A stretch of 42,411 nt of DNA from Acidimicrobiia bacterium. GTDB lineage: Bacteria; Actinomycetota; Acidimicrobiia; Spongiisociales; UBA4744. The stretch spans positions 1 to 42,411 of the forward strand of contig JANTGE010000002.1 of assembly GCA_024763085.1 (NCBI GenBank). The letters are read 5' to 3'. The stretch's first letter is position 1; each line of letters starts with the position of its first letter. A program made the translations under genes and the position numbers. This document shows, one piece after another, positions 1 through 42,411 of the stretch. The notes under the pieces were generated by a model. The model ran no database searches. It was not told the DNA's origin and saw nothing but the letters and a program-made list of their open reading frames with translations.

Positions 1-1
1 T

Positions 2-679
2 CGGGAACGGCGGATCGCGGACCTACGGGCCGAGCAGGCGGCGATCGAAGAACGGATCAGCCAGATCGCCGAGGAGATCGACAACCTCTGGATCGGTCAC
101 ACGCTGCTCGTGGAAGACGCCGTTCGCCGCATCGAGCGGGAACACCCTGAAGGGTGGTCGCCTCGTCCGGTGCTCGGCTACCGGTGGTGGGACCTGCGAC
201 CGGAAGGCCTGTTCGGGGTCGTGGTGAGGTGGGAGCAGCCGGAGCTGTCGGCGACGTGTCGTGCCAATGGCGTCGAGGACGACGAGGTTCCGCATACGGA
301 CGGCCGGTGCGGACATCCGCCGTGCGGCATCTACGCGTCCAAGCAGGTGCACCGCCTCCTCTCCGAATTCGCGGCGGGCGTGCCCTACGGGTTCGCCATC
401 GGGCTGGTGGAGATGTCGGGGAAGGTGGTGGAGCATGAGCACGGATACCGTGCAGCCAGCGCCCGGGTGGTCGCTCTGGCGGTCTCCGGAGCCGCCAACA
501 CCGTGCTGACCGACGATCCGGAACTCATCGGGCGCATCTTCGCCGAACCCTGGGTGATCCGAAGCTTCCCCGAGCGCCGGCCGTCGACCTGGCAGGAGAT
601 TCACGACGAGGTCGAACAGTACCTCATGGACCAAGCATGGAGGAGGAGCCAATGGACATTGGCAAGCCAGAACGAGTGA
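2..679 (+). CDS. Hypothetical protein, 5'-partial (open to window edge); coiled-coil N-terminus and Cys/His-containing C-terminal domain
   Basis: The frame of track ORF 110..679 stays open back to nt 2 (RERRIADLRAEQAAIEERISQIAEEIDNLW...), so the GTG at 110 is probably internal. Codon usage looks coding. No family recognised by eye (motifs CGHPPCGIYASK and VEHEHGYRA). Confidence 0.6.
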   Translation, partial: RERRIADLRAEQAAIEERISQIAEEIDNLWIGHTLLVEDAVRRIEREHPEGWSPRPVLGYRWWDLRPEGLFGVVVRWEQPELSATCRANGVEDDEVPHTDGRCGHPPCGIYASKQVHRLLSEFAAGVPYGFAIGLVEMSGKVVEHEHGYRAASARVVALAVSGAANTVLTDDPELIGRIFAEPWVIRSFPERRPSTWQEIHDEVEQYLMDQAWRRSQWTLASQNE

Positions 680-813
680 TCATCGTCGAGCCCCTGGAGA
701 GCCCGATGCCGGAACCTTCGGTGCCGGCATCCGAACCTGCGGTGGAACCCGAACCGGTCGAGTCTGATCCGGCCTACGCACCTGCCGAACCAGAGTCGCA
801 GACGCAGCCGTAG
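652..813 (+). CDS. Possible small Pro/Glu-rich protein (53 aa), too short for the ORF track
   Basis: ATG at 652 is preceded by GGAGGAGGAG (639-648). It translates to MDIGKPERVIIVEPLESPMPEPSVPASEPAVEPEPVESDPAYAPAEPESQTQP and stops at TAG 811-813. It overlaps the upstream ORF end by 28 nt. GC3 is only about 68% by my count, so coding status is uncertain. Confidence 0.35.
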   Translation: MDIGKPERVIIVEPLESPMPEPSVPASEPAVEPEPVESDPAYAPAEPESQTQP

Positions 814-819
814 GTGTGC

Positions 820-1647
820 TCAGAGGCCCGACAGGATGAGGACCGCGATCCCGGCGGCGGCGACCAGGGCACCGGCGGTGCGACGCCGGCCGAGGGGCTC
901 CCGGAGGAGCAGCCAGCCGCCCAGGGCGCCGAGCACGATCGACGACTCCCGCAGCGTGGCTACGTAGGCGACCGGCGCCAGCCGCACCGCCATCAGCACG
1001 AGGGCATAGGCGCCAAGCGACGCCACACCGGCAAACAGGTGGCGCAGTGGCGCCGCCCGCACCGCCGTCGCCACGCCTGGCCATCCGCGGGTCGCCACCA
1101 CCGGCACGGTGAGCATCGCGCCGGAGACGGCCAGGAGGACGATCACATACGAGACCGGATTGCCTCCGGCCCGCACACCGGCGGTGTCGATGAGGGTGTA
1201 GGAGGTGATGATGGCGGCGGTGGCGAGAGCCCAGCCAATGCCTCGTCCGGCGGCGCGACCGATGAGGAGCAGTCCCGCGACGGCGATGGCGACGCCGGCG
1301 TAGCCGATCGCCGGCAGCGCATCGGAAAGGAACAGCACACCGCCGATGGCCGTCAGTAGTGGGGCGGCGCCGCGCGCGATCGGATAGACGACCGACAGGT
1401 CGGCGCGGTCATAGGCGCCGGCGAGTACCAGGGCGTAGCCGAGGTGGATGAAGACCGACACCGAGAGGAACGGGATGGCGGCCCTGCCGGGCAGCCCGAG
1501 AACGACGAGGAGGGGCAGGGCAACGACCGCCCCGAACAAGCCCTGCGCCCACATGGCGACGAGCCGGTCGCCGCTGGCCTTGACGACCAGGTTCCACGAG
1601 GCATGCAGGACCGCTGCAGCGAGCGCAAGGGCAGTGGCGGTGAGCAC
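820..1647 (-). CDS. DMT superfamily (EamA-like) transporter
   Basis: 275 aa with about 10 hydrophobic segments. The N-terminus (AAVLHASWNLVVKASG) and a two-fold repeat architecture are typical of EamA/DMT permeases. GTG start. Confidence 0.85.
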   Translation of the reverse strand: MLTATALALAAAVLHASWNLVVKASGDRLVAMWAQGLFGAVVALPLLVVLGLPGRAAIPFLSVSVFIHLGYALVLAGAYDRADLSVVYPIARGAAPLLTAIGGVLFLSDALPAIGYAGVAIAVAGLLLIGRAAGRGIGWALATAAIITSYTLIDTAGVRAGGNPVSYVIVLLAVSGAMLTVPVVATRGWPGVATAVRAAPLRHLFAGVASLGAYALVLMAVRLAPVAYVATLRESSIVLGALGGWLLLREPLGRRRTAGALVAAAGIAVLILSGL

Positions 1648-1690
1648 AGGCAGAGGCTAGAAGCGTCTCGCCACAGGTGTGTACGCGTGT

Positions 1691-1714
1691 GTGCGGGGCC
1701 CGAAGGCCCCGCAC
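1691..1714 (-). terminator. GC-rich hairpin (I-shaped terminator candidate) downstream of the PepSY gene
   Basis: Perfect 10-bp stem GTGCGGGGCC / GGCCCCGCAC with loop CGAA, about 33 nt past the stop at 1747. No U-tract. Confidence 0.5.
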
Positions 1715-1746
1715 ATGGCCGGAAAGGGGAAGTGTGAGTGCCAGGG

Positions 1747-2346
1747 TTAGTCCTCGCCTGCCTCCTCTCCGCCTTCGTCGGCGCCGCCTGCTTCCTGGTG
1801 GAGGACCGTGCCGTTTCCGGCATCGACCTTCACGTCGGCAGAAGCGCCGGCATCATTGGTGATCTCGACCGAGTAAACGATGTTTCCGTTCTCGTTGTCG
1901 AGCTCGACCTTCTGGACCGTTCCGGGAAACGCAGCCAGGGCTGCGTCCTGAGCAGCTTGCTCACCGATGAGGCCGGGCGTCGAAGCCAGGGCCTTGGCCT
2001 CGGCAGCTTCGTCGTCCTTGGTCTCGGTGCCACTGTCGGTTCCTTGAGGAGCCGTGATACTCGAGCTGTACGACGGGGACTGCTCGTCGGTGCCCTGGTC
2101 GGTGCCGTCTTCCTTGCCGTCCTCTTTGCCGGGAGCTTCGGTTGCGTCGTCGGCTTCCGACTGCGACTCGAATTGGGTCGTGTCGTTGTCCGGCGGTGCC
2201 ACCTGCTGTGTCTCCTGCTGCACGGTGGCGGGTGCCTGCGCCGGCGCCGACTGGGAAGTCTGGGCGATGGCGGCCGTGCCGACGCTAAGGGCGGCAAGGG
2301 CACCGGCCAGGAGAGCGGCAAGGGTCATTTTCTTCTTCGTAGTCAA
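1747..2346 (-). CDS. Secreted PepSY domain-containing protein with acidic low-complexity linker
   Basis: Signal peptide MTTKKKMTLAALLAGALAALSVGTAAIA. The C-terminal block AALAAFPGTVQKVELDNENGNIVYSVEITNDAGASADVKVDAGNGTVL fits the PepSY fold signature. Divergent from the two-component system. Confidence 0.8.
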   Translation of the reverse strand: MTTKKKMTLAALLAGALAALSVGTAAIAQTSQSAPAQAPATVQQETQQVAPPDNDTTQFESQSEADDATEAPGKEDGKEDGTDQGTDEQSPSYSSSITAPQGTDSGTETKDDEAAEAKALASTPGLIGEQAAQDAALAAFPGTVQKVELDNENGNIVYSVEITNDAGASADVKVDAGNGTVLHQEAGGADEGGEEAGED

Positions 2347-2397
2347 GCTCTTCCTCCTTTCATGAATCGAGCTTGTCCGCAGTGTGTCACGGGGTCT

Positions 2398-2487
2398 CTG
2401 AGAGGACCCTGAAACACCCTGAGAGTGTGCTGAGGACGGTCCGGGACCAGGAAGTGGGAAGATTCTCAGGAAACACTCAGGAATCAG
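2398..2487. promoter_or_regulatory. Helically phased CTGAG-type repeats in the divergent pepSY / response-regulator promoter region (candidate OmpR-family binding sites)
   Basis: CTGA starts at 2398, 2409, 2419 and 2430 (spacing 11, 10, 11 nt; CTGAGAG, CTGAAAC, CTGAGAG, CTGAGGA). In the opposite orientation CTCAGGAA occurs twice, at 2465 and 2476 (11-nt period), plus TCAG at 2484. Confidence 0.35.
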
Positions 2488-2504
2488 TCGGTACGCTCCC
2501 TGGT

Positions 2505-3191
2505 ATGAGACTGCTTGTCGTTGAAGACGAGGTGAAGTTGGCCGCGTACGTGAAGCGGGGCCTCGAAGCCGACGGCCACGCCGTGGACGTAGCCCACGAC
2601 GGTGAAGAGGGCCTCTGGTTTGCCCGTAACCAACCGTATGACGTGATCATCCTGGACATCATGCTTCCTCGCCGTAACGGCTATCAGGTGTGCGCAGATC
2701 TGCGGGCCGAAGGGAACTGGACGCCGGTCCTCATGCTGACTGCAAAAGACGGTGAGTATGACATCGCCGAGGCGCTCGACACGGGAGCCGACGACTACCT
2801 GACCAAGCCGTTCTCATTCGTGGTGCTGTCGGCCCGCATCAGGGCGCTGGCACGACGGGGAAACTCTGCCCGGCCTGCCGTGCTCGCCGTGGGCGATCTG
2901 AAGCTGGACCCGGCTGCGCACACCTGCGAACGGGCGGGTGAGCCGATTGCGCTGACGCCGAAGGAGTTTTCCTTGCTGGAGTACCTCATGCGGCATCCTG
3001 GAGAGGTGCTCTCCAAGATGGACATCCTGAACGCGGTGTGGGATTGGACCTTCGAGGGCGACAGCAACGTCGTCGAGGTGTACATCGGGTATCTACGGAA
3101 GAAGATCGACGCACCGTTCGGCCGAACGTCGATCGAAACGGTGCGAGGCGTCGGGTATCGGATCGTCCCGGATGGCGGTAAGCGTGCGTAG
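2505..3191 (+). CDS. OmpR/PhoB-family response regulator (receiver + winged-helix DNA-binding domain)
   Basis: MRLLVVEDEVKLAAYVKRGLEADGH...DVIILDIMLPRRNGY...LMLTAKD, with C-terminal LTPKEFSLLEYLMRHPGEVLSK...VEVYIGYLRKKID...TVRGVGYR. ATG at 2505 chosen over the longer track ORF (2373). Confidence 0.95.
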   Translation: MRLLVVEDEVKLAAYVKRGLEADGHAVDVAHDGEEGLWFARNQPYDVIILDIMLPRRNGYQVCADLRAEGNWTPVLMLTAKDGEYDIAEALDTGADDYLTKPFSFVVLSARIRALARRGNSARPAVLAVGDLKLDPAAHTCERAGEPIALTPKEFSLLEYLMRHPGEVLSKMDILNAVWDWTFEGDSNVVEVYIGYLRKKIDAPFGRTSIETVRGVGYRIVPDGGKRA

Positions 3192-4572
3192 ACGAGCTCA
3201 CCTGCCGGGAGGGGTCCGCGCCAGGGCTTCTCTGGTGGCCGCCGTCGTAGTCACCGCCGCCCTTGTGGGCAGCGCGTTCGTCATGGTCGCGCTCACGCGC
3301 TCCAACCTGACCAAGTCCTTGGAGACCGTTCTAGCGTCCCGGGTGCAGGACTTGGCGAGCCTGGCGGAGGCCGGCGGAACACTTCCGACGCTTCCGTTCG
3401 TTCGTGGGACATCGGCGCAGATTCTCGATGGGGAAGGATCGGTGATTGCGTCGACCCCCGACATCGAGGGACAGGTGGCGCTTGTGAATGTGACTGTCCC
3501 CTCGGGCGAGGTGCGCCTGCTCCGGCTACCGGGCCTCGGTGGCGGCGACCAGCAGGAACAAGGTGAGCATGCCGACGAGGAGGGACCGTTTTTGGTGGCC
3601 GTGGGCGGGGTAGAGCGCGGCGATGAGCTCCTCCAGGTTGTGGTTGCCGGCTCTCTAGCACCAGTTGAGGGCGTGGTAACGGCACTGGAACCTGTCCTTG
3701 CGGTGGGTATCCCGCTGCTCGTGCTGGTCGTTGCCGGTATGACCTGGATGCTGGTGGGTTTCTCGCTGCGTCCAGTCGAAGAAATGATCACCGAAGCCGA
3801 GGGGATCTCGCTCTCGAAGCTCAACCGACGTATTCCCGTACCTCGGAGCCGAGACGAGATTCGACACCTGGCAGACACACTCAACAACATGCTCGACCGG
3901 CTCGAAGTGTCGGTGAACCGTCAACGGCGCTTCATCTCCGACGCCTCGCATGAACTGAAGAGCCCAGTTGCATCGATTCTCACCATGGCCGAGGTGGCAG
4001 GGAGCGTCCCGGAGGACTTCGACGTCGGCGAGTTGGCCGGCGATGTTGCGGGAGAAGCCCGGCGACTGGCCTTGCTCGTCGACGATCTGCTCACGCTTGC
4101 CCGTTTCGATGAGCGGGGACTGGAGCTCAAGACCGCCCGGTTGGATCTTGTCGAGGTTGTCTCTGAGGCTGTAGACGGGACGCCTTCCGGGGCGATTCAG
4201 ATCGACACAACGGGGCTCACCGAGGCGTTCGCTAGCGTCGACCGTCGCCGACTCACGCAAGTAGCGCGCAATCTGCTCGACAACGCGGTTCGTCATGCCG
4301 AGTCGTCGGTCTGGGTTGCCAGCGGTACGTCGGAGTCGTCGGCATGGTTCGTTGTCGCCGACGATGGCCCGGGCATCCCCGGCGCATTTCGCACCGAGGT
4401 GTTCAACCGATTCGTGCGACTCGACGACGCTCGTGCCCGTAGCGAAGGAGGGACGGGGCTTGGGCTCGCCGTCGTAAAAGCCATCGTCGAGGCCCATGGA
4501 GGCACGGTGCGTATCGTCGACGACAGCCGGTATTCGGGAGCTGTGTTCCGGGTCGAGATCCCAACTGGATGA
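3172..4572 (+). CDS. Sensor histidine kinase (TM - extracytoplasmic loop - TM - HAMP - HisKA - HATPase_c)
   Basis: H-box FISDASHELKSPVASI, N-box LLDNAVRHA, G-boxes DDGPGIP and GGTGLGLAVVKAIVEAHGG. Overlaps the regulator gene by 20 nt. Confidence 0.95.
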   Translation: MAVSVRRRAHLPGGVRARASLVAAVVVTAALVGSAFVMVALTRSNLTKSLETVLASRVQDLASLAEAGGTLPTLPFVRGTSAQILDGEGSVIASTPDIEGQVALVNVTVPSGEVRLLRLPGLGGGDQQEQGEHADEEGPFLVAVGGVERGDELLQVVVAGSLAPVEGVVTALEPVLAVGIPLLVLVVAGMTWMLVGFSLRPVEEMITEAEGISLSKLNRRIPVPRSRDEIRHLADTLNNMLDRLEVSVNRQRRFISDASHELKSPVASILTMAEVAGSVPEDFDVGELAGDVAGEARRLALLVDDLLTLARFDERGLELKTARLDLVEVVSEAVDGTPSGAIQIDTTGLTEAFASVDRRRLTQVARNLLDNAVRHAESSVWVASGTSESSAWFVVADDGPGIPGAFRTEVFNRFVRLDDARARSEGGTGLGLAVVKAIVEAHGGTVRIVDDSRYSGAVFRVEIPTG

Positions 4573-6275
4573 GGGGGAGAGTGCGGGTCATGCCAGGGGC
4601 GGTATCGCCGACGCATGTGCGGCGTAGACAGTGGCAACGCCGGGTGGGAGCCGCCCTGGCGGCGATTGCCGGCCTCGTAGATCTGGTAGGCGCCTTCGCT
4701 CCTTATCGGCTCGCAGGGTTCGGTCAAAGGGAGCTGCTCACCCCAACGCTGCAATCGGGGACTCGGCCGCTGCTGATCATTGCCGGCGTCGCGCTGCTGC
4801 TGGTGGGGCGGGCGTTGCTGCGAGGATCGAGGTCGGCCTGGTTGGTTGCGTTGCTGGCTGCCTCGGCGTCTTCGCTTTTTGACGTCCGGAAGGACCTTGA
4901 CGCCTCGGTGTGGCTAGGTATGGCCGCCTTCGCGGTCTATCTGGCAGTCACCAGGCCGGCGTTTGCGATGCGAGTTCGCACCAAGCGGCTGATGTGGCTG
5001 CTTCCCGCATCGGTCGGTGGGCTCGTGGTCTTCGGGGTATCGGTCTGGCCGGAGGTGTTCGAAGGTGGGCCGCCGCTGGGGACTCGCGTGGTGCAGACGC
5101 TTGAGACGGCGTTTCTGTTTCATCCCCCGGTGGGTGCCGGGACCCAGGAAGCCCGGATCTTCGTGAGTTCCCTGGAGATCGCCGGAGCAGCGACCTTCCT
5201 GCTTGCTCTGTTGAGTCTGGCCGTACCGCTCGCAGCGACGCTGTCTACGAGGTCGCGGGCATCCATCGCGCAGTTCGTCACAAGGTTTGGCACGACTTCA
5301 ATGGCCCCGTTGACCACTGTCGCTGGAAACCGCGTCGTTGAGCTGCTGGATGGACGGGCGCTGGTGGGGTTGCAGGTCCATGGTGGTGTGGCGGTGACCG
5401 TTGGTCCACCAATCTGCGAGGAGCCTGAGGAGGAAGAAGAGGCGCTGGCAGAACTCCTGGCCAGGTGCGAACGCCACGGCTGGACGCCTGCCCTGGTTGG
5501 CCTCGATCAAGCCTCGGCCGAACGAGCACGGAGTGCCGGACTGGAAGTCATGACGATCGGACATGAGGCGATCATCGACGTGTCCGAGTTCACTTTGTCG
5601 GGTAGTCGGATGGCCAATGTTCGCCACTCTGCCGGCCGTGCCCGCCGAGAGGGCGTTGAGGTCATTCGGTATACGCCAGACACTCGATCCCCTAGGTTCG
5701 ATCGAGCTATCCAAGCCATCAACGAAGCGTGGATCGAGAGCAAGCATGGTCCTGAGATGGGGTTCACGCTGGGTAGCTTGGAACTGGATCGGATCGACAC
5801 GGTGGAGGCTTTCGTGGCGGTCGCCGGCGGTGAGCCCGTCGCTCTCGTCACCTGGCTTCCCTATCAGGACGGTGATGCAGCCGTGCTCGATCTGATGCGA
5901 CGAGCTCCTGAGGCGCCTCCCGGCACGATGGAGTTGCTTATCGCCGAAAGTATCCGTCGCTTTGTCGAAGAAGGCCGGGCGATCGCGAGCCTCTCCAGTG
6001 TCCCCCTGGTGCAGTTGGGGGATGAAGGCGATGGCGTAGAGCGCTTGCTGGGATGGATGTATCAGCATGCCGACGCTCTCTACCAAGCAAAAGGTCTGTT
6101 CTCCTTCAAAGACAAATTCAATCCCCGTTGGGAGCCGACCTTCCTCGGTCACGTGGCCAGGACGGATCTGCCGAGGATCGGGTTTGCCATCGTGAAGGCG
6201 TACGTCGGGGGATCCCTGGTGTCTGAGCTGCTGGGCAGCGTGGGATCCTTGCTGAAGAAACGTTCGCAGCCATGA
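4569..6275 (+). CDS. MprF-like membrane protein with C-terminal DUF2156 / lysyl-phosphatidylglycerol synthase-type domain
   Basis: N-terminal half has multiple TM helices. The C-terminal half (MGFTLGSLELDR...AAVLDLMRRAPEAPPGTMELLIAESIRRF...LYQAKGLFSFKDKFNPRWEPTFL) matches the aminoacyl-PG synthase C-domain by eye. ATGA overlap with the kinase stop. Confidence 0.85.
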   Translation: MRGRVRVMPGAVSPTHVRRRQWQRRVGAALAAIAGLVDLVGAFAPYRLAGFGQRELLTPTLQSGTRPLLIIAGVALLLVGRALLRGSRSAWLVALLAASASSLFDVRKDLDASVWLGMAAFAVYLAVTRPAFAMRVRTKRLMWLLPASVGGLVVFGVSVWPEVFEGGPPLGTRVVQTLETAFLFHPPVGAGTQEARIFVSSLEIAGAATFLLALLSLAVPLAATLSTRSRASIAQFVTRFGTTSMAPLTTVAGNRVVELLDGRALVGLQVHGGVAVTVGPPICEEPEEEEEALAELLARCERHGWTPALVGLDQASAERARSAGLEVMTIGHEAIIDVSEFTLSGSRMANVRHSAGRARREGVEVIRYTPDTRSPRFDRAIQAINEAWIESKHGPEMGFTLGSLELDRIDTVEAFVAVAGGEPVALVTWLPYQDGDAAVLDLMRRAPEAPPGTMELLIAESIRRFVEEGRAIASLSSVPLVQLGDEGDGVERLLGWMYQHADALYQAKGLFSFKDKFNPRWEPTFLGHVARTDLPRIGFAIVKAYVGGSLVSELLGSVGSLLKKRSQP

Positions 6276-6994
6276 AAGATCGAGTCGCCGCTGCCGTTGC
6301 GGAAGCGCTGCGCCGGTATCGGTTCGTTCGGTCGTGTTCCTCATCGGCGGTGACGGTTCCCTTCGTCGCGTTGAGTACCGCTGCCGCAATCCTGATCCTT
6401 GCTTTCGTCACGCGGCCATTCTTCGGCTCCATACCGGCGGAGACATACGCCCGCTTCGGGTGGTCGGGCGCCGCGGTCATGGAAGGTGAATGGTGGCGCC
6501 TCTTCAGCGCGACGCTGCTGACACGAGACGCCTACATGACCATCTCGATGGTCTTCTGGCTGCTCCTTGCCGTCGGCTTCTATGAGCGAATGTCGGGGTC
6601 TCTTCGCGCCCTCGTGGTGTCCTTCGGGGGCTCCGTCCTGGGCTACGCGGGAGTCACGTTCTTTCTATGGCTGTCGGAACCGCTTGGGTCTTCATTTCTC
6701 GAGAGGACGGCCCGCGGGCTCGATGTCGGGTTCTCTGCAGGGGTGGCCGCCTGCTTTGCTGCGCTTGTGGTCGCACTCGACTATCGGCCCGCGGACGGGG
6801 CACTTGCCGCTGTGGCAGTCGGCGGACTGCTGTTCCACCACCAGGTTGCCGACTGGGAACATGTGATCTCGGTGGTGGTCGCCTACGCGATGTTGCGTAG
6901 GGTCGGCCCCAGGTTCTCAGAACTACGGCCGGTATCGCACCCTGAGGGCGGGTCGGCTCCGGCAGACCCACACGAGAGCGATTCCGAGCAGTAA
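6272..6994 (+). CDS. Rhomboid-like polytopic membrane protein (possibly catalytically degenerate)
   Basis: GEWWRLFSATLL resembles the rhomboid WR/TM2 block, GFSAGVAA resembles the GxSG Ser motif, and later His residues occur (LLFHHQ). The usual HxxxN of TM2 is not visible. ATGA overlap with the upstream gene. Confidence 0.55.
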   Translation: MKDRVAAAVAEALRRYRFVRSCSSSAVTVPFVALSTAAAILILAFVTRPFFGSIPAETYARFGWSGAAVMEGEWWRLFSATLLTRDAYMTISMVFWLLLAVGFYERMSGSLRALVVSFGGSVLGYAGVTFFLWLSEPLGSSFLERTARGLDVGFSAGVAACFAALVVALDYRPADGALAAVAVGGLLFHHQVADWEHVISVVVAYAMLRRVGPRFSELRPVSHPEGGSAPADPHESDSEQ

Positions 6995-7329
6995 CGGGGT
7001 CGTACGGCAGGTGAAACCCCGCGTGCGGTCAGTGTCGGGAGACAGGGGTGAAGACGGAAGAAACCCAACCAGGAGGAGTTTCTGGCTCAAGCCGATCATC
7101 GGCCAGCGTCGACGATCCACGTGCCAGAACAGGAGGCAGAGGCTGGGCGCAAGGGCGAGCGACGCTGCGACATGGCCGCTCGGTCAGATGAATGATCCCA
7201 CGATCCCACCGCCGCTTGGCCGAACGGAGGCCGTTGCCGGCGTCCAGGCGCGGACCTACCGACGAGGCCACGTATCGACAGGAACGCTTCTCAGCTTCCT
7301 CTCAGGGCCGGGCCTGTACCGTGCCGGCG

Positions 7330-7842
7330 ATGAACGAAGGCACTCTCACTCCAATACACGCCACTCCACGACACGGCCCAGGGCGGCGGCCGTTGAGGAG
7401 TCTGCTCGTGGATGTGACCGCCGGCGCGCTCTTTCTTGTCGCCTTCAATGCAGAGTGGACCGGCGGTACGCTCCACGAATGGGTCGGCCTTACCGGGATC
7501 GTGGTGATGGTCGTCCACCTGCTTCGCCACTCGAAGTGGCTACGAGGCGTCGGTAGGCGGATGCTCGGTAGTCGCCTCGCTACGCAGTCATTGGTGAGGC
7601 TGTTGCTGGCAGTCGGACTGTTCGCGTCGCTCGTCACTCTCTTGTGGAGCGGCTTGGCTCTCTCGAACTCTGTAGCCGGAGTTGTCGGGATAGGAGGAGG
7701 AGGGGGCGAGGGATGGAAGACGGTGCACGAGACGGCAGCCAATGCAGCGGGCATCTTGATCATTGTCCATGTCATCCTCCATCAACGCTGGCTTCGCGCC
7801 GTCGCGAGGCAGCTCGGGGCCGCTCCCGAAAGCCGTACGTAG
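7330..7842 (+). CDS. DUF4405-like integral membrane protein (His-rich TM helices)
   Basis: TLHEWVGLTGIVVMVVHLLRHSKWL ... VHETAANAAGILIIVHVILHQRWL pattern with 4 TM segments. ATG 7330 preferred over the Arg-rich extension from 7192; start uncertain. Confidence 0.5.
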   Translation: MNEGTLTPIHATPRHGPGRRPLRSLLVDVTAGALFLVAFNAEWTGGTLHEWVGLTGIVVMVVHLLRHSKWLRGVGRRMLGSRLATQSLVRLLLAVGLFASLVTLLWSGLALSNSVAGVVGIGGGGGEGWKTVHETAANAAGILIIVHVILHQRWLRAVARQLGAAPESRT

Positions 7843-7957
7843 TCTCCTCTCCGAGACCGGGGCCTGTCGAGCCACTGACCGACGCGTTACCTGCGGACCT
7901 CGATCTGTGTGTGACGGAGCGATCTGGCGGCATGGGACTTCGGGCCGGGCGGTGATC

Positions 7958-9682
7958 TCAGCGCGTCGCGCAGGCGGCAACCTGCCGAAGGACGACGGCA
8001 TTGCCATCGGTGAAGAACGGGTCCCCCGCCGCGTTCGTACCGAGCGTCGGAGGGGCTACCCGCATCACGCCGGAGCGCGCAAGCAGGCCGGTGCCTGCGA
8101 ACTCGTCGGCGATGAGGTCACGTTCGACGTCGATTGCTGGTTTGATGTGGTGCGTCGGGAAGAGCGTCCGCACGTTCCATTCAACGCGATCATCGGTCGA
8201 CGCCGTTGCGACCCATATGGGGCAACCGTCACTGAGGATGATTGGAAGCCTCCAGAAGCGCGCATGGTGACGGGCACGGATGCCGCCGGCACCGTCTGAG
8301 ACCGGTTTTTCGATGGCGATGTCCTGCATGCGTGTCCCGAGGAACGACGGGGTCACCGGCGCTGTGGGATCTTGTGTCCCGGCGACCGCTGCCCGGGTCG
8401 TCTTCAGCAGGCGGGGAAGCGTGTTCTTGTCGGCAATGCTCCAGCCGGCCGATGCGACAGTGGTGCGCAGGTTGCTTTCGGTACCGACAACGATGAGACC
8501 GGTCGGCTCCATGGGCCTTCCAAGCAAAGTGACGCTGAAGAGATCCTGTCCTTGCAGTGCGGCTGCAGGATCAACCGAAGCGACTTGGGTTGGTACGAGT
8601 TCAGACTCTGCCGGTGGAGGCAGCGAAGGCCCGAAGAGGGCGAACACCATGATCGCTACGGCACCGGCGGCGACGCCTCCGTAGAGGGTGCCGGTACGAA
8701 CCGCCTGTTGCTGCCGATGTCGAAGTGAGAGATCCACCGCGGCTACGGTTGCGGTCGCCACGATCGCCACCAGCCAGCCGGCCACCACATCTGACGCCCA
8801 ATGAACGGTGAGGTAGGCGCGGCTGTAGCCGACGAGCAGTGCCCAGGGCACGGCGACCAAAGCGACGGTTGTCCATCGCCGACGGTCTAGGTGCCATACG
8901 AGAAGGCAGATTCCGAGGGCGAGGGCCAGAGAAGCCGCCGCGTGGCCACTCGGCCAACTGAACGAGCCGACGGCCGCTTGGCCGAACGGCGGTCGGGCGC
9001 GGTGTACGAGGAGCTTGAGAACTTCGACGATCGAGGCGCTCAAGGCCACGGTCGACACGAGGACGAGCGCTCCTCGTCTGGACCTGGTGATCAACGCTCC
9101 CATGGTGATAGCCGCTACGGCGAGCGTCATCGGGACCGGCCTGGCACCGGCACTCAGTGCCACCATCACCGCTCGTTCGACGGGAACGCTCAGACGCTGA
9201 GCCATGTCGGCGAAACGCTGATCGAACCCGACCGCGGGCGAGCCTGTGATCGAAATGAGGCGGTGAAGCCGCCACAGGAGAACACCGGCCAGGACCGCCG
9301 CAGCCAGTGCCGTTGTTCGGCCGATCCCTGTGGCGTCGAGGCGCAACCACGCATTGAGTCGCCGCAAGACGCGATCGACAGGCTCGAGCCGGCGGTGGAT
9401 CTGTGACCATCGTTCTGCCAGGTCGCGGACCGCCGCATCCTCGGCCATGCCTTGCCATGCGAGCCTGCCGAGGCGGCGTCCCATATGGACTCCCGGAGCG
9501 AGCAGATCCATGATGACGACGCGAAGACCGACCAGGACGGTGATCGCCAGCCACACGGCAAGTACGAGCGCTACTGCGGGAAGGGCGAGCAGGTCCCCGG
9601 TGTGGAGCAGCGGCGGCGTGACCACGGCCAGCAGAACGAGAACCAGGAGTCCGCGCAGGGGCAGTCGCCGGCTGTGGCTCAA
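7958..9682 (-). CDS. PAP2-family phosphatase fused to an LssY-like C-terminal domain
   Basis: PAP2 motifs KLLVHRARP, SWPSGHAA and SRAYLTVHWASDVVAG. The C-terminal segment RARHHARFWRLP...WVATASTDDRVEW...THHIKPAIDVERD resembles LssY_C. Start set at TTG 9682, preceded by GGAGG with a 6-nt spacer. The longer track ORF (to 9895) overlaps the upstream gene. Confidence 0.8.
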   Translation of the reverse strand: MSHSRRLPLRGLLVLVLLAVVTPPLLHTGDLLALPAVALVLAVWLAITVLVGLRVVIMDLLAPGVHMGRRLGRLAWQGMAEDAAVRDLAERWSQIHRRLEPVDRVLRRLNAWLRLDATGIGRTTALAAAVLAGVLLWRLHRLISITGSPAVGFDQRFADMAQRLSVPVERAVMVALSAGARPVPMTLAVAAITMGALITRSRRGALVLVSTVALSASIVEVLKLLVHRARPPFGQAAVGSFSWPSGHAAASLALALGICLLVWHLDRRRWTTVALVAVPWALLVGYSRAYLTVHWASDVVAGWLVAIVATATVAAVDLSLRHRQQQAVRTGTLYGGVAAGAVAIMVFALFGPSLPPPAESELVPTQVASVDPAAALQGQDLFSVTLLGRPMEPTGLIVVGTESNLRTTVASAGWSIADKNTLPRLLKTTRAAVAGTQDPTAPVTPSFLGTRMQDIAIEKPVSDGAGGIRARHHARFWRLPIILSDGCPIWVATASTDDRVEWNVRTLFPTHHIKPAIDVERDLIADEFAGTGLLARSGVMRVAPPTLGTNAAGDPFFTDGNAVVLRQVAACATR

Positions 9683-9728
9683 GGCAGGCCTCCGTCGGGT
9701 CGGAGTCGCGAGCGTCGACGTCGAGGCC

Positions 9729-11057
9729 TCACGGGTCTTTCTTTTTCCGTAGACGCCGGGCCGTCCCCATCGCGGCAATGCTATCGAACGCCAGTCCGAC
9801 GAGCAGCGCCCACGCGACGCCGACGGCAAGGCCTGCCGTAACGTCGCTCGGGTACTCCAGCAAGAGGACGATCCGGGCGGTGGTAACGAGCACAATCAGC
9901 ATGGCTGCCGCACCGACACGCTGGACTCCGACACGCCATCGTGGCCTGCTCCAAGGCCAAGCAAGAATGACGGCGAGCGCGGTGAATGCGGCGACATGCT
10001 CAGATGGAAACCCATAGTCGATCCTCGGGGCGAGTGGCGCAAACGCCGGCGGCTGCCGCTGAATGAGCTGCTCTGCAACCTCGGAGATAGCCAACTGGCC
10101 GACCATCACTGTGGCAACTGCCCAGGCGATTCGCCCTCTTCGTCGAAAGGCAGCGATGACGACGATTGCTAGAGCGCCCGCAAACACCCACAGCGGTTCG
10201 GTCGCGGCGTTGATGAGCCGTGACAGAGTGACCAGCGGCGGGATCGGGTGCTGCTCGATGTAGCGCAATACCGCCTTGTCGAGCAGGAAGAATTCGTCTC
10301 TTCCAAGAACGTCTTGCACGGTGGTGGCGAACAGCCACAGCGCACCGGTAGCCCCCGCTCCTGCAATGAGAAGGGTTCGAACTGGGGCTGCGGCCCGGGT
10401 GTGGCGGACTATGAAAGTGACCACTCGGAGGTCCAGCAGCGGCCGTATCCGCCTGACAACAGCCTGGCGGTTTCGAGAAGCCCACCTCGTTGACCAGACG
10501 AGCCCGACGATGACAGCGATGAGGCCTGCCAGTACGAGACCGCCTGTCTGCAGCCAGTGCTCAACTCGTTTGTAGTTGGCTCCCGCCGTGTAGCCGGCCA
10601 GCGTGAACGTCAGTCCCCACGCTATTCCGCCGATGACGTTGCCGAGAAGAAAACGCCCGTATGGCATGTGGATGGACCCTGCGGCGAAGGGGACGGCAGC
10701 CCGCAGCACCGAAGTGAAGCGGGCGATGGCAATGGCCAGCCAGTCACGTTTCGCGATGAAGCGTTTGGCAGACCCAAGGTGCCTGGCAAGTCCTGCCATC
10801 CGACGCTTTTCCAGCAACGCCGCTCCTGCCTTTGCCCCAAGGAAGTAGCCGATGGAGTCTCCCAAGATCGCGCCCACGACCGCGACGGCAGCCATCAGCC
10901 ACAGAGGGACGAGGCCGGTTGCGGCGACCACGCCGCCAAGGATCACCGCGACCTCTCCTGGCAACAGCAGGCCCAGGAATGCAGCGCTCTCACCGGTAGC
11001 CAGGAGGAAGACGGCTACCGGAGCCAGGGGGCCAAGCGATTTGAGGAAATCGAGCAC
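9729..11057 (-). CDS. Bifunctional DedA-family (VTT/SNARE-associated) / PAP2 phosphatase fusion protein
   Basis: The N-terminus (FLLATGESAAFLGLLLPGEVAVILGGVVAA...GDSIGYFLG) is a DedA signature. The C-terminal third has PAP2-like FPSEHVAAF and EYPSDVTAGLAVG. GTG start. Confidence 0.85.
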   Translation of the reverse strand: MLDFLKSLGPLAPVAVFLLATGESAAFLGLLLPGEVAVILGGVVAATGLVPLWLMAAVAVVGAILGDSIGYFLGAKAGAALLEKRRMAGLARHLGSAKRFIAKRDWLAIAIARFTSVLRAAVPFAAGSIHMPYGRFLLGNVIGGIAWGLTFTLAGYTAGANYKRVEHWLQTGGLVLAGLIAVIVGLVWSTRWASRNRQAVVRRIRPLLDLRVVTFIVRHTRAAAPVRTLLIAGAGATGALWLFATTVQDVLGRDEFFLLDKAVLRYIEQHPIPPLVTLSRLINAATEPLWVFAGALAIVVIAAFRRRGRIAWAVATVMVGQLAISEVAEQLIQRQPPAFAPLAPRIDYGFPSEHVAAFTALAVILAWPWSRPRWRVGVQRVGAAAMLIVLVTTARIVLLLEYPSDVTAGLAVGVAWALLVGLAFDSIAAMGTARRLRKKKDP

Positions 11058-11163
11058 TCAATCACCGTGGGGTAGGAGAGCTTGGGGCCAGGACTCGGCT
11101 CGCGTCAAGGTCGGCCCGGGACGGTAGCAGAAGCGCCGCAAGGCGTGGGTCGCCCATGACCGG

Positions 11164-12411
11164 TCACCCCTGAGTGCGGAGGGCGGCAACGGGTTCCATG
11201 CGCGTCGCCCGCCAGGCCGGATAGGTACCCGAAAGCAGGCCGATGACAGCGCCGCCAACGGGAGCAAGAAGCGGAGTCAGGGGGTCCAGCACCGGCGTCC
11301 AGCCGCGGAGCGCGGAGACCCCGACGACCACGACCGACCCGAGGCTCGCCCCGATGATGCCGCCAAGGAGCCCCATCGCCGTACTTTCGAGAAGGAACTG
11401 CAGCGCGATGTGGAACCGGGTCGCTCCGATCGCCCGTCGCAGGCCGATTTCGCTTGTCCGTTCGATCACCGACACGAGGGTCACGTTGGCGATCCCGATG
11501 GCTCCAACGACGAGCGAGACACCCCCAAGCAGCAGGAAGAGGGCGTTGAGATCGTTGGCCACCGCGTCCCTGACTCGCTTCGGTTCGGGCGGAGAGGCGA
11601 CCTTCAACGCAGCGATGTTGTCCGGGCGCAGGGCAAGCGGTGCCTGTTTGGCGACCAGGCTTGCAGCGCCGATCTGCGTTTCGACGACGACCGTCTCCGG
11701 AGAAGCGATCTGATAGTCGGCTCGAGCCGTTCCCTCGGGGATGATGATGGCTCCCATCAGATCCGGGAACCGGCCGACGCTGTCAAGGATGCCGACGATG
11801 AGAAACAGGTCGTCGCCGATACGAAGCGCCGGCATCTGATTCACCGTGGTGATGCCAAGACGGAGCGCCGCCCCAGATCCGAGAACCGCGACGCGGTCTG
11901 CGCGCAGGCTGTTCCCTCTGTCGAAGAAACGACCTGTCGACAGCTTCGCTCTCACTGCTCTGAAGAGGTCGGGCGATGCAGCTTGCACCGGGAGGTCGAA
12001 CTCCGTCTGATGAGAGGGATCGCTGATCGGAGACGTGCTGATCAGCGCCCCATTTGTGTCGACATAGGTGAGATCGCCGGCTGCAACAACGCCGTTCAGC
12101 CGTTCCATGCGTGCAGGTGCGTCCCACGGAAGCCACTCCTGGGTCGAGCCGTCGCCGGCCGCTTTCGTCGTGATGATGATCTCTGTTGCCGCGAGTTCGT
12201 CGAATCGCCCGAGGATGCGGTTCCCGGTCGTCCTGGCAAGTCCGAGCGTCGCTACGAGCGCGGCAATGCCGATGACAGTGCCCGAGACCGTGAGCACCAT
12301 CCGTCCCGGGCGAGCGAACAGTCCGGCGGACGCCTCGTCGGCAAGATCGACCGGAGTGATCCCAGAGAGGGGCACTTTCGATGTTCGACGCCCCGAACGC
12401 AGCAGTTTCAT
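11164..12411 (-). CDS. ABC transporter permease, MacB/FtsX type (N-terminal TM, extracytoplasmic core domain, C-terminal FtsX 3-TM bundle)
   Basis: 415 aa. Contains ARPGRMVLTVSGTVIGIAALVATLG, then a ~230-aa soluble domain, then RTSEIGLRRAIGATRFHIALQFLLES typical of FtsX/MacB permeases. Overlaps the ATPase stop by 4 nt. Confidence 0.9.
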   Translation of the reverse strand: MKLLRSGRRTSKVPLSGITPVDLADEASAGLFARPGRMVLTVSGTVIGIAALVATLGLARTTGNRILGRFDELAATEIIITTKAAGDGSTQEWLPWDAPARMERLNGVVAAGDLTYVDTNGALISTSPISDPSHQTEFDLPVQAASPDLFRAVRAKLSTGRFFDRGNSLRADRVAVLGSGAALRLGITTVNQMPALRIGDDLFLIVGILDSVGRFPDLMGAIIIPEGTARADYQIASPETVVVETQIGAASLVAKQAPLALRPDNIAALKVASPPEPKRVRDAVANDLNALFLLLGGVSLVVGAIGIANVTLVSVIERTSEIGLRRAIGATRFHIALQFLLESTAMGLLGGIIGASLGSVVVVGVSALRGWTPVLDPLTPLLAPVGGAVIGLLSGTYPAWRATRMEPVAALRTQG

Positions 12412-13094
12412 CGAACCTCCTCGAGCCGACCATCGCGGAGGTGAATCCGCCGGTGCGCCCGCCGCGCAACCTCCGGATCGTGCGTAATCATCACGATGGT
12501 CAGGCCCTCACCGTGAAGGCCGTCGAAGAGATCGAGTATCCGTGCGGATGTCGCCGAATCGAGATTGCCGGTCGGCTCATCGGCGAGCAGAAGCCCGGGC
12601 GAACCGAGGAGCGCCCGGGCGATTGCCACCCGCTGCTGTTCGCCTCCTGAAAGGTGCATTGGGAGAAAGTCGGAGCGCGGCGTCAGTCCGACGCGGTCCA
12701 GCGCAGCGAGTGCTCGCTCCTTTCGGCCGCCGCGCGAGTGGCGCCGGTACACCTCGGCCATCATCACGTTCTCGAGGACCGTTCGGTACCGCAGCAGATG
12801 GAACGACTGGAAGACGAATCCGATCCGACGACTCCGAAGACCGGTGCGTTCACGGTCGGTGAGGTCGGAGACATCGATGCCTTCGAACCAGTAGGTTCCG
12901 CTTGTCGGGCTGTCGAGGCATCCCACAACGTTGAGGAGCGTCGATTTCCCTGACCCTGATGGCCCTTCAACCGCCATCCAGTCCCCGGCAGCGATTGAGA
13001 GATCGACATCGACAAGTGCGTTGACCGGGGGGTCGGTCGGGTAGACGCGGCCAACCCCTTCCAGCGCCACTACAGCGTGCGATGCGTCAGGCAC
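12408..13094 (-). CDS. ABC transporter ATP-binding protein (MacB/LolD-like)
   Basis: Walker A GPSGSGKST, signature LSGGEQQRVAIARAL, Walker B LLLADEPTGNLD, H-loop ITHD. Start set at GTG 13094 (GGGGAGG, 7-nt spacer), overlapping the adaptor stop by 8 nt. Confidence 0.95.
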   Translation of the reverse strand: MPDASHAVVALEGVGRVYPTDPPVNALVDVDLSIAAGDWMAVEGPSGSGKSTLLNVVGCLDSPTSGTYWFEGIDVSDLTDRERTGLRSRRIGFVFQSFHLLRYRTVLENVMMAEVYRRHSRGGRKERALAALDRVGLTPRSDFLPMHLSGGEQQRVAIARALLGSPGLLLADEPTGNLDSATSARILDLFDGLHGEGLTIVMITHDPEVARRAHRRIHLRDGRLEEVR

Positions 13095-15168
13095 CGGGAG
13101 GCCTCCCCTGATCGAATCCGATGACCACGAGGTCCCCGGCGGCGATCGATCCGTTGACAGGGGTGATGGCCACGTACCCCGATGCCGACAAGCCTGGCTC
13201 CACGGTGACGTACTCGAGAGCCCCCTGACTTTGCACCTGAACCCGTGAGGTTCCGTCCGCCGCAAGTACGACTGCGCTCAGAGGTACGGCAAGGATCTTT
13301 CCTCCGGTGGACTCGATGGGAATGGTCAGGCGAACGGATGCCCCGACGATCGACGCAGGCGCTTCATCGACCCGTATCTTGGCGTACACGTGGTAGCCGT
13401 CGACACCGTTGGTGCCTGGTGCATCTGCGATCTGGTCGATGGTGCCCGTCCCTTTGATCCCCAGGCTCGGCTCGTCGATCTGTACCGGCATACCTGTGTG
13501 CACCAGAGGAACTTCTTCGAGGCGGAGCGAGGTATCGACCACCAGCTGGAGTTGTGTAGCCGTGAAGATAGGCCCTGCCAACGGTTCGCCCACTGCGGCA
13601 CTGAGTGACTCCACTCGTACGGGGAGGATCGGAAGGAAGATCACTTCGTCGGCGGGAACCTGGGTTCCGGCTGCAGTCTGGGCACCTGCCAGGTCGCTCT
13701 CACGCTGCGCAAGGAGTGTCTCTTCGAGGGAGAACAACTTCTTGGCGTTGCCGAGCGTGCGGCTTGCCGACGATACCAACGCCGCCGCGGCGGTTCTGTC
13801 TGCCGCTTTCGTCGTGACCGCATCCTGCGCCTTCCGCACGGAGATTTCGCCGGCAGTGCGGGTTGCCTCGGCAGCCGCTTTGGCTGCAGCGAGGTCTGAT
13901 TCGGCCTTCGCGAGGGCTTCCGCGCGTTTCGCCGGATCGTCGTAAGCGGCGCGCAGCGCGAGCGCGTCTGCCAGCTCTGTCTCAGCCTGAGCTACGTCGC
14001 GGTTCGCGGCGTCGCGGTCGCGGACCGCCGCCGCGTGGGCATCGATCGCGGCCTGGACCGCTGCCTGTCCAGACGCGCGAGTAGCGCTCGCGGCGAGTTC
14101 GGCCAGATGCACCGCCGTGTCCGCCGCCGACTTCTGGTCCGGTGTCGAAGTCGGATCGGCGTAGATGGCGTCGCGCTCGGCAGTCCTCGCTGCAACTTCG
14201 GCCGTCGCCGCCGCATCGGCTGCCGCCGCTTCTGCCTTTGCCACGTCGATGGCCTGCAGTGCGGTGGCTTCGGCTTCCGCGGCAGTCAGCGCCTTGGCAC
14301 GAGCCGTGGCCAGGGCTGATTGGGCAGCCTGTACCGCTCGGTCTGCGGCGAGGCGGTCCGCGTCGTTTGCTGTGCCACTGAGGAGTCGATCTCGGGTGGC
14401 TTGCTTCGCGGCGACCTCTTTGGCGGCGGCATCATTCGCGGCCGCTGCTTCTGCCTGAGCCAACTGAAGCTCTAGAGCTGCCGTGGAGGCTGCCGCTTCC
14501 GCGGCCGACCTGGCTGCTTGTGCTGCTGCGACGTCCGCGCGGGCAGCGGCTACCGCATCATCGGCCGACAATCGGTCCCGTTGGGTGGAGACCATGTCCT
14601 GCTGCATTGCTCGGATCGTCTTGAGCTGCTCTGCCGTGGCTTCAAACGGCTGCCAGCCGGAGGCTTGGTACCAGGCTGCCACGGCGGCCTCGGTCTGCTG
14701 GTCGTAGAGACCGTCGACTGGGCCCGGCTGGAAGCCCAGACGCGCGAGAGCCTCCTCGAGCTGCCGGACGTCACTGCCTTGTGCCCCAGGGCCGAGATCC
14801 CGGTACATCGGCTCCGCGCCCTGGAGGACCAACACCGGTCGCCCCGACGCTGCAGCAGCGAGCGATCCCTCGGTCAGCTGGTCCTGGACGGCTGGCAGCC
14901 GTGTGACGATCTGAGGGTCGACCTTGAGTGTCGAAGCGGCGACTGCCACCGCCTGAGGGGCGACAAACCGCGCGGTACCTCGGGTGATGATGTCCGTTTG
15001 GAGCAGCCGCATCTCGGCCGGCACCAGGATTGGCGACGGCTCCGGCGGCGCGGTTCGTGCTGCCACCTCGGCCGGCGACTGGATCCGAGCTCCTGCAGCG
15101 TAACCGCCGAGAGACGCGAGCACGCTCGCTGCAACCACGATGACTGCAACCTGCCGACGTGACCTCAT
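13087..15168 (-). CDS. Membrane-anchored HlyD-like periplasmic adaptor with PG_binding_1 domain and very long Ala-rich coiled coil
   Basis: N-terminal TM (VAVIVVAASVLASLGGYAAG). Peptidoglycan-binding block SDVRQLEEALARLGFQPGPVDGLYDQQTEAAVAAWYQ. About 320 aa of A/E/D/R-rich helix, and a C-terminal beta-barrel/MPD-like region. ATG 15168 forms an ATGA overlap with the upstream stop. Confidence 0.8.
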   Translation of the reverse strand: MRSRRQVAVIVVAASVLASLGGYAAGARIQSPAEVAARTAPPEPSPILVPAEMRLLQTDIITRGTARFVAPQAVAVAASTLKVDPQIVTRLPAVQDQLTEGSLAAAASGRPVLVLQGAEPMYRDLGPGAQGSDVRQLEEALARLGFQPGPVDGLYDQQTEAAVAAWYQASGWQPFEATAEQLKTIRAMQQDMVSTQRDRLSADDAVAAARADVAAAQAARSAAEAAASTAALELQLAQAEAAAANDAAAKEVAAKQATRDRLLSGTANDADRLAADRAVQAAQSALATARAKALTAAEAEATALQAIDVAKAEAAAADAAATAEVAARTAERDAIYADPTSTPDQKSAADTAVHLAELAASATRASGQAAVQAAIDAHAAAVRDRDAANRDVAQAETELADALALRAAYDDPAKRAEALAKAESDLAAAKAAAEATRTAGEISVRKAQDAVTTKAADRTAAAALVSSASRTLGNAKKLFSLEETLLAQRESDLAGAQTAAGTQVPADEVIFLPILPVRVESLSAAVGEPLAGPIFTATQLQLVVDTSLRLEEVPLVHTGMPVQIDEPSLGIKGTGTIDQIADAPGTNGVDGYHVYAKIRVDEAPASIVGASVRLTIPIESTGGKILAVPLSAVVLAADGTSRVQVQSQGALEYVTVEPGLSASGYVAITPVNGSIAAGDLVVIGFDQGRPPGA

Positions 15169-16262
15169 TTGTTCGCGTCCGGTCCCAGCAGTTCCGTTTC
15201 GACTTGCTTCTTGATCGCGTCGACGAACTGGACTGAGCATTCGTGGTCCGTCGCCGCAAGGGCGAGTTCCTCGGCCTGGAGTTGTTTGAGCGCATTCTGC
15301 GCATCGGCCGAGAGCGTCGCGGGATCAGAGCCTCCGGTGATGTCGTGCAGCCTGGTGGCAAGATCGGCCTTGATCTCGTCGGGATGGTTGTAGTTGTACC
15401 CCTTCTTCCGCATGCACCCTGCCCAGTCCTTGTAGGCAGCGATGATTCTCGGATCCTGATCGATAGCCACTCCGGCAGCGTTCTGGTAGTTCACGAAGCT
15501 GGCGCCGAGCTGGTCCGGTGCGAACACTTGCGCCACGGCGAATCTCGTGCACCCACCGGTCGGGGCGAAGTTCTCGCTGTCGAGGCTGACGGCGAACGTC
15601 GCTTCCGTGTTCTCGCCGTACAGGGTTCGATCGTAGGCAACTCGGTCCGCGGGAAGAAGCGAGTCCCGGTAAGCCAGGTTCTGCTGTCCAGCACCGATGA
15701 CCGCCTGCGAGTCGGGACCGGCATACAGTGTGGTGATGCCGTAGCCGTACTGGGCGCGGAACTCGTCGCTGCTGAGACCCGACGGCTTGCTGTTGCTGTC
15801 CATCGCCTTGCGGATCGTTGCATAGTCGACCGGGTAGTACTCGAACCCGGCGTTGTTCATGCAGCATGCGATGAGCGACTCGACGGCTTCGACCCTCGCC
15901 ACGATAGTTTCGGCCTTTAGGCCAAACTCTTCTTCGCCTCTGGAGTTGTCCTTTGCCGCGGGACTGAGGTCTACCGTGCAGCCGGCACCGAGTGCAGCCA
16001 GTTGAGGCGCAAGTGTCGTCGTGGTGCCGCTCTCATCCGCACCGGATGAGTTGGCCGGGGGTAGCGTTGTCGTCGCTCCGGTTGTTGTGGTGGCGCCGGC
16101 ACCGGATGGGGCTGCTTGGGACGTCGAGCCTGGAGCGGCGGAGCTGGTGGTTCCCGACGTCGAGCCTCCGAAGCATGCGGCTGCAATGAGAGAGAGCACG
16201 ACGACCAGGGCACCGAGAGCATGTCGATGCAGGGCCGTGCTCTGGCTTGGTGACTTCTCCAC
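15165..16262 (-). CDS. Lipoprotein of unknown function (Thr/Ser/Gly-rich linker, Cys-containing globular domain); first gene of the ABC operon
   Basis: Lipobox LSLIAAAC after a basic n-region when started at GTG 16262. The track's longer start (16379) reads through a non-coding tandem repeat. No recognisable family. Confidence 0.7.
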   Translation of the reverse strand: MEKSPSQSTALHRHALGALVVVLSLIAAACFGGSTSGTTSSAAPGSTSQAAPSGAGATTTTGATTTLPPANSSGADESGTTTTLAPQLAALGAGCTVDLSPAAKDNSRGEEEFGLKAETIVARVEAVESLIACCMNNAGFEYYPVDYATIRKAMDSNSKPSGLSSDEFRAQYGYGITTLYAGPDSQAVIGAGQQNLAYRDSLLPADRVAYDRTLYGENTEATFAVSLDSENFAPTGGCTRFAVAQVFAPDQLGASFVNYQNAAGVAIDQDPRIIAAYKDWAGCMRKKGYNYNHPDEIKADLATRLHDITGGSDPATLSADAQNALKQLQAEELALAATDHECSVQFVDAIKKQVETELLGPDANK

Positions 16263-16413
16263 GGTTTGATCCAACCTTTCGTTGAGGTGTCTGGTTGATG
16301 CAAACGTACCGAGACGTAGGTAAGAGATACCTGAGGAAGGTTTGATCCAACCTTTCGTTGAGGTGTCTGGTTGATGCAAACGACCGAGACGTAAGTAAGG
16401 GATATCTGAGGAA
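16263..16413. repeat. Tandem direct repeat, 2 copies (76 nt + 75 nt), in a divergent intergenic region
   Basis: Copy 1 is 16263-16338 and copy 2 is 16339-16413. The first 44 nt are identical (GGTTTGATCCAACCTTTCGTTGAGGTGTCTGGTTGATGCAAACG). The remaining ~32 nt carry 4 substitutions and 1 indel. The core begins with the near-palindrome GGTTtGATCcAACC. Confidence 0.9.
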
Positions 16414-16491
16414 ACGAACCCTGGAGGGCCACCACCACCCGCCGGCGACTTGCCCTGCGAATGGTCTGGGGGCGCCTAGGCTCACACACCA

Positions 16492-17052
16492 ATGCTCTCA
16501 TCTCTCATCCTCTACCGATCTTGGATCGTGTTTGCCGGCACGTTCTTCTTCGGCGACTCGATTGTTCTTGCGGCTGGTGCGCTGGCAGCGCAGGGTCACT
16601 GGACCCTTGGATCGGTCTTCGGATGGGCGCTCCTCGGGACGGTAGTGTCCGACACGCTCTGGTTCTCGATGTCAGGAAAGACGCTGCAACGGATCCGTCG
16701 CGACCCGAAGCGGCTCATCCGATTCGATCAGCTCGTCGGGAAGCTGGATGCCTGGGTTGGCGATCATCCCCATCGGGGGTTGCTGTTCATCAAGCTTCTG
16801 TACGGCACCCGGGTCCTTTCGCTTGTGTACATGGCGGTGCGGGGAGTGCCTCGGCGGACCTTCGTCCTGTTCGACACAGCCGGTGCCGTCGTGTGGCTGG
16901 CAGTGTTGCTGCCGATTGGTTGGTTTGCCGGCAAACAACTGGAGGCATTGCAACAGACGGTCCCCCAGGCACAGGTGCTGCTCCTGGTGCTGTTTGCGGC
17001 CGTGGTCGTGGGGAAGAAGGGCTGGACGTGGGCGCGACGCGCCAGGGCGTAA
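16492..17052 (+). CDS. DedA family (VTT domain) membrane protein
   Basis: 186 aa. FFFGDSIVLAAGALAAQG...GTVVSDTLWFSMSGK...LLFIKLLYGTRVLSLVYMAVRG fits the DedA/SNARE-associated pattern. Confidence 0.85.
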   Translation: MLSSLILYRSWIVFAGTFFFGDSIVLAAGALAAQGHWTLGSVFGWALLGTVVSDTLWFSMSGKTLQRIRRDPKRLIRFDQLVGKLDAWVGDHPHRGLLFIKLLYGTRVLSLVYMAVRGVPRRTFVLFDTAGAVVWLAVLLPIGWFAGKQLEALQQTVPQAQVLLLVLFAAVVVGKKGWTWARRARA

Positions 17053-17996
17053 CTGCCATCGTTGCAGCGTACAACGAGGCTCCTCGCATCGGCGGCGTGC
17101 TCGAGGTGCTGACGACCTACCCGGGTTTCGACGAGGTCATCGTCGTAGACGACGGATCGAACGACGGCACCGGCCAGGTAGTGATGCAGCACCCTGTCAC
17201 GTACCTGCGGTTGGAACCGAACCAGGGCAAGGGCCATGCCATGGATGTGGGTGTCGCCCATACCAGGACAGACGTGATCTTCTTCGCAGATGCGGACATC
17301 GTCGGGCTGACACACGAGATGATCACGGAGACGGTACGCCCTGTCCTGGAGGGCTCCTGCGAGATGTTCATCCTGATGCGCAACCGCAAGATCTACTACC
17401 TGCGCATGCTCATGCACTTCATTCCGCTCTTAGGCGGCGAGCGTGCATTGACCAAGCGCCTGTGGGAGCAGCTTCCCGAGCGGTACAAGAAGGGATTCAG
17501 AATCGAAGCCGGTCTCAACTTCTACGCCGTCTACTACGGCAAGGGACTGAAGTATCGAGTCTTTCGGGGTATTACCCAGACCGTCAAGGAGGAAAAGTTC
17601 GGCCTGTGGCAAGGATTCGTTCGGCGGCTGCGCATGTTTGGAGACATCGTCGCTGCAGCGTGGGATCTGCAGCGACGTGACGTTCCACCGACCGTGGAAG
17701 CTCGGCGGCTGGCTGCCGTTCGAATTGTGGCCAGCGTGTTCGGCCTGGTCCTTGGGGTCCTGGTGCTGGTCGGCGCACTCGTCGGACCGGTCGACTTCGT
17801 CCGGTCCGTCTTTGCCCATGAGCTCGCCGAAGACCCGGGAGCCCCGCTGGTGCGGGTGTTGGAGTCGGTTGCCTCTGGTCTCGGCGCGTCTGTCCTTCTG
17901 CTGGCCGGAGCGGGGCTCATCATGTTGAACGTGACATTCTTCGTGGGAGCTCTGCTCAGACTGGTATCGATCGGCAGGCAACGTTCCGAGGGGTAG
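17028..17996 (+). CDS. Glycosyltransferase family 2 with C-terminal TM helices (polyprenyl-phosphate glycosyltransferase-like)
   Basis: [21 protein letters not shown]...[13 protein letters not shown]...NQGKGHAM...FFADADI. Start set at GTG 17028 (GGGGAAGAAGG upstream), overlapping the DedA end by 25 nt. The track's 511-aa version is an artefactual extension across DedA. Confidence 0.9.
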
Positions 17997-17997
17997 G

Positions 17998-18912
17998 GTG
18001 CCCCTCATGGTACGGGTAGCAGCAGTTCAGGCCGGATCGGTGGCGTTCGACACCCCGGCGACGCTCGACAAGCTGGGGCGCCTGGTCTCCCAGGCAGCCG
18101 GCAAGGGAGCCGACCTGGTGGTGTTCCCAGAGGCATTCGTCGGCGGCTACCCGAAAGGCCACGACTTCGGCGCCGTCGTCGGGTCACGTACGGAAGAGGG
18201 CCGAGACTGGTTCCGGCGCTACTGGGAGTCGGCCATCGATCTGCCTGGGCCCGAATCGGACAGGATCGCCGAGGCCGCTGTCGAGCACGGTGTGCATCTC
18301 GTCGTCGGGGTCATCGAACGGGGTGGCGGAACCCTCTACTGCACCGTCGTGTTCTACGGACCCGACGGGTCGATGCTCGGCAAGCACCGCAAGCTGATGC
18401 CGACGGCCGCCGAACGGCTCATCTGGGGTTTCGGCGACGGATCGACGATGCCGGTGATCGACACGCCGGTGGGCAAACTGGGCGCGGCGATCTGTTGGGA
18501 GAACTACCTGCCGCTCTATCGGGCGACGCTGTACGCCAAAGGGGTGCAGATCTGGTGCGCCCCGACGGTCGACGACCGGGAACGATGGGCGGCGTCGATG
18601 CAGCACATCGCCCTCGAAGGGCGCTGCTTCGTGGTCTCGGCGAACCAGTACGCGGTCCGCAGCGACTACCCGGACGACTATCCGGTCGAAACCGACGTGC
18701 TCATCGCCGGGGGAAGCTGCATCGTCGATCCCCACGGCAACTTTCTCGTCGAGCCGTACCGCGACGGCGAGGCGGTGCTGACCGCGGACATCGACCTGGG
18801 CGAGATCCCGCGGGCCACCTTCGACCTCGACGTGGTCGGTCACTACGCCCGGCCGGACATCTTCCGCCTCGTCGTGAATGAGGAATCCCTGGATCCGGTC
18901 GTCTTCGAGTAG
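17998..18912 (+). CDS. Nitrilase / carbon-nitrogen hydrolase family protein
   Basis: Catalytic triad contexts VVFPEAF (Glu), HRKLMPT (Lys) and AAICWEN (Cys). Alternative start at ATG 18007. Confidence 0.9.
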
Positions 18913-18986
18913 GTCAATCCCGTCGAAGCCACCGGGACCGTATCGGGACAGCATTGACGAGAAGCGGGGGCGGTAACGTTGGGACC

Positions 18987-20471
18987 GTGCGGAATGAGGT
19001 GCAGCTCATCGCCTATGCGGATCGGCTTGGAGGGTCGATTCCGGCCCTGGCCGAACTCCTCGACGGACCGCTAGACGGCTTGTTCGGAGGGGTGCACATC
19101 CTGCCGTTCTTCACCCCGTTCGATGGCGCCGACCATGGGTTCGACCCGATCGACCACGCAGCGGTCGATCCCCGGCTTGGGTCCTGGAGCGACGTAGAGG
19201 CGCTGGGTGCGTCGACCGACGTCACGGCCGACCTCATCGTCAATCACATCTCGGCAGGTTCGCATCAGTTCCAGGACTACTTGTCGAGAGGCGATACCTC
19301 GCCCTACGCGGGCATGTTCCTGTTCCACGGGACGGTGTTTCCTCGCGGAGCCACCGAGGCCGACCTCGTCGCCATCTACCGTCCCCGGCCGGGCCTCCCG
19401 TTCACCGACGTGACCCGGGTGGATGGGGTGCGACGGCTCGCCTGGACGACGTTCACGTCGCAGCAGATCGACCTCGCCGTGCACGACCCAGAAACGCAGC
19501 GGTATCTCGGCAGCATCCTGGACACCTTCGTCGCACATGGGGTGGACACGGTCAGGCTGGACGCCGTCGGTTACGCCGTCAAGACCGCCGGCACGTCGTG
19601 TTTCATGACACCGGAGACCTACTCGTTCATCGAGCGGCTGTCGGGGGAGGTGCACGATCGAGGCATGGAGGTGCTCGTGGAGATCCATGCCCACTACCGC
19701 CGTCAGCTCGAAGCCGCGTCTGCCGTCGACTGGGTGTACGACTTCGGGTTGCCGCCGCTGGTGCTCCACGCGCTGTTCACCGGGGATGCCCGGCCGCTTC
19801 GACGGTGGCTCTCCATCAGACCTGGCAACGCGGTCACCGTGCTCGACACGCACGACGGGATCGGGGTGATCGACGTCGGACCGGACGACATCGAACCTCA
19901 CGAACCGGGCCTTTTGACCGTCGAACAGATTCAGCATCTCGTCGATCGGATTCACTCGAACACCGGCGGTACGAGCCGACGGGCCACCGGGCGGCGGGCC
20001 GGCAACCTCGACATCTACCAGGTGAACTCGACGTTCTACGACGCGCTGGGGAGAGACGACGACGCCTACCTCACCGCGAGGCTCATCCAGCTGTTCACCC
20101 CGGGGATCCCCCAGATCTACTACGTCGGCCTGTTTGCCGGACACAACGACGTCGCCCTCTTCGAACGGACCGGGGTCGGCCGGGACCTCAACCGGCACGG
20201 ATACACCCTCCAAGAGATCGAAGCGGCACTGACCCGGCCGGTCGTGCAACGATTGATCCGGCTGATCCAATTCCGAAACACCTTCCCGGCGTTCGGCGGA
20301 ACTTGGGAGCCGCTCGACGCAAGGGACGGCCGCGTCGCGATGCGTTGGAGCCATGGGGGATCGCTCGCCGAGTTGTCCACCGACATGTCAGGACCGTCAT
20401 ATGAGGTCGTCATCGGCGACGGTGACGGCAGCCGGACCGTCACCGACCTGTTGGACCTGCCCGTCCCGTGA
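18987..20471 (+). CDS. GH13_18 sucrose phosphorylase-family sugar phosphorylase (substrate not assignable)
   Basis: The N-terminus VRNEVQLIAYADRLGG...GVHILPFFTPFDGADHGFDPIDH matches the sucrose phosphorylase N-terminus. Also DLIVNHIS, VRLDAVGY, EIH and DTHDGIG blocks. GTG 18987 preferred over TTG 18954. Confidence 0.9.
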   Translation: MRNEVQLIAYADRLGGSIPALAELLDGPLDGLFGGVHILPFFTPFDGADHGFDPIDHAAVDPRLGSWSDVEALGASTDVTADLIVNHISAGSHQFQDYLSRGDTSPYAGMFLFHGTVFPRGATEADLVAIYRPRPGLPFTDVTRVDGVRRLAWTTFTSQQIDLAVHDPETQRYLGSILDTFVAHGVDTVRLDAVGYAVKTAGTSCFMTPETYSFIERLSGEVHDRGMEVLVEIHAHYRRQLEAASAVDWVYDFGLPPLVLHALFTGDARPLRRWLSIRPGNAVTVLDTHDGIGVIDVGPDDIEPHEPGLLTVEQIQHLVDRIHSNTGGTSRRATGRRAGNLDIYQVNSTFYDALGRDDDAYLTARLIQLFTPGIPQIYYVGLFAGHNDVALFERTGVGRDLNRHGYTLQEIEAALTRPVVQRLIRLIQFRNTFPAFGGTWEPLDARDGRVAMRWSHGGSLAELSTDMSGPSYEVVIGDGDGSRTVTDLLDLPVP

Positions 20472-20512
20472 CGGCTACGGTCCGGTGACGGCACACGGCG
20501 ACAGGAGGATGC

Positions 20513-21640
20513 ATGGATCTAGAGGCGGCGGCGCTCCGCATCCATCGAGACCTGCCGGTCGTCGACGGCCACAACGATCTGCCATGGGCGATTCGCACCA
20601 GGGCCAGAGGGTCGCTCCACGTGGCCGACCCCCGCGGGCATCTCGACGGCTACCACACCGACTTCCCTCGTCTTCGTGACGGCGGTGTCGGCGCCCAGTT
20701 CTGGTCGGTGTACGTGTCGGCACGTTCTCCGGCGCCGTTCAAGGAGACCGTCGAGCAGATCGCGCTCGTCCATCGGATGGCGGAGTCGGCTCCGGAGTGG
20801 ACGGCGTTGGCCACCACCGCCGATGAGGTGGCGGCGATCCGGTCCTCGGGCCGGCTTGCCGGGCTGATGGGCGCCGAAGGGGGTCACAGCATCGAGAACT
20901 CGTTGGAGAAGCTGGGACACCTTGCCGGCCTCGGCGTTCGTTATATGACCTTGACCCACATCGACACGATCGATTGGGCCGATTCGGCAACCGACGAACC
21001 TCGACACGGCGGACTTACCGAGTTCGGAAGACAGGTCGTAGCGGAGATGAACCGTCTTGCCGTCTTGGTCGACATCTCACACGTGTCGGCCGACACGATG
21101 CGGGACGCCATCGACACCTCGGCGGCGCCGGTGATTGCCTCGCATTCATCCGCCCGGGCCATCGCCGATCACCCGCGCAACATCCCCGATGATGTGCTCG
21201 AGGCGGTCGGCCGTACAGGCGGCGTCGTGATGGTGAACTTCTACCCGGGGTTCAACGTGCCGGGTTCGGCCAGACGCTCGTTGGAGATCCTTGCCGAAGC
21301 CCGCCGACTTCAGGCTGAAGGACTTGCCGACGATGCGCTGGAGGCTGCGGTGGCGGCTGTCGCCGCTCAGGACCCGTTCGACGCCGGCGACGCTGGAGTC
21401 GTGGTCGACCACATCGAGCACGTCGCCCGGGTGGCAGGCGTGGAATCGGTCGGTCTCGGCAGCGACTTCGACGGCATCGATGTCGTCCCGGACGGTCTCG
21501 AGGACGTGTCGCAGTTCCCGAACATCACCGTGGAGTTGCTGCGGAGAGGATGGGACGAAGCAGAGATCCGCCTGGTCCTCGGTAGAAACGCCATGCGGGT
21601 GCTGCGCTCTGCCGAAGAGGTGGCAGGGTCACTGTCATAG
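20513..21640 (+). CDS. Membrane dipeptidase (peptidase M19)
   Basis: VVDGHNDLPW, GGVGAQFWSVYV, RYMTLTHIDT, VDISHVS and SHSSARA blocks are typical of M19 dipeptidases. AGGAGG RBS. Confidence 0.9.
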   Translation: MDLEAAALRIHRDLPVVDGHNDLPWAIRTRARGSLHVADPRGHLDGYHTDFPRLRDGGVGAQFWSVYVSARSPAPFKETVEQIALVHRMAESAPEWTALATTADEVAAIRSSGRLAGLMGAEGGHSIENSLEKLGHLAGLGVRYMTLTHIDTIDWADSATDEPRHGGLTEFGRQVVAEMNRLAVLVDISHVSADTMRDAIDTSAAPVIASHSSARAIADHPRNIPDDVLEAVGRTGGVVMVNFYPGFNVPGSARRSLEILAEARRLQAEGLADDALEAAVAAVAAQDPFDAGDAGVVVDHIEHVARVAGVESVGLGSDFDGIDVVPDGLEDVSQFPNITVELLRRGWDEAEIRLVLGRNAMRVLRSAEEVAGSLS

Positions 21641-21724
21641 ACAGCGGCAGGAAATCGTATCAAGCCGTCGAATCTGGCCGCCGAGATACGTCCTTATGGG
21701 TGTACCCATCCAAGGAGGAACGTA

Positions 21725-22417
21725 ATGCGGCGGAGTATTTGGATCTTGGCGACGGTGCTTGCGCTCTCGCTGGCAGCGCTGGGGATCATGGGCCTCGCCG
21801 GAGCCGACGAGGCCCTCGCCGAGGGCAACTACGTGCTCACGGTGCCCGGTGTCGGCGACGTGGCATTCTCCATCAGCAACGGAAACGTCGCTGTGACCGC
21901 GGCGCCTGACGGCTTTTCCGACCTCGTCCCGGTCGATACGGACGGAGATGACTTGACCTTCGCATCAGAGAGCGCCGGGCTGTTCATCGAGGTCGAATCG
22001 GACGATGGCATGCTCAGCAGCGAAGCGAAACTGGATTTCGGAACTGCAGACCCCGGGACCTACGACATCGCCATTGGTGACCTGACGTTCCAGCTCAGCA
22101 TCGCCACCGACGGCACGATGTCGGCTTCCGGCCTTCCGGACGGGTACACGGTGGACTCCTCCGATGACCACTTGAAAGTGATCGCTGCTGACGGTACCGA
22201 ATACAAGTTCGAAGCCCACGACGGGATGCTCCGGGCCAACATCGAGGCTGTCGACCAAGAGTCCGACGGCGAACTCGAAGCCACGGACGACGAGTCCAGT
22301 GACGAAGTCGAGGCTGCCGACCAGGAGTCGGATGACGACGTCAAGGCGAGCGACGACAGTTCGGATCATGACGCTTCGAGCGATCACGACAGGGACGAGA
22401 CAGGCGAAGACGACTAG
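21725..22417 (+). CDS. Secreted hypothetical protein with strongly acidic C-terminal tail
   Basis: AAGGAGG RBS. Signal peptide MRRSIWILATVLALSLAALGIMGLAGA. C-terminal DESSDEVEAADQESDDDVKASDDSSDHDASSDHDRDETGEDD. Confidence 0.7.
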   Translation: MRRSIWILATVLALSLAALGIMGLAGADEALAEGNYVLTVPGVGDVAFSISNGNVAVTAAPDGFSDLVPVDTDGDDLTFASESAGLFIEVESDDGMLSSEAKLDFGTADPGTYDIAIGDLTFQLSIATDGTMSASGLPDGYTVDSSDDHLKVIAADGTEYKFEAHDGMLRANIEAVDQESDGELEATDDESSDEVEAADQESDDDVKASDDSSDHDASSDHDRDETGEDD

Positions 22418-22428
22418 ATGGACCCTAT

Positions 22429-22454
22429 GGGAGGCGCCGGGCGAGGCGCCTCCC
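22429..22454 (+). terminator. GC-rich hairpin terminator candidate
   Basis: Perfect 10-bp stem GGGAGGCGCC / GGCGCCTCCC with loop GGGCGA, 12 nt after the stop at 22417. No U-tract. Confidence 0.5.
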
Positions 22455-22471
22455 ACTGATGAGGAGCAGTC

Positions 22472-23071
22472 CTGAGAGCCACGAAGAACACACTCGACGA
22501 TCTGGTTCCCGCCGTCCGACGGCGGGAACCGGACGCGTTCCGCACCCTGTATGAGCTGCTCTCAGACGCTCTGGGTGCGTTCGCTTACGGGATGCTTCGA
22601 GATAGATCCGCTGCCGAAGACGCGGTCCAGCAGGCGTTCCTTGAACTCGTCAAGGCCGCACCGGAGATCAAAGGTGATGGCCGGTCGCTGAGGGCATGGC
22701 TGTACCGAAGTGTTCGGTTCACCTGTCTCGACGAGTTGCGTCGCCGGTCGCGTCGGCCGGAGCAGCTCACCGATGAGCCGCCGGAGGTCCGCCTCGTCTC
22801 CGGCGACCTCATCGACGCAATGCTCAGTCCGGAAGTCGAGGCCGCACTGGAGGCCCTTACCCAGGAGCAGCGCACCGTTGTGCTGCTCCGCCACGTCGCC
22901 GGCCTGTCGGGCAGCGAGATCGCGAAGGTGGTCGGATCGAACCGCGCCGCGGTCTACGCGATGGTGTCGAGGGCCGAGGCGTCGCTGCGCCGATTGCTAC
23001 AACCCGTCGAATCTGCCGCCGCTCCGACGTCTGAACCAGTGACGGGTACGTCTGGGAGGACGAAGCTATGA
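22472..23071 (+). CDS. ECF-type RNA polymerase sigma-70 factor (start codon unresolved; the canonical-start ORF begins only at 22592)
   Basis: Region 2 DRSAAEDAVQQAFLEL...WLYRSVRFTCLDELRRR and region 4 LTQEQRTVVLLRHVAGLSGSEIAKVVGSNRAAVYAMVSRA. The conserved region 2.1 (PDAFRTLYELLSDALGAFAYG) is encoded in-frame at 22529-22591, upstream of the first ATG/GTG/TTG. CTG 22472 follows GAGGAG (22461-22466) by 5 nt. Confidence 0.8.
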   Translation: MRATKNTLDDLVPAVRRREPDAFRTLYELLSDALGAFAYGMLRDRSAAEDAVQQAFLELVKAAPEIKGDGRSLRAWLYRSVRFTCLDELRRRSRRPEQLTDEPPEVRLVSGDLIDAMLSPEVEAALEALTQEQRTVVLLRHVAGLSGSEIAKVVGSNRAAVYAMVSRAEASLRRLLQPVESAAAPTSEPVTGTSGRTKL

Positions 23072-23838
23072 ACGAGAACACAGGCGCCATGAGCGAGCAC
23101 TTGGACAACCTGAAGAGGTTCCGAATCTCCCGAGAAGCGCGCACCGCACACCTCACCGCCGTCGAAGGAGCGATCGCGGCGGCTCCACAGGTCGTGGCCG
23201 TTCCGCTTCGAGGAGGGGCATCTCTTCGACGCCGCATCGCCGGGTTCGTCGCCGCGGCGGTCGTCGTGGCACCGACCGGTGTGGCGCTGGCCGCCCAGGA
23301 CGCCATGCCCGGGGATGTGCTTTACCCAACCAAGCGAGTTGCCGAACGAGTTCAGGGAGTGATCGACCCTTCAGTCGTCGCCCGCCACCGGCTCGAAGAG
23401 GCATCGGCGTTGATTGGGAGCGGCGGTGACACGGAGACGATCGCAGCACTGCTCGAGGAGGCAGCCGGCGCCATGGCGCGGGTGTCCGATCCTGGAGTGT
23501 TAGCCGATCGCCTCGACGCTCTCGAGAGCGAACTCGAGGCCGGCATGCCTGGTAGCGGACCGGTGGGGACGCCTGCAGTGGTACCTGACGATCCTGCGTC
23601 AGACAATGAGCTTGCAGAGAGCCTCGAAGCAGGGGATGAAGCCGAGTTGGCAGAGGCGGCCGAAAGCCCGGACGCGGTCGAATTCGCAGAGGAGACCGCG
23701 GGTACGGTGTCGTCCGGCGACGCTTCGTCGGTCGGTGACCCCGAAGCCGACGCCGATGATGCTTCGAGCGACGACTCGACCCACGACGAGGACTCCACCC
23801 ACGACGAGAAAGATCAGGGAGGCGCCGTTGACGACTAA
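23068..23838 (+). CDS. Putative anti-sigma factor / DUF5667-like single-pass membrane protein with acidic tail
   Basis: ATGA overlap with the sigma gene. One TM (IAGFVAAAVVVAPTGVALAA) is followed by PGDVLYPTKRVAERV, typical of DUF5667 proteins found next to ECF sigmas. Asp/Ser/Glu-rich C-terminus. Confidence 0.7.
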   Translation: MNENTGAMSEHLDNLKRFRISREARTAHLTAVEGAIAAAPQVVAVPLRGGASLRRRIAGFVAAAVVVAPTGVALAAQDAMPGDVLYPTKRVAERVQGVIDPSVVARHRLEEASALIGSGGDTETIAALLEEAAGAMARVSDPGVLADRLDALESELEAGMPGSGPVGTPAVVPDDPASDNELAESLEAGDEAELAEAAESPDAVEFAEETAGTVSSGDASSVGDPEADADDASSDDSTHDEDSTHDEKDQGGAVDD

Positions 23839-24499
23839 CCGCTTTCGCTTCGAGAACCTGCACCGCCGGAAAGCCGCCCTGGTAGCGGTAGCGGCACTGC
23901 TGGTCGGCGCCTGCTCACAGGCGCAACCCGCATCGGTTGCGATCAGCCCAGCTGTTGAATCCTCACCGCCGTCGACGGTGGCCGCCACCAATGCGCCGGA
24001 TCCGTTGGCGGCTTTCACGGCTTCCCTGGACAGGACGATTGCCGCGTCGAGCTATCGGTTCCAGGCGGCCGTCAACGCCGAGACCGTGTCGGGCTCGGTC
24101 TCGCTGGAGCTGTCCGGTTGGGTGAACGGCGACGACCGGCAACTGGTCACGAAGTCGGGCAATATGGAAATGACAACAGTCGTCGAAGGCGGAGTCGCCA
24201 CGGTGACGACGCCATCGGGAAGCACGGAGGTTCCTCTGACCGAAGCCCAGGGGACACCGTCGCTGTTGCTGCTCCGTGACCTTCAGAACATCGAGATCAT
24301 TGCCCCTGGAGAAGTGGCGGGAACGATGCCGGGTCAGATCCTCCAGGGCAGTGGCCTCTCAGACGGTACCCTGGCCGGCAGCGGGGTGACGGCAACGGTC
24401 ACCTACGATCCGGGTGGCATGCTCACCGGCTACGTCCTCGAAGACGATGCCAAGACCTGGCGCATGACCGTGCGCATCTATGACGTGGGTGGCATATGA
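23828..24499 (+). CDS. Lipoprotein of unknown function (possible LolA/LppX-like fold, speculative)
   Basis: TTG 23828 is preceded by GGGAGG (23817-23822, 5-nt spacer). Signal plus lipobox ALVAVAALLVGAC. The track ORF start (23606) is an out-of-context extension across the anti-sigma gene. Confidence 0.7.
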   Translation: MTTNRFRFENLHRRKAALVAVAALLVGACSQAQPASVAISPAVESSPPSTVAATNAPDPLAAFTASLDRTIAASSYRFQAAVNAETVSGSVSLELSGWVNGDDRQLVTKSGNMEMTTVVEGGVATVTTPSGSTEVPLTEAQGTPSLLLLRDLQNIEIIAPGEVAGTMPGQILQGSGLSDGTLAGSGVTATVTYDPGGMLTGYVLEDDAKTWRMTVRIYDVGGI

Positions 24500-24684
24500 G
24501 ACGGCATGAGCATCGGTGGAATACCGGCACGATCGGGCCCGGACTCGAGCGATCGGTGTGTGCCGAGTGCGGACGAGTGAGTATTCGGGCAGTGGCAAGA
24601 ACATTGTCGCCGGACGACCGACGACGAATCGTGGATCGATTCCCCGGAGCGGTTCGCGGCCGGTAGCGGGCTTCTTTCGTCCCT

Positions 24685-25443
24685 CTAGGCGATGGCCGGC
24701 CGGTCCGCTGCCACCAGGAGCCACGGTTGGTCGAGCATCAGGGCACCTTCTTCGATGCGGAGGTGCATGCCGGTATCGACACCGAGGAGTGCCAGTTTCC
24801 GCATGATCACTTGCAGGGGCTCGGAGAGTTCCGACGTCTCCGCCCAGTCTTCAAATCGGACGGTCTGTGTCCAGCGCTCCGTCGTCTCGATCCGTAGTCC
24901 GGCATCGTTGACCAGCGCAAGGATCGCCGACTCGGTGAGGGCCCGAACGTGACGGGGATCTCGGAGCGATTCGAGCGCGTTGTGGAGGGCCGCCGCCTCG
25001 GGGTCGTCTGACGTGACGATGTCGACCACCACCGCTACACCGCCGGGCCGCAGCACCCGGGCGGCTTCGCCGACGAGGACGGCCGGGTCCGCCAGATGTC
25101 GGAGCGACAGCCGGCAGACGACCGCGTCGAATGTGCCAGAGGCGTAGGGGAGTTCGTCGGAGCCGGTCAGGCCAATCGTGGCGACTCCATTTCGTCGCCG
25201 GTGCGCGGTGAGGTCGAGGGTGAGATCGACGCCGGCTACGGTCTCGAAACGATCACCGAACTCGTCCTTGAGCAGTGCCGGACCGCACGCCACCTCGAGT
25301 AACGACATGCCGGATCCGATGTGGCGGCGGATCCGCTCGAGTACGAGCCGGTCACGGAACGCAGGGGCGGTCCCCGGCTCGGCTCTCTTCGCGAAGTCGC
25401 CGGGCACCACCTTGGGATTCCACGGAGGGTCGACAGGCCCCAT
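24685..25443 (-). CDS. Class I SAM-dependent methyltransferase
   Basis: Motif I LLEVACGPALL, post-I GVDL, and motif III-like VLRPGGVAVVVD (Methyltransf_11/UbiE-like). Confidence 0.9.
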   Translation of the reverse strand: MGPVDPPWNPKVVPGDFAKRAEPGTAPAFRDRLVLERIRRHIGSGMSLLEVACGPALLKDEFGDRFETVAGVDLTLDLTAHRRRNGVATIGLTGSDELPYASGTFDAVVCRLSLRHLADPAVLVGEAARVLRPGGVAVVVDIVTSDDPEAAALHNALESLRDPRHVRALTESAILALVNDAGLRIETTERWTQTVRFEDWAETSELSEPLQVIMRKLALLGVDTGMHLRIEEGALMLDQPWLLVAADRPAIA

Positions 25444-25499
25444 GAAGTCATCCTACGCGCCCGCCAGATCCCCACTGGCGGGTGGAGAAGCGTGGGGGG

Positions 25500-26249
25500 T
25501 CAGCGTTGGGCGTTGGCGACGATGGCGTCGCGCACATACGGAGCCAGGTCCTCGGCAAACCCGTTCCAGTAGGCGGTGAAACGCTCGTCCTGAACGTACA
25601 TCTCGCCGAGACCGGCATGCATCTCCCTCGAACATGGATAGAACCAGGTGTCGATGTGAAGGCGGTGGCGTTCGGCTGCCTCCATCGCCTCGTCGCTGTC
25701 CGCCGGAACGCCGCGGAGCTTCAGCTGGGCAAACGCCTTGGACAGGTCATCCATCTCGGCGATGGCACGCCGCCACTCATCCTTCTTGTAGCGGGAGGTG
25801 CGGCGTTTCGACTCGTCGAGCGCCGGGCCGGACCAGCGGGCTTCCACTTCGGACTCGTATCGTTTCGGGTCGAAGTCCCCGAACACTTCGAACATGTCGT
25901 TGTCGGCCATCGTCGTTCCTTCCTTGTCTGCCTTCAGAGCTTTGTCTATGGCAGCGATCATCAATTGGAGGTGCTCGATCCGCCGCATCAGGAGTCCACG
26001 CTGCCGGCGCAGCGCCTCCCCTCGGTCATCGCCCGGATCGGTGAGCGCTTCTTCGATCTCGTCAAGACTGAATCCGAGCTCACGAAAGAACAGGACCTCC
26101 TGGAGACGTTCCAGGTCCCGGTGGTCGTAGAGCCGGTATCCGGCCGCGCTGCGTCCGCTGGGGCGGAGCAGCCCGATCCCGTCATAGTGATGTAGCGTGC
26201 GTTTCGTGATCCCGGCGAGGCGTGCCACCTCGCCCACCGTGTAGGCCAT
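25500..26249 (-). CDS. MerR-family transcriptional regulator with TipAS-type antibiotic-recognition domain (TipAL/Mta-like)
   Basis: The N-terminal MAYTVGEVARLAGITKRTLHHYDGIGLLRPSGRSAAGYRLYDHRDLERLQEVLFFRELGFSLDEI is a MerR HTH plus coiled coil. The C-terminal region has the W/Y-rich TipAS pattern. Confidence 0.9.
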   Translation of the reverse strand: MAYTVGEVARLAGITKRTLHHYDGIGLLRPSGRSAAGYRLYDHRDLERLQEVLFFRELGFSLDEIEEALTDPGDDRGEALRRQRGLLMRRIEHLQLMIAAIDKALKADKEGTTMADNDMFEVFGDFDPKRYESEVEARWSGPALDESKRRTSRYKKDEWRRAIAEMDDLSKAFAQLKLRGVPADSDEAMEAAERHRLHIDTWFYPCSREMHAGLGEMYVQDERFTAYWNGFAEDLAPYVRDAIVANAQR

Positions 26250-26255
26250 ACCGGC

Positions 26256-26286
26256 ACGCTAGACCATGACGTAACGTAAGGGTCAA
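26256..26286 (-). promoter_or_regulatory. MerR-type promoter candidate with 19-bp spacer (ptipA-like), probably giving a leaderless regulator mRNA
   Basis: On the minus strand: TTGACC (26286-26281), a 19-nt spacer cttacgttacgtcatggtc containing an imperfect dyad, then TAGCGT (26261-26256). The regulator ATG at 26249 lies 7 nt after the -10. Confidence 0.45.
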
Positions 26287-26309
26287 GGCGTTTTTCTAAG
26301 CTGCCGCCT

Positions 26310-27182
26310 ATGCGTCGCCTGCCGGCTCCCGTGTTGCTCGGTATCTCCTCGTTGCTGTGGGGCGGCAACTTCGTCGTTGGTCGGGCGGCGGCGTCGTCGA
26401 TTCCGCCGATCGCGCTGAGCTTCTACCGCTGGTTGACGGCGTTGGTCGTCCTGGCGGCGATGGCCGGCCCGGCCACGCTGAGGGCTGTGCCGGTGCTGCG
26501 CCGGCACATTGGATGGCTCCTGCTGTCGTCGTTCACCGGCGTGCTGCTCTTCCACACGCTCGTGTACACCGGTCTGCACACCACGACCGCCATCAACGCC
26601 AGCCTGATCGTGGCCACTTCGCCGGTGATCATCCCCATCGTCGTGTACCTGATCGACCGGGAGCACATCACGGCACGGGAGGGAGTCGGCATCGTTGCCA
26701 CCATGGCAGGGGTCGTCGTCGTGTTGACCCGCGGCGATCTGGGGGCCCTCAGCGGTCTCCGCTTCGCCGCCGGGGACCTGATGATCCTTGGTGCGGTCAC
26801 CGCGTGGGCGGTCTATTCGGTCTGGCTGCGGCGCCGCCCTCCCGTCCCACCGCTGGTGGTCGTCACGTCGGTCGCCGCGGTCGGCACCCTCATGATCTTG
26901 CCGTTCTATGTGTGGGAGGCGGCCGCAGTCGGCGGGTTCGCCTGGAACGTGCCGAATCTCGCCACGATCCTCTACGTTGGCATCTTTGCCTCGGTGATCG
27001 CCTACATCACCTGGAACCAGGGCGTGGTCGAAATCGGTCCGACGAAGGCGGGTCCCTATCTCAACCTCATGCCGCTGTTCGCCGCGATCCTCGCCGTGGT
27101 GTTCCTCGGCGAGTCGATCCACCTGTATCACATCGTCGGTGCCGTGTTCATCGGTGCAGGGCTCTGGATCAGCACACGATGA
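26310..27182 (+). CDS. DMT superfamily (EamA-like) transporter
   Basis: LGISSLLWGGNFVVGRAA...10 TM segments with duplicated EamA halves. Divergent from the MerR regulator. Confidence 0.9.
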   Translation: MRRLPAPVLLGISSLLWGGNFVVGRAAASSIPPIALSFYRWLTALVVLAAMAGPATLRAVPVLRRHIGWLLLSSFTGVLLFHTLVYTGLHTTTAINASLIVATSPVIIPIVVYLIDREHITAREGVGIVATMAGVVVVLTRGDLGALSGLRFAAGDLMILGAVTAWAVYSVWLRRRPPVPPLVVVTSVAAVGTLMILPFYVWEAAAVGGFAWNVPNLATILYVGIFASVIAYITWNQGVVEIGPTKAGPYLNLMPLFAAILAVVFLGESIHLYHIVGAVFIGAGLWISTR

Positions 27183-27244
27183 TGTGACAAGATGCCCTGC
27201 ATGGTGACACAACTACTCGGTTGGCATGTGTGTATAGTATGCGC

Positions 27245-27472
27245 ATGGCCCGTGTCAACGTGTACCTGCCGGACGACCTCGCCGCTGCCGCGAAGGAATA
27301 CGAACTGAACATCTCCGGCATCACCCAGGAAGCCCTGCGGCAGCGTCTGTCCGCCGTTCGAGTGGACCGGTGGCTGGACGGAGTGACGTCGAGCCGGCCC
27401 CTGGGCATCGGCCACGAAGCCATCGAGGATGCGATCGCCGCCGCCAAGGAAGAAGTCGAACGCCGTGACTGA
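27245..27472 (+). CDS. Type II antitoxin, CcdA/RHH-like (VapB partner)
   Basis: MARVNVYLPDDLAAAAKEYELNISGITQEALRQRLSAVRVDRW resembles the CcdA-family NISG block. TATAGT (27233-27238) lies 6 nt upstream of ATG 27245, which suggests a leaderless transcript. Alternative starts at 27239 and 27221. Confidence 0.75.
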   Translation: MARVNVYLPDDLAAAAKEYELNISGITQEALRQRLSAVRVDRWLDGVTSSRPLGIGHEAIEDAIAAAKEEVERRD

Positions 27473-27863
27473 GGTGCTTGTCGTTGACGCATCGGCGGTG
27501 GTCGACCTTTTGGTCGGATCAGAGTTGGCGTCGGATGTCGAGCGGCGGCTTCGAGGATGTGAGGTGCACGTTCCGGCCCATTTCGACGCGGAGGTAGCCG
27601 CCGCGCTCGGCAGGTTGTACCGGGGTGGCTTGCTGACCTCCCGTCAGGCCGGCGCCCGACTGCGGCGGGTGGCCGATGCGCCGTTCACCCGGCACCTGTT
27701 GCCGTCGCTTCTCGCCGGTGCCTGGAGGCGTCGCGACAACGTACGGCTCGTCGACGGTTTCTACATCGAGCTTGCCGAACAGCTCGAAGCCCGGTTGGTG
27801 ACGACGGACCGCCGGCTCGCCGCCGCCTATCGGGAGGCTGATTACGTCGGTGGGAGTCTGTAG
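27465..27863 (+). CDS. vapC: PIN-domain ribonuclease toxin VapC
   Basis: VLVVDASAVVDLL (first acidic residue), HFDAEV, YIELAEQL and LVTTDRRL are PIN signature positions. GTG 27465 overlaps the antitoxin stop by 8 nt. Confidence 0.85.
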   Translation: MTEVLVVDASAVVDLLVGSELASDVERRLRGCEVHVPAHFDAEVAAALGRLYRGGLLTSRQAGARLRRVADAPFTRHLLPSLLAGAWRRRDNVRLVDGFYIELAEQLEARLVTTDRRLAAAYREADYVGGSL

Positions 27864-27867
27864 CCGG

Positions 27868-28953
27868 CTACACGAACCGGGCCGGGTCGAGTCGCGTCGC
27901 ATCGACGCCCTCCGGGGTCTCGGTGATGAGACCTGCGGCGGTTTGTGCCATCGCCGGCGAGGTCATGATGCCGAACCCGCCCTGACCGACCAGCCAGAAG
28001 AACCCGGGTACCTCGGGATCCCAGCCGACCACGGGCTTGCGGTCCGGAGCAAAGGTGCGCAGCCCCGCCCACGCGGTCTTGACATGACGGATGTGCATGG
28101 TCGTGGCCTGCTGGATCCGGTCGATGGCGATGGCGACGTCGATCTCCTCGTGGCGGACGTCACACGGCTCCATGGGGGTTTCGTCGCAGGGTGAGGCGAG
28201 GAGCATCACTCCGTCAGGCTTGAAATAGAAGGACTCTTCAACGTCGATGACCATCGGCTGGCCGCTCATGTCCACAGGCGGCTGGAACGTGAAGGCGGTG
28301 CGTCGCAGGGGCGTCAGCCCGAGCGGCCGGACGCCGGCCAGGGCGGCGATCTGGTCGGCCCAGGCGCCGGATGCGTTGACGACGACGGGAGTCTGGATGG
28401 TCCCGTCGGCAGTCTCGACGGTCCAGGCCGTGTCGTGGTGTAAGCCGGTGACCTCGGCGTTGGATCGGACCTGTCCGCCTCGCCGGCGGAGACCGCGCAG
28501 GAAGCCCTGGTGCAGGGCGTGGACGTCGATACTCATGGCACCTGATTCCAAGAGTGCACCAGCCAGATAGTCGGGATCGAGTACCGGACATAGCTCGATG
28601 GCCTCTGACGTCTCGATGCGCTGCAGAAGCCGTGCCGATCGTCCGAGTTCCTCTTCGAGGAGCCGGAGCTGATCCTCTCTCGCGATGAACATCACCGGCA
28701 GCGGCGTCAGGATCGGCACGTCGGTGAAACCCTCAGGGGGATGTTCGAGGAATGGCCGGCTGGCCCTCGTCAAGGAGCGGACGTCATCGCTCTCATACGC
28801 CTCGGTGAACACCGCAGCGGAACGGCCGGTCGTGTGATAGCCCGGCACCGCCTCCCGCTCGACGACGACCACCCTGCCATGGGCGGCGAGCTCAAAGGCA
28901 ACCGAGGCGCCGGCGATCCCGGCACCGATGACGACGAAATCGGCGGCCTCCAT
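27868..28953 (-). CDS. FAD-dependent oxidoreductase (DAO / glycine-D-amino-acid oxidase-like)
   Basis: The N-terminal dinucleotide fold DFVVIGAGIAGASVAFELA...VVVVERE, then TTGRSAAV and a DAO-like C-terminus. Confidence 0.9.
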   Translation of the reverse strand: MEAADFVVIGAGIAGASVAFELAAHGRVVVVEREAVPGYHTTGRSAAVFTEAYESDDVRSLTRASRPFLEHPPEGFTDVPILTPLPVMFIAREDQLRLLEEELGRSARLLQRIETSEAIELCPVLDPDYLAGALLESGAMSIDVHALHQGFLRGLRRRGGQVRSNAEVTGLHHDTAWTVETADGTIQTPVVVNASGAWADQIAALAGVRPLGLTPLRRTAFTFQPPVDMSGQPMVIDVEESFYFKPDGVMLLASPCDETPMEPCDVRHEEIDVAIAIDRIQQATTMHIRHVKTAWAGLRTFAPDRKPVVGWDPEVPGFFWLVGQGGFGIMTSPAMAQTAAGLITETPEGVDATRLDPARFV

Positions 28954-29082
28954 GGCGGCATCCTATTTCCCCTGCAGGTCTGACGGCGGTGCGGTAGGGC
29001 GCGAGGGCTATGACTACCGGTCCCGCTCCGACACGATGCGCCCTCACGTGGGGCTCGTCGGAGCGTGTAGCCAAAGGGGCCC

Positions 29083-29562
29083 TCAGTCGTCGGGGCGACG
29101 CACGTAGCTGCTGGCTCGCAGGTATCGACCCTCGGACCGGATCATCATCCCTTCGTCCACCATCTCCCGGCGAAGGGTGGCGACGTCGGTGTGGTATCGA
29201 CCAAGGATCGCGTTCACCTCGGCCTCCGAGTAGACCTGCTGCGGGGCAAAATCTTCGAGGAGACGTTCGAGCACGAACACGCGCTTCTTCCGTTGCGCCG
29301 GGATGGACTCCAGTCGTCCGTCCTTGAAGAACGCCCGTTCCGTGGTTTGCCGTTTCGAGGAGCGGTGCTGGTTGGAGTACCGCTCCAGCCAGGACATGAG
29401 TTCGTGAGCAGCGACTCGCCACTCTTTTCCGATCTTGTAGCCAGGGAGCTCTCCCGATCGGAGCTTCCGGAGTACCACCTGCTGGTTGAGTTTCAGCTTT
29501 TCGGCGACTTCTTGCGAGGTGAGGAAGTCGATGTCACGGATGTTGTCGCCCATGATCGGCAC
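29083..29562 (-). CDS. Excisionase-type HTH DNA-binding protein fused to a DUF2087-like domain
   Basis: LTSQEVAEKLKLNQQVVLRKLRSGELPGYKIGKEWRV is a helix-turn-helix_17/excisionase-like motif. The C-terminal FFKDGRLESIPAQRKKRVFVLERLLEDF...EAEVNAIL resembles DUF2087. Confidence 0.7.
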   Translation of the reverse strand: MPIMGDNIRDIDFLTSQEVAEKLKLNQQVVLRKLRSGELPGYKIGKEWRVAAHELMSWLERYSNQHRSSKRQTTERAFFKDGRLESIPAQRKKRVFVLERLLEDFAPQQVYSEAEVNAILGRYHTDVATLRREMVDEGMMIRSEGRYLRASSYVRRPDD

Positions 29563-29593
29563 TATAGAGGACGATGCATGATGATGTGATACT

Positions 29594-29944
29594 TTATGGC
29601 AGCGCAGCGGCGATGATGGCGGCCGCCATGTCGGGGTCCGGCACCGACAGCACTACGCGGGCGTACTTCCAGCCTTCGGTGTCGATCACCAGTAGCTTTT
29701 CCCGACGGACTGCCGCCCAGAACTGGGTGGCGTCGCCGACTCCGTAGAGCCCGTACCGGGCGACTCCCGGCAGGTGCGTGCCGAGCTTGCGAAACAGCGA
29801 CCCGTAGGGGACCTCGTTGCGTTTGACCGAGCGCACCGAGGTGATCGTCTCGATCGGGATGGAGAGACGGTGCCGGAAGGCCAGGAGGGTCTCTATCGGC
29901 GATAGCGTGACGGTGACTGTCTGCAGATCGGTCTCGATCTTCAT
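29594..29944 (-). CDS. Hypothetical protein (possibly bacterial PH-like fold)
   Basis: 116-aa ORF with good codon bias, 10 nt downstream of the APH-like gene. No motif recognised with confidence. Confidence 0.55.
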   Translation of the reverse strand: MKIETDLQTVTVTLSPIETLLAFRHRLSIPIETITSVRSVKRNEVPYGSLFRKLGTHLPGVARYGLYGVGDATQFWAAVRREKLLVIDTEGWKYARVVLSVPDPDMAAAIIAAALP

Positions 29945-29953
29945 GCCTGAAGC

Positions 29954-30928
29954 CTAAGCCCAGGTGTCGAGAAACGATCGCAGCCGTTCGAACGCATGGT
30001 CGAAGAAGTCGGTTGGGCCGTCGTCCATGTTGAGGACGAAGTTGATGAACATGACGGTCCGCGCCGCCATGAATTGTTCGAGTTGCCCCGGGTACTCCAC
30101 CGGCCATGGCGCCACCGTCCGGTATCCCTCCTCGAAGGCAGCCCGCAGCGCCGGATACCGCGGGTCGGACCTTCCGTAGAAGAGGGTGATGGCCACATCC
30201 TGCACCGGATGGCCCCACGCGACGTCTTCGAAGTCGAGGGCGATCATGCGGTTGCGGTAGACGTGGACGTTCCACATGTGGAGGTCGGCGTGGATGATCT
30301 GGGCGCCGCCGGGATCGAGCCTCGCGTAGGCGGGTTCGACGGCGGCGATCGTGCGCTCGAGGAGTTCGAGACGGTCTCCGGTGAAGTGATGGGCATGTTC
30401 GGGGAGTCGGTAGACGATGGGATCGGTCGGCCAGTAGAAGACCGTGTCCATCGCCATGGGCCGGCGAGGGGGCTGGAACGTCGCCCCGTGGAGGTGGAGG
30501 CGGGCCGACAGGCTCCCGAGTCGCCGGTACTGGGTGGGCGTCATGTGGTCTTCGAGAGGGCGTCCAGGGATCCATTCGAACAGGGTGCATCGTCGTGCCC
30601 CCGGGACACCGACCGCTTCCTCCCGGACGAACGGCTCGCCCGACCGGGCGTGTACCAGCCTGACGACGTCCAGGTCGGTGTCGTTCGCCAGCGCGTCGAG
30701 CCAGGCTGCTTCGACCTCGGCGCTCTCGTCCGGATGTTCCTGGAGATAGTCGATCCTGAGCGCCAACGGCCCATCGGCCGTGTCGACACGGAAGATGGCA
30801 TTGGTGAATCCACCGACGAGACGAAGGCGGAGGGGCTCGAGGTCGTAGTGTCGCAAAGCTGCCAGTGCGAGCGGTCGAAGCCGGCGGAACTTCCCTGCCT
30901 CGGTGAGTTGTTCCCAGCGCTTTGCCAT
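29954..30928 (-). CDS. Aminoglycoside/choline-kinase-type phosphotransferase (APH family)
   Basis: Brenner/catalytic loop IIHADLHMWNV and DFED metal-binding motif. The N-terminal lobe has GGFTNAIFRV. ATG 30928 chosen over the longer track start. Confidence 0.85.
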   Translation of the reverse strand: MAKRWEQLTEAGKFRRLRPLALAALRHYDLEPLRLRLVGGFTNAIFRVDTADGPLALRIDYLQEHPDESAEVEAAWLDALANDTDLDVVRLVHARSGEPFVREEAVGVPGARRCTLFEWIPGRPLEDHMTPTQYRRLGSLSARLHLHGATFQPPRRPMAMDTVFYWPTDPIVYRLPEHAHHFTGDRLELLERTIAAVEPAYARLDPGGAQIIHADLHMWNVHVYRNRMIALDFEDVAWGHPVQDVAITLFYGRSDPRYPALRAAFEEGYRTVAPWPVEYPGQLEQFMAARTVMFINFVLNMDDGPTDFFDHAFERLRSFLDTWA

Positions 30929-30993
30929 CGGGCAAGCGTAGACGCATGGACGTTGTGCGAGTCTCCGCCTGGCCGACCGGTAGGGTGTCCGAC

Positions 30994-31548
30994 ATGGCAT
31001 TCATCCAGACCTCCGACGACCGGGAGTGGGACGGGCAGCTCGGGGAGCTACGGGCCAAGGTGGTCGACCCGAGATACGGGCGGGTCGACCACATCATGTC
31101 GATCCACTCCCTCGACCCGGAGAGCATGCGAGTCCACCTGGACCTGTATCGGCAGGCAATGCGCAGCACCAAGACGCTGCGCAAGGTCGATCGGGAGATG
31201 ATCGCTCTCGTCGTGAGCCAGATCAACGACTGCCACTACTGAGTGACTCATCACCGGCGCGGGCTGCGCCGGCTGCTGAAGGACGACGAGCTTCTCGGTC
31301 GGATCGAGACCGATTTCGAAACGGCGGGCCTGGAGGAGCGCCGGGTGGCGATGCTTCGGTTCGCTGCAAAGCTGACCCGCACTCCATCGGAGATGACCCG
31401 GGCCGATGTCGACAACCTGCGAGACAATGGGTTCTCCGATCGGGACGTCCTCCATGTCACCGAGGTCGTCGCCTACTACGCCTACGCCAACCGGATCGCC
31501 GACGGCCTCGGGGTGGAACTGGAGCCGTGGATTCCCGACGACGATTGA
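30994..31548 (+). CDS. AhpD-like / carboxymuconolactone decarboxylase-family 'peroxidase-related enzyme' containing an in-frame TGA (31240-31242): candidate selenoprotein (CxxU) or nonsense pseudogene
   Basis: Track ORFs 30922..31242 and 31243..31548 share one frame and are separated only by TGA. The joined product reads ...REMIALVVSQINDCHY[TGA]VTHHRRGLRRLL...DVLHVTEVVAYYAYANRIADGLGVELEPW. This matches the family block N-x-C-H-Y-C-V-x-H-H, with TGA at the second Cys. Confidence 0.6.
31254..31272 (+). promoter_or_regulatory. SECIS-like hairpin candidate 11 nt downstream of the in-frame TGA
   Basis: CCGGCGC (31254-31260) / GCGCCGG (31266-31272) form a perfect 7-bp stem with loop GGGCU. The spacer from UGA is GUGACUCAUCA (11 nt). 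GC-rich hairpins can also arise by chance at this GC content. Confidence 0.3.
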
Positions 31549-31614
31549 GCCGGCGCCCCGATTTTGGTGGGAGGCATCTCCAGACCAGCATCCGGACCGA
31601 CCAGAGGTGCTCTG

Positions 31615-32355
31615 ATGAAGCTGTGGAAACGCCTGCTGATCGGCCTCGCGGTGGTGTTCGTGATCGCTGCGGGTGCCTTCGTCGTGTGGGGACTCAACCC
31701 ACTGCCGGCTATGCCCGAGGCGCTCGCTGCCCTCGCTCCGGACGATATGGTCATGGTCACCGAGACGCCGTGGCTGGAGTTCGCGCCACGGGACCAGCAT
31801 CCGACGATCGGGTTCGTCCTCTATCCCGGCGGCCATGTCGACCCCCGTGCCTACGCTCCGCCGGCCCGGGCGATCGCCGAACATGGCTACCTCGTAGCGA
31901 TCCCTCCGATGCCGTTGAACCTGGCGGTGCTCGCCCCGGGGCGGGCGGCGTCGGTGATGGAGGCCCATCCCGAAATCGACCGGTGGGTCATCGGCGGCCA
32001 CTCGTTGGGAGGAGCCATGGCGGCCAACTTCGCCTACCGGCACCCCAACGCGGTCTCGGGGATCGTCCTGTGGGCCTCCTATCCGGCAGGCTCCAACCCT
32101 CTCGGTGATCTGGATCTGCCGGTGCTCTCGATCTATGGAACCGAAGACATGGGACTCGACGGCATCCTCGCGAACCGTGACCTGCTGCCGGCAGACACCG
32201 AGTGGGTCGTCATCGACGGAGGCAACCACGCCCAGTTCGGCTGGTACGGCGACCAACCTGGCGACAACGAGGCGCTCATCTCCAGAGAAGAGCAGCAGCA
32301 GCAGATCATCGAGGCGACCATACGACTCCTCGAAGCGATGGAGGCTGCGTCATGA
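31615..32355 (+). CDS. Membrane-anchored alpha/beta hydrolase
   Basis: N-terminal TM (LLIGLAVVFVIAAGAFVVWG). Nucleophile elbow GGHSLGG. ATG 31615 with AGAGGTG RBS. Confidence 0.85.
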   Translation: MKLWKRLLIGLAVVFVIAAGAFVVWGLNPLPAMPEALAALAPDDMVMVTETPWLEFAPRDQHPTIGFVLYPGGHVDPRAYAPPARAIAEHGYLVAIPPMPLNLAVLAPGRAASVMEAHPEIDRWVIGGHSLGGAMAANFAYRHPNAVSGIVLWASYPAGSNPLGDLDLPVLSIYGTEDMGLDGILANRDLLPADTEWVVIDGGNHAQFGWYGDQPGDNEALISREEQQQQIIEATIRLLEAMEAAS

Positions 32356-33200
32356 ACCTGAAGGATGCGTCGGTGGTCATCACCGGATCCACCCGCGGCT
32401 TCGGTCGAGCCACGGCGCAGGTGCTGCACGATCGTGGCGGGCGGGTTGTGGTCTCCGGACGTCGACAAGAGGATGTGGACCGGGTGGTCACCGAGCTCGG
32501 GGAACCGGCCGCCGGACTGGCCTGTGATGTCTCCGACGCCGACCAGGTGTACGCGCTGTCCCGGTTCGCCGTGGAACGGAACGGGCGCATCGACGTGTGG
32601 ATCAACAACGCAGGCGTGTCGCCGCTCCCCGGAGCCGTGCTCGACTTTCCGCCGGAGACCGCCGAAGCGGTCTTCCGGGTCAACTGCCTCGGCACTCTGC
32701 ACGGAACTCATGCCGCGATGCACCACATGAGACAACAGGGGAGCGGCACGATCGTCAACCTCTACGGACGGGGCAGCGACCTGCGCCCAGCGTCGCCCTC
32801 AGGCCTGTATGGAGCGACCAAAGCGTGGATCACCTCGTTCACTCGGACGTTCGCGGCCGAATATGCAGATCTTCCGGTGCGCATCATCGGGTTCAGCCCC
32901 GGGATGATGACGACCGACATGCTGGCCGTCGACCAGGTAGTCGGTCGGCGTATCGTCGAGACCATGCGGCGCTTCCCGATGGCGCTGGAGGCGCTCGGTA
33001 CTCCCCCGGAGGTGCCGGCAGTCGAACTCGCCGACCTCCTCGAACGATCCGAGAAACGATTCGTCGAATACCGGCAGATGCGCGGCTTGCGCAAGGCGCG
33101 CATGCTGGCACGGCTCATCTGGATGGGCATGAACAAGCGGGCACGCCCTCCGGAAGCCACCTTCGAGGTTTTGCCACCCTACGAGCCGCCTGTGGGCTGA
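32352..33200 (+). CDS. SDR-family oxidoreductase
   Basis: VVITGSTRGFGRA (TGxxxGxG), NNAG and YGATKAW (YxxxK). ATGA overlap with the hydrolase stop. Confidence 0.9.
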   Translation: MNLKDASVVITGSTRGFGRATAQVLHDRGGRVVVSGRRQEDVDRVVTELGEPAAGLACDVSDADQVYALSRFAVERNGRIDVWINNAGVSPLPGAVLDFPPETAEAVFRVNCLGTLHGTHAAMHHMRQQGSGTIVNLYGRGSDLRPASPSGLYGATKAWITSFTRTFAAEYADLPVRIIGFSPGMMTTDMLAVDQVVGRRIVETMRRFPMALEALGTPPEVPAVELADLLERSEKRFVEYRQMRGLRKARMLARLIWMGMNKRARPPEATFEVLPPYEPPVG

Positions 33201-33286
33201 GCCGCTCCATGACGCCTCCCCTGGCACGAACCGCGCGGCGACCCGATTTGGGATAACGGCCTCGCCTGGACCACCATGCCCTCCCG

Positions 33287-33898
33287 ATGTTCCGTCGAAC
33301 CCTCCTTTCCCTACTGGTGGTAGCGCTCGCGCTGGCCGGCACCGGGGTGGCGCGCGCCGACCTCGAAGTGCTGCGGTCGGATGACGCCGCCTACGTCGAC
33401 GACCTCGTCACCTTCGGCTATGACAACGGCCGGCTCCCCGACGTGCTCCTCGTCGATGTCGAAGGCAGCCAGGGGGAGTGTCTCCTCGAGGCGGAGGCAT
33501 CTCGCTGGTGGCTGCAACTCGTCGACGCCGCGGCGGCCGATGGGGTGCAGATCGAAGCGGCCTACTGCTACCGCAGTCTCGCCTCCCAACGGCAGACGTA
33601 TGTCCGCAACTGCGGCTCGCTCCACGCTCCGCAGAGCGCCTGCAACAAGGCGACGGCCACCCCGGGCAGGTCGAACCATGGTTGGGGCCGCGCCATCGAC
33701 GTCACCTCGAACGGGGTGCAGTTGAGCTGCCGCAGTGAGGCATTTGGGTGGCTGGCGGAGCACGGAGCCGACTACGGGTGGGTACTTCCGTTCTGGGCCG
33801 TGTGCGGCGGCGATTCACCGGAGCCGTGGCATTGGGAATGGGGCGGCATCGAGATCATCGAGCCGCCGGTGTTTCCGATCGGGATGCAGCCCCGCTAG
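33287..33898 (+). CDS. Secreted M15-family D-alanyl-D-alanine carboxypeptidase (VanY-like)
   Basis: Signal peptide, then SNHGWGRAIDV (SxHxxGxAxD) and EPWHWEW motifs of M15B/VanY peptidases. Confidence 0.85.
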   Translation: MFRRTLLSLLVVALALAGTGVARADLEVLRSDDAAYVDDLVTFGYDNGRLPDVLLVDVEGSQGECLLEAEASRWWLQLVDAAAADGVQIEAAYCYRSLASQRQTYVRNCGSLHAPQSACNKATATPGRSNHGWGRAIDVTSNGVQLSCRSEAFGWLAEHGADYGWVLPFWAVCGGDSPEPWHWEWGGIEIIEPPVFPIGMQPR

Positions 33899-33899
33899 T

Positions 33900-33926
33900 C
33901 CCGGCCGACGCTCCTTGCCGGCCGGG
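33900..33926 (+). terminator. Weak hairpin terminator candidate
   Basis: CCCGGCCG (33900-33907) / CGGCCGGG (33919-33926), an 8-bp stem with an 11-nt loop, immediately after the stop. Confidence 0.3.
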
Positions 33927-34011
33927 GTGCCGCCTGAGAGCCGGATGCGGTGAGCCGCTCGAATGCAGATTCCGCGGCGGCGTGCGGACCCGTGTTGCTG
34001 CCCGGTGGGCT

Positions 34012-34476
34012 CTACTTCTGGTGCGTCTCGCTATTGAACGGCGGTCCTGCCTCGATGGCATCGGCCGGGAACGTGTCTCGGCAGACCTGTAGGGCCATGA
34101 GCCACAGGGCGTCGGCTGCGTCTTCGACCGTCGTTGGTGCCTGATCGGGAGTCCGGCCAGAGAGGAAGGCGGCTTCGTCCTCGGCGATGTACTTGGTGGC
34201 GAGCTCAACCGCGACGGTCTTGTCCCAAACACCCTGGGTGCAGGCTTCGTCGAGCCGCCGCCTCCAGACGGCAGGGTCCAACTGCCGGAGACCAGTCATG
34301 TTTACCCATGTCGAGGACACCGAGCGCAGGGTCGCGTCGCTCACGTCGGCCGGGAACGTTGTGGTGGTCCGGTCGATGTGTGCGCCGGTTGAGCAGCCGC
34401 CTGCCACTGAAGCGAGCATGAGGAAGATGGCGACTCCGATGACCAGCCGGGAACGTGCCGGATTCAAGCGTTCCAC
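34012..34476 (-). CDS. Lipoprotein of unknown function
   Basis: Signal plus lipobox VIGVAIFLMLASVAGGC. 154 aa, no recognised family. Confidence 0.65.
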   Translation of the reverse strand: MERLNPARSRLVIGVAIFLMLASVAGGCSTGAHIDRTTTTFPADVSDATLRSVSSTWVNMTGLRQLDPAVWRRRLDEACTQGVWDKTVAVELATKYIAEDEAAFLSGRTPDQAPTTVEDAADALWLMALQVCRDTFPADAIEAGPPFNSETHQK

Positions 34477-34567
34477 CCACTAGACACTATCTGGTGTGTG
34501 GGGCGACCGCGCCGGTAGCAATCAGCCCGTGGCCACCGCCGCGTCACAAGAAGCCTGCATCTTCAAC

Positions 34568-34599
34568 GACTCGAGGCGGCCCAAAGGCCGCCTCGAGTC
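34568..34599 (-). terminator. Strong GC hairpin terminator candidate downstream of nrdJ
   Basis: Perfect 14-bp stem GACTCGAGGCGGCC / GGCCGCCTCGAGTC with loop CAAA, 30 nt past the nrdJ stop (34629). Confidence 0.6.
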
Positions 34600-34628
34600 C
34601 GTCTCTGTGCGAGTGTGCTGACCCGCTC

Positions 34629-37600
34629 CTACGAACAGCCGGTGGTGTCCCCACAGTTGAGGCACTTGTAGCAGGTGCCGTTGCGGATCGTGATGTGGCC
34701 GCAGGTCGGGCAGAGCGGGGCGTCTCCCATCATGTCGGACAATGCCGCCTGGACCGATGCCGTCGCGACGTCCTTCGTCGCCGTCACGGCAACCGTCTGC
34801 TTCGCCGGTGCTTCGACCACCGCCGCCGGGGTTCCCGGGCCGTGGCCGGGAGCGTCGGCGAAGCGGGCCGCTTCGGCCTGGGCCTCGATGTCTGCCTCCA
34901 TCGCTGCCTCGGTCAGGTCGAGTTGCACGCCGGCGTCGACGGCGAGACCCTTCGGCGGCTCGGGCAGTTCGCTCTCTTGCGGCTTCACCTGAACCAGGTC
35001 GTCCCGACCCAGGTACTCGAGTCCGAGCGCCCGGAACACGTAGTCCACGATCGAGTTCGACATCTTGATGTTCGGATGTCCCTCCACCATGCCTCGTGGT
35101 TCGAACGTCTGGAAGGTGAACGTGTCGACGAACTCGCTCAGCGGCACCCCATATTGGAGGCCCTTCGACACGGCGATGGCGAAACACGACAGGATGCCTC
35201 GCAACGTCGCGCCTTCTTTGGCCAGGTCGATGAACACCTCGCCGAGGGTGCCGTCGGCATATTCGCCGGTGCGGAGGAACACCTTGTGGCCGCCGATGCG
35301 TGCCTCCTGGGTCCACCCGCTGCGCCGAGCCGGCAGCAGGAAGCGCGGCGGACGCATCCCCTGGGCGTACGCCTGCGTCGGAGACATGCCGGCGGGGATC
35401 TGGCCCCACGCGATGTGCTTTTCGGTCTCCAGCGCCTCCGTCACCTCGGGCAGTTCGTCCTCTTCGCCACCGTCGTCGCTCGATGCCGACAACGGCTGAG
35501 ACGCCTTCGACCCGTCCCGGTAGAGGGCCATCGCCTTCAAGCCGAGATCCGCGGACATCATGTAGGCGTTCTCGATCTCTTCGATCGTCGCCTCGTTCGG
35601 CATGTTGATGGTCTTCGAGATGGCACCGGTGATGAACGGCTGCACCGCGGCCATCATCTTGATGTGGCCCGTGTAGTGGATGAACCGCTCTCCATGCTTG
35701 CCGTTGCGGTTCGCGGTGTCGAACACCGCCAGGTGCTCCGGACGCAACCTGGGCGCCCCCTCGATCGTCTGGTAGCCACAGATCACGTCGTTCGCTTCGG
35801 TGATCTCCCGGCGGGAGAAACCCAGTTCGGACAGCAGGTCGAAGTCGAACGCCGTGTAGTCCTCCGGAGACAGGCCGATCGCCTGCAAGGCCTCTTCACC
35901 GGTGACGAACACGTTGAACGCGTGGCGCAGTTCGAACACGCTCGGCAGCGTCGCCTCGATGCGGTCGATGACCTCGTCGGTCAGGCCCTTGTCTCGCAGG
36001 CTTTCCCGGTTGATGTGCGGCGACCCGTCCAGCGACGACGTGCCAACCACGTAGGTGACGATCTCGTCGATGTCCTGCTCCGAGTAACCGAGCCTCCGCA
36101 GCGCCGGGGCGATCGACTGGTTGGCGATCTTGAAGTAGCCGCCACCGGCCAGCTTCTTGAACTTCACCAACGCGAAGTCCGGTTCGACGCCGGTCGTGTC
36201 GCAATCCATCAGCAGACCGATCGTGCCGGTCGGTGCCAGCACGCTCACCTGCGCGTTGCGGTAGCCATGGTGCTCGCCCATGCGCAGCGCCTCGTCCCAG
36301 GCAAGCCGGGCCGCGTCTCGCAGCGGGGCAGGGCACAGGTCCTGGTCGATTCCGAGCACCTGGTGGGAAATCTGCTCGAAGTCCGTCTCGCCGTAGGCGG
36401 CCCGACGGTGGTTGCGGATCACCCGCAGCATCGAGTCCCGATTCTCCGAGAACTTCGGGAACGGCCCCAGCGCGCCGGCCAGTTCGGCGGACGTCCGGTA
36501 GGCGATGCCGGTGAGGATCGCCGTCAGGGCGCCGGCGATGGCCCGGCCGTCGTCTGAGTCATATGGGTAGCCGGATCGCATCAGCAGCGAACCCAGATTT
36601 GCGTAGCCGAGTCCCAGTGTGCGGTAGTCGTACGAGCCGCGGGCAATCTCCTTCGATGGGAAGTGCGCCATCGTCACCGAGATCTCCAGCACCATCGTCC
36701 ACAGGCGGATGGCGTGTTCGTACGCCTCGATGTCGAACCGTCCCGTTTCGTCGTCGTAGAACTTCACGAGGTTGAGGCTCGCCAGGTTGCAGGCGGTGTC
36801 GTCGAGGAACATGTACTCGGAGCAGGGGTTGGATGCCCGAATCTCTCCGCCCGCCGGGCAGGTGTGCCACTCGTTGATCGTCGTGTGGAACTGCATGCCC
36901 GGGTCGGCGCATACCCACGCCGCGTCGGCGATCTGGTTCCACAGATCCCGGGCTTTCACCGTCTTGCGGACCTTGCCGGTGGTGCGTTCGACGAGGTCCC
37001 AGTCGCCGTCGTTCTTCACTGCGTCGATGAACGCCTGGGTGGCGCGCACCGAGTTGTTCGAGTTCTGTCCCGACACGGTCTGGTACGCCTCGCCGTTGAA
37101 GTCGGCCGGGAGGCCGCCGTGCTGGATGAGGACCTTGGCCTTTTCCTCCTCGAGCTTCTTCCAGTTGATGAACTCCTCGATGTCCGGATGGTCCATGTCG
37201 AGGATCACCATCTTGGCGGCGCGACGTGTCGTCCCGCCCGACTTGATGGCGCCGGCAGCCCGATCGCCGATTTTGAGGAACGACATGACGCCAGAGCTCT
37301 TGCCGCCGCCCGACAGCGGTTCGCCTTCGGCCCGGATCGCGGAGAAGTTCGAACCGGCGCCGGCACCGAACTTGAAGAGGCGGGCTTCCCGAACCCACAG
37401 GTCCATGATGCCGCCTTCTCCGACGAGGTCGTCCTTGACGCTGTTGATGAAGCAGGCGTGGGGGGCCGGGTGACTGTACGAGTCGGGGGAGGGAACCACC
37501 TCGTCGGTCTCCGGATCCACGTACCAGAATCCCTGTTCGGGGCCGGTCAGTCCATACGCCCAGTTGAGGCCGGTGTTGAACCACTGGGGACTGTTCGGCG

Positions 37601-38009
37601 CCGCCATCTGGTGGGCCAGCATGTACTTGAGTTCGTCTTCGAAGTTGCTGGCGTCCTCTTCCGAGGCGAAGTAGCCATTCGTCTCGCCCCAGTGCCGCCA
37701 GGTTCCGGCGAGACGGTCGAACACCTGCCGGGCCGACCGTTCCGGGCCGAGGACCGGGCTGCCGCCGTCATCGAGCATCGGGTTGCCGTCGTCATCGAAC
37801 TGAGGCACGCCGGCTTTACGGAAGTACTTCGACACCATGATGTCGCCGGCGACCTGAGACCAGTCGGCCGGTATCTCGGCTCCGGTCATCTCGAACACGA
37901 TCGAGCCGTCCGGGTTGGTGATACGGGTGTCCCGTCGCTCCCACTCGATGCCTTCGTAAGGATCGGCGCCTGCAAAACGGCGGGTGATGCGCAGCCCGTC
38001 TCCACTCAT
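34629..38009 (-). CDS. nrdJ: Adenosylcobalamin-dependent (class II) ribonucleoside-diphosphate reductase with C-terminal Cys-rich zinc-finger tail
   Basis: Typical NrdJ blocks (DPYEGIEWERRD, NSPQWFNTG, SNPCSEYMFLDDTACNLASLNL, ISKTINMP) and tail CPTCGHITIRNGTCYKCLNCGDTTGCS. ATG 38009 preceded by GGAGGGAG (5-nt spacer). Confidence 0.97.
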   Translation of the reverse strand: MSGDGLRITRRFAGADPYEGIEWERRDTRITNPDGSIVFEMTGAEIPADWSQVAGDIMVSKYFRKAGVPQFDDDGNPMLDDGGSPVLGPERSARQVFDRLAGTWRHWGETNGYFASEEDASNFEDELKYMLAHQMAAPNSPQWFNTGLNWAYGLTGPEQGFWYVDPETDEVVPSPDSYSHPAPHACFINSVKDDLVGEGGIMDLWVREARLFKFGAGAGSNFSAIRAEGEPLSGGGKSSGVMSFLKIGDRAAGAIKSGGTTRRAAKMVILDMDHPDIEEFINWKKLEEEKAKVLIQHGGLPADFNGEAYQTVSGQNSNNSVRATQAFIDAVKNDGDWDLVERTTGKVRKTVKARDLWNQIADAAWVCADPGMQFHTTINEWHTCPAGGEIRASNPCSEYMFLDDTACNLASLNLVKFYDDETGRFDIEAYEHAIRLWTMVLEISVTMAHFPSKEIARGSYDYRTLGLGYANLGSLLMRSGYPYDSDDGRAIAGALTAILTGIAYRTSAELAGALGPFPKFSENRDSMLRVIRNHRRAAYGETDFEQISHQVLGIDQDLCPAPLRDAARLAWDEALRMGEHHGYRNAQVSVLAPTGTIGLLMDCDTTGVEPDFALVKFKKLAGGGYFKIANQSIAPALRRLGYSEQDIDEIVTYVVGTSSLDGSPHINRESLRDKGLTDEVIDRIEATLPSVFELRHAFNVFVTGEEALQAIGLSPEDYTAFDFDLLSELGFSRREITEANDVICGYQTIEGAPRLRPEHLAVFDTANRNGKHGERFIHYTGHIKMMAAVQPFITGAISKTINMPNEATIEEIENAYMMSADLGLKAMALYRDGSKASQPLSASSDDGGEEDELPEVTEALETEKHIAWGQIPAGMSPTQAYAQGMRPPRFLLPARRSGWTQEARIGGHKVFLRTGEYADGTLGEVFIDLAKEGATLRGILSCFAIAVSKGLQYGVPLSEFVDTFTFQTFEPRGMVEGHPNIKMSNSIVDYVFRALGLEYLGRDDLVQVKPQESELPEPPKGLAVDAGVQLDLTEAAMEADIEAQAEAARFADAPGHGPGTPAAVVEAPAKQTVAVTATKDVATASVQAALSDMMGDAPLCPTCGHITIRNGTCYKCLNCGDTTGCS

Positions 38010-38050
38010 GGGTACTCCCTCCAATATCTTCTTCTACAACCGGCCTCAAA

Positions 38051-38098
38051 CCACTAGATGTTGTGGTGGGAGGGGAAGTGAACCACGAGATCTAGTGT
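38051..38098 (-). promoter_or_regulatory. Two tandem NrdR-box candidates in the nrdJ leader
   Basis: CCACTAGATGTTGTGG (38051-38066) and CCACGAGATCTAGTGT (38083-38098). Both are 16-bp imperfect palindromes resembling the NrdR consensus acaCwAtATaTwGtgt. Their starts are 32 nt apart (about 3 helical turns). Confidence 0.6.
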
Positions 38099-38110
38099 CA
38101 GGGGTGGAAC

Positions 38111-38140
38111 ACTCTAATCACACGGATGTAACTACGTCAA
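38111..38140 (-). promoter_or_regulatory. Candidate sigma-70-type promoter of nrdJ
   Basis: On the minus strand: TTGACG (38140-38135), 18-nt spacer, TAGAGT (38116-38111), immediately upstream of the NrdR boxes. Confidence 0.4.
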
Positions 38141-38233
38141 TGGTATCAGGGGACCATTTTCGCGCTATTTTCCGCGGCTACCACACCGTCAGCGCGGGGA
38201 AGCAGGCGGCACTCTACGACAGGCAGCCCGAGG

Positions 38234-38265
38234 CGCGAAAACCAGATCGAGGGAGGGTTTTCGCG
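38234..38265 (-). terminator. Hairpin terminator candidate after the epimerase gene
   Basis: CGCGAAAACC (38234-38243) / GGTTTTCGCG (38256-38265), a perfect 10-bp stem with a 12-nt loop, 5 nt past the stop at 38270. Confidence 0.45.
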
Positions 38266-38269
38266 ACGA

Positions 38270-39301
38270 TCACAGGTCCAGGGTCAGGTCGGGGAGGGCG
38301 GCGTCTTCGGCGGCATAGTCGAAACGATATGGCGGCAGTTCGTCCGGCAGATGGGCGATCTCCCACTCGATGGTCCGGCGCATGGCCTCTTCGAGTGCAA
38401 TCGGCTCGGAGAATCCCAGATCCGCCCTGATGCGACTCGTGTCGACCACAAACGGCTGACCAAACTCGATGTCCAACCGAAGATGCTCGGGGAGGTGGTC
38501 CTCCGGGAGCACCACCGCCTCGCCGTCCCAGCCGGTTGCGCCGCCGATCGCCTCGATCCAGGCGGTCTCGGTCAGCGCTTCCGGTTCGGCCACGTTGTAG
38601 ACACGGCCGGCGGCGCGGTCATCCGAGACAGCCTCCACCACCGCGGCGGCGACGTTGCCGACGAAACTGCGGCTCGTGCGCCACGACGCCATTGCTTCTC
38701 CGACGAGGATGACTGGCCGTCCATCCAGCATCCGCTTGAGGTAGGGGTACGGCCGGTGCTGGTAGTCGTCCGGGCCGTACACCATCGGGAGGCGCAAGAT
38801 CGTGCCGGGGAGCTCCGGTTCGGCCAGGTAGGTCTGTTCCACCGGAATCTTGTCGTAGTCATACAGCCGGCTGTCAGGCTCCACTTGGCTGCGGTAGGGA
38901 TACCACTCCCGTCGCAGCTCGGCGTCCTCGGTCAGCGGAACCGGGACCGGAGGACCCGGATCGACCCCCCGGAGGATGTCGTAGGCCCGGTAGACGTCCT
39001 GGCTCGAAATGGCGACGATCCGGTTGGCGATCCCACGAAACGTCATCACGGTGTCGATCGCCTCGCCTCGGTTGATAGGAACCATGTCGACCACCACGTC
39101 GGGGCCGATCCGGGCAAACGCGTCGCGATGGTCGAGGATCGCTGAACGGTCACCATGCAGGTGACGCACCGGAGGCAGCCCCTCCGGTTCTGTCTCGCCG
39201 CGGTGAAAGAGCGTGACGTCGAAGCCGGCATCTACCAGCGCATCGACCGTATGCCTGCCGATGAACCGGGTGCCGCCGATCACGAGCACGGAACCAGCCA
39301 T
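38270..39301 (-). CDS. NAD-dependent epimerase/dehydratase family protein
   Basis: N-terminal Rossmann VLVIGGTRFIGRHTVDALVDAGFDVTLFHRG. Extended-SDR-like length and layout. Confidence 0.9.
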   Translation of the reverse strand: MAGSVLVIGGTRFIGRHTVDALVDAGFDVTLFHRGETEPEGLPPVRHLHGDRSAILDHRDAFARIGPDVVVDMVPINRGEAIDTVMTFRGIANRIVAISSQDVYRAYDILRGVDPGPPVPVPLTEDAELRREWYPYRSQVEPDSRLYDYDKIPVEQTYLAEPELPGTILRLPMVYGPDDYQHRPYPYLKRMLDGRPVILVGEAMASWRTSRSFVGNVAAAVVEAVSDDRAAGRVYNVAEPEALTETAWIEAIGGATGWDGEAVVLPEDHLPEHLRLDIEFGQPFVVDTSRIRADLGFSEPIALEEAMRRTIEWEIAHLPDELPPYRFDYAAEDAALPDLTLDL

Positions 39302-39370
39302 GCTCCGACCCTACTCCTCGCTCCGATGACTGCACTGGCATGATGCAGGTCTGCGTGGCAGGCTTTCGTC

Positions 39371-39952
39371 ATGCGTAGCCTCTTCGACTCGCCGCCGGTT
39401 CGCTCGGTCGGCCGCACGCTGCTGGTCGGTGTCGTGTGGAGCATTGTCATCGTGCTCGTCTCCGCGGCCCTCCTCGGCGTGGTGTCGTTGATCGCCGGTG
39501 GTGTTGCCCTGCTTACCTCCGGACCGGCCGTGGAGACGATGGCGAACGCGGCCCGGACCGCGGCGTGGGTCATCGGGAGTCTCGACGTGGTCGTACTCGT
39601 GTGGGTGGTCGCCTACGCCTCCACCGGATGGGGTTCGCGCCGTCGCACCCTGCTTGGCGCCGCTGCCGGTCTCGGAATCGCCATCGGATATCTCTTGCTC
39701 GGCTCCTTCGGTGGTCCTATGGCAGGACTGGCGATCGGCTGGGGAGTCGTCATCCCGGCGGAACGACCTGGCAGAGTCGCGGCCCGGGTCATCCCGGCAG
39801 TGATCGCGGCCGTCTTCGCCCCAGGCTCGGCCTCGCCGGGACCCGGCGTGATCGTCGCGACGGCGGTGCTCTCCGCGCCGATCGCCGCGCTCTTCGTCTA
39901 CCTCGGCGACGCCGTCTGGTCGCTGGTCGCCAGGCGCCTGCAGGCAGACTGA
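39371..39952 (+). CDS. Hypothetical integral membrane protein
   Basis: 193 aa with 5-6 hydrophobic Gly/Ala/Val-rich segments. No recognised family. Confidence 0.6.
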   Translation: MRSLFDSPPVRSVGRTLLVGVVWSIVIVLVSAALLGVVSLIAGGVALLTSGPAVETMANAARTAAWVIGSLDVVVLVWVVAYASTGWGSRRRTLLGAAAGLGIAIGYLLLGSFGGPMAGLAIGWGVVIPAERPGRVAARVIPAVIAAVFAPGSASPGPGVIVATAVLSAPIAALFVYLGDAVWSLVARRLQAD

Positions 39953-40031
39953 ATCGGGACGTTCGGCGGCCGTTCGGCCATGGTCGCGGGCGTCGCCGTG
40001 GCGTAGTTTTGGACATGACCGAGGAGGTGTC

Positions 40032-41162
40032 ATGACCGACAAGACCGCCGACCTCGCCGGACCCGGCATCGGCAGCTACGAAGAGCTCGAGAAGATCCTG
40101 CCGAACGACTACAAGCCCCTGCTCGACCCGCGAGAGACCATGGAGGCGCTCTACCGGGCCAAACGACGCATCGAGGACCGCCTCTGCGAAGAGCTCAACC
40201 TGCAGATGGTGCAGGTGCCGCTCATCGTCGACGTGAAGTCCGGAGTGAACGACATGCTCGACCGGGACGGATCCCGCACCCCGATCCAATTCCACATCTC
40301 CAACGACCACGACCAGCATCCGATCGACGCCCAGGTGGTCCAGGCCGCCACCAAATGGAAGCGGATGGCGCTCGCCCAGTTCGGAATGGGGGTCGGGGAG
40401 GGTCTCCTCACCGACATGCGGGCCGTCCGCAAGGACTACTTCCTCGACCACGACCACAGCGCCTACGTCGACCAGTGGGACTGGGAGCGGGCGATGACCG
40501 CCGAGCAGCGCAACCTGGACTTCCTCACCGACACCGTCAAACGCATCTGGAAGGTGCTCTACGAGGCGTACGTCTTCCTCATGGACGAGTATCCGGCGCT
40601 GACCGACGACCGCTACCCACCGATGCCGGAGGAGCTCACCTTCCTTCACGCCGAGGACATCCTCGACCGGTATCCAGACCTGCCTCGTAAGCAGCGGGAG
40701 ACCGCCATCCTCCAGGAGTATCCGGCCGTCTTCATCTATGGGATCGGCTGGCCGCTGAAGGACGGCTACCCGCACGAGATGCGGGCTGCCGACTACGACG
40801 ACTGGATCACCCCGACCGTGTCGGCCGACGGGCGTCCGATGCACGGCCTCAACGGCGACATCCTGGTGTGGAATCCGGTGACCCGGCGCCGCCACGAACT
40901 GACCTCGATGGGGATCAGGGTGACGAAAGAGACACTGGTACAGCAGTTGGAGATGGCCGGGCAGCTCGACTTTCTCGAATACCCGTATCACCAGGCGATC
41001 ATGAACGATGAGATCCCGCTCTCCGTCGGCGGTGGCATCGGCCAGTCACGGACGTTCATGTACCTGCTGCGCAAGGCACATCTGGGTGAGGTGAGCGTGT
41101 CGGTGTGGCCGCAGATCCTCAAAGACATGTGCGCGGTGCGGAACATTCATGTATTGGAGTAG
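40032..41162 (+). CDS. asnA: Aspartate-ammonia ligase (asparagine synthetase A)
   Basis: GAGGAGG RBS. The blocks VQVPLIV...DRDGSRTPIQF, QAATKWKRMAL, DMRAVRKDYFLDHDHSAYVDQWDWE and GGGIGQSR are characteristic of AsnA (class II aaRS-like). Confidence 0.9.
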   Translation: MTDKTADLAGPGIGSYEELEKILPNDYKPLLDPRETMEALYRAKRRIEDRLCEELNLQMVQVPLIVDVKSGVNDMLDRDGSRTPIQFHISNDHDQHPIDAQVVQAATKWKRMALAQFGMGVGEGLLTDMRAVRKDYFLDHDHSAYVDQWDWERAMTAEQRNLDFLTDTVKRIWKVLYEAYVFLMDEYPALTDDRYPPMPEELTFLHAEDILDRYPDLPRKQRETAILQEYPAVFIYGIGWPLKDGYPHEMRAADYDDWITPTVSADGRPMHGLNGDILVWNPVTRRRHELTSMGIRVTKETLVQQLEMAGQLDFLEYPYHQAIMNDEIPLSVGGGIGQSRTFMYLLRKAHLGEVSVSVWPQILKDMCAVRNIHVLE

Positions 41163-41197
41163 GAGCCCGTTGAACGAGACGCGGTAGCCTGAGGTCG

Positions 41198-42256
41198 ATG
41201 CGTGCCATAGTGAAACCGTCGGCCGGTCCTGGCCTGGAGATGGTCGACGTACCCATGCCGAAGGTCGGACCCGACGATGTCCTCCTTCAGGTCAAGGCCA
41301 CCTCCATCTGCGGAACCGACCTGCACATCCGCAGCTGGGATCCCTGGGCGGCTGCCCACGTGCGGCCACCGCTCGTCGTCGGTCACGAGATGTGCGGGAT
41401 CGTGGTCGACAAGGGAGCCAACGCCGACGGTCCCGAAGTCGGCCAGCTCGTGTCGGTCGAATCCCATGTCGTGTGTGGCCGGTGCCGGTTCTGTCGAACC
41501 GGAAAAGGGCACCTGTGTGAGAACACCCAGATCCTCGGGGTGCACCGCGACGGCGTGTATGCCGAATACGTGGCCGTGCCGGCGATCAACGCCTGGCCCG
41601 ACCCGCCCGACATGCCCTACTCGATCGCCTCGCTCCAGGAGAACTTCGGGAATGCAGTACACACGGTGTCCGTGCCCGACGTCGCCGGGCGGAAGGTGCT
41701 CGTCACCGGCTGCGGGCCCGTCGGGGTGATGGCGATCGCCGCCGCCAAGGCACTGGGTGCCCGGCTGATCGTCGCGAGCGACCTCAGTGACTACCGACTG
41801 AAGCTGGCGGCGACCATGGGAGCCGACATCACCCTCAACCCGACCCGGGACGACGTGCACGGAACCGTCATGGACCTCACCGAAGGTGAGGGCGTCGACG
41901 TGCTCCTGGAGATGTCGGGGGCGCCGCCGGCCATCGCCGAAGGGTTCAAGGCGCTCGTCAAAGGCGGCGAGGCCGCGCTGCTCGGTCTGACCTCGCACCC
42001 GATTCAGTTCGACCTCGACGACAACGTCATCTTCAAGGGGGCGTCCGTACATGGCATCGTCGGTCGCAAGCTGTGGGACACGTGGTACGAGATGCGTGGT
42101 CTGCTGCGTTCGGGCGCCGTCGACCTGACCCCGGTCGTGACCCACCGTTTCGCCCTCGATGATTTCGAAAAAGCGTTTGATCTGATGGAATCCGGCGAGT
42201 GCGGCAAGGTCGTGATGTTCCCCGACCCGTCCGACGCCGATGGACCGTTGAGCTGA
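41198..42256 (+). CDS. tdh: L-threonine 3-dehydrogenase (Zn-dependent MDR family)
   Basis: [16 protein letters not shown], the [10 protein letters not shown] structural Zn site, and GCGPVG NAD fold. Followed by kbl, as in canonical tdh-kbl operons. Confidence 0.93.
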
Positions 42257-42263
42257 GGTGACC

Positions 42264-42411
42264 ATGGATAAGATCGCATACCTTCGTGAACAACTCGACG
42301 AATTGAAGCGGCAAGGTCTCTACAACACGATCCGCCACATCGACAGCCCACAGGGGGCGTGGTTGGTCGTCGACGGCAAACGGGTGTTGAACTTCTGCTC
42401 GAACAACTACC
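42264..42411 (+). CDS. kbl: Glycine C-acetyltransferase (2-amino-3-ketobutyrate CoA ligase), 3'-partial at window edge
   Basis: [58 protein letters not shown] matches the Kbl N-terminus pattern. Confidence 0.88.

Follow-up and report, generated by a model that had tools for sequence, protein, structure and literature searches.

Adjacent or fused genes for DedA (UptA) and PAP2 undecaprenyl-diphosphate phosphatases have been described, with a logic in which the carrier is dephosphorylated outside and then flipped (Roney & Rudner, bioRxiv 10.1101/2022.02.03.479048). DedA also occurs fused to MprF, where it replaces the MprF flippase (Roney & Rudner, PNAS 2023, PMC10193950). The YclJK regulon of B. 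subtilis contains yngABC, with UptA, and ykcBC, with GT2 and GT39. PepSY proteins have been reported to modulate kinases under membrane damage. Here we describe a locus from hydrothermal-vent metagenomes, belonging to an Acidimicrobiia bacterium not yet in culture. With moderate confidence, we read it as an island in which recurrent envelope modules are grouped around a two-component system with an associated PepSY protein.

Structure and Composition of the Island

In the window, that is, the whole stretch of 42,411 nucleotides analyzed, positions 1747–17996 form a 16-kb block of 14 consecutive membrane or cell-wall genes around one sensor system. The initial annotation counted fifteen genes. 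It named the domains correctly, as judged by Pfam and NCBIfam profile searches (for the adaptor fold, by a structural model), and envelope genes indeed fill the block. The features are as follows.

1747–2346, minus strand: secreted, very acidic PepSY-domain protein (Pfam PepSY, E 7e-10), divergent from the regulator operon
2397–2483: phased array of YTCAGS half-sites with a 10–11 bp period, candidate response-regulator binding sites
2505–3191, plus strand: OmpR/PhoB-family response regulator (Response_reg and Trans_reg_C)
3172–4572, plus strand: histidine kinase (two TM helices, HAMP, HisKA, HATPase)
4569–6275, plus strand: MprF-like aminoacyl-lipid synthase, LPG_synthase_C/DUF2156 (LPG_synthase_C, 226 bits)
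6272–6994, plus strand: rhomboid-fold membrane protein (Pfam Rhomboid, 16.7 bits, below the 22.6 cut-off; AlphaFold model)
7290–7306, plus strand: box repeat CTCAGCttcctCTCAGG, located 24 nt before the cytochrome b561-like gene
7330–7842, plus strand: DUF4405/cytochrome b561-like membrane protein (Pfam DUF4405, 33.6 bits; Ni_hydr_CYTB, 27.6–31 bits)
7958–9682, minus strand: PAP2–LssY_C fusion (PAP2, 64 bits; LssY_C, 127 bits)
9729–11057, minus strand: DedA (UptA-like)–PAP2 fusion (VTT_dom, 66.5 bits; PAP2, 43 bits)
11164–12411, minus strand: MacB-type permease of 415 residues (4 TM helices; MacB_PCD and FtsX)
12408–13094, minus strand: ABC ATPase (ABC_tran, E 1e-29), with overlaps of 4 and 8 nt
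13087–15168, minus strand: membrane-fusion-protein adaptor with an inserted peptidoglycan-binding domain (PG_binding_1; AF2 model, pLDDT 86)
15165–16262, minus strand: lipoprotein heading the ABC operon (lipobox LIAAAC; Ser/Thr/Gly-rich linker)
16263–16413: tandem duplication (76 bp) in front of the ABC operon, taking in its RBS, 5' region, and degenerate box region
16492–17052, plus strand: divergent DedA-like protein (VTT_dom, 33.5 bits versus a cut-off of 33.9; NCBIfam DedA, E 7e-6)
17028–17996, plus strand: membrane-anchored GT2 with a DAD motif (Glycos_transf_2, E 3e-19)

The gene overlaps given by the initial annotation are exact: 20 nt between the regulator and kinase genes, ATGA between kinase and synthase and again between synthase and rhomboid-like genes; ATGA, 8 nt, and 4 nt along the ABC operon; and 25 nt between the DedA-like and GT2 genes.

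The block is a compositionally distinct chromosomal island. Mean GC3 is 0.73 for its 14 genes versus 0.82 for 19 contig genes outside it (p = 1.7e-6). All 14 values fall between 0.70 and 0.78, and the shift has sharp edges that coincide with the block limits, 1747 and 17996. The island consists of four to five known gene modules, reshuffled: (i) PepSY, the OmpR-type regulator, and the kinase; (ii) the lipoprotein, peptidoglycan-binding adaptor, ABC ATPase, and FtsX permease; (iii) DedA–PAP2 with PAP2–LssY_C; (iv) the DedA-like gene with the membrane GT2; and (v) the MprF-like synthase with the rhomboid-like protein. Its unusual parts are a PAP2 domain lacking catalytic residues and the rhomboid-like partner of a lipid-modifying enzyme.

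Envelope Modules

Substrates of the synthase, GT2, PAP2 and DedA proteins, and pump are all assigned here from family membership. The synthase has ~6 TM helices and a DUF2156 domain and lacks a flippase domain. It aligns to positions 323–836 of the 841-position MprF model and matches residues 376–861 of the solved MprF 7f47 (E 2e-28). For its rhomboid-like neighbor, the AF2 model (pLDDT 86.5) has GlpG and iRhom as sole fold matches, with a TM-score normalized to the target of 0.65–0.74. This protein is homologous to a domain fused with DUF2156 synthases and is one of a large family, most often found in fusion with synthases of that group that lack a flippase; a triple DedA–rhomboid–DUF2156 fusion is also seen. 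The separate gene pair is kept in L163, L164, and L171, in the last case beside a regulator of 65% identity. In the literature searched, no paper was found to link rhomboid proteins to MprF/DUF2156 synthases; DUF2156 and rhomboid are mentioned together in none, MprF and rhomboid in four.

Two PAP2 fusions had been annotated. In PAP2–LssY_C, the catalytic motifs KLLVHRARP, PSGH, and SRAYLTVHWASD are intact in alignment with B. subtilis PgpB (5jki), and the protein is likely an undecaprenyl-diphosphate phosphatase. In the DedA-fused PAP2, the catalytic Lys, Arg, and His are missing clade-wide (motifs RxPP, PSEH, and RxxLLxEYPSD), and distant DedA–PAP2 fusions retain the catalytic residues. In the DedA part, E23, E35, D67, R113, and R119 are invariant. 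The DedA–GT2 pair lies beside DedA–PAP2 in L084, L002, and L082, in L084 and L082 with a homologue of the DedA-like protein. The GT2 has TM segments at 233–307, forming 2–3 C-terminal helices, and no equivalog-level match in NCBIfam.

The lipoprotein has no Pfam or NCBIfam match; in L081 and L001 it is conserved at 65–76% identity and the permease at 76–83%. Pfam finds no HlyD domain in the adaptor. Its predicted model nevertheless has a membrane-fusion-protein fold, with four helices of 66–88 residues and Foldseek matches to MacA, AcrA, BesA, EmrA, and Spr0693 (best E 1e-10). The unitig spanning the duplication junction upstream of this operon was found in three sequencing runs; the region was aligned by eye to L001/L168 and L081.

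Sensor System and Candidate Regulator Box

The PepSY protein has an N-terminal signal or TM helix, and its gene has a TTG start with a strong RBS. The kinase has a very acidic extracytoplasmic loop of ~130 residues. In five loci, namely the window and four with orthologous regulator genes (L001/L168, L081, L087, and L171), the regulator gene is preceded by a conserved direct repeat, YTCAGS-N4-5-YTCAGS. In the window array, four half-sites face PepSY (2397–2434, minus strand) and two face the regulator gene (2465–2481). The five related loci contain 16 box matches in ~99 kb, 16/16 promoter-proximal, versus 3 in ~2.07 Mb of other loci. The pattern was defined post hoc on four of these related loci; the L171 match was found only after it had been fixed. 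Judged from sequence, the YTCAGS repeats are candidate binding sites of the response regulator.

Co-regulation of the entire block had been proposed, with regulator sites in two intergenic regions. The predicted boxes agree with this for PepSY, the regulator–kinase–synthase–rhomboid operon, and the cytochrome b561-like gene, the only units that they precede in the window. No significant box was found there before the ABC operon or the DedA–PAP2, PAP2–LssY_C, and DedA–GT2 genes, and a relaxed half-site array at 16335 (5 observed versus 3.8 ± 2.0 expected) is no better than chance.

An alternative, which we consider rather unlikely, is that the island serves metal, cation, or pH homeostasis and not antibiotic defense. 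The PepSY–kinase pair would then sense Fe(II) or other vent cations, as BqsRS does, and the island would tune surface charge and, through the cytochrome b561-like gene, redox; the lipid-carrier genes would be secondary cargo. Two-component systems with an associated PepSY protein are known, and BqsR responds to Fe(II) by conferring tolerance of cationic stress. The form TTCAG-N6-TTCAG in L081, L001/L168, and L171 is one base per half-site off the BqsR repeat TTAAG-N6-TTAAG (the window has CTCAG), but the regulator sequence is no nearer to BqsR/CarR than to Mtb PhoP or MtrA. The acidity of the PepSY protein and kinase loop also fits, as does the vent origin, although the kinase lacks the RExxE motif and the signal is not readable from sequence. 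Further hints come from neighbors: a box immediately precedes the cytochrome b561-like gene, and such a gene heads the L174 operon; ApbE, PepSY_TM, and DUF2271 adjoin the L168 locus; and in L177 a synthase–rhomboid fusion gene overlaps a P-type cation ATPase gene. The MacB-type pump and the DedA and PAP2 genes, however, are better explained by envelope damage.

Recurrence of the Modules in Related Loci

The shared partners recur in at least six arrangements and two kinds of multi-domain fusion. In L081, two PepSY homologues adjoin and are divergent from a lipoprotein–adaptor–ABC–FtsX–sigma–regulator–kinase–DedA-PAP2 series, to which a PAP2–LssY_C fragment (a 49-residue C-terminal piece, 57% identity) is convergent; L001/L168 has the same core. 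The regulator and kinase genes of these relatives lie directly 3' of the FtsX gene. L087 and L082 contain a two-component system, an ABC transporter, and DedA–PAP2, with an ABC-2 type transporter ahead of the latter. In a lineage at 30% identity, L174 forms a single operon of cytochrome b561 (Ni_hydr_CYTB), regulator, kinase, a DedA–PAP2–LssY_C fusion, and HtrA. Regulator relatives with 60–78% identity neighbor DedA–PAP2, the ABC operon, or the MprF-like pair. Clade DedA–PAP2 genes have the regulator within 6 kb in 5/17 cases versus 5/145 (p = 0.0013) and the ABC ATPase in 8/17 versus 3/145 (p = 3.5e-7), by tblastn detection that may favor close relatives. About two thirds of clade DedA–PAP2 loci have no two-component system within 6 kb, and in most relatives at ~48% identity DedA–PAP2 stands by itself.

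Because adjacency is repeated in differing orders and accompanied by gene fusions, a functional link among several block genes is supported. The full module set was found in no compared locus other than the window. The island is not the fixed 15-gene machine initially envisaged, because relatives have the same modules reordered, in subsets, or fused. The notion of one linked system finds partial support in adjacency, fusions, and the regulator box, but the block as a whole is not conserved.

These genes might also be co-located without common control, as independent envelope housekeeping operons brought together by joint acquisition or chance, the regulator controlling its own operon only. Incomplete conservation is in line with this, as are the ABC, DedA–PAP2, and DedA–GT2 genes without a significant box, the ABC promoter region, which has diverged and been duplicated, and the low GC3 common to 14/14 genes, which could reflect one transfer event. 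We find this explanation unlikely in view of the recurrent arrangements and fusions, the enrichment of regulator and ABC genes near clade DedA–PAP2 genes, and the strict double boxes that precede the orthologous ABC operons of L081 and L168.

Finally, the initial annotation referred to the Bce-type logic. In a Bce-type flux-sensing module, it is the ABC transporter that detects an antibiotic acting on the lipid II cycle and passes the signal on to the kinase. As in BceRS–BceAB/BcrC, the island joins an undecaprenyl-diphosphate phosphatase to an ABC transporter and a two-component system, and in relatives the regulator and kinase genes are next to FtsX. A Bce-type identity is nevertheless very improbable and largely refuted, as the permease is of the 4-TM MacB type with a separate adaptor versus the 10-TM BceB, and the kinase, with its large extracytoplasmic loop and HAMP, is not an intramembrane-sensing one.

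Proposed Model

If the island is indeed such a grouping of recurrent modules around the PepSY-associated system, the kinase would sense extracytoplasmic envelope, cationic, or metal stress via its acidic loop, modulated by the acidic secreted PepSY protein. The phosphorylated regulator would bind the YTCAGS repeats and upregulate its own operon, including the flippase-less synthase and rhomboid-fold partner, which may together aminoacylate a membrane lipid, as well as the PepSY and cytochrome b561-like genes. Regulators of this family would, in relatives, control the lipoprotein–adaptor–ABC–FtsX pump, with DedA–PAP2 as operon cargo; in the window, the pump and DedA–PAP2 genes are nearby, and their direct control is putative. 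PAP2–LssY_C would dephosphorylate undecaprenyl diphosphate at the outer face, and DedA would bring undecaprenyl phosphate back to the inner face, the catalytically dead PAP2 domain of the fusion probably binding lipid and not cleaving it. The second DedA-like protein and GT2 may charge and recycle a polyprenyl-phosphate sugar for wall modification. The MacB-type pump, its adaptor reaching and binding peptidoglycan, may expel or detach a harmful compound.

Comparison with Known Systems

Like the UptA/PAP2 pairs, the island has a PAP2-fused DedA with conserved Glu/Asp and Arg-x5-Arg and a second PAP2 gene adjoining. Unlike them, fused PAP2 domains throughout the Acidimicrobiia clade are devoid of the catalytic Lys and Arg and of the nucleophilic His, and the intact PAP2 is a separate gene with an LssY_C domain. 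DbfQRS (Vibrio cholerae) and BqsPQRS (Pseudomonas aeruginosa) similarly combine an OmpR-type regulator and a periplasmic-sensor kinase with a small PepSY protein that is secreted; they also share a direct repeat with an 11-bp period as regulator site and autoregulation (both predicted for the island), and envelope and cationic stress as outputs. The island differs in its monoderm actinobacterial host, a kinase without RExxE, other cargo genes, a regulator that is not specifically BqsR-like, and the half-site YTCAGS versus TTAAG.

The pump resembles the type VII systems MacAB, YknXYZ, and Spr0693-0695 in its separate ATPase, its membrane-fusion-protein-fold adaptor, and its FtsX permease, which has 4 TM helices and a MacB periplasmic core domain. 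Its adaptor, however, has an inserted peptidoglycan-binding domain and four helices of 66–88 residues, its operon is headed by a lipoprotein without a known domain, and there is no outer-membrane duct gene. With MprF and DedA–MprF, the synthase shares the DUF2156 domain and proximal TM helices, the canonical flippase being swapped for another membrane module; here that module is a rhomboid-fold protein, encoded separately in the island and fused in many actinobacteria. As in YclJK, a two-component system is tied to a DedA transporter and a polyprenyl-phosphate-type GT2, but a GtrA-like flippase and a GT-C transferase are absent from the island, and regulator control of DedA–GT2 is putative. 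The combination of sensor, ABC transporter, and undecaprenyl-diphosphate phosphatase recalls BceRS–BceAB/BcrC and the Firmicutes bcrABD, L082 and L087 even having the ABC-2 type transporter before DedA–PAP2, but permease and kinase architectures of the island are not of the Bce type.

The initial annotation named no described system with the full composition. No other locus has all modules, but most pairwise links are already published: DedA–PAP2, DedA–GT2 under a two-component system, DedA–MprF, and PepSY with a two-component system. The new details are the clade-wide catalytic loss in the DedA-fused PAP2 and the rhomboid-fold family paired with DUF2156 synthases.

Gene Content and Composition of the Island

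A single integrated envelope-stress system of 15 genes had been proposed for positions 1747-17996. This region contains 14 genes:

1747-2346 (-), PepSY protein
2505-3191 (+), OmpR-type response regulator
3172-4572 (+), sensor kinase
4569-6275 (+), MprF-like synthase
6272-6994 (+), rhomboid-like protein
7330-7842 (+), cytochrome b561-like protein
7958-9682 (-), PAP2-LssY_C protein
9729-11057 (-), DedA-PAP2 fusion protein
11164-12411 (-), FtsX/MacB permease
12408-13094 (-), ABC ATPase
13087-15168 (-), adaptor
15165-16262 (-), lipoprotein
16492-17052 (+), DedA-like protein
17028-17996 (+), GT2 glycosyltransferase

All gene families named in the initial annotation were borne out by Pfam and NCBIfam, with four qualifications, and all the gene overlaps that it listed were reproduced using the likely start codons. 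Its boundaries also agree with the base composition, whose edges coincide with the same coordinates. GC3 is 0.70-0.78 in all 14 island genes versus a mean of 0.82 in 19 other genes of the contig (Mann-Whitney p = 1.7e-6), and the flanking EamA and CN-hydrolase genes have values of 0.87 and 0.86, respectively. Because GC3 is low in all 14 genes and the edges are sharp, 1747-17996 can be regarded as a compositional island. Signs of a mobile element are absent: neither tRNA genes nor flanking direct repeats were found, nor was an integrase among the Pfam matches.

Genes outside the island are ordinary chromosomal ones (class II ribonucleotide reductase, AsnA, M19 dipeptidase) together with a few of the resistance type. 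The resistance-type genes include a TipAS/MerR regulator gene and a divergent EamA transporter gene (25500-27182), an APH-family phosphotransferase (29954-31000), and a VanY-type D,D-carboxypeptidase (33287-33898). An 83-codon ORF (27221-27472) upstream of a PIN-domain gene (27429-27863) overlaps it, and the pair, at 27221-27863, looks like a VapBC-type toxin-antitoxin. An ORF of no Pfam family (21725-22417) contains 3.2 copies of a 33-bp unit (68% matches) at 22242-22347. It is followed by an ECF sigma factor gene (22592-23071) whose product is 32% identical to the sigma factor situated between FtsX and the regulator in L081 (here and below, L-numbers denote loci of relatives, and P-numbers denote homologous proteins).

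The window corresponds to a complete contig of 42,411 bp, and nearly all its DNA is contained in three hydrothermal-vent metagenome runs. The runs containing the region are DNA from hydrothermal-vent metagenomes only, with no RNA run among the matches. The nearest relatives of the window proteins come from Acidimicrobiia metagenome-assembled genomes, with 65-72% identity at best.

Conservation of the Neighborhood

The profile of the central gene, DedA-PAP2, was compared with one genome per GTDB species (185,579 species genomes) and with JGI metagenomes, and the 162 loci returned were compared, with 10-kb flanks, against all window proteins. The suggestion of one conserved 15-gene system did not survive this synteny survey, as the full block is repeated at none of the 162 loci. 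No second copy of the whole block was found in these genomes and metagenomes; instead, sub-blocks recur.

In L081, two PepSY genes are divergent from a single-strand series of lipoprotein, adaptor, ABC, FtsX, ECF sigma pair, regulator, kinase, and DedA-PAP2 genes, and the C-terminus of PAP2-LssY_C has a counterpart, at 57% identity, in a convergent fragment. A similar series (lipoprotein, adaptor, ABC, FtsX, regulator, kinase, DedA-PAP2) is observed in L001/L168, together with a second paralogous set. In L168 (1-6535), the closest relative, this second set is shorter and consists of lipoprotein-like, 390-residue peptidoglycan-binding adaptor-like, ABC, and FtsX genes; it is adjoined by an ApbE / PepSY_TM / DUF2271 cluster. 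The regulator nearest to that of the window (78% identity) is found in L087, where it and its kinase adjoin DedA-PAP2, and in both L082 and L087 DedA-PAP2 is preceded by an ABC-2 transporter that has a two-component system of its own. Homologs of the DedA-like/GT2 pair directly adjoin DedA-PAP2 in L084, L002, and L082, with identity of at most 63% for a full-length GT2 copy and 75% over an 18% fragment at the end of L082.

A distant example is provided by L174, from a lineage at only 30% identity, where an operon of genes with tight overlaps (563-6925) codes for a cytochrome b561-like protein, a regulator, a kinase, DedA-PAP2-LssY_C as one protein, and HtrA. Thus, in this operon the lipid-carrier genes are tied to an HtrA-type secretion-stress protease. 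The PAP2 motifs of this triple fusion are canonical.

Some of these associations are enriched in the clade of the window DedA-PAP2. An OmpR-type regulator lies within 6 kb of 5 of the 17 clade DedA-PAP2 genes versus 5 of 145 other DedA loci (p = 0.0013), and an ABC ATPase within the same distance of 8 of 17 versus 3 of 145 (p = 3.5e-7). Clade members at ~48% identity mostly have no neighboring modules. The claim of an integrated envelope system stands in part: the island is a real and compositionally coherent set of envelope modules with functional links, but it is a mosaic of known modules, not a new integrated system, and the full block is unconserved.

Two-Component System and Candidate Operator

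The gene for the small, secreted PepSY protein lies only a few genes away from those for the OmpR-type regulator and for a kinase that has a periplasmic sensor, which agrees with the published definition of PepSY-associated systems (DbfQRS/BqsPQRS-like). In the kinase, transmembrane helices at ~21-39 and 168-186 enclose a loop of ~130 residues and are followed by HAMP. The RExxE Fe(II)-sensing motif of BqsS is absent from this kinase, an acidic stretch of the loop containing only EQGE. Assignment of the regulator to the BqsR/CarR kin was rejected, as the kinship is not specific.

A candidate operator is a direct repeat, YTCAGS-N4-5-YTCAGS. In the intergenic region between PepSY and the regulator, four phased half-sites point to PepSY; two others point to the regulator gene, read CTCAGGaaacaCTCAGG, and end 24 nt short of its ATG. 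An additional box precedes the cytochrome b561-like gene by 24 nt. The related regulator genes of L001/L168, L081, and L087 are also immediately preceded by YTCAGS-N4-5-YTCAG[G/C/T]. Two boxes precede the lipoprotein-ABC operon in both L081 and L168, and in L081 the box is also found upstream of both PepSY genes. The pattern, derived post hoc from four loci, has 16 matches in ~99 kb of five loci versus 3 in ~2.07 Mb of all others, and the pattern was already fixed when the box upstream of the L171 regulator gene was found. The box is absent from L015, L054, and L174, which contain more distant relatives of the regulator. Its layout resembles that of the BqsR box, TTAAG-N6-TTAAG. In L087 (4964-5545), a box repeat (CTCAGGttgtCTCAGC) precedes a 150-residue ORF of no family between DedA-PAP2 and the kinase gene; judging by this site, the ORF may be a further regulon member.

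In the window, the ABC operon, DedA-PAP2, and the DedA-GT2 pair are not preceded by a strict box. By eye, the sequence before the lipoprotein gene can be aligned with the boxed region of L001/L168 and L081, the window repeats being degenerate. A relaxed three-repeat box before the ABC operon was rejected as not distinguishable from chance. The 8-mer CTSAGGAA alone is not enriched, and consensus scans of 1600-18200 for sigma-70 promoters and intrinsic terminators gave nothing above shuffled sequences.

The same upstream region (16263-16413) contains a 76-bp tandem duplication, with 44 nt identical and the next 31 nt at 90%. The repeated unit includes the ribosome-binding site of the lipoprotein-ABC operon and its 5' region. 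Three independent runs contain the junction unitig, at a depth 54-71% of that of the flanks, hence the duplication is real and may be polymorphic.

The proposal that the whole island is co-regulated can be retained for a part of it. From the box positions, this part is predicted to be controlled by the PepSY-associated regulator, but the ABC, DedA-PAP2, and DedA-GT2 units have no strict box, and any action of the regulator on the pump, DedA, PAP2, and GT2 genes of this genome is hypothetical. Given the candidate operator sequence, the regulon can be tested directly.

DedA and PAP2 Proteins

PAP2 domains were assessed by three catalytic motifs, KxxxxxxRP, PSGH, and SRxxxxxHxxxD. Of the two PAP2 fusions initially noted, one is intact in this respect: aligned to B. 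subtilis PgpB, PAP2-LssY_C has all three motifs (KLLVHRARP, PSGH, and SRAYLTVHWASD). In the DedA-fused PAP2 domain, they read EQLIQRQPP, PSEH, and ARIVLLLEYPSD, so that the motif Lys and Arg are missing from the first motif, PSGH is changed to PSEH, the nucleophilic His of the third motif is replaced by Glu, and the catalytic residues are lost. These losses are common to all 37 clade members examined, and canonical motifs are present in six distant DedA-PAP2 fusions.

In the DedA half of the fusion, the VTT/DedA domain scores 66.5 bits; residues E23, E35, D67, R113, and R119 are invariant in 43 sequences; and the half retains the residues described in the literature as essential in UptA and YqjA. 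The NCBIfam UptA models score far under their cut-offs (49 bits versus 250). The second proposed DedA protein is DedA-like, but at 33.5 bits it falls 0.4 bits short of the Pfam cut-off of 33.9.

We infer that the fused PAP2 domain would bind lipid without cleaving it. A precedent for such catalytic loss is provided by the animal lipid phosphate phosphatase-related proteins. The dead domain may act as a receptor, binding undecaprenyl (di)phosphate and passing it to the DedA transporter, the chemistry being left to the separate PAP2-LssY_C. This domain is a natural experiment on the purpose of the DedA-PAP2 fusion: if the fusion still supports carrier recycling, then the selected function is binding or hand-off rather than catalysis.

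MprF-Like Synthase and Its Rhomboid-Fold Partner

The synthase contains an LPG_synthase_C/DUF2156 domain (226 bits) and matches the solved structures of MprF, A-PGS, and L-PGS (E from 1e-25 to 2e-28). Its similarity to MprF is confined to the second half of the latter, which comprises the final transmembrane helices and the synthase domain; it aligns solely to positions 323-836 of the 841-position MprF model (215 bits versus a cut-off of 600), and Pfam gave no match to the N-terminal flippase domain LPG_synthase_TM (PF03706). DUF2156 enzymes also make other products, including alanyl-diacylglycerol.

The adjacent protein had been called rhomboid-like. Its Pfam Rhomboid score is under the cut-off (16.7 bits versus 22.6), but the fold of its AlphaFold model (14 sequences; pLDDT 86.5, pTM 0.77) agrees with the name, the sole PDB matches being GlpG rhomboid proteases (TMt 0.65-0.74) and iRhoms. 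A rhomboid protease dyad comprises GxSG at the start of TM4 and His in TM6; candidate counterparts in the window protein are DVGFSAG, at the start of helix 155-169, and DWEH, within helix 192-210. The Ser of DVGxSxG and the His of DxEH are kept in many family members, including that of the window, and lost in the 835-residue Microbacteriaceae type.

The synthase gene and the downstream rhomboid-like gene are kept as a pair in L163, L164, and L171, the last of which additionally has a convergent kinase, as well as a regulator 65% identical to that of the window. In many actinobacterial proteins, the rhomboid-like domain is fused to a DUF2156 synthase: at the C-terminus (P0080), between DedA and the synthase (P0153, P0169), or at the N-terminus, as in many proteins including the ~835-residue "MprF" of Microbacteriaceae. 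A search of 1.84 billion representatives with the rhomboid-like profile gave 2,915 clusters, defined at 50% identity, at E <= 1e-3 and 1,054 at E <= 1e-10. Among the best 52 matches of at least 600 residues, the synthase domain is present in 51 and DedA also in 5, a tally with some bias, since synthase-linked sequences were used to build the profile. No published link of rhomboid proteins with DUF2156 synthases was found in the literature searched, nor, among the sources read, one with MprF; a source that mentions both treats them as separate proteins.

Several neighboring arrangements were observed in these loci. In L164 (3231-5597), a 788-residue protein is a fusion of PAP2 with LPG_synthase_TM, the MprF flippase-type membrane domain; its gene is two genes upstream of the flippase-less synthase and rhomboid-like partner. 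In L165 (10001-12981), a DedA-DUF2156 synthase fusion is followed by a gene of the VirJ/AcvB family, which includes lysyl-phosphatidylglycerol hydrolases; this locus also contains MacB-type pumps and two two-component systems. In L177 (909-6043), the gene for a synthase-rhomboid fusion shares 4 nt with the end of a gene for a P-type cation ATPase, an arrangement hinting at a connection with cation stress.

The rhomboid-fold protein may either translocate the modified lipid or trim it via the Ser-His pair. Such a partner bears on outer-leaflet delivery by flippase-less MprF relatives and on the roles of bacterial rhomboid-like proteins. A combined scheme, in which it is the missing partner of flippase-less synthases, the dead PAP2 is a lipid receptor, and both are under one PepSY-modulated sensor, is tentative and would more probably prove wrong than right.

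ABC Pump and Glycosyltransferase

The pump is of the MacB type (type VII), with a separate ATPase and a four-TM FtsX permease with the MacB periplasmic core domain (ABC_tran, 104 bits; MacB_PCD, 60 bits; FtsX, 61 bits). The adaptor, initially described as HlyD, has no HlyD match in Pfam. A fold search was needed because its sequence matched only an endolysin peptidoglycan-binding domain in the PDB. The AF2 model (pLDDT 86) has a membrane-fusion-protein fold and matches MacA, AcrA, BesA, EmrA, and Spr0693 (best E 1e-10, probability 1.0), with an inserted peptidoglycan-binding domain and four very long helices; the adaptor call is thus upheld by the fold but not by an HlyD-type Pfam match. [quoted passage not shown]

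GT2 contains a GT-A domain (Glycos_transf_2, 70 bits), a FADAD motif (DxD), and C-terminal TM segments at 233-251 and 274-307, the domain layout of GtrB/DPMS/ArnC-type polyprenyl-phosphate glycosyltransferases. It has no equivalog-level match, all NCBIfam scores being far under cut-offs (the best, GpgS, 51 bits versus 262), and its PDB matches are weak.

Significance and Comparison with Known Systems

In a poorly studied actinobacterial class, modules for the recycling of lipid carriers (DedA, PAP2), for the modification of membrane charge (MprF-like), and for a pump of the MacB type are traded around one PepSY-associated sensor family. Three parts merit further study: the catalytically dead PAP2, the operator motif, and the rhomboid-fold protein that accompanies flippase-less synthases.

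The analogy with Bce-type systems fails on both permease and kinase architecture. BceB has ~650 residues, 10 TM segments, and a large extracellular domain between TM7 and TM8, whereas the window permease has 415 residues and ~4 TM segments, with MacB_PCD between TM1 and TM2. Bce-type kinases are intramembrane-sensing, with a very short extracellular loop, unlike the window kinase with its ~130-residue loop and HAMP. LssY appears in the literature only as an uncharacterized member of the Legionella lssXYZABD locus, where genes for an ABC transporter and an adaptor are found as well. Neither the general concept of an envelope-stress island nor its main pairwise links are new: DedA-PAP2 adjacency and fusion are published, as is DedA standing in for the MprF flippase; in B. 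subtilis, a two-component system governs the DedA and GT2 operons; and PepSY proteins are kinase modulators in the membrane-damage response.

Follow-up and report, generated by a model that had tools for sequence, protein, structure and literature searches.

Positions 30994–31548 of the analysed DNA, a stretch of 42,411 nucleotides with a G+C content of 65% (the window), most probably (roughly 90%) form one gene that encodes a single AhpD-like (TIGR01926/COG2128) thiol-selenol oxidoreductase of 184 residues, with a predicted active site of Cys-His-Tyr-Sec. The gene is a further AhpD-like CxxU selenoprotein of an already described family. The case for selenocysteine (Sec) recoding at its internal TGA (31240–31242) was decided by the comparison with relatives, which strongly supports this prediction. 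We annotated the following features:

30994–31548, forward strand: predicted AhpD-like (TIGR01926) selenoprotein coding sequence, 184 codons, from the translation and the TIGR01926 match
31231–31242, forward strand: predicted redox motif C-H-Y-U, with the Cys codon TGC at 31231–31233 and the putative Sec codon TGA at 31240–31242
31240–31242, forward strand: internal UGA, codon 83, predicted to be read as Sec, from TGA in the orthologues
31254–31272, forward strand: predicted SECIS hairpin with its stem at 31254–31260/31266–31272 and its loop at 31261–31265, from synonymous constraint, pairing and the match to fdhF
31263, forward strand: loop variant, G at SECIS position 24, synonymous (GGT to GGG); U in Escherichia coli fdhF
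31546–31548, forward strand: predicted true stop of the gene, TGA with no hairpin after it, from the translation and the TGA-ended orthologues

The gene and its family

The sequence-only reading of this DNA had described two open reading frames, 30922..31242 and 31243..31548, that lie in the same frame and are separated solely by the TGA at 31240–31242; both frames and their separator are present. It had further proposed that read-through yields one AhpD-like protein with the block QINDCHY[TGA]VTHHRRGL, and translation confirmed this. From the ATG at 30994, the joined product is 184 amino acids long and runs ...VVSQINDCHY[TGA]VTHHRRGLRRLL... around the internal TGA, after which it continues VTHHRRGL. 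Its N terminus (MAFIQTSDD) aligns with that of the closest relative, L084 (MAYIETFDD). With Cys in place of the TGA, the full-length product matched the Pfam CMD family PF02627 (E = 7.7e-13; score of 48.7 against a cut-off of 23) and the NCBIfam model TIGR01926 (peroxid_rel, 'peroxidase-related enzyme'; 138.7 bits against a cut-off of 81.8, residues 23–175). The TIGR01926 match is a single one that crosses the TGA, so neither half is a domain by itself, as had been claimed.

The closest solved structures were 3c1l (Mlr4105; E = 6e-30) and 2pfx, and matches were also found to 2oyo and to the AhpD entry 6k40; E values for the four ranged from 6e-30 to 3.5e-20 over residues ~25–175. The CxxC motifs of 3c1l (INHCYYCLTAH) and 2pfx (INKCFYCLVAH) aligned with C-H-Y-[TGA], which places the stop on the second redox Cys. 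Alignment to CHYC and CNYC homologues agreed with the structures, and the earlier assignment of the TGA column to the second Cys of CxxC stands. In all four structures the CxxC aligns with C-H-Y-U, Cys being present there where Sec is predicted here. The solved Cys structures also differ in having no HHRRGLRR block (for example, CLTAHGAAVRQL); this block is confined to the Sec clade and the few Cys forms derived from it.

Two other groups of the CMD/AhpD fold were compared with the window protein. The (seleno)proteins of NF041238 (AhpD_rel_CFYUT) resemble it in fold and in carrying CxxU or CxxC in the same helix, but they are ~357 amino acids long, and the window protein scored 46.7 bits against a cut-off of 175, which makes it a member of a different subfamily. 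The M. tuberculosis-type AhpD (TIGR00777) likewise has this fold, with the redox motif in the same helix, and is also a different subfamily, with a score for the window protein of 19.9 bits against a cut-off of 191.95.

AhpD-like selenoproteins had been named in the earlier reading as a known prokaryotic class, and the literature bears this out (PMC1088965, PMC2398784, PMC13188914). The AhpD-like protein (COG2128, CxxU) was described from the Sargasso Sea, where 27 sequences represented this then new selenoprotein family (PMC1088965), and in GOS it ranked fourth in abundance among the selenoprotein families of prokaryotes, with 299 Sec and 902 Cys forms (PMC2398784); both descriptions are by Zhang, Gladyshev and co-workers, and the family has been known since 2005. 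A 2026 review includes 'AhpD-like protein, TIGR01926, CxxU' in its table (PMC13188914), and the family has its own BSepDB page (PMC13326102). The window gene shares with the described family the TIGR01926 assignment, the position of Sec (second of CxxC) and a G-loop SECIS hairpin just downstream. We see no essential difference; the window copy comes from a high-G+C genome of Actinomycetota, probably of Acidimicrobiia, and has the G24 loop variant. The gene adds little to the biology: from the Sargasso Sea and GOS surveys onwards, AhpD-like CxxU proteins have ranked with the commonest selenoprotein families of prokaryotes. Modestly noteworthy are the near-fixed Sec form, a uniform putative SECIS that overlaps HHRRGLRR, the recurring G24 and the truncated public annotation on a large scale.

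The TGA column and the hairpin in relatives

Among species-representative genomes, 535 relatives were confirmed by a scan; of these 535 we used the best 80 loci, at 60–77% protein identity. These best 80 loci were mostly from Acidimicrobiia MAGs (Acidimicrobiales, Microthrixaceae, Ca. Poriferisodalis and Ca. Aldehydirespirator). Orthologous copies at the best 80 of 535 loci had TGA at the column in 81 of 82 cases, the exception being L023, with TGC. An anchored codon alignment of 80 copies gave TGA in 79 and an invariant first Cys at −3 (80/80), and on either side of the TGA conserved amino acids were encoded by varying codons. TGA was also found in every further metagenomic copy whose DNA was read (L084–L089 and L091–L101). 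The predicted Sec form is thus nearly fixed in the Acidimicrobiia clade of this AhpD-like gene, whereas Cys homologues were three times as numerous as Sec forms in GOS.

Both halves of the gene bear the signature of purifying selection: between the window and L084, the locus of which is syntenic with the window (DAO, the gene, VanY), dN/dS was 0.12 for the N-terminal half and 0.16 for the C-terminal half at a dS of ~0.6. The window gene ends in TGA, as do 68 of 80 orthologues; TGA therefore remains a normal stop and is not reassigned.

The sequence-only reading had also pointed to a 7-bp stem with a G-first loop located 11 nt after the TGA. The hairpin is present as described, with a perfect stem of CCGGCGC (31254–31260) and GCGCCGG (31266–31272) around the loop GGGCU (31261–31265); the spacer is exactly 11 nt (31243–31253), and the hairpin occupies positions 15–33 from the U of UGA. 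Only the inner 6 bp, however, are conserved across relatives: the core consists of 31255–31260 with 31266–31271, and the outer pair 15–33 forms in about half of them. Taken alone, the window hairpin is not beyond chance: it folds at −20.7 kcal/mol, shuffled sequences fold at −16.7 ± 2.8 (z = −1.42), and 16 of 200 of the latter were as stable. At 65% G+C its significance therefore comes from the comparative data only.

Those data revealed a strong synonymous constraint. Codons +5 to +9 (R-R-G-L-R) were CGG in 73, CGC in 78, GGT in 78, CTG in 79 and CGC in 69 of the 80 copies, with an entropy of 0.10–0.61 bits against ~1.0–1.9 at other Arg, Leu and Gly positions of the gene. GGT is the rarest Gly codon elsewhere in the gene, yet it fills the loop codon in 78 of 80. 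Stem positions were paired in 92% of cells, compared with 21–53% when partners were slid. Pairs 17–31 and 20–28 were invariant, and compensatory changes at two core pairs kept the stem paired (GC 60, GU 6, AU 2 and CG 2 at pair 18–30; CG 69 and UA 1 at pair 21–27). The sole broken closing pair in the alignment occurred in the sole TGC sequence. Three Cys-form genes of one clade were found (L023, L102 and L103), and the hairpin was lost in two of them through changes at the very synonymous sites that stay frozen among the Sec forms (GGA TTG CAG in L103, for example). From these comparisons, we designate the hairpin at 31254–31272 as the predicted SECIS of the gene.

The minimal E. coli SECIS covers positions 15–31, 11 nt from the UGA, with U17, G23 and U24 conserved (PMC8659212). 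The hairpin of E. coli fdhF likewise begins 11 nt after its UGA, and its G22 G23 U24 C25 U26 G27 C28 is identical in sequence and register to the family consensus GGUCUGC. G23 and U24 lie in the consensus loop (GGUCU in 78/80 copies), as they do in fdhF. The bulged U17 of fdhF is absent from the family, in which position 17 is a G that is invariant in the 80 aligned sequences and paired with C31 in 71 of 71 distinct sequences. The family stem is G+C-rich and its 5-nt loop is closed by C-G, whereas fdhF has a GGUC tetraloop closed by A-U, and no conserved lower stem was seen in the family, unlike in E. coli fdhF. By analogy, the family hairpin would work like the fdhF SECIS, and it is not a copy of that element. 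The uniform putative SECIS (CGGCGC-GGUCU-GCGCCG, 12 nt after the UGA) would serve well as a marker for the Sec trait of Acidimicrobiia genomes.

Pattern searches singled out the same site. Within the window, a scan of open frames for a TGA followed by a 6-bp stem and a GG[TG] loop returned 31240 only. The same scan over the window and 1.3 Mb of loci gave 39 non-AhpD candidates, all of which look like out-of-frame Arg/Gly-rich noise and were rejected. Third-position G+C, used to look for further genes split by TGA, gave too much noise at 65% G+C. Rfam gave no match to a SECIS or any other family of relevance, either over the whole window at gathering thresholds or in 31180–31340 at E ≤ 10; its single hit, to FsrA (E = 5.7), was dismissed as chance. 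Bacterial SECIS elements are poorly represented in Rfam.

In the mechanism that we propose on the E. coli model, the mRNA hairpin would act as a bacterial SECIS when the ribosome reaches the UGA at 31240–31242. From its place 11 nt downstream, it would present a G-rich apical loop at positions 22–26 from the U of UGA and would be bound by SelB, loaded with GTP and Sec-tRNA(Sec), by way of the winged-helix domains at its C terminus, so that Sec would be inserted instead of termination occurring. The second TGA (31546–31548), which has no such hairpin, would terminate translation. The hairpin RNA also encodes the invariant peptide H-R-R-G-L-R-R, and its codons are thus under two constraints. Of the Cys pair in M. 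tuberculosis AhpD, the second residue, Cys133, makes the nucleophilic attack and Cys130 is the resolving Cys. Here, Sec would stand in place of the second Cys of CxxC and serve as the nucleophile, the first Cys would resolve the selenenylsulfide, and the C-x-x-U centre would act on a peroxide or an oxidised partner protein. The gene structure, the family, the conserved TGA, the constrained hairpin and the selection on both halves are shown by the data; that SelB binds, that selenium is incorporated, that the protein acts as a peroxidase or reductase and that the host genome carries selA, selB, selC and selD is inferred.

Alternative readings and the G24 loop variant

The sequence-only reading had favoured Sec recoding over a nonsense mutation or a sequencing error and had proposed that orthologous loci be inspected for TGA with a covarying hairpin, as opposed to TGC. 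That inspection, with its near-universal TGA and its compensatory stem changes, upheld the choice. TGA is one step from TGC, and a nonsense change or a base-call error would truncate the protein after 82 residues and leave a decaying or non-functional downstream half; the chance-level fold of the hairpin alone would fit such an account. Against it, however, stand the same TGA in 81 of 82 orthologues drawn from different species, a downstream half with a dN/dS of 0.16 and no frameshift, a hairpin held at synonymous sites, and the TGA likewise found in the closest relatives, which come from five independent sequencing runs. We therefore rejected a pseudogene or error at the level of the family, on the conserved TGA, the selection on both halves and the constrained hairpin, and regard it as extremely improbable. 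Together with these three observations, the selA/selB neighbours in two relatives argue for Sec. A split gene, in which translation stops at the TGA and restarts by translational coupling at the GTG at 31243 to give two polypeptides that form one fold, could appeal to the GTG directly after the TGA in the window and to the 101-amino-acid ORF predicted by gene callers. The codon after the internal TGA is start-capable (ATG, GTG or TTG) in only 24 of 79 orthologues, though, and is ATC, CTC, GTC, ACG or others in the rest, which in effect rules out a stop and restart; the break would also cut the catalytic CxxC motif and would leave the conserved hairpin and the synonymous constraint unexplained. 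We hold such a split to be extremely improbable as well. UGA might instead be decoded as Trp, Cys or Gly, through genome-wide reassignment or through near-cognate read-through independent of a SECIS, and W does appear at the Sec column in the database proteins P0001, P0002 and P0027. For P0001, the one contig of these that was read, the DNA has TGA and translation of the locus with table 11 does not yield the deposited protein, so the W is an artefact of the gene caller's code table. (The 'L' of P0010 at the column is a real TTA in the DNA.) Reassignment is hard to square with a TGA that ends this same gene in the window and most orthologues, and Sec is favoured by the hairpin of SelB type and by the selA/selB genes beside the orthologue in relatives; we consider decoding as another amino acid very improbable.

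A further alternative accepts the family as selenoproteins and holds that the window copy decodes Sec poorly or not at all, through the change of U24 to G or through lost machinery, so that its product is mostly truncated. U24 is among the conserved positions of the E. coli SECIS (PMC8659212), and relative to fdhF the window keeps G23 and replaces U24 with G24. Position 24 is U in 78 of 80 aligned copies, all of the closest relatives included (L084–L088, from the five sequencing runs, have TGA with GGTCT), and is G only in the window and L069. The sel genes are also absent from the 42-kb window. We scanned metagenome contigs for the variant hairpin, allowing TGA, TGC or TGT at the column. The GGGCU-type variant was found in 11 metagenomic contigs, TGA was present in 11 of 11, and no stop or frameshift interrupted the part of the gene held by each. 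These contigs vary locally (IQHH, IVHH, VTHH, VVHH, VIHH, LTHH, IIHH and IAHH). The recurrence of G24 with a maintained Sec codon, shared also by L069, argues that the variant is functional, without proving function. The comparison of the window with L084 gave no sign of relaxed selection in the C-terminal half, where a recent loss would not yet show. We hold poor decoding by the window copy to be very unlikely and retain Sec insertion as the preferred reading for this copy also.

More tentatively, the SelB of this Actinomycetota/Acidimicrobiia clade may recognise a simplified SECIS, with a G+C-rich stem of 6 bp that lacks a bulge and a loop of GGNCU, such that the E. coli rules of U24 and the bulged U17 would not apply, G24 would be fully functional and HHRRGLRR could be kept partly for the sake of the RNA; we regard this as possible and rather doubtful. 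If it were true, an RNA structure would dictate a protein motif (HHRRGLRR) across hundreds of species. The recurrent G24 variant would provide a natural test of loop recognition by SelB.

Public annotation, Sec machinery and neighbourhood

That automated annotation would split the gene had been anticipated, and this proved to be the case. A protein search returned 416 homologues at E ≤ 1e-10. About 90 of the 120 best clusters (counted from the table) were proteins of ~101 amino acids that cover only the C-terminal 43–55% of the query, and all 17 of the 17 fragments that we fetched start at the codon after the TGA column, with (M/V)-x-HHRRGL. These 101-residue fragments are publicly named 'peroxidase-related enzyme', and an artefactual Trp stands at the Sec column in some entries. 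Counts of selenoproteins, antioxidant genes and pseudogenes in Acidimicrobiia MAGs (sponge symbionts and relatives of Microthrix included) would be misled unless such genes are rejoined.

We searched the 42-kb window by tblastn with E. coli SelA, SelB and SelD and with SelA and SelB of L012, and obtained no match to selA, selB or selD. ARAGORN detected no tRNA-Sec in the window or in any fetched locus (the window has no tRNA), and on nine loci Rfam found ordinary tRNAs only. Among the fetched loci, SelA/SelB matches were limited to L012 and L003, and SelD gave none. In L012, selA (TIGR00474; 496 bits) and selB (TIGR00475; 323 bits) are on the same strand within 1.3 kb upstream of the orthologue, with a topoisomerase IB gene between them and the orthologue. 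In L003, selA is directly downstream of the orthologue. SelB homologues with SelB winged-helix domains are abundant in Actinomycetota MAGs, and a 2026 preprint reports selA, selB, selC and selD in all 84 complete genomes of Actinomarina and describes the Sec machinery as universal in Actinomarinales, an order of the class Acidimicrobiia (bioRxiv 10.64898/2026.04.03.716425). These observations lend indirect support to the predicted Sec machinery of the host genome.

The other genes of the window are ordinary and encode a two-component system, a lysyl-PG synthase-like protein, ABC transporter components, a nitrilase-family protein, an M19 dipeptidase, a methyltransferase, a TipAS/MerR regulator, EamA, DAO, HTH/DUF2087 and APH proteins, an alpha/beta hydrolase, an SDR, VanY, a class II RNR, AsnA and a zinc-ADH. 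The class II RNR places the window near Actinobacteria and Acidimicrobiia, being 74–81% identical to proteins from their MAGs.

Codons at the selenocysteine column

Cysteine codons (TGC) replace the TGA of the AhpD-like selenoprotein gene in three orthologous loci, the only such forms found, all members of a single clade.

Orthologues with TGC at the selenocysteine column
L023:10247, Cys-form gene
L102:3247, Cys-form gene
L103:3361, Cys-form gene
Proteins of this group: P0004, P0006, P0008

The hairpin is gone in two of these three genes, and the altered sites are those that are frozen in the selenocysteine forms. The clade is consistent with one conversion from selenocysteine to cysteine that would have been followed by decay of the SECIS element. 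Two Acidimicrobiaceae metagenome-assembled genomes (MAGs; isolates SB0675_bin_16 and SB0668_bin_28) encode HHRSGL in place of HHRRGL (L020:10247 and L022:2561); this change introduces an A-G mismatch within the SECIS stem, despite which both genes keep the TGA.

A single orthologue carries a leucine codon, TTA, at this column (L090:3706-3708; GCA_024275815.1, JAJRYI010000263.1; protein P0010). TTA differs from TGA by one base, and the hairpin is unbroken despite it, including a compensatory pair (cgTcgc/gcgAcg). Possible explanations are an inactive variant, a mutation of very recent origin or an error in base calling. Tryptophan stands at the same position in three database proteins (P0001, P0002 and P0027). 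P0001 is the one among them for which the DNA was read, and its codon is TGA (L089:859-861, a JGI metagenome); the gene caller therefore applied a code table in which TGA encodes tryptophan to a short contig.

Gene copies and taxonomic labels

Some genomes hold two TGA-containing copies of the gene, either 4 kb apart (L048:7097 and L048:11099) or spaced by about 12 kb on contig CBDEFI010000006.1 (L046 and L056), and the canonical hairpin is present in each of these duplicates. Eight orthologues (L013, L016, L023, L029, L041, L053, L074 and L080) come from MAGs with record titles naming Kiloniellaceae, Pirellulaceae, Planctomycetaceae, Gammaproteobacteria or Acidobacteriota. Their genes are 62-67% identical to that of the window, which lies inside the Acidimicrobiia range, and seven of the eight have the same TGA and hairpin, the exception being the TGC form in L023. 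These labels could reflect contigs that were mis-binned, or horizontal transfer of the gene.

Gene neighbourhoods

The window, at 27868-33898, and its closest relative, L084, at 2351-4869, share the order methyltransferase, TipAS/MerR, EamA, DAO, AhpD-like and VanY. Relative to L084, the window's selenoprotein gene is flanked on either side by additional genes.

Additional genes of the window relative to L084
29083-31000, one flank: HTH/DUF2087, 116-aa ORF, APH-family kinase
31564-33200, other flank: alpha/beta hydrolase, SDR

Taken from its longest annotated start, the divergent APH-family ORF (29954..31000, - strand) runs 7 nt (30994-31000) into the selenoprotein gene, across the start codon. 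The APH gene probably begins at a Met further inside the ORF; the space between the two starts would then form a short divergent promoter region.

Genes for selenocysteine machinery adjoin the orthologue in two loci. L012:3955-8987 encodes selA, selB, topoisomerase IB and the AhpD-like selenoprotein in that order on a single strand, and selA directly follows the selenoprotein gene in L003:667-2308. Within at most 10 kb per side (less on short contigs), sel genes were absent from the remaining 78 of the 80 best loci of 535 relatives and from L084-L101.

Elsewhere in the window, a class II (B12-dependent) ribonucleotide reductase (34629-38024, - strand) is free of inteins, whereas intein/LAGLIDADG domains (PF14528, PF14890) occur in several relatives of 1514-1559 aa that share 78-83% identity with it.
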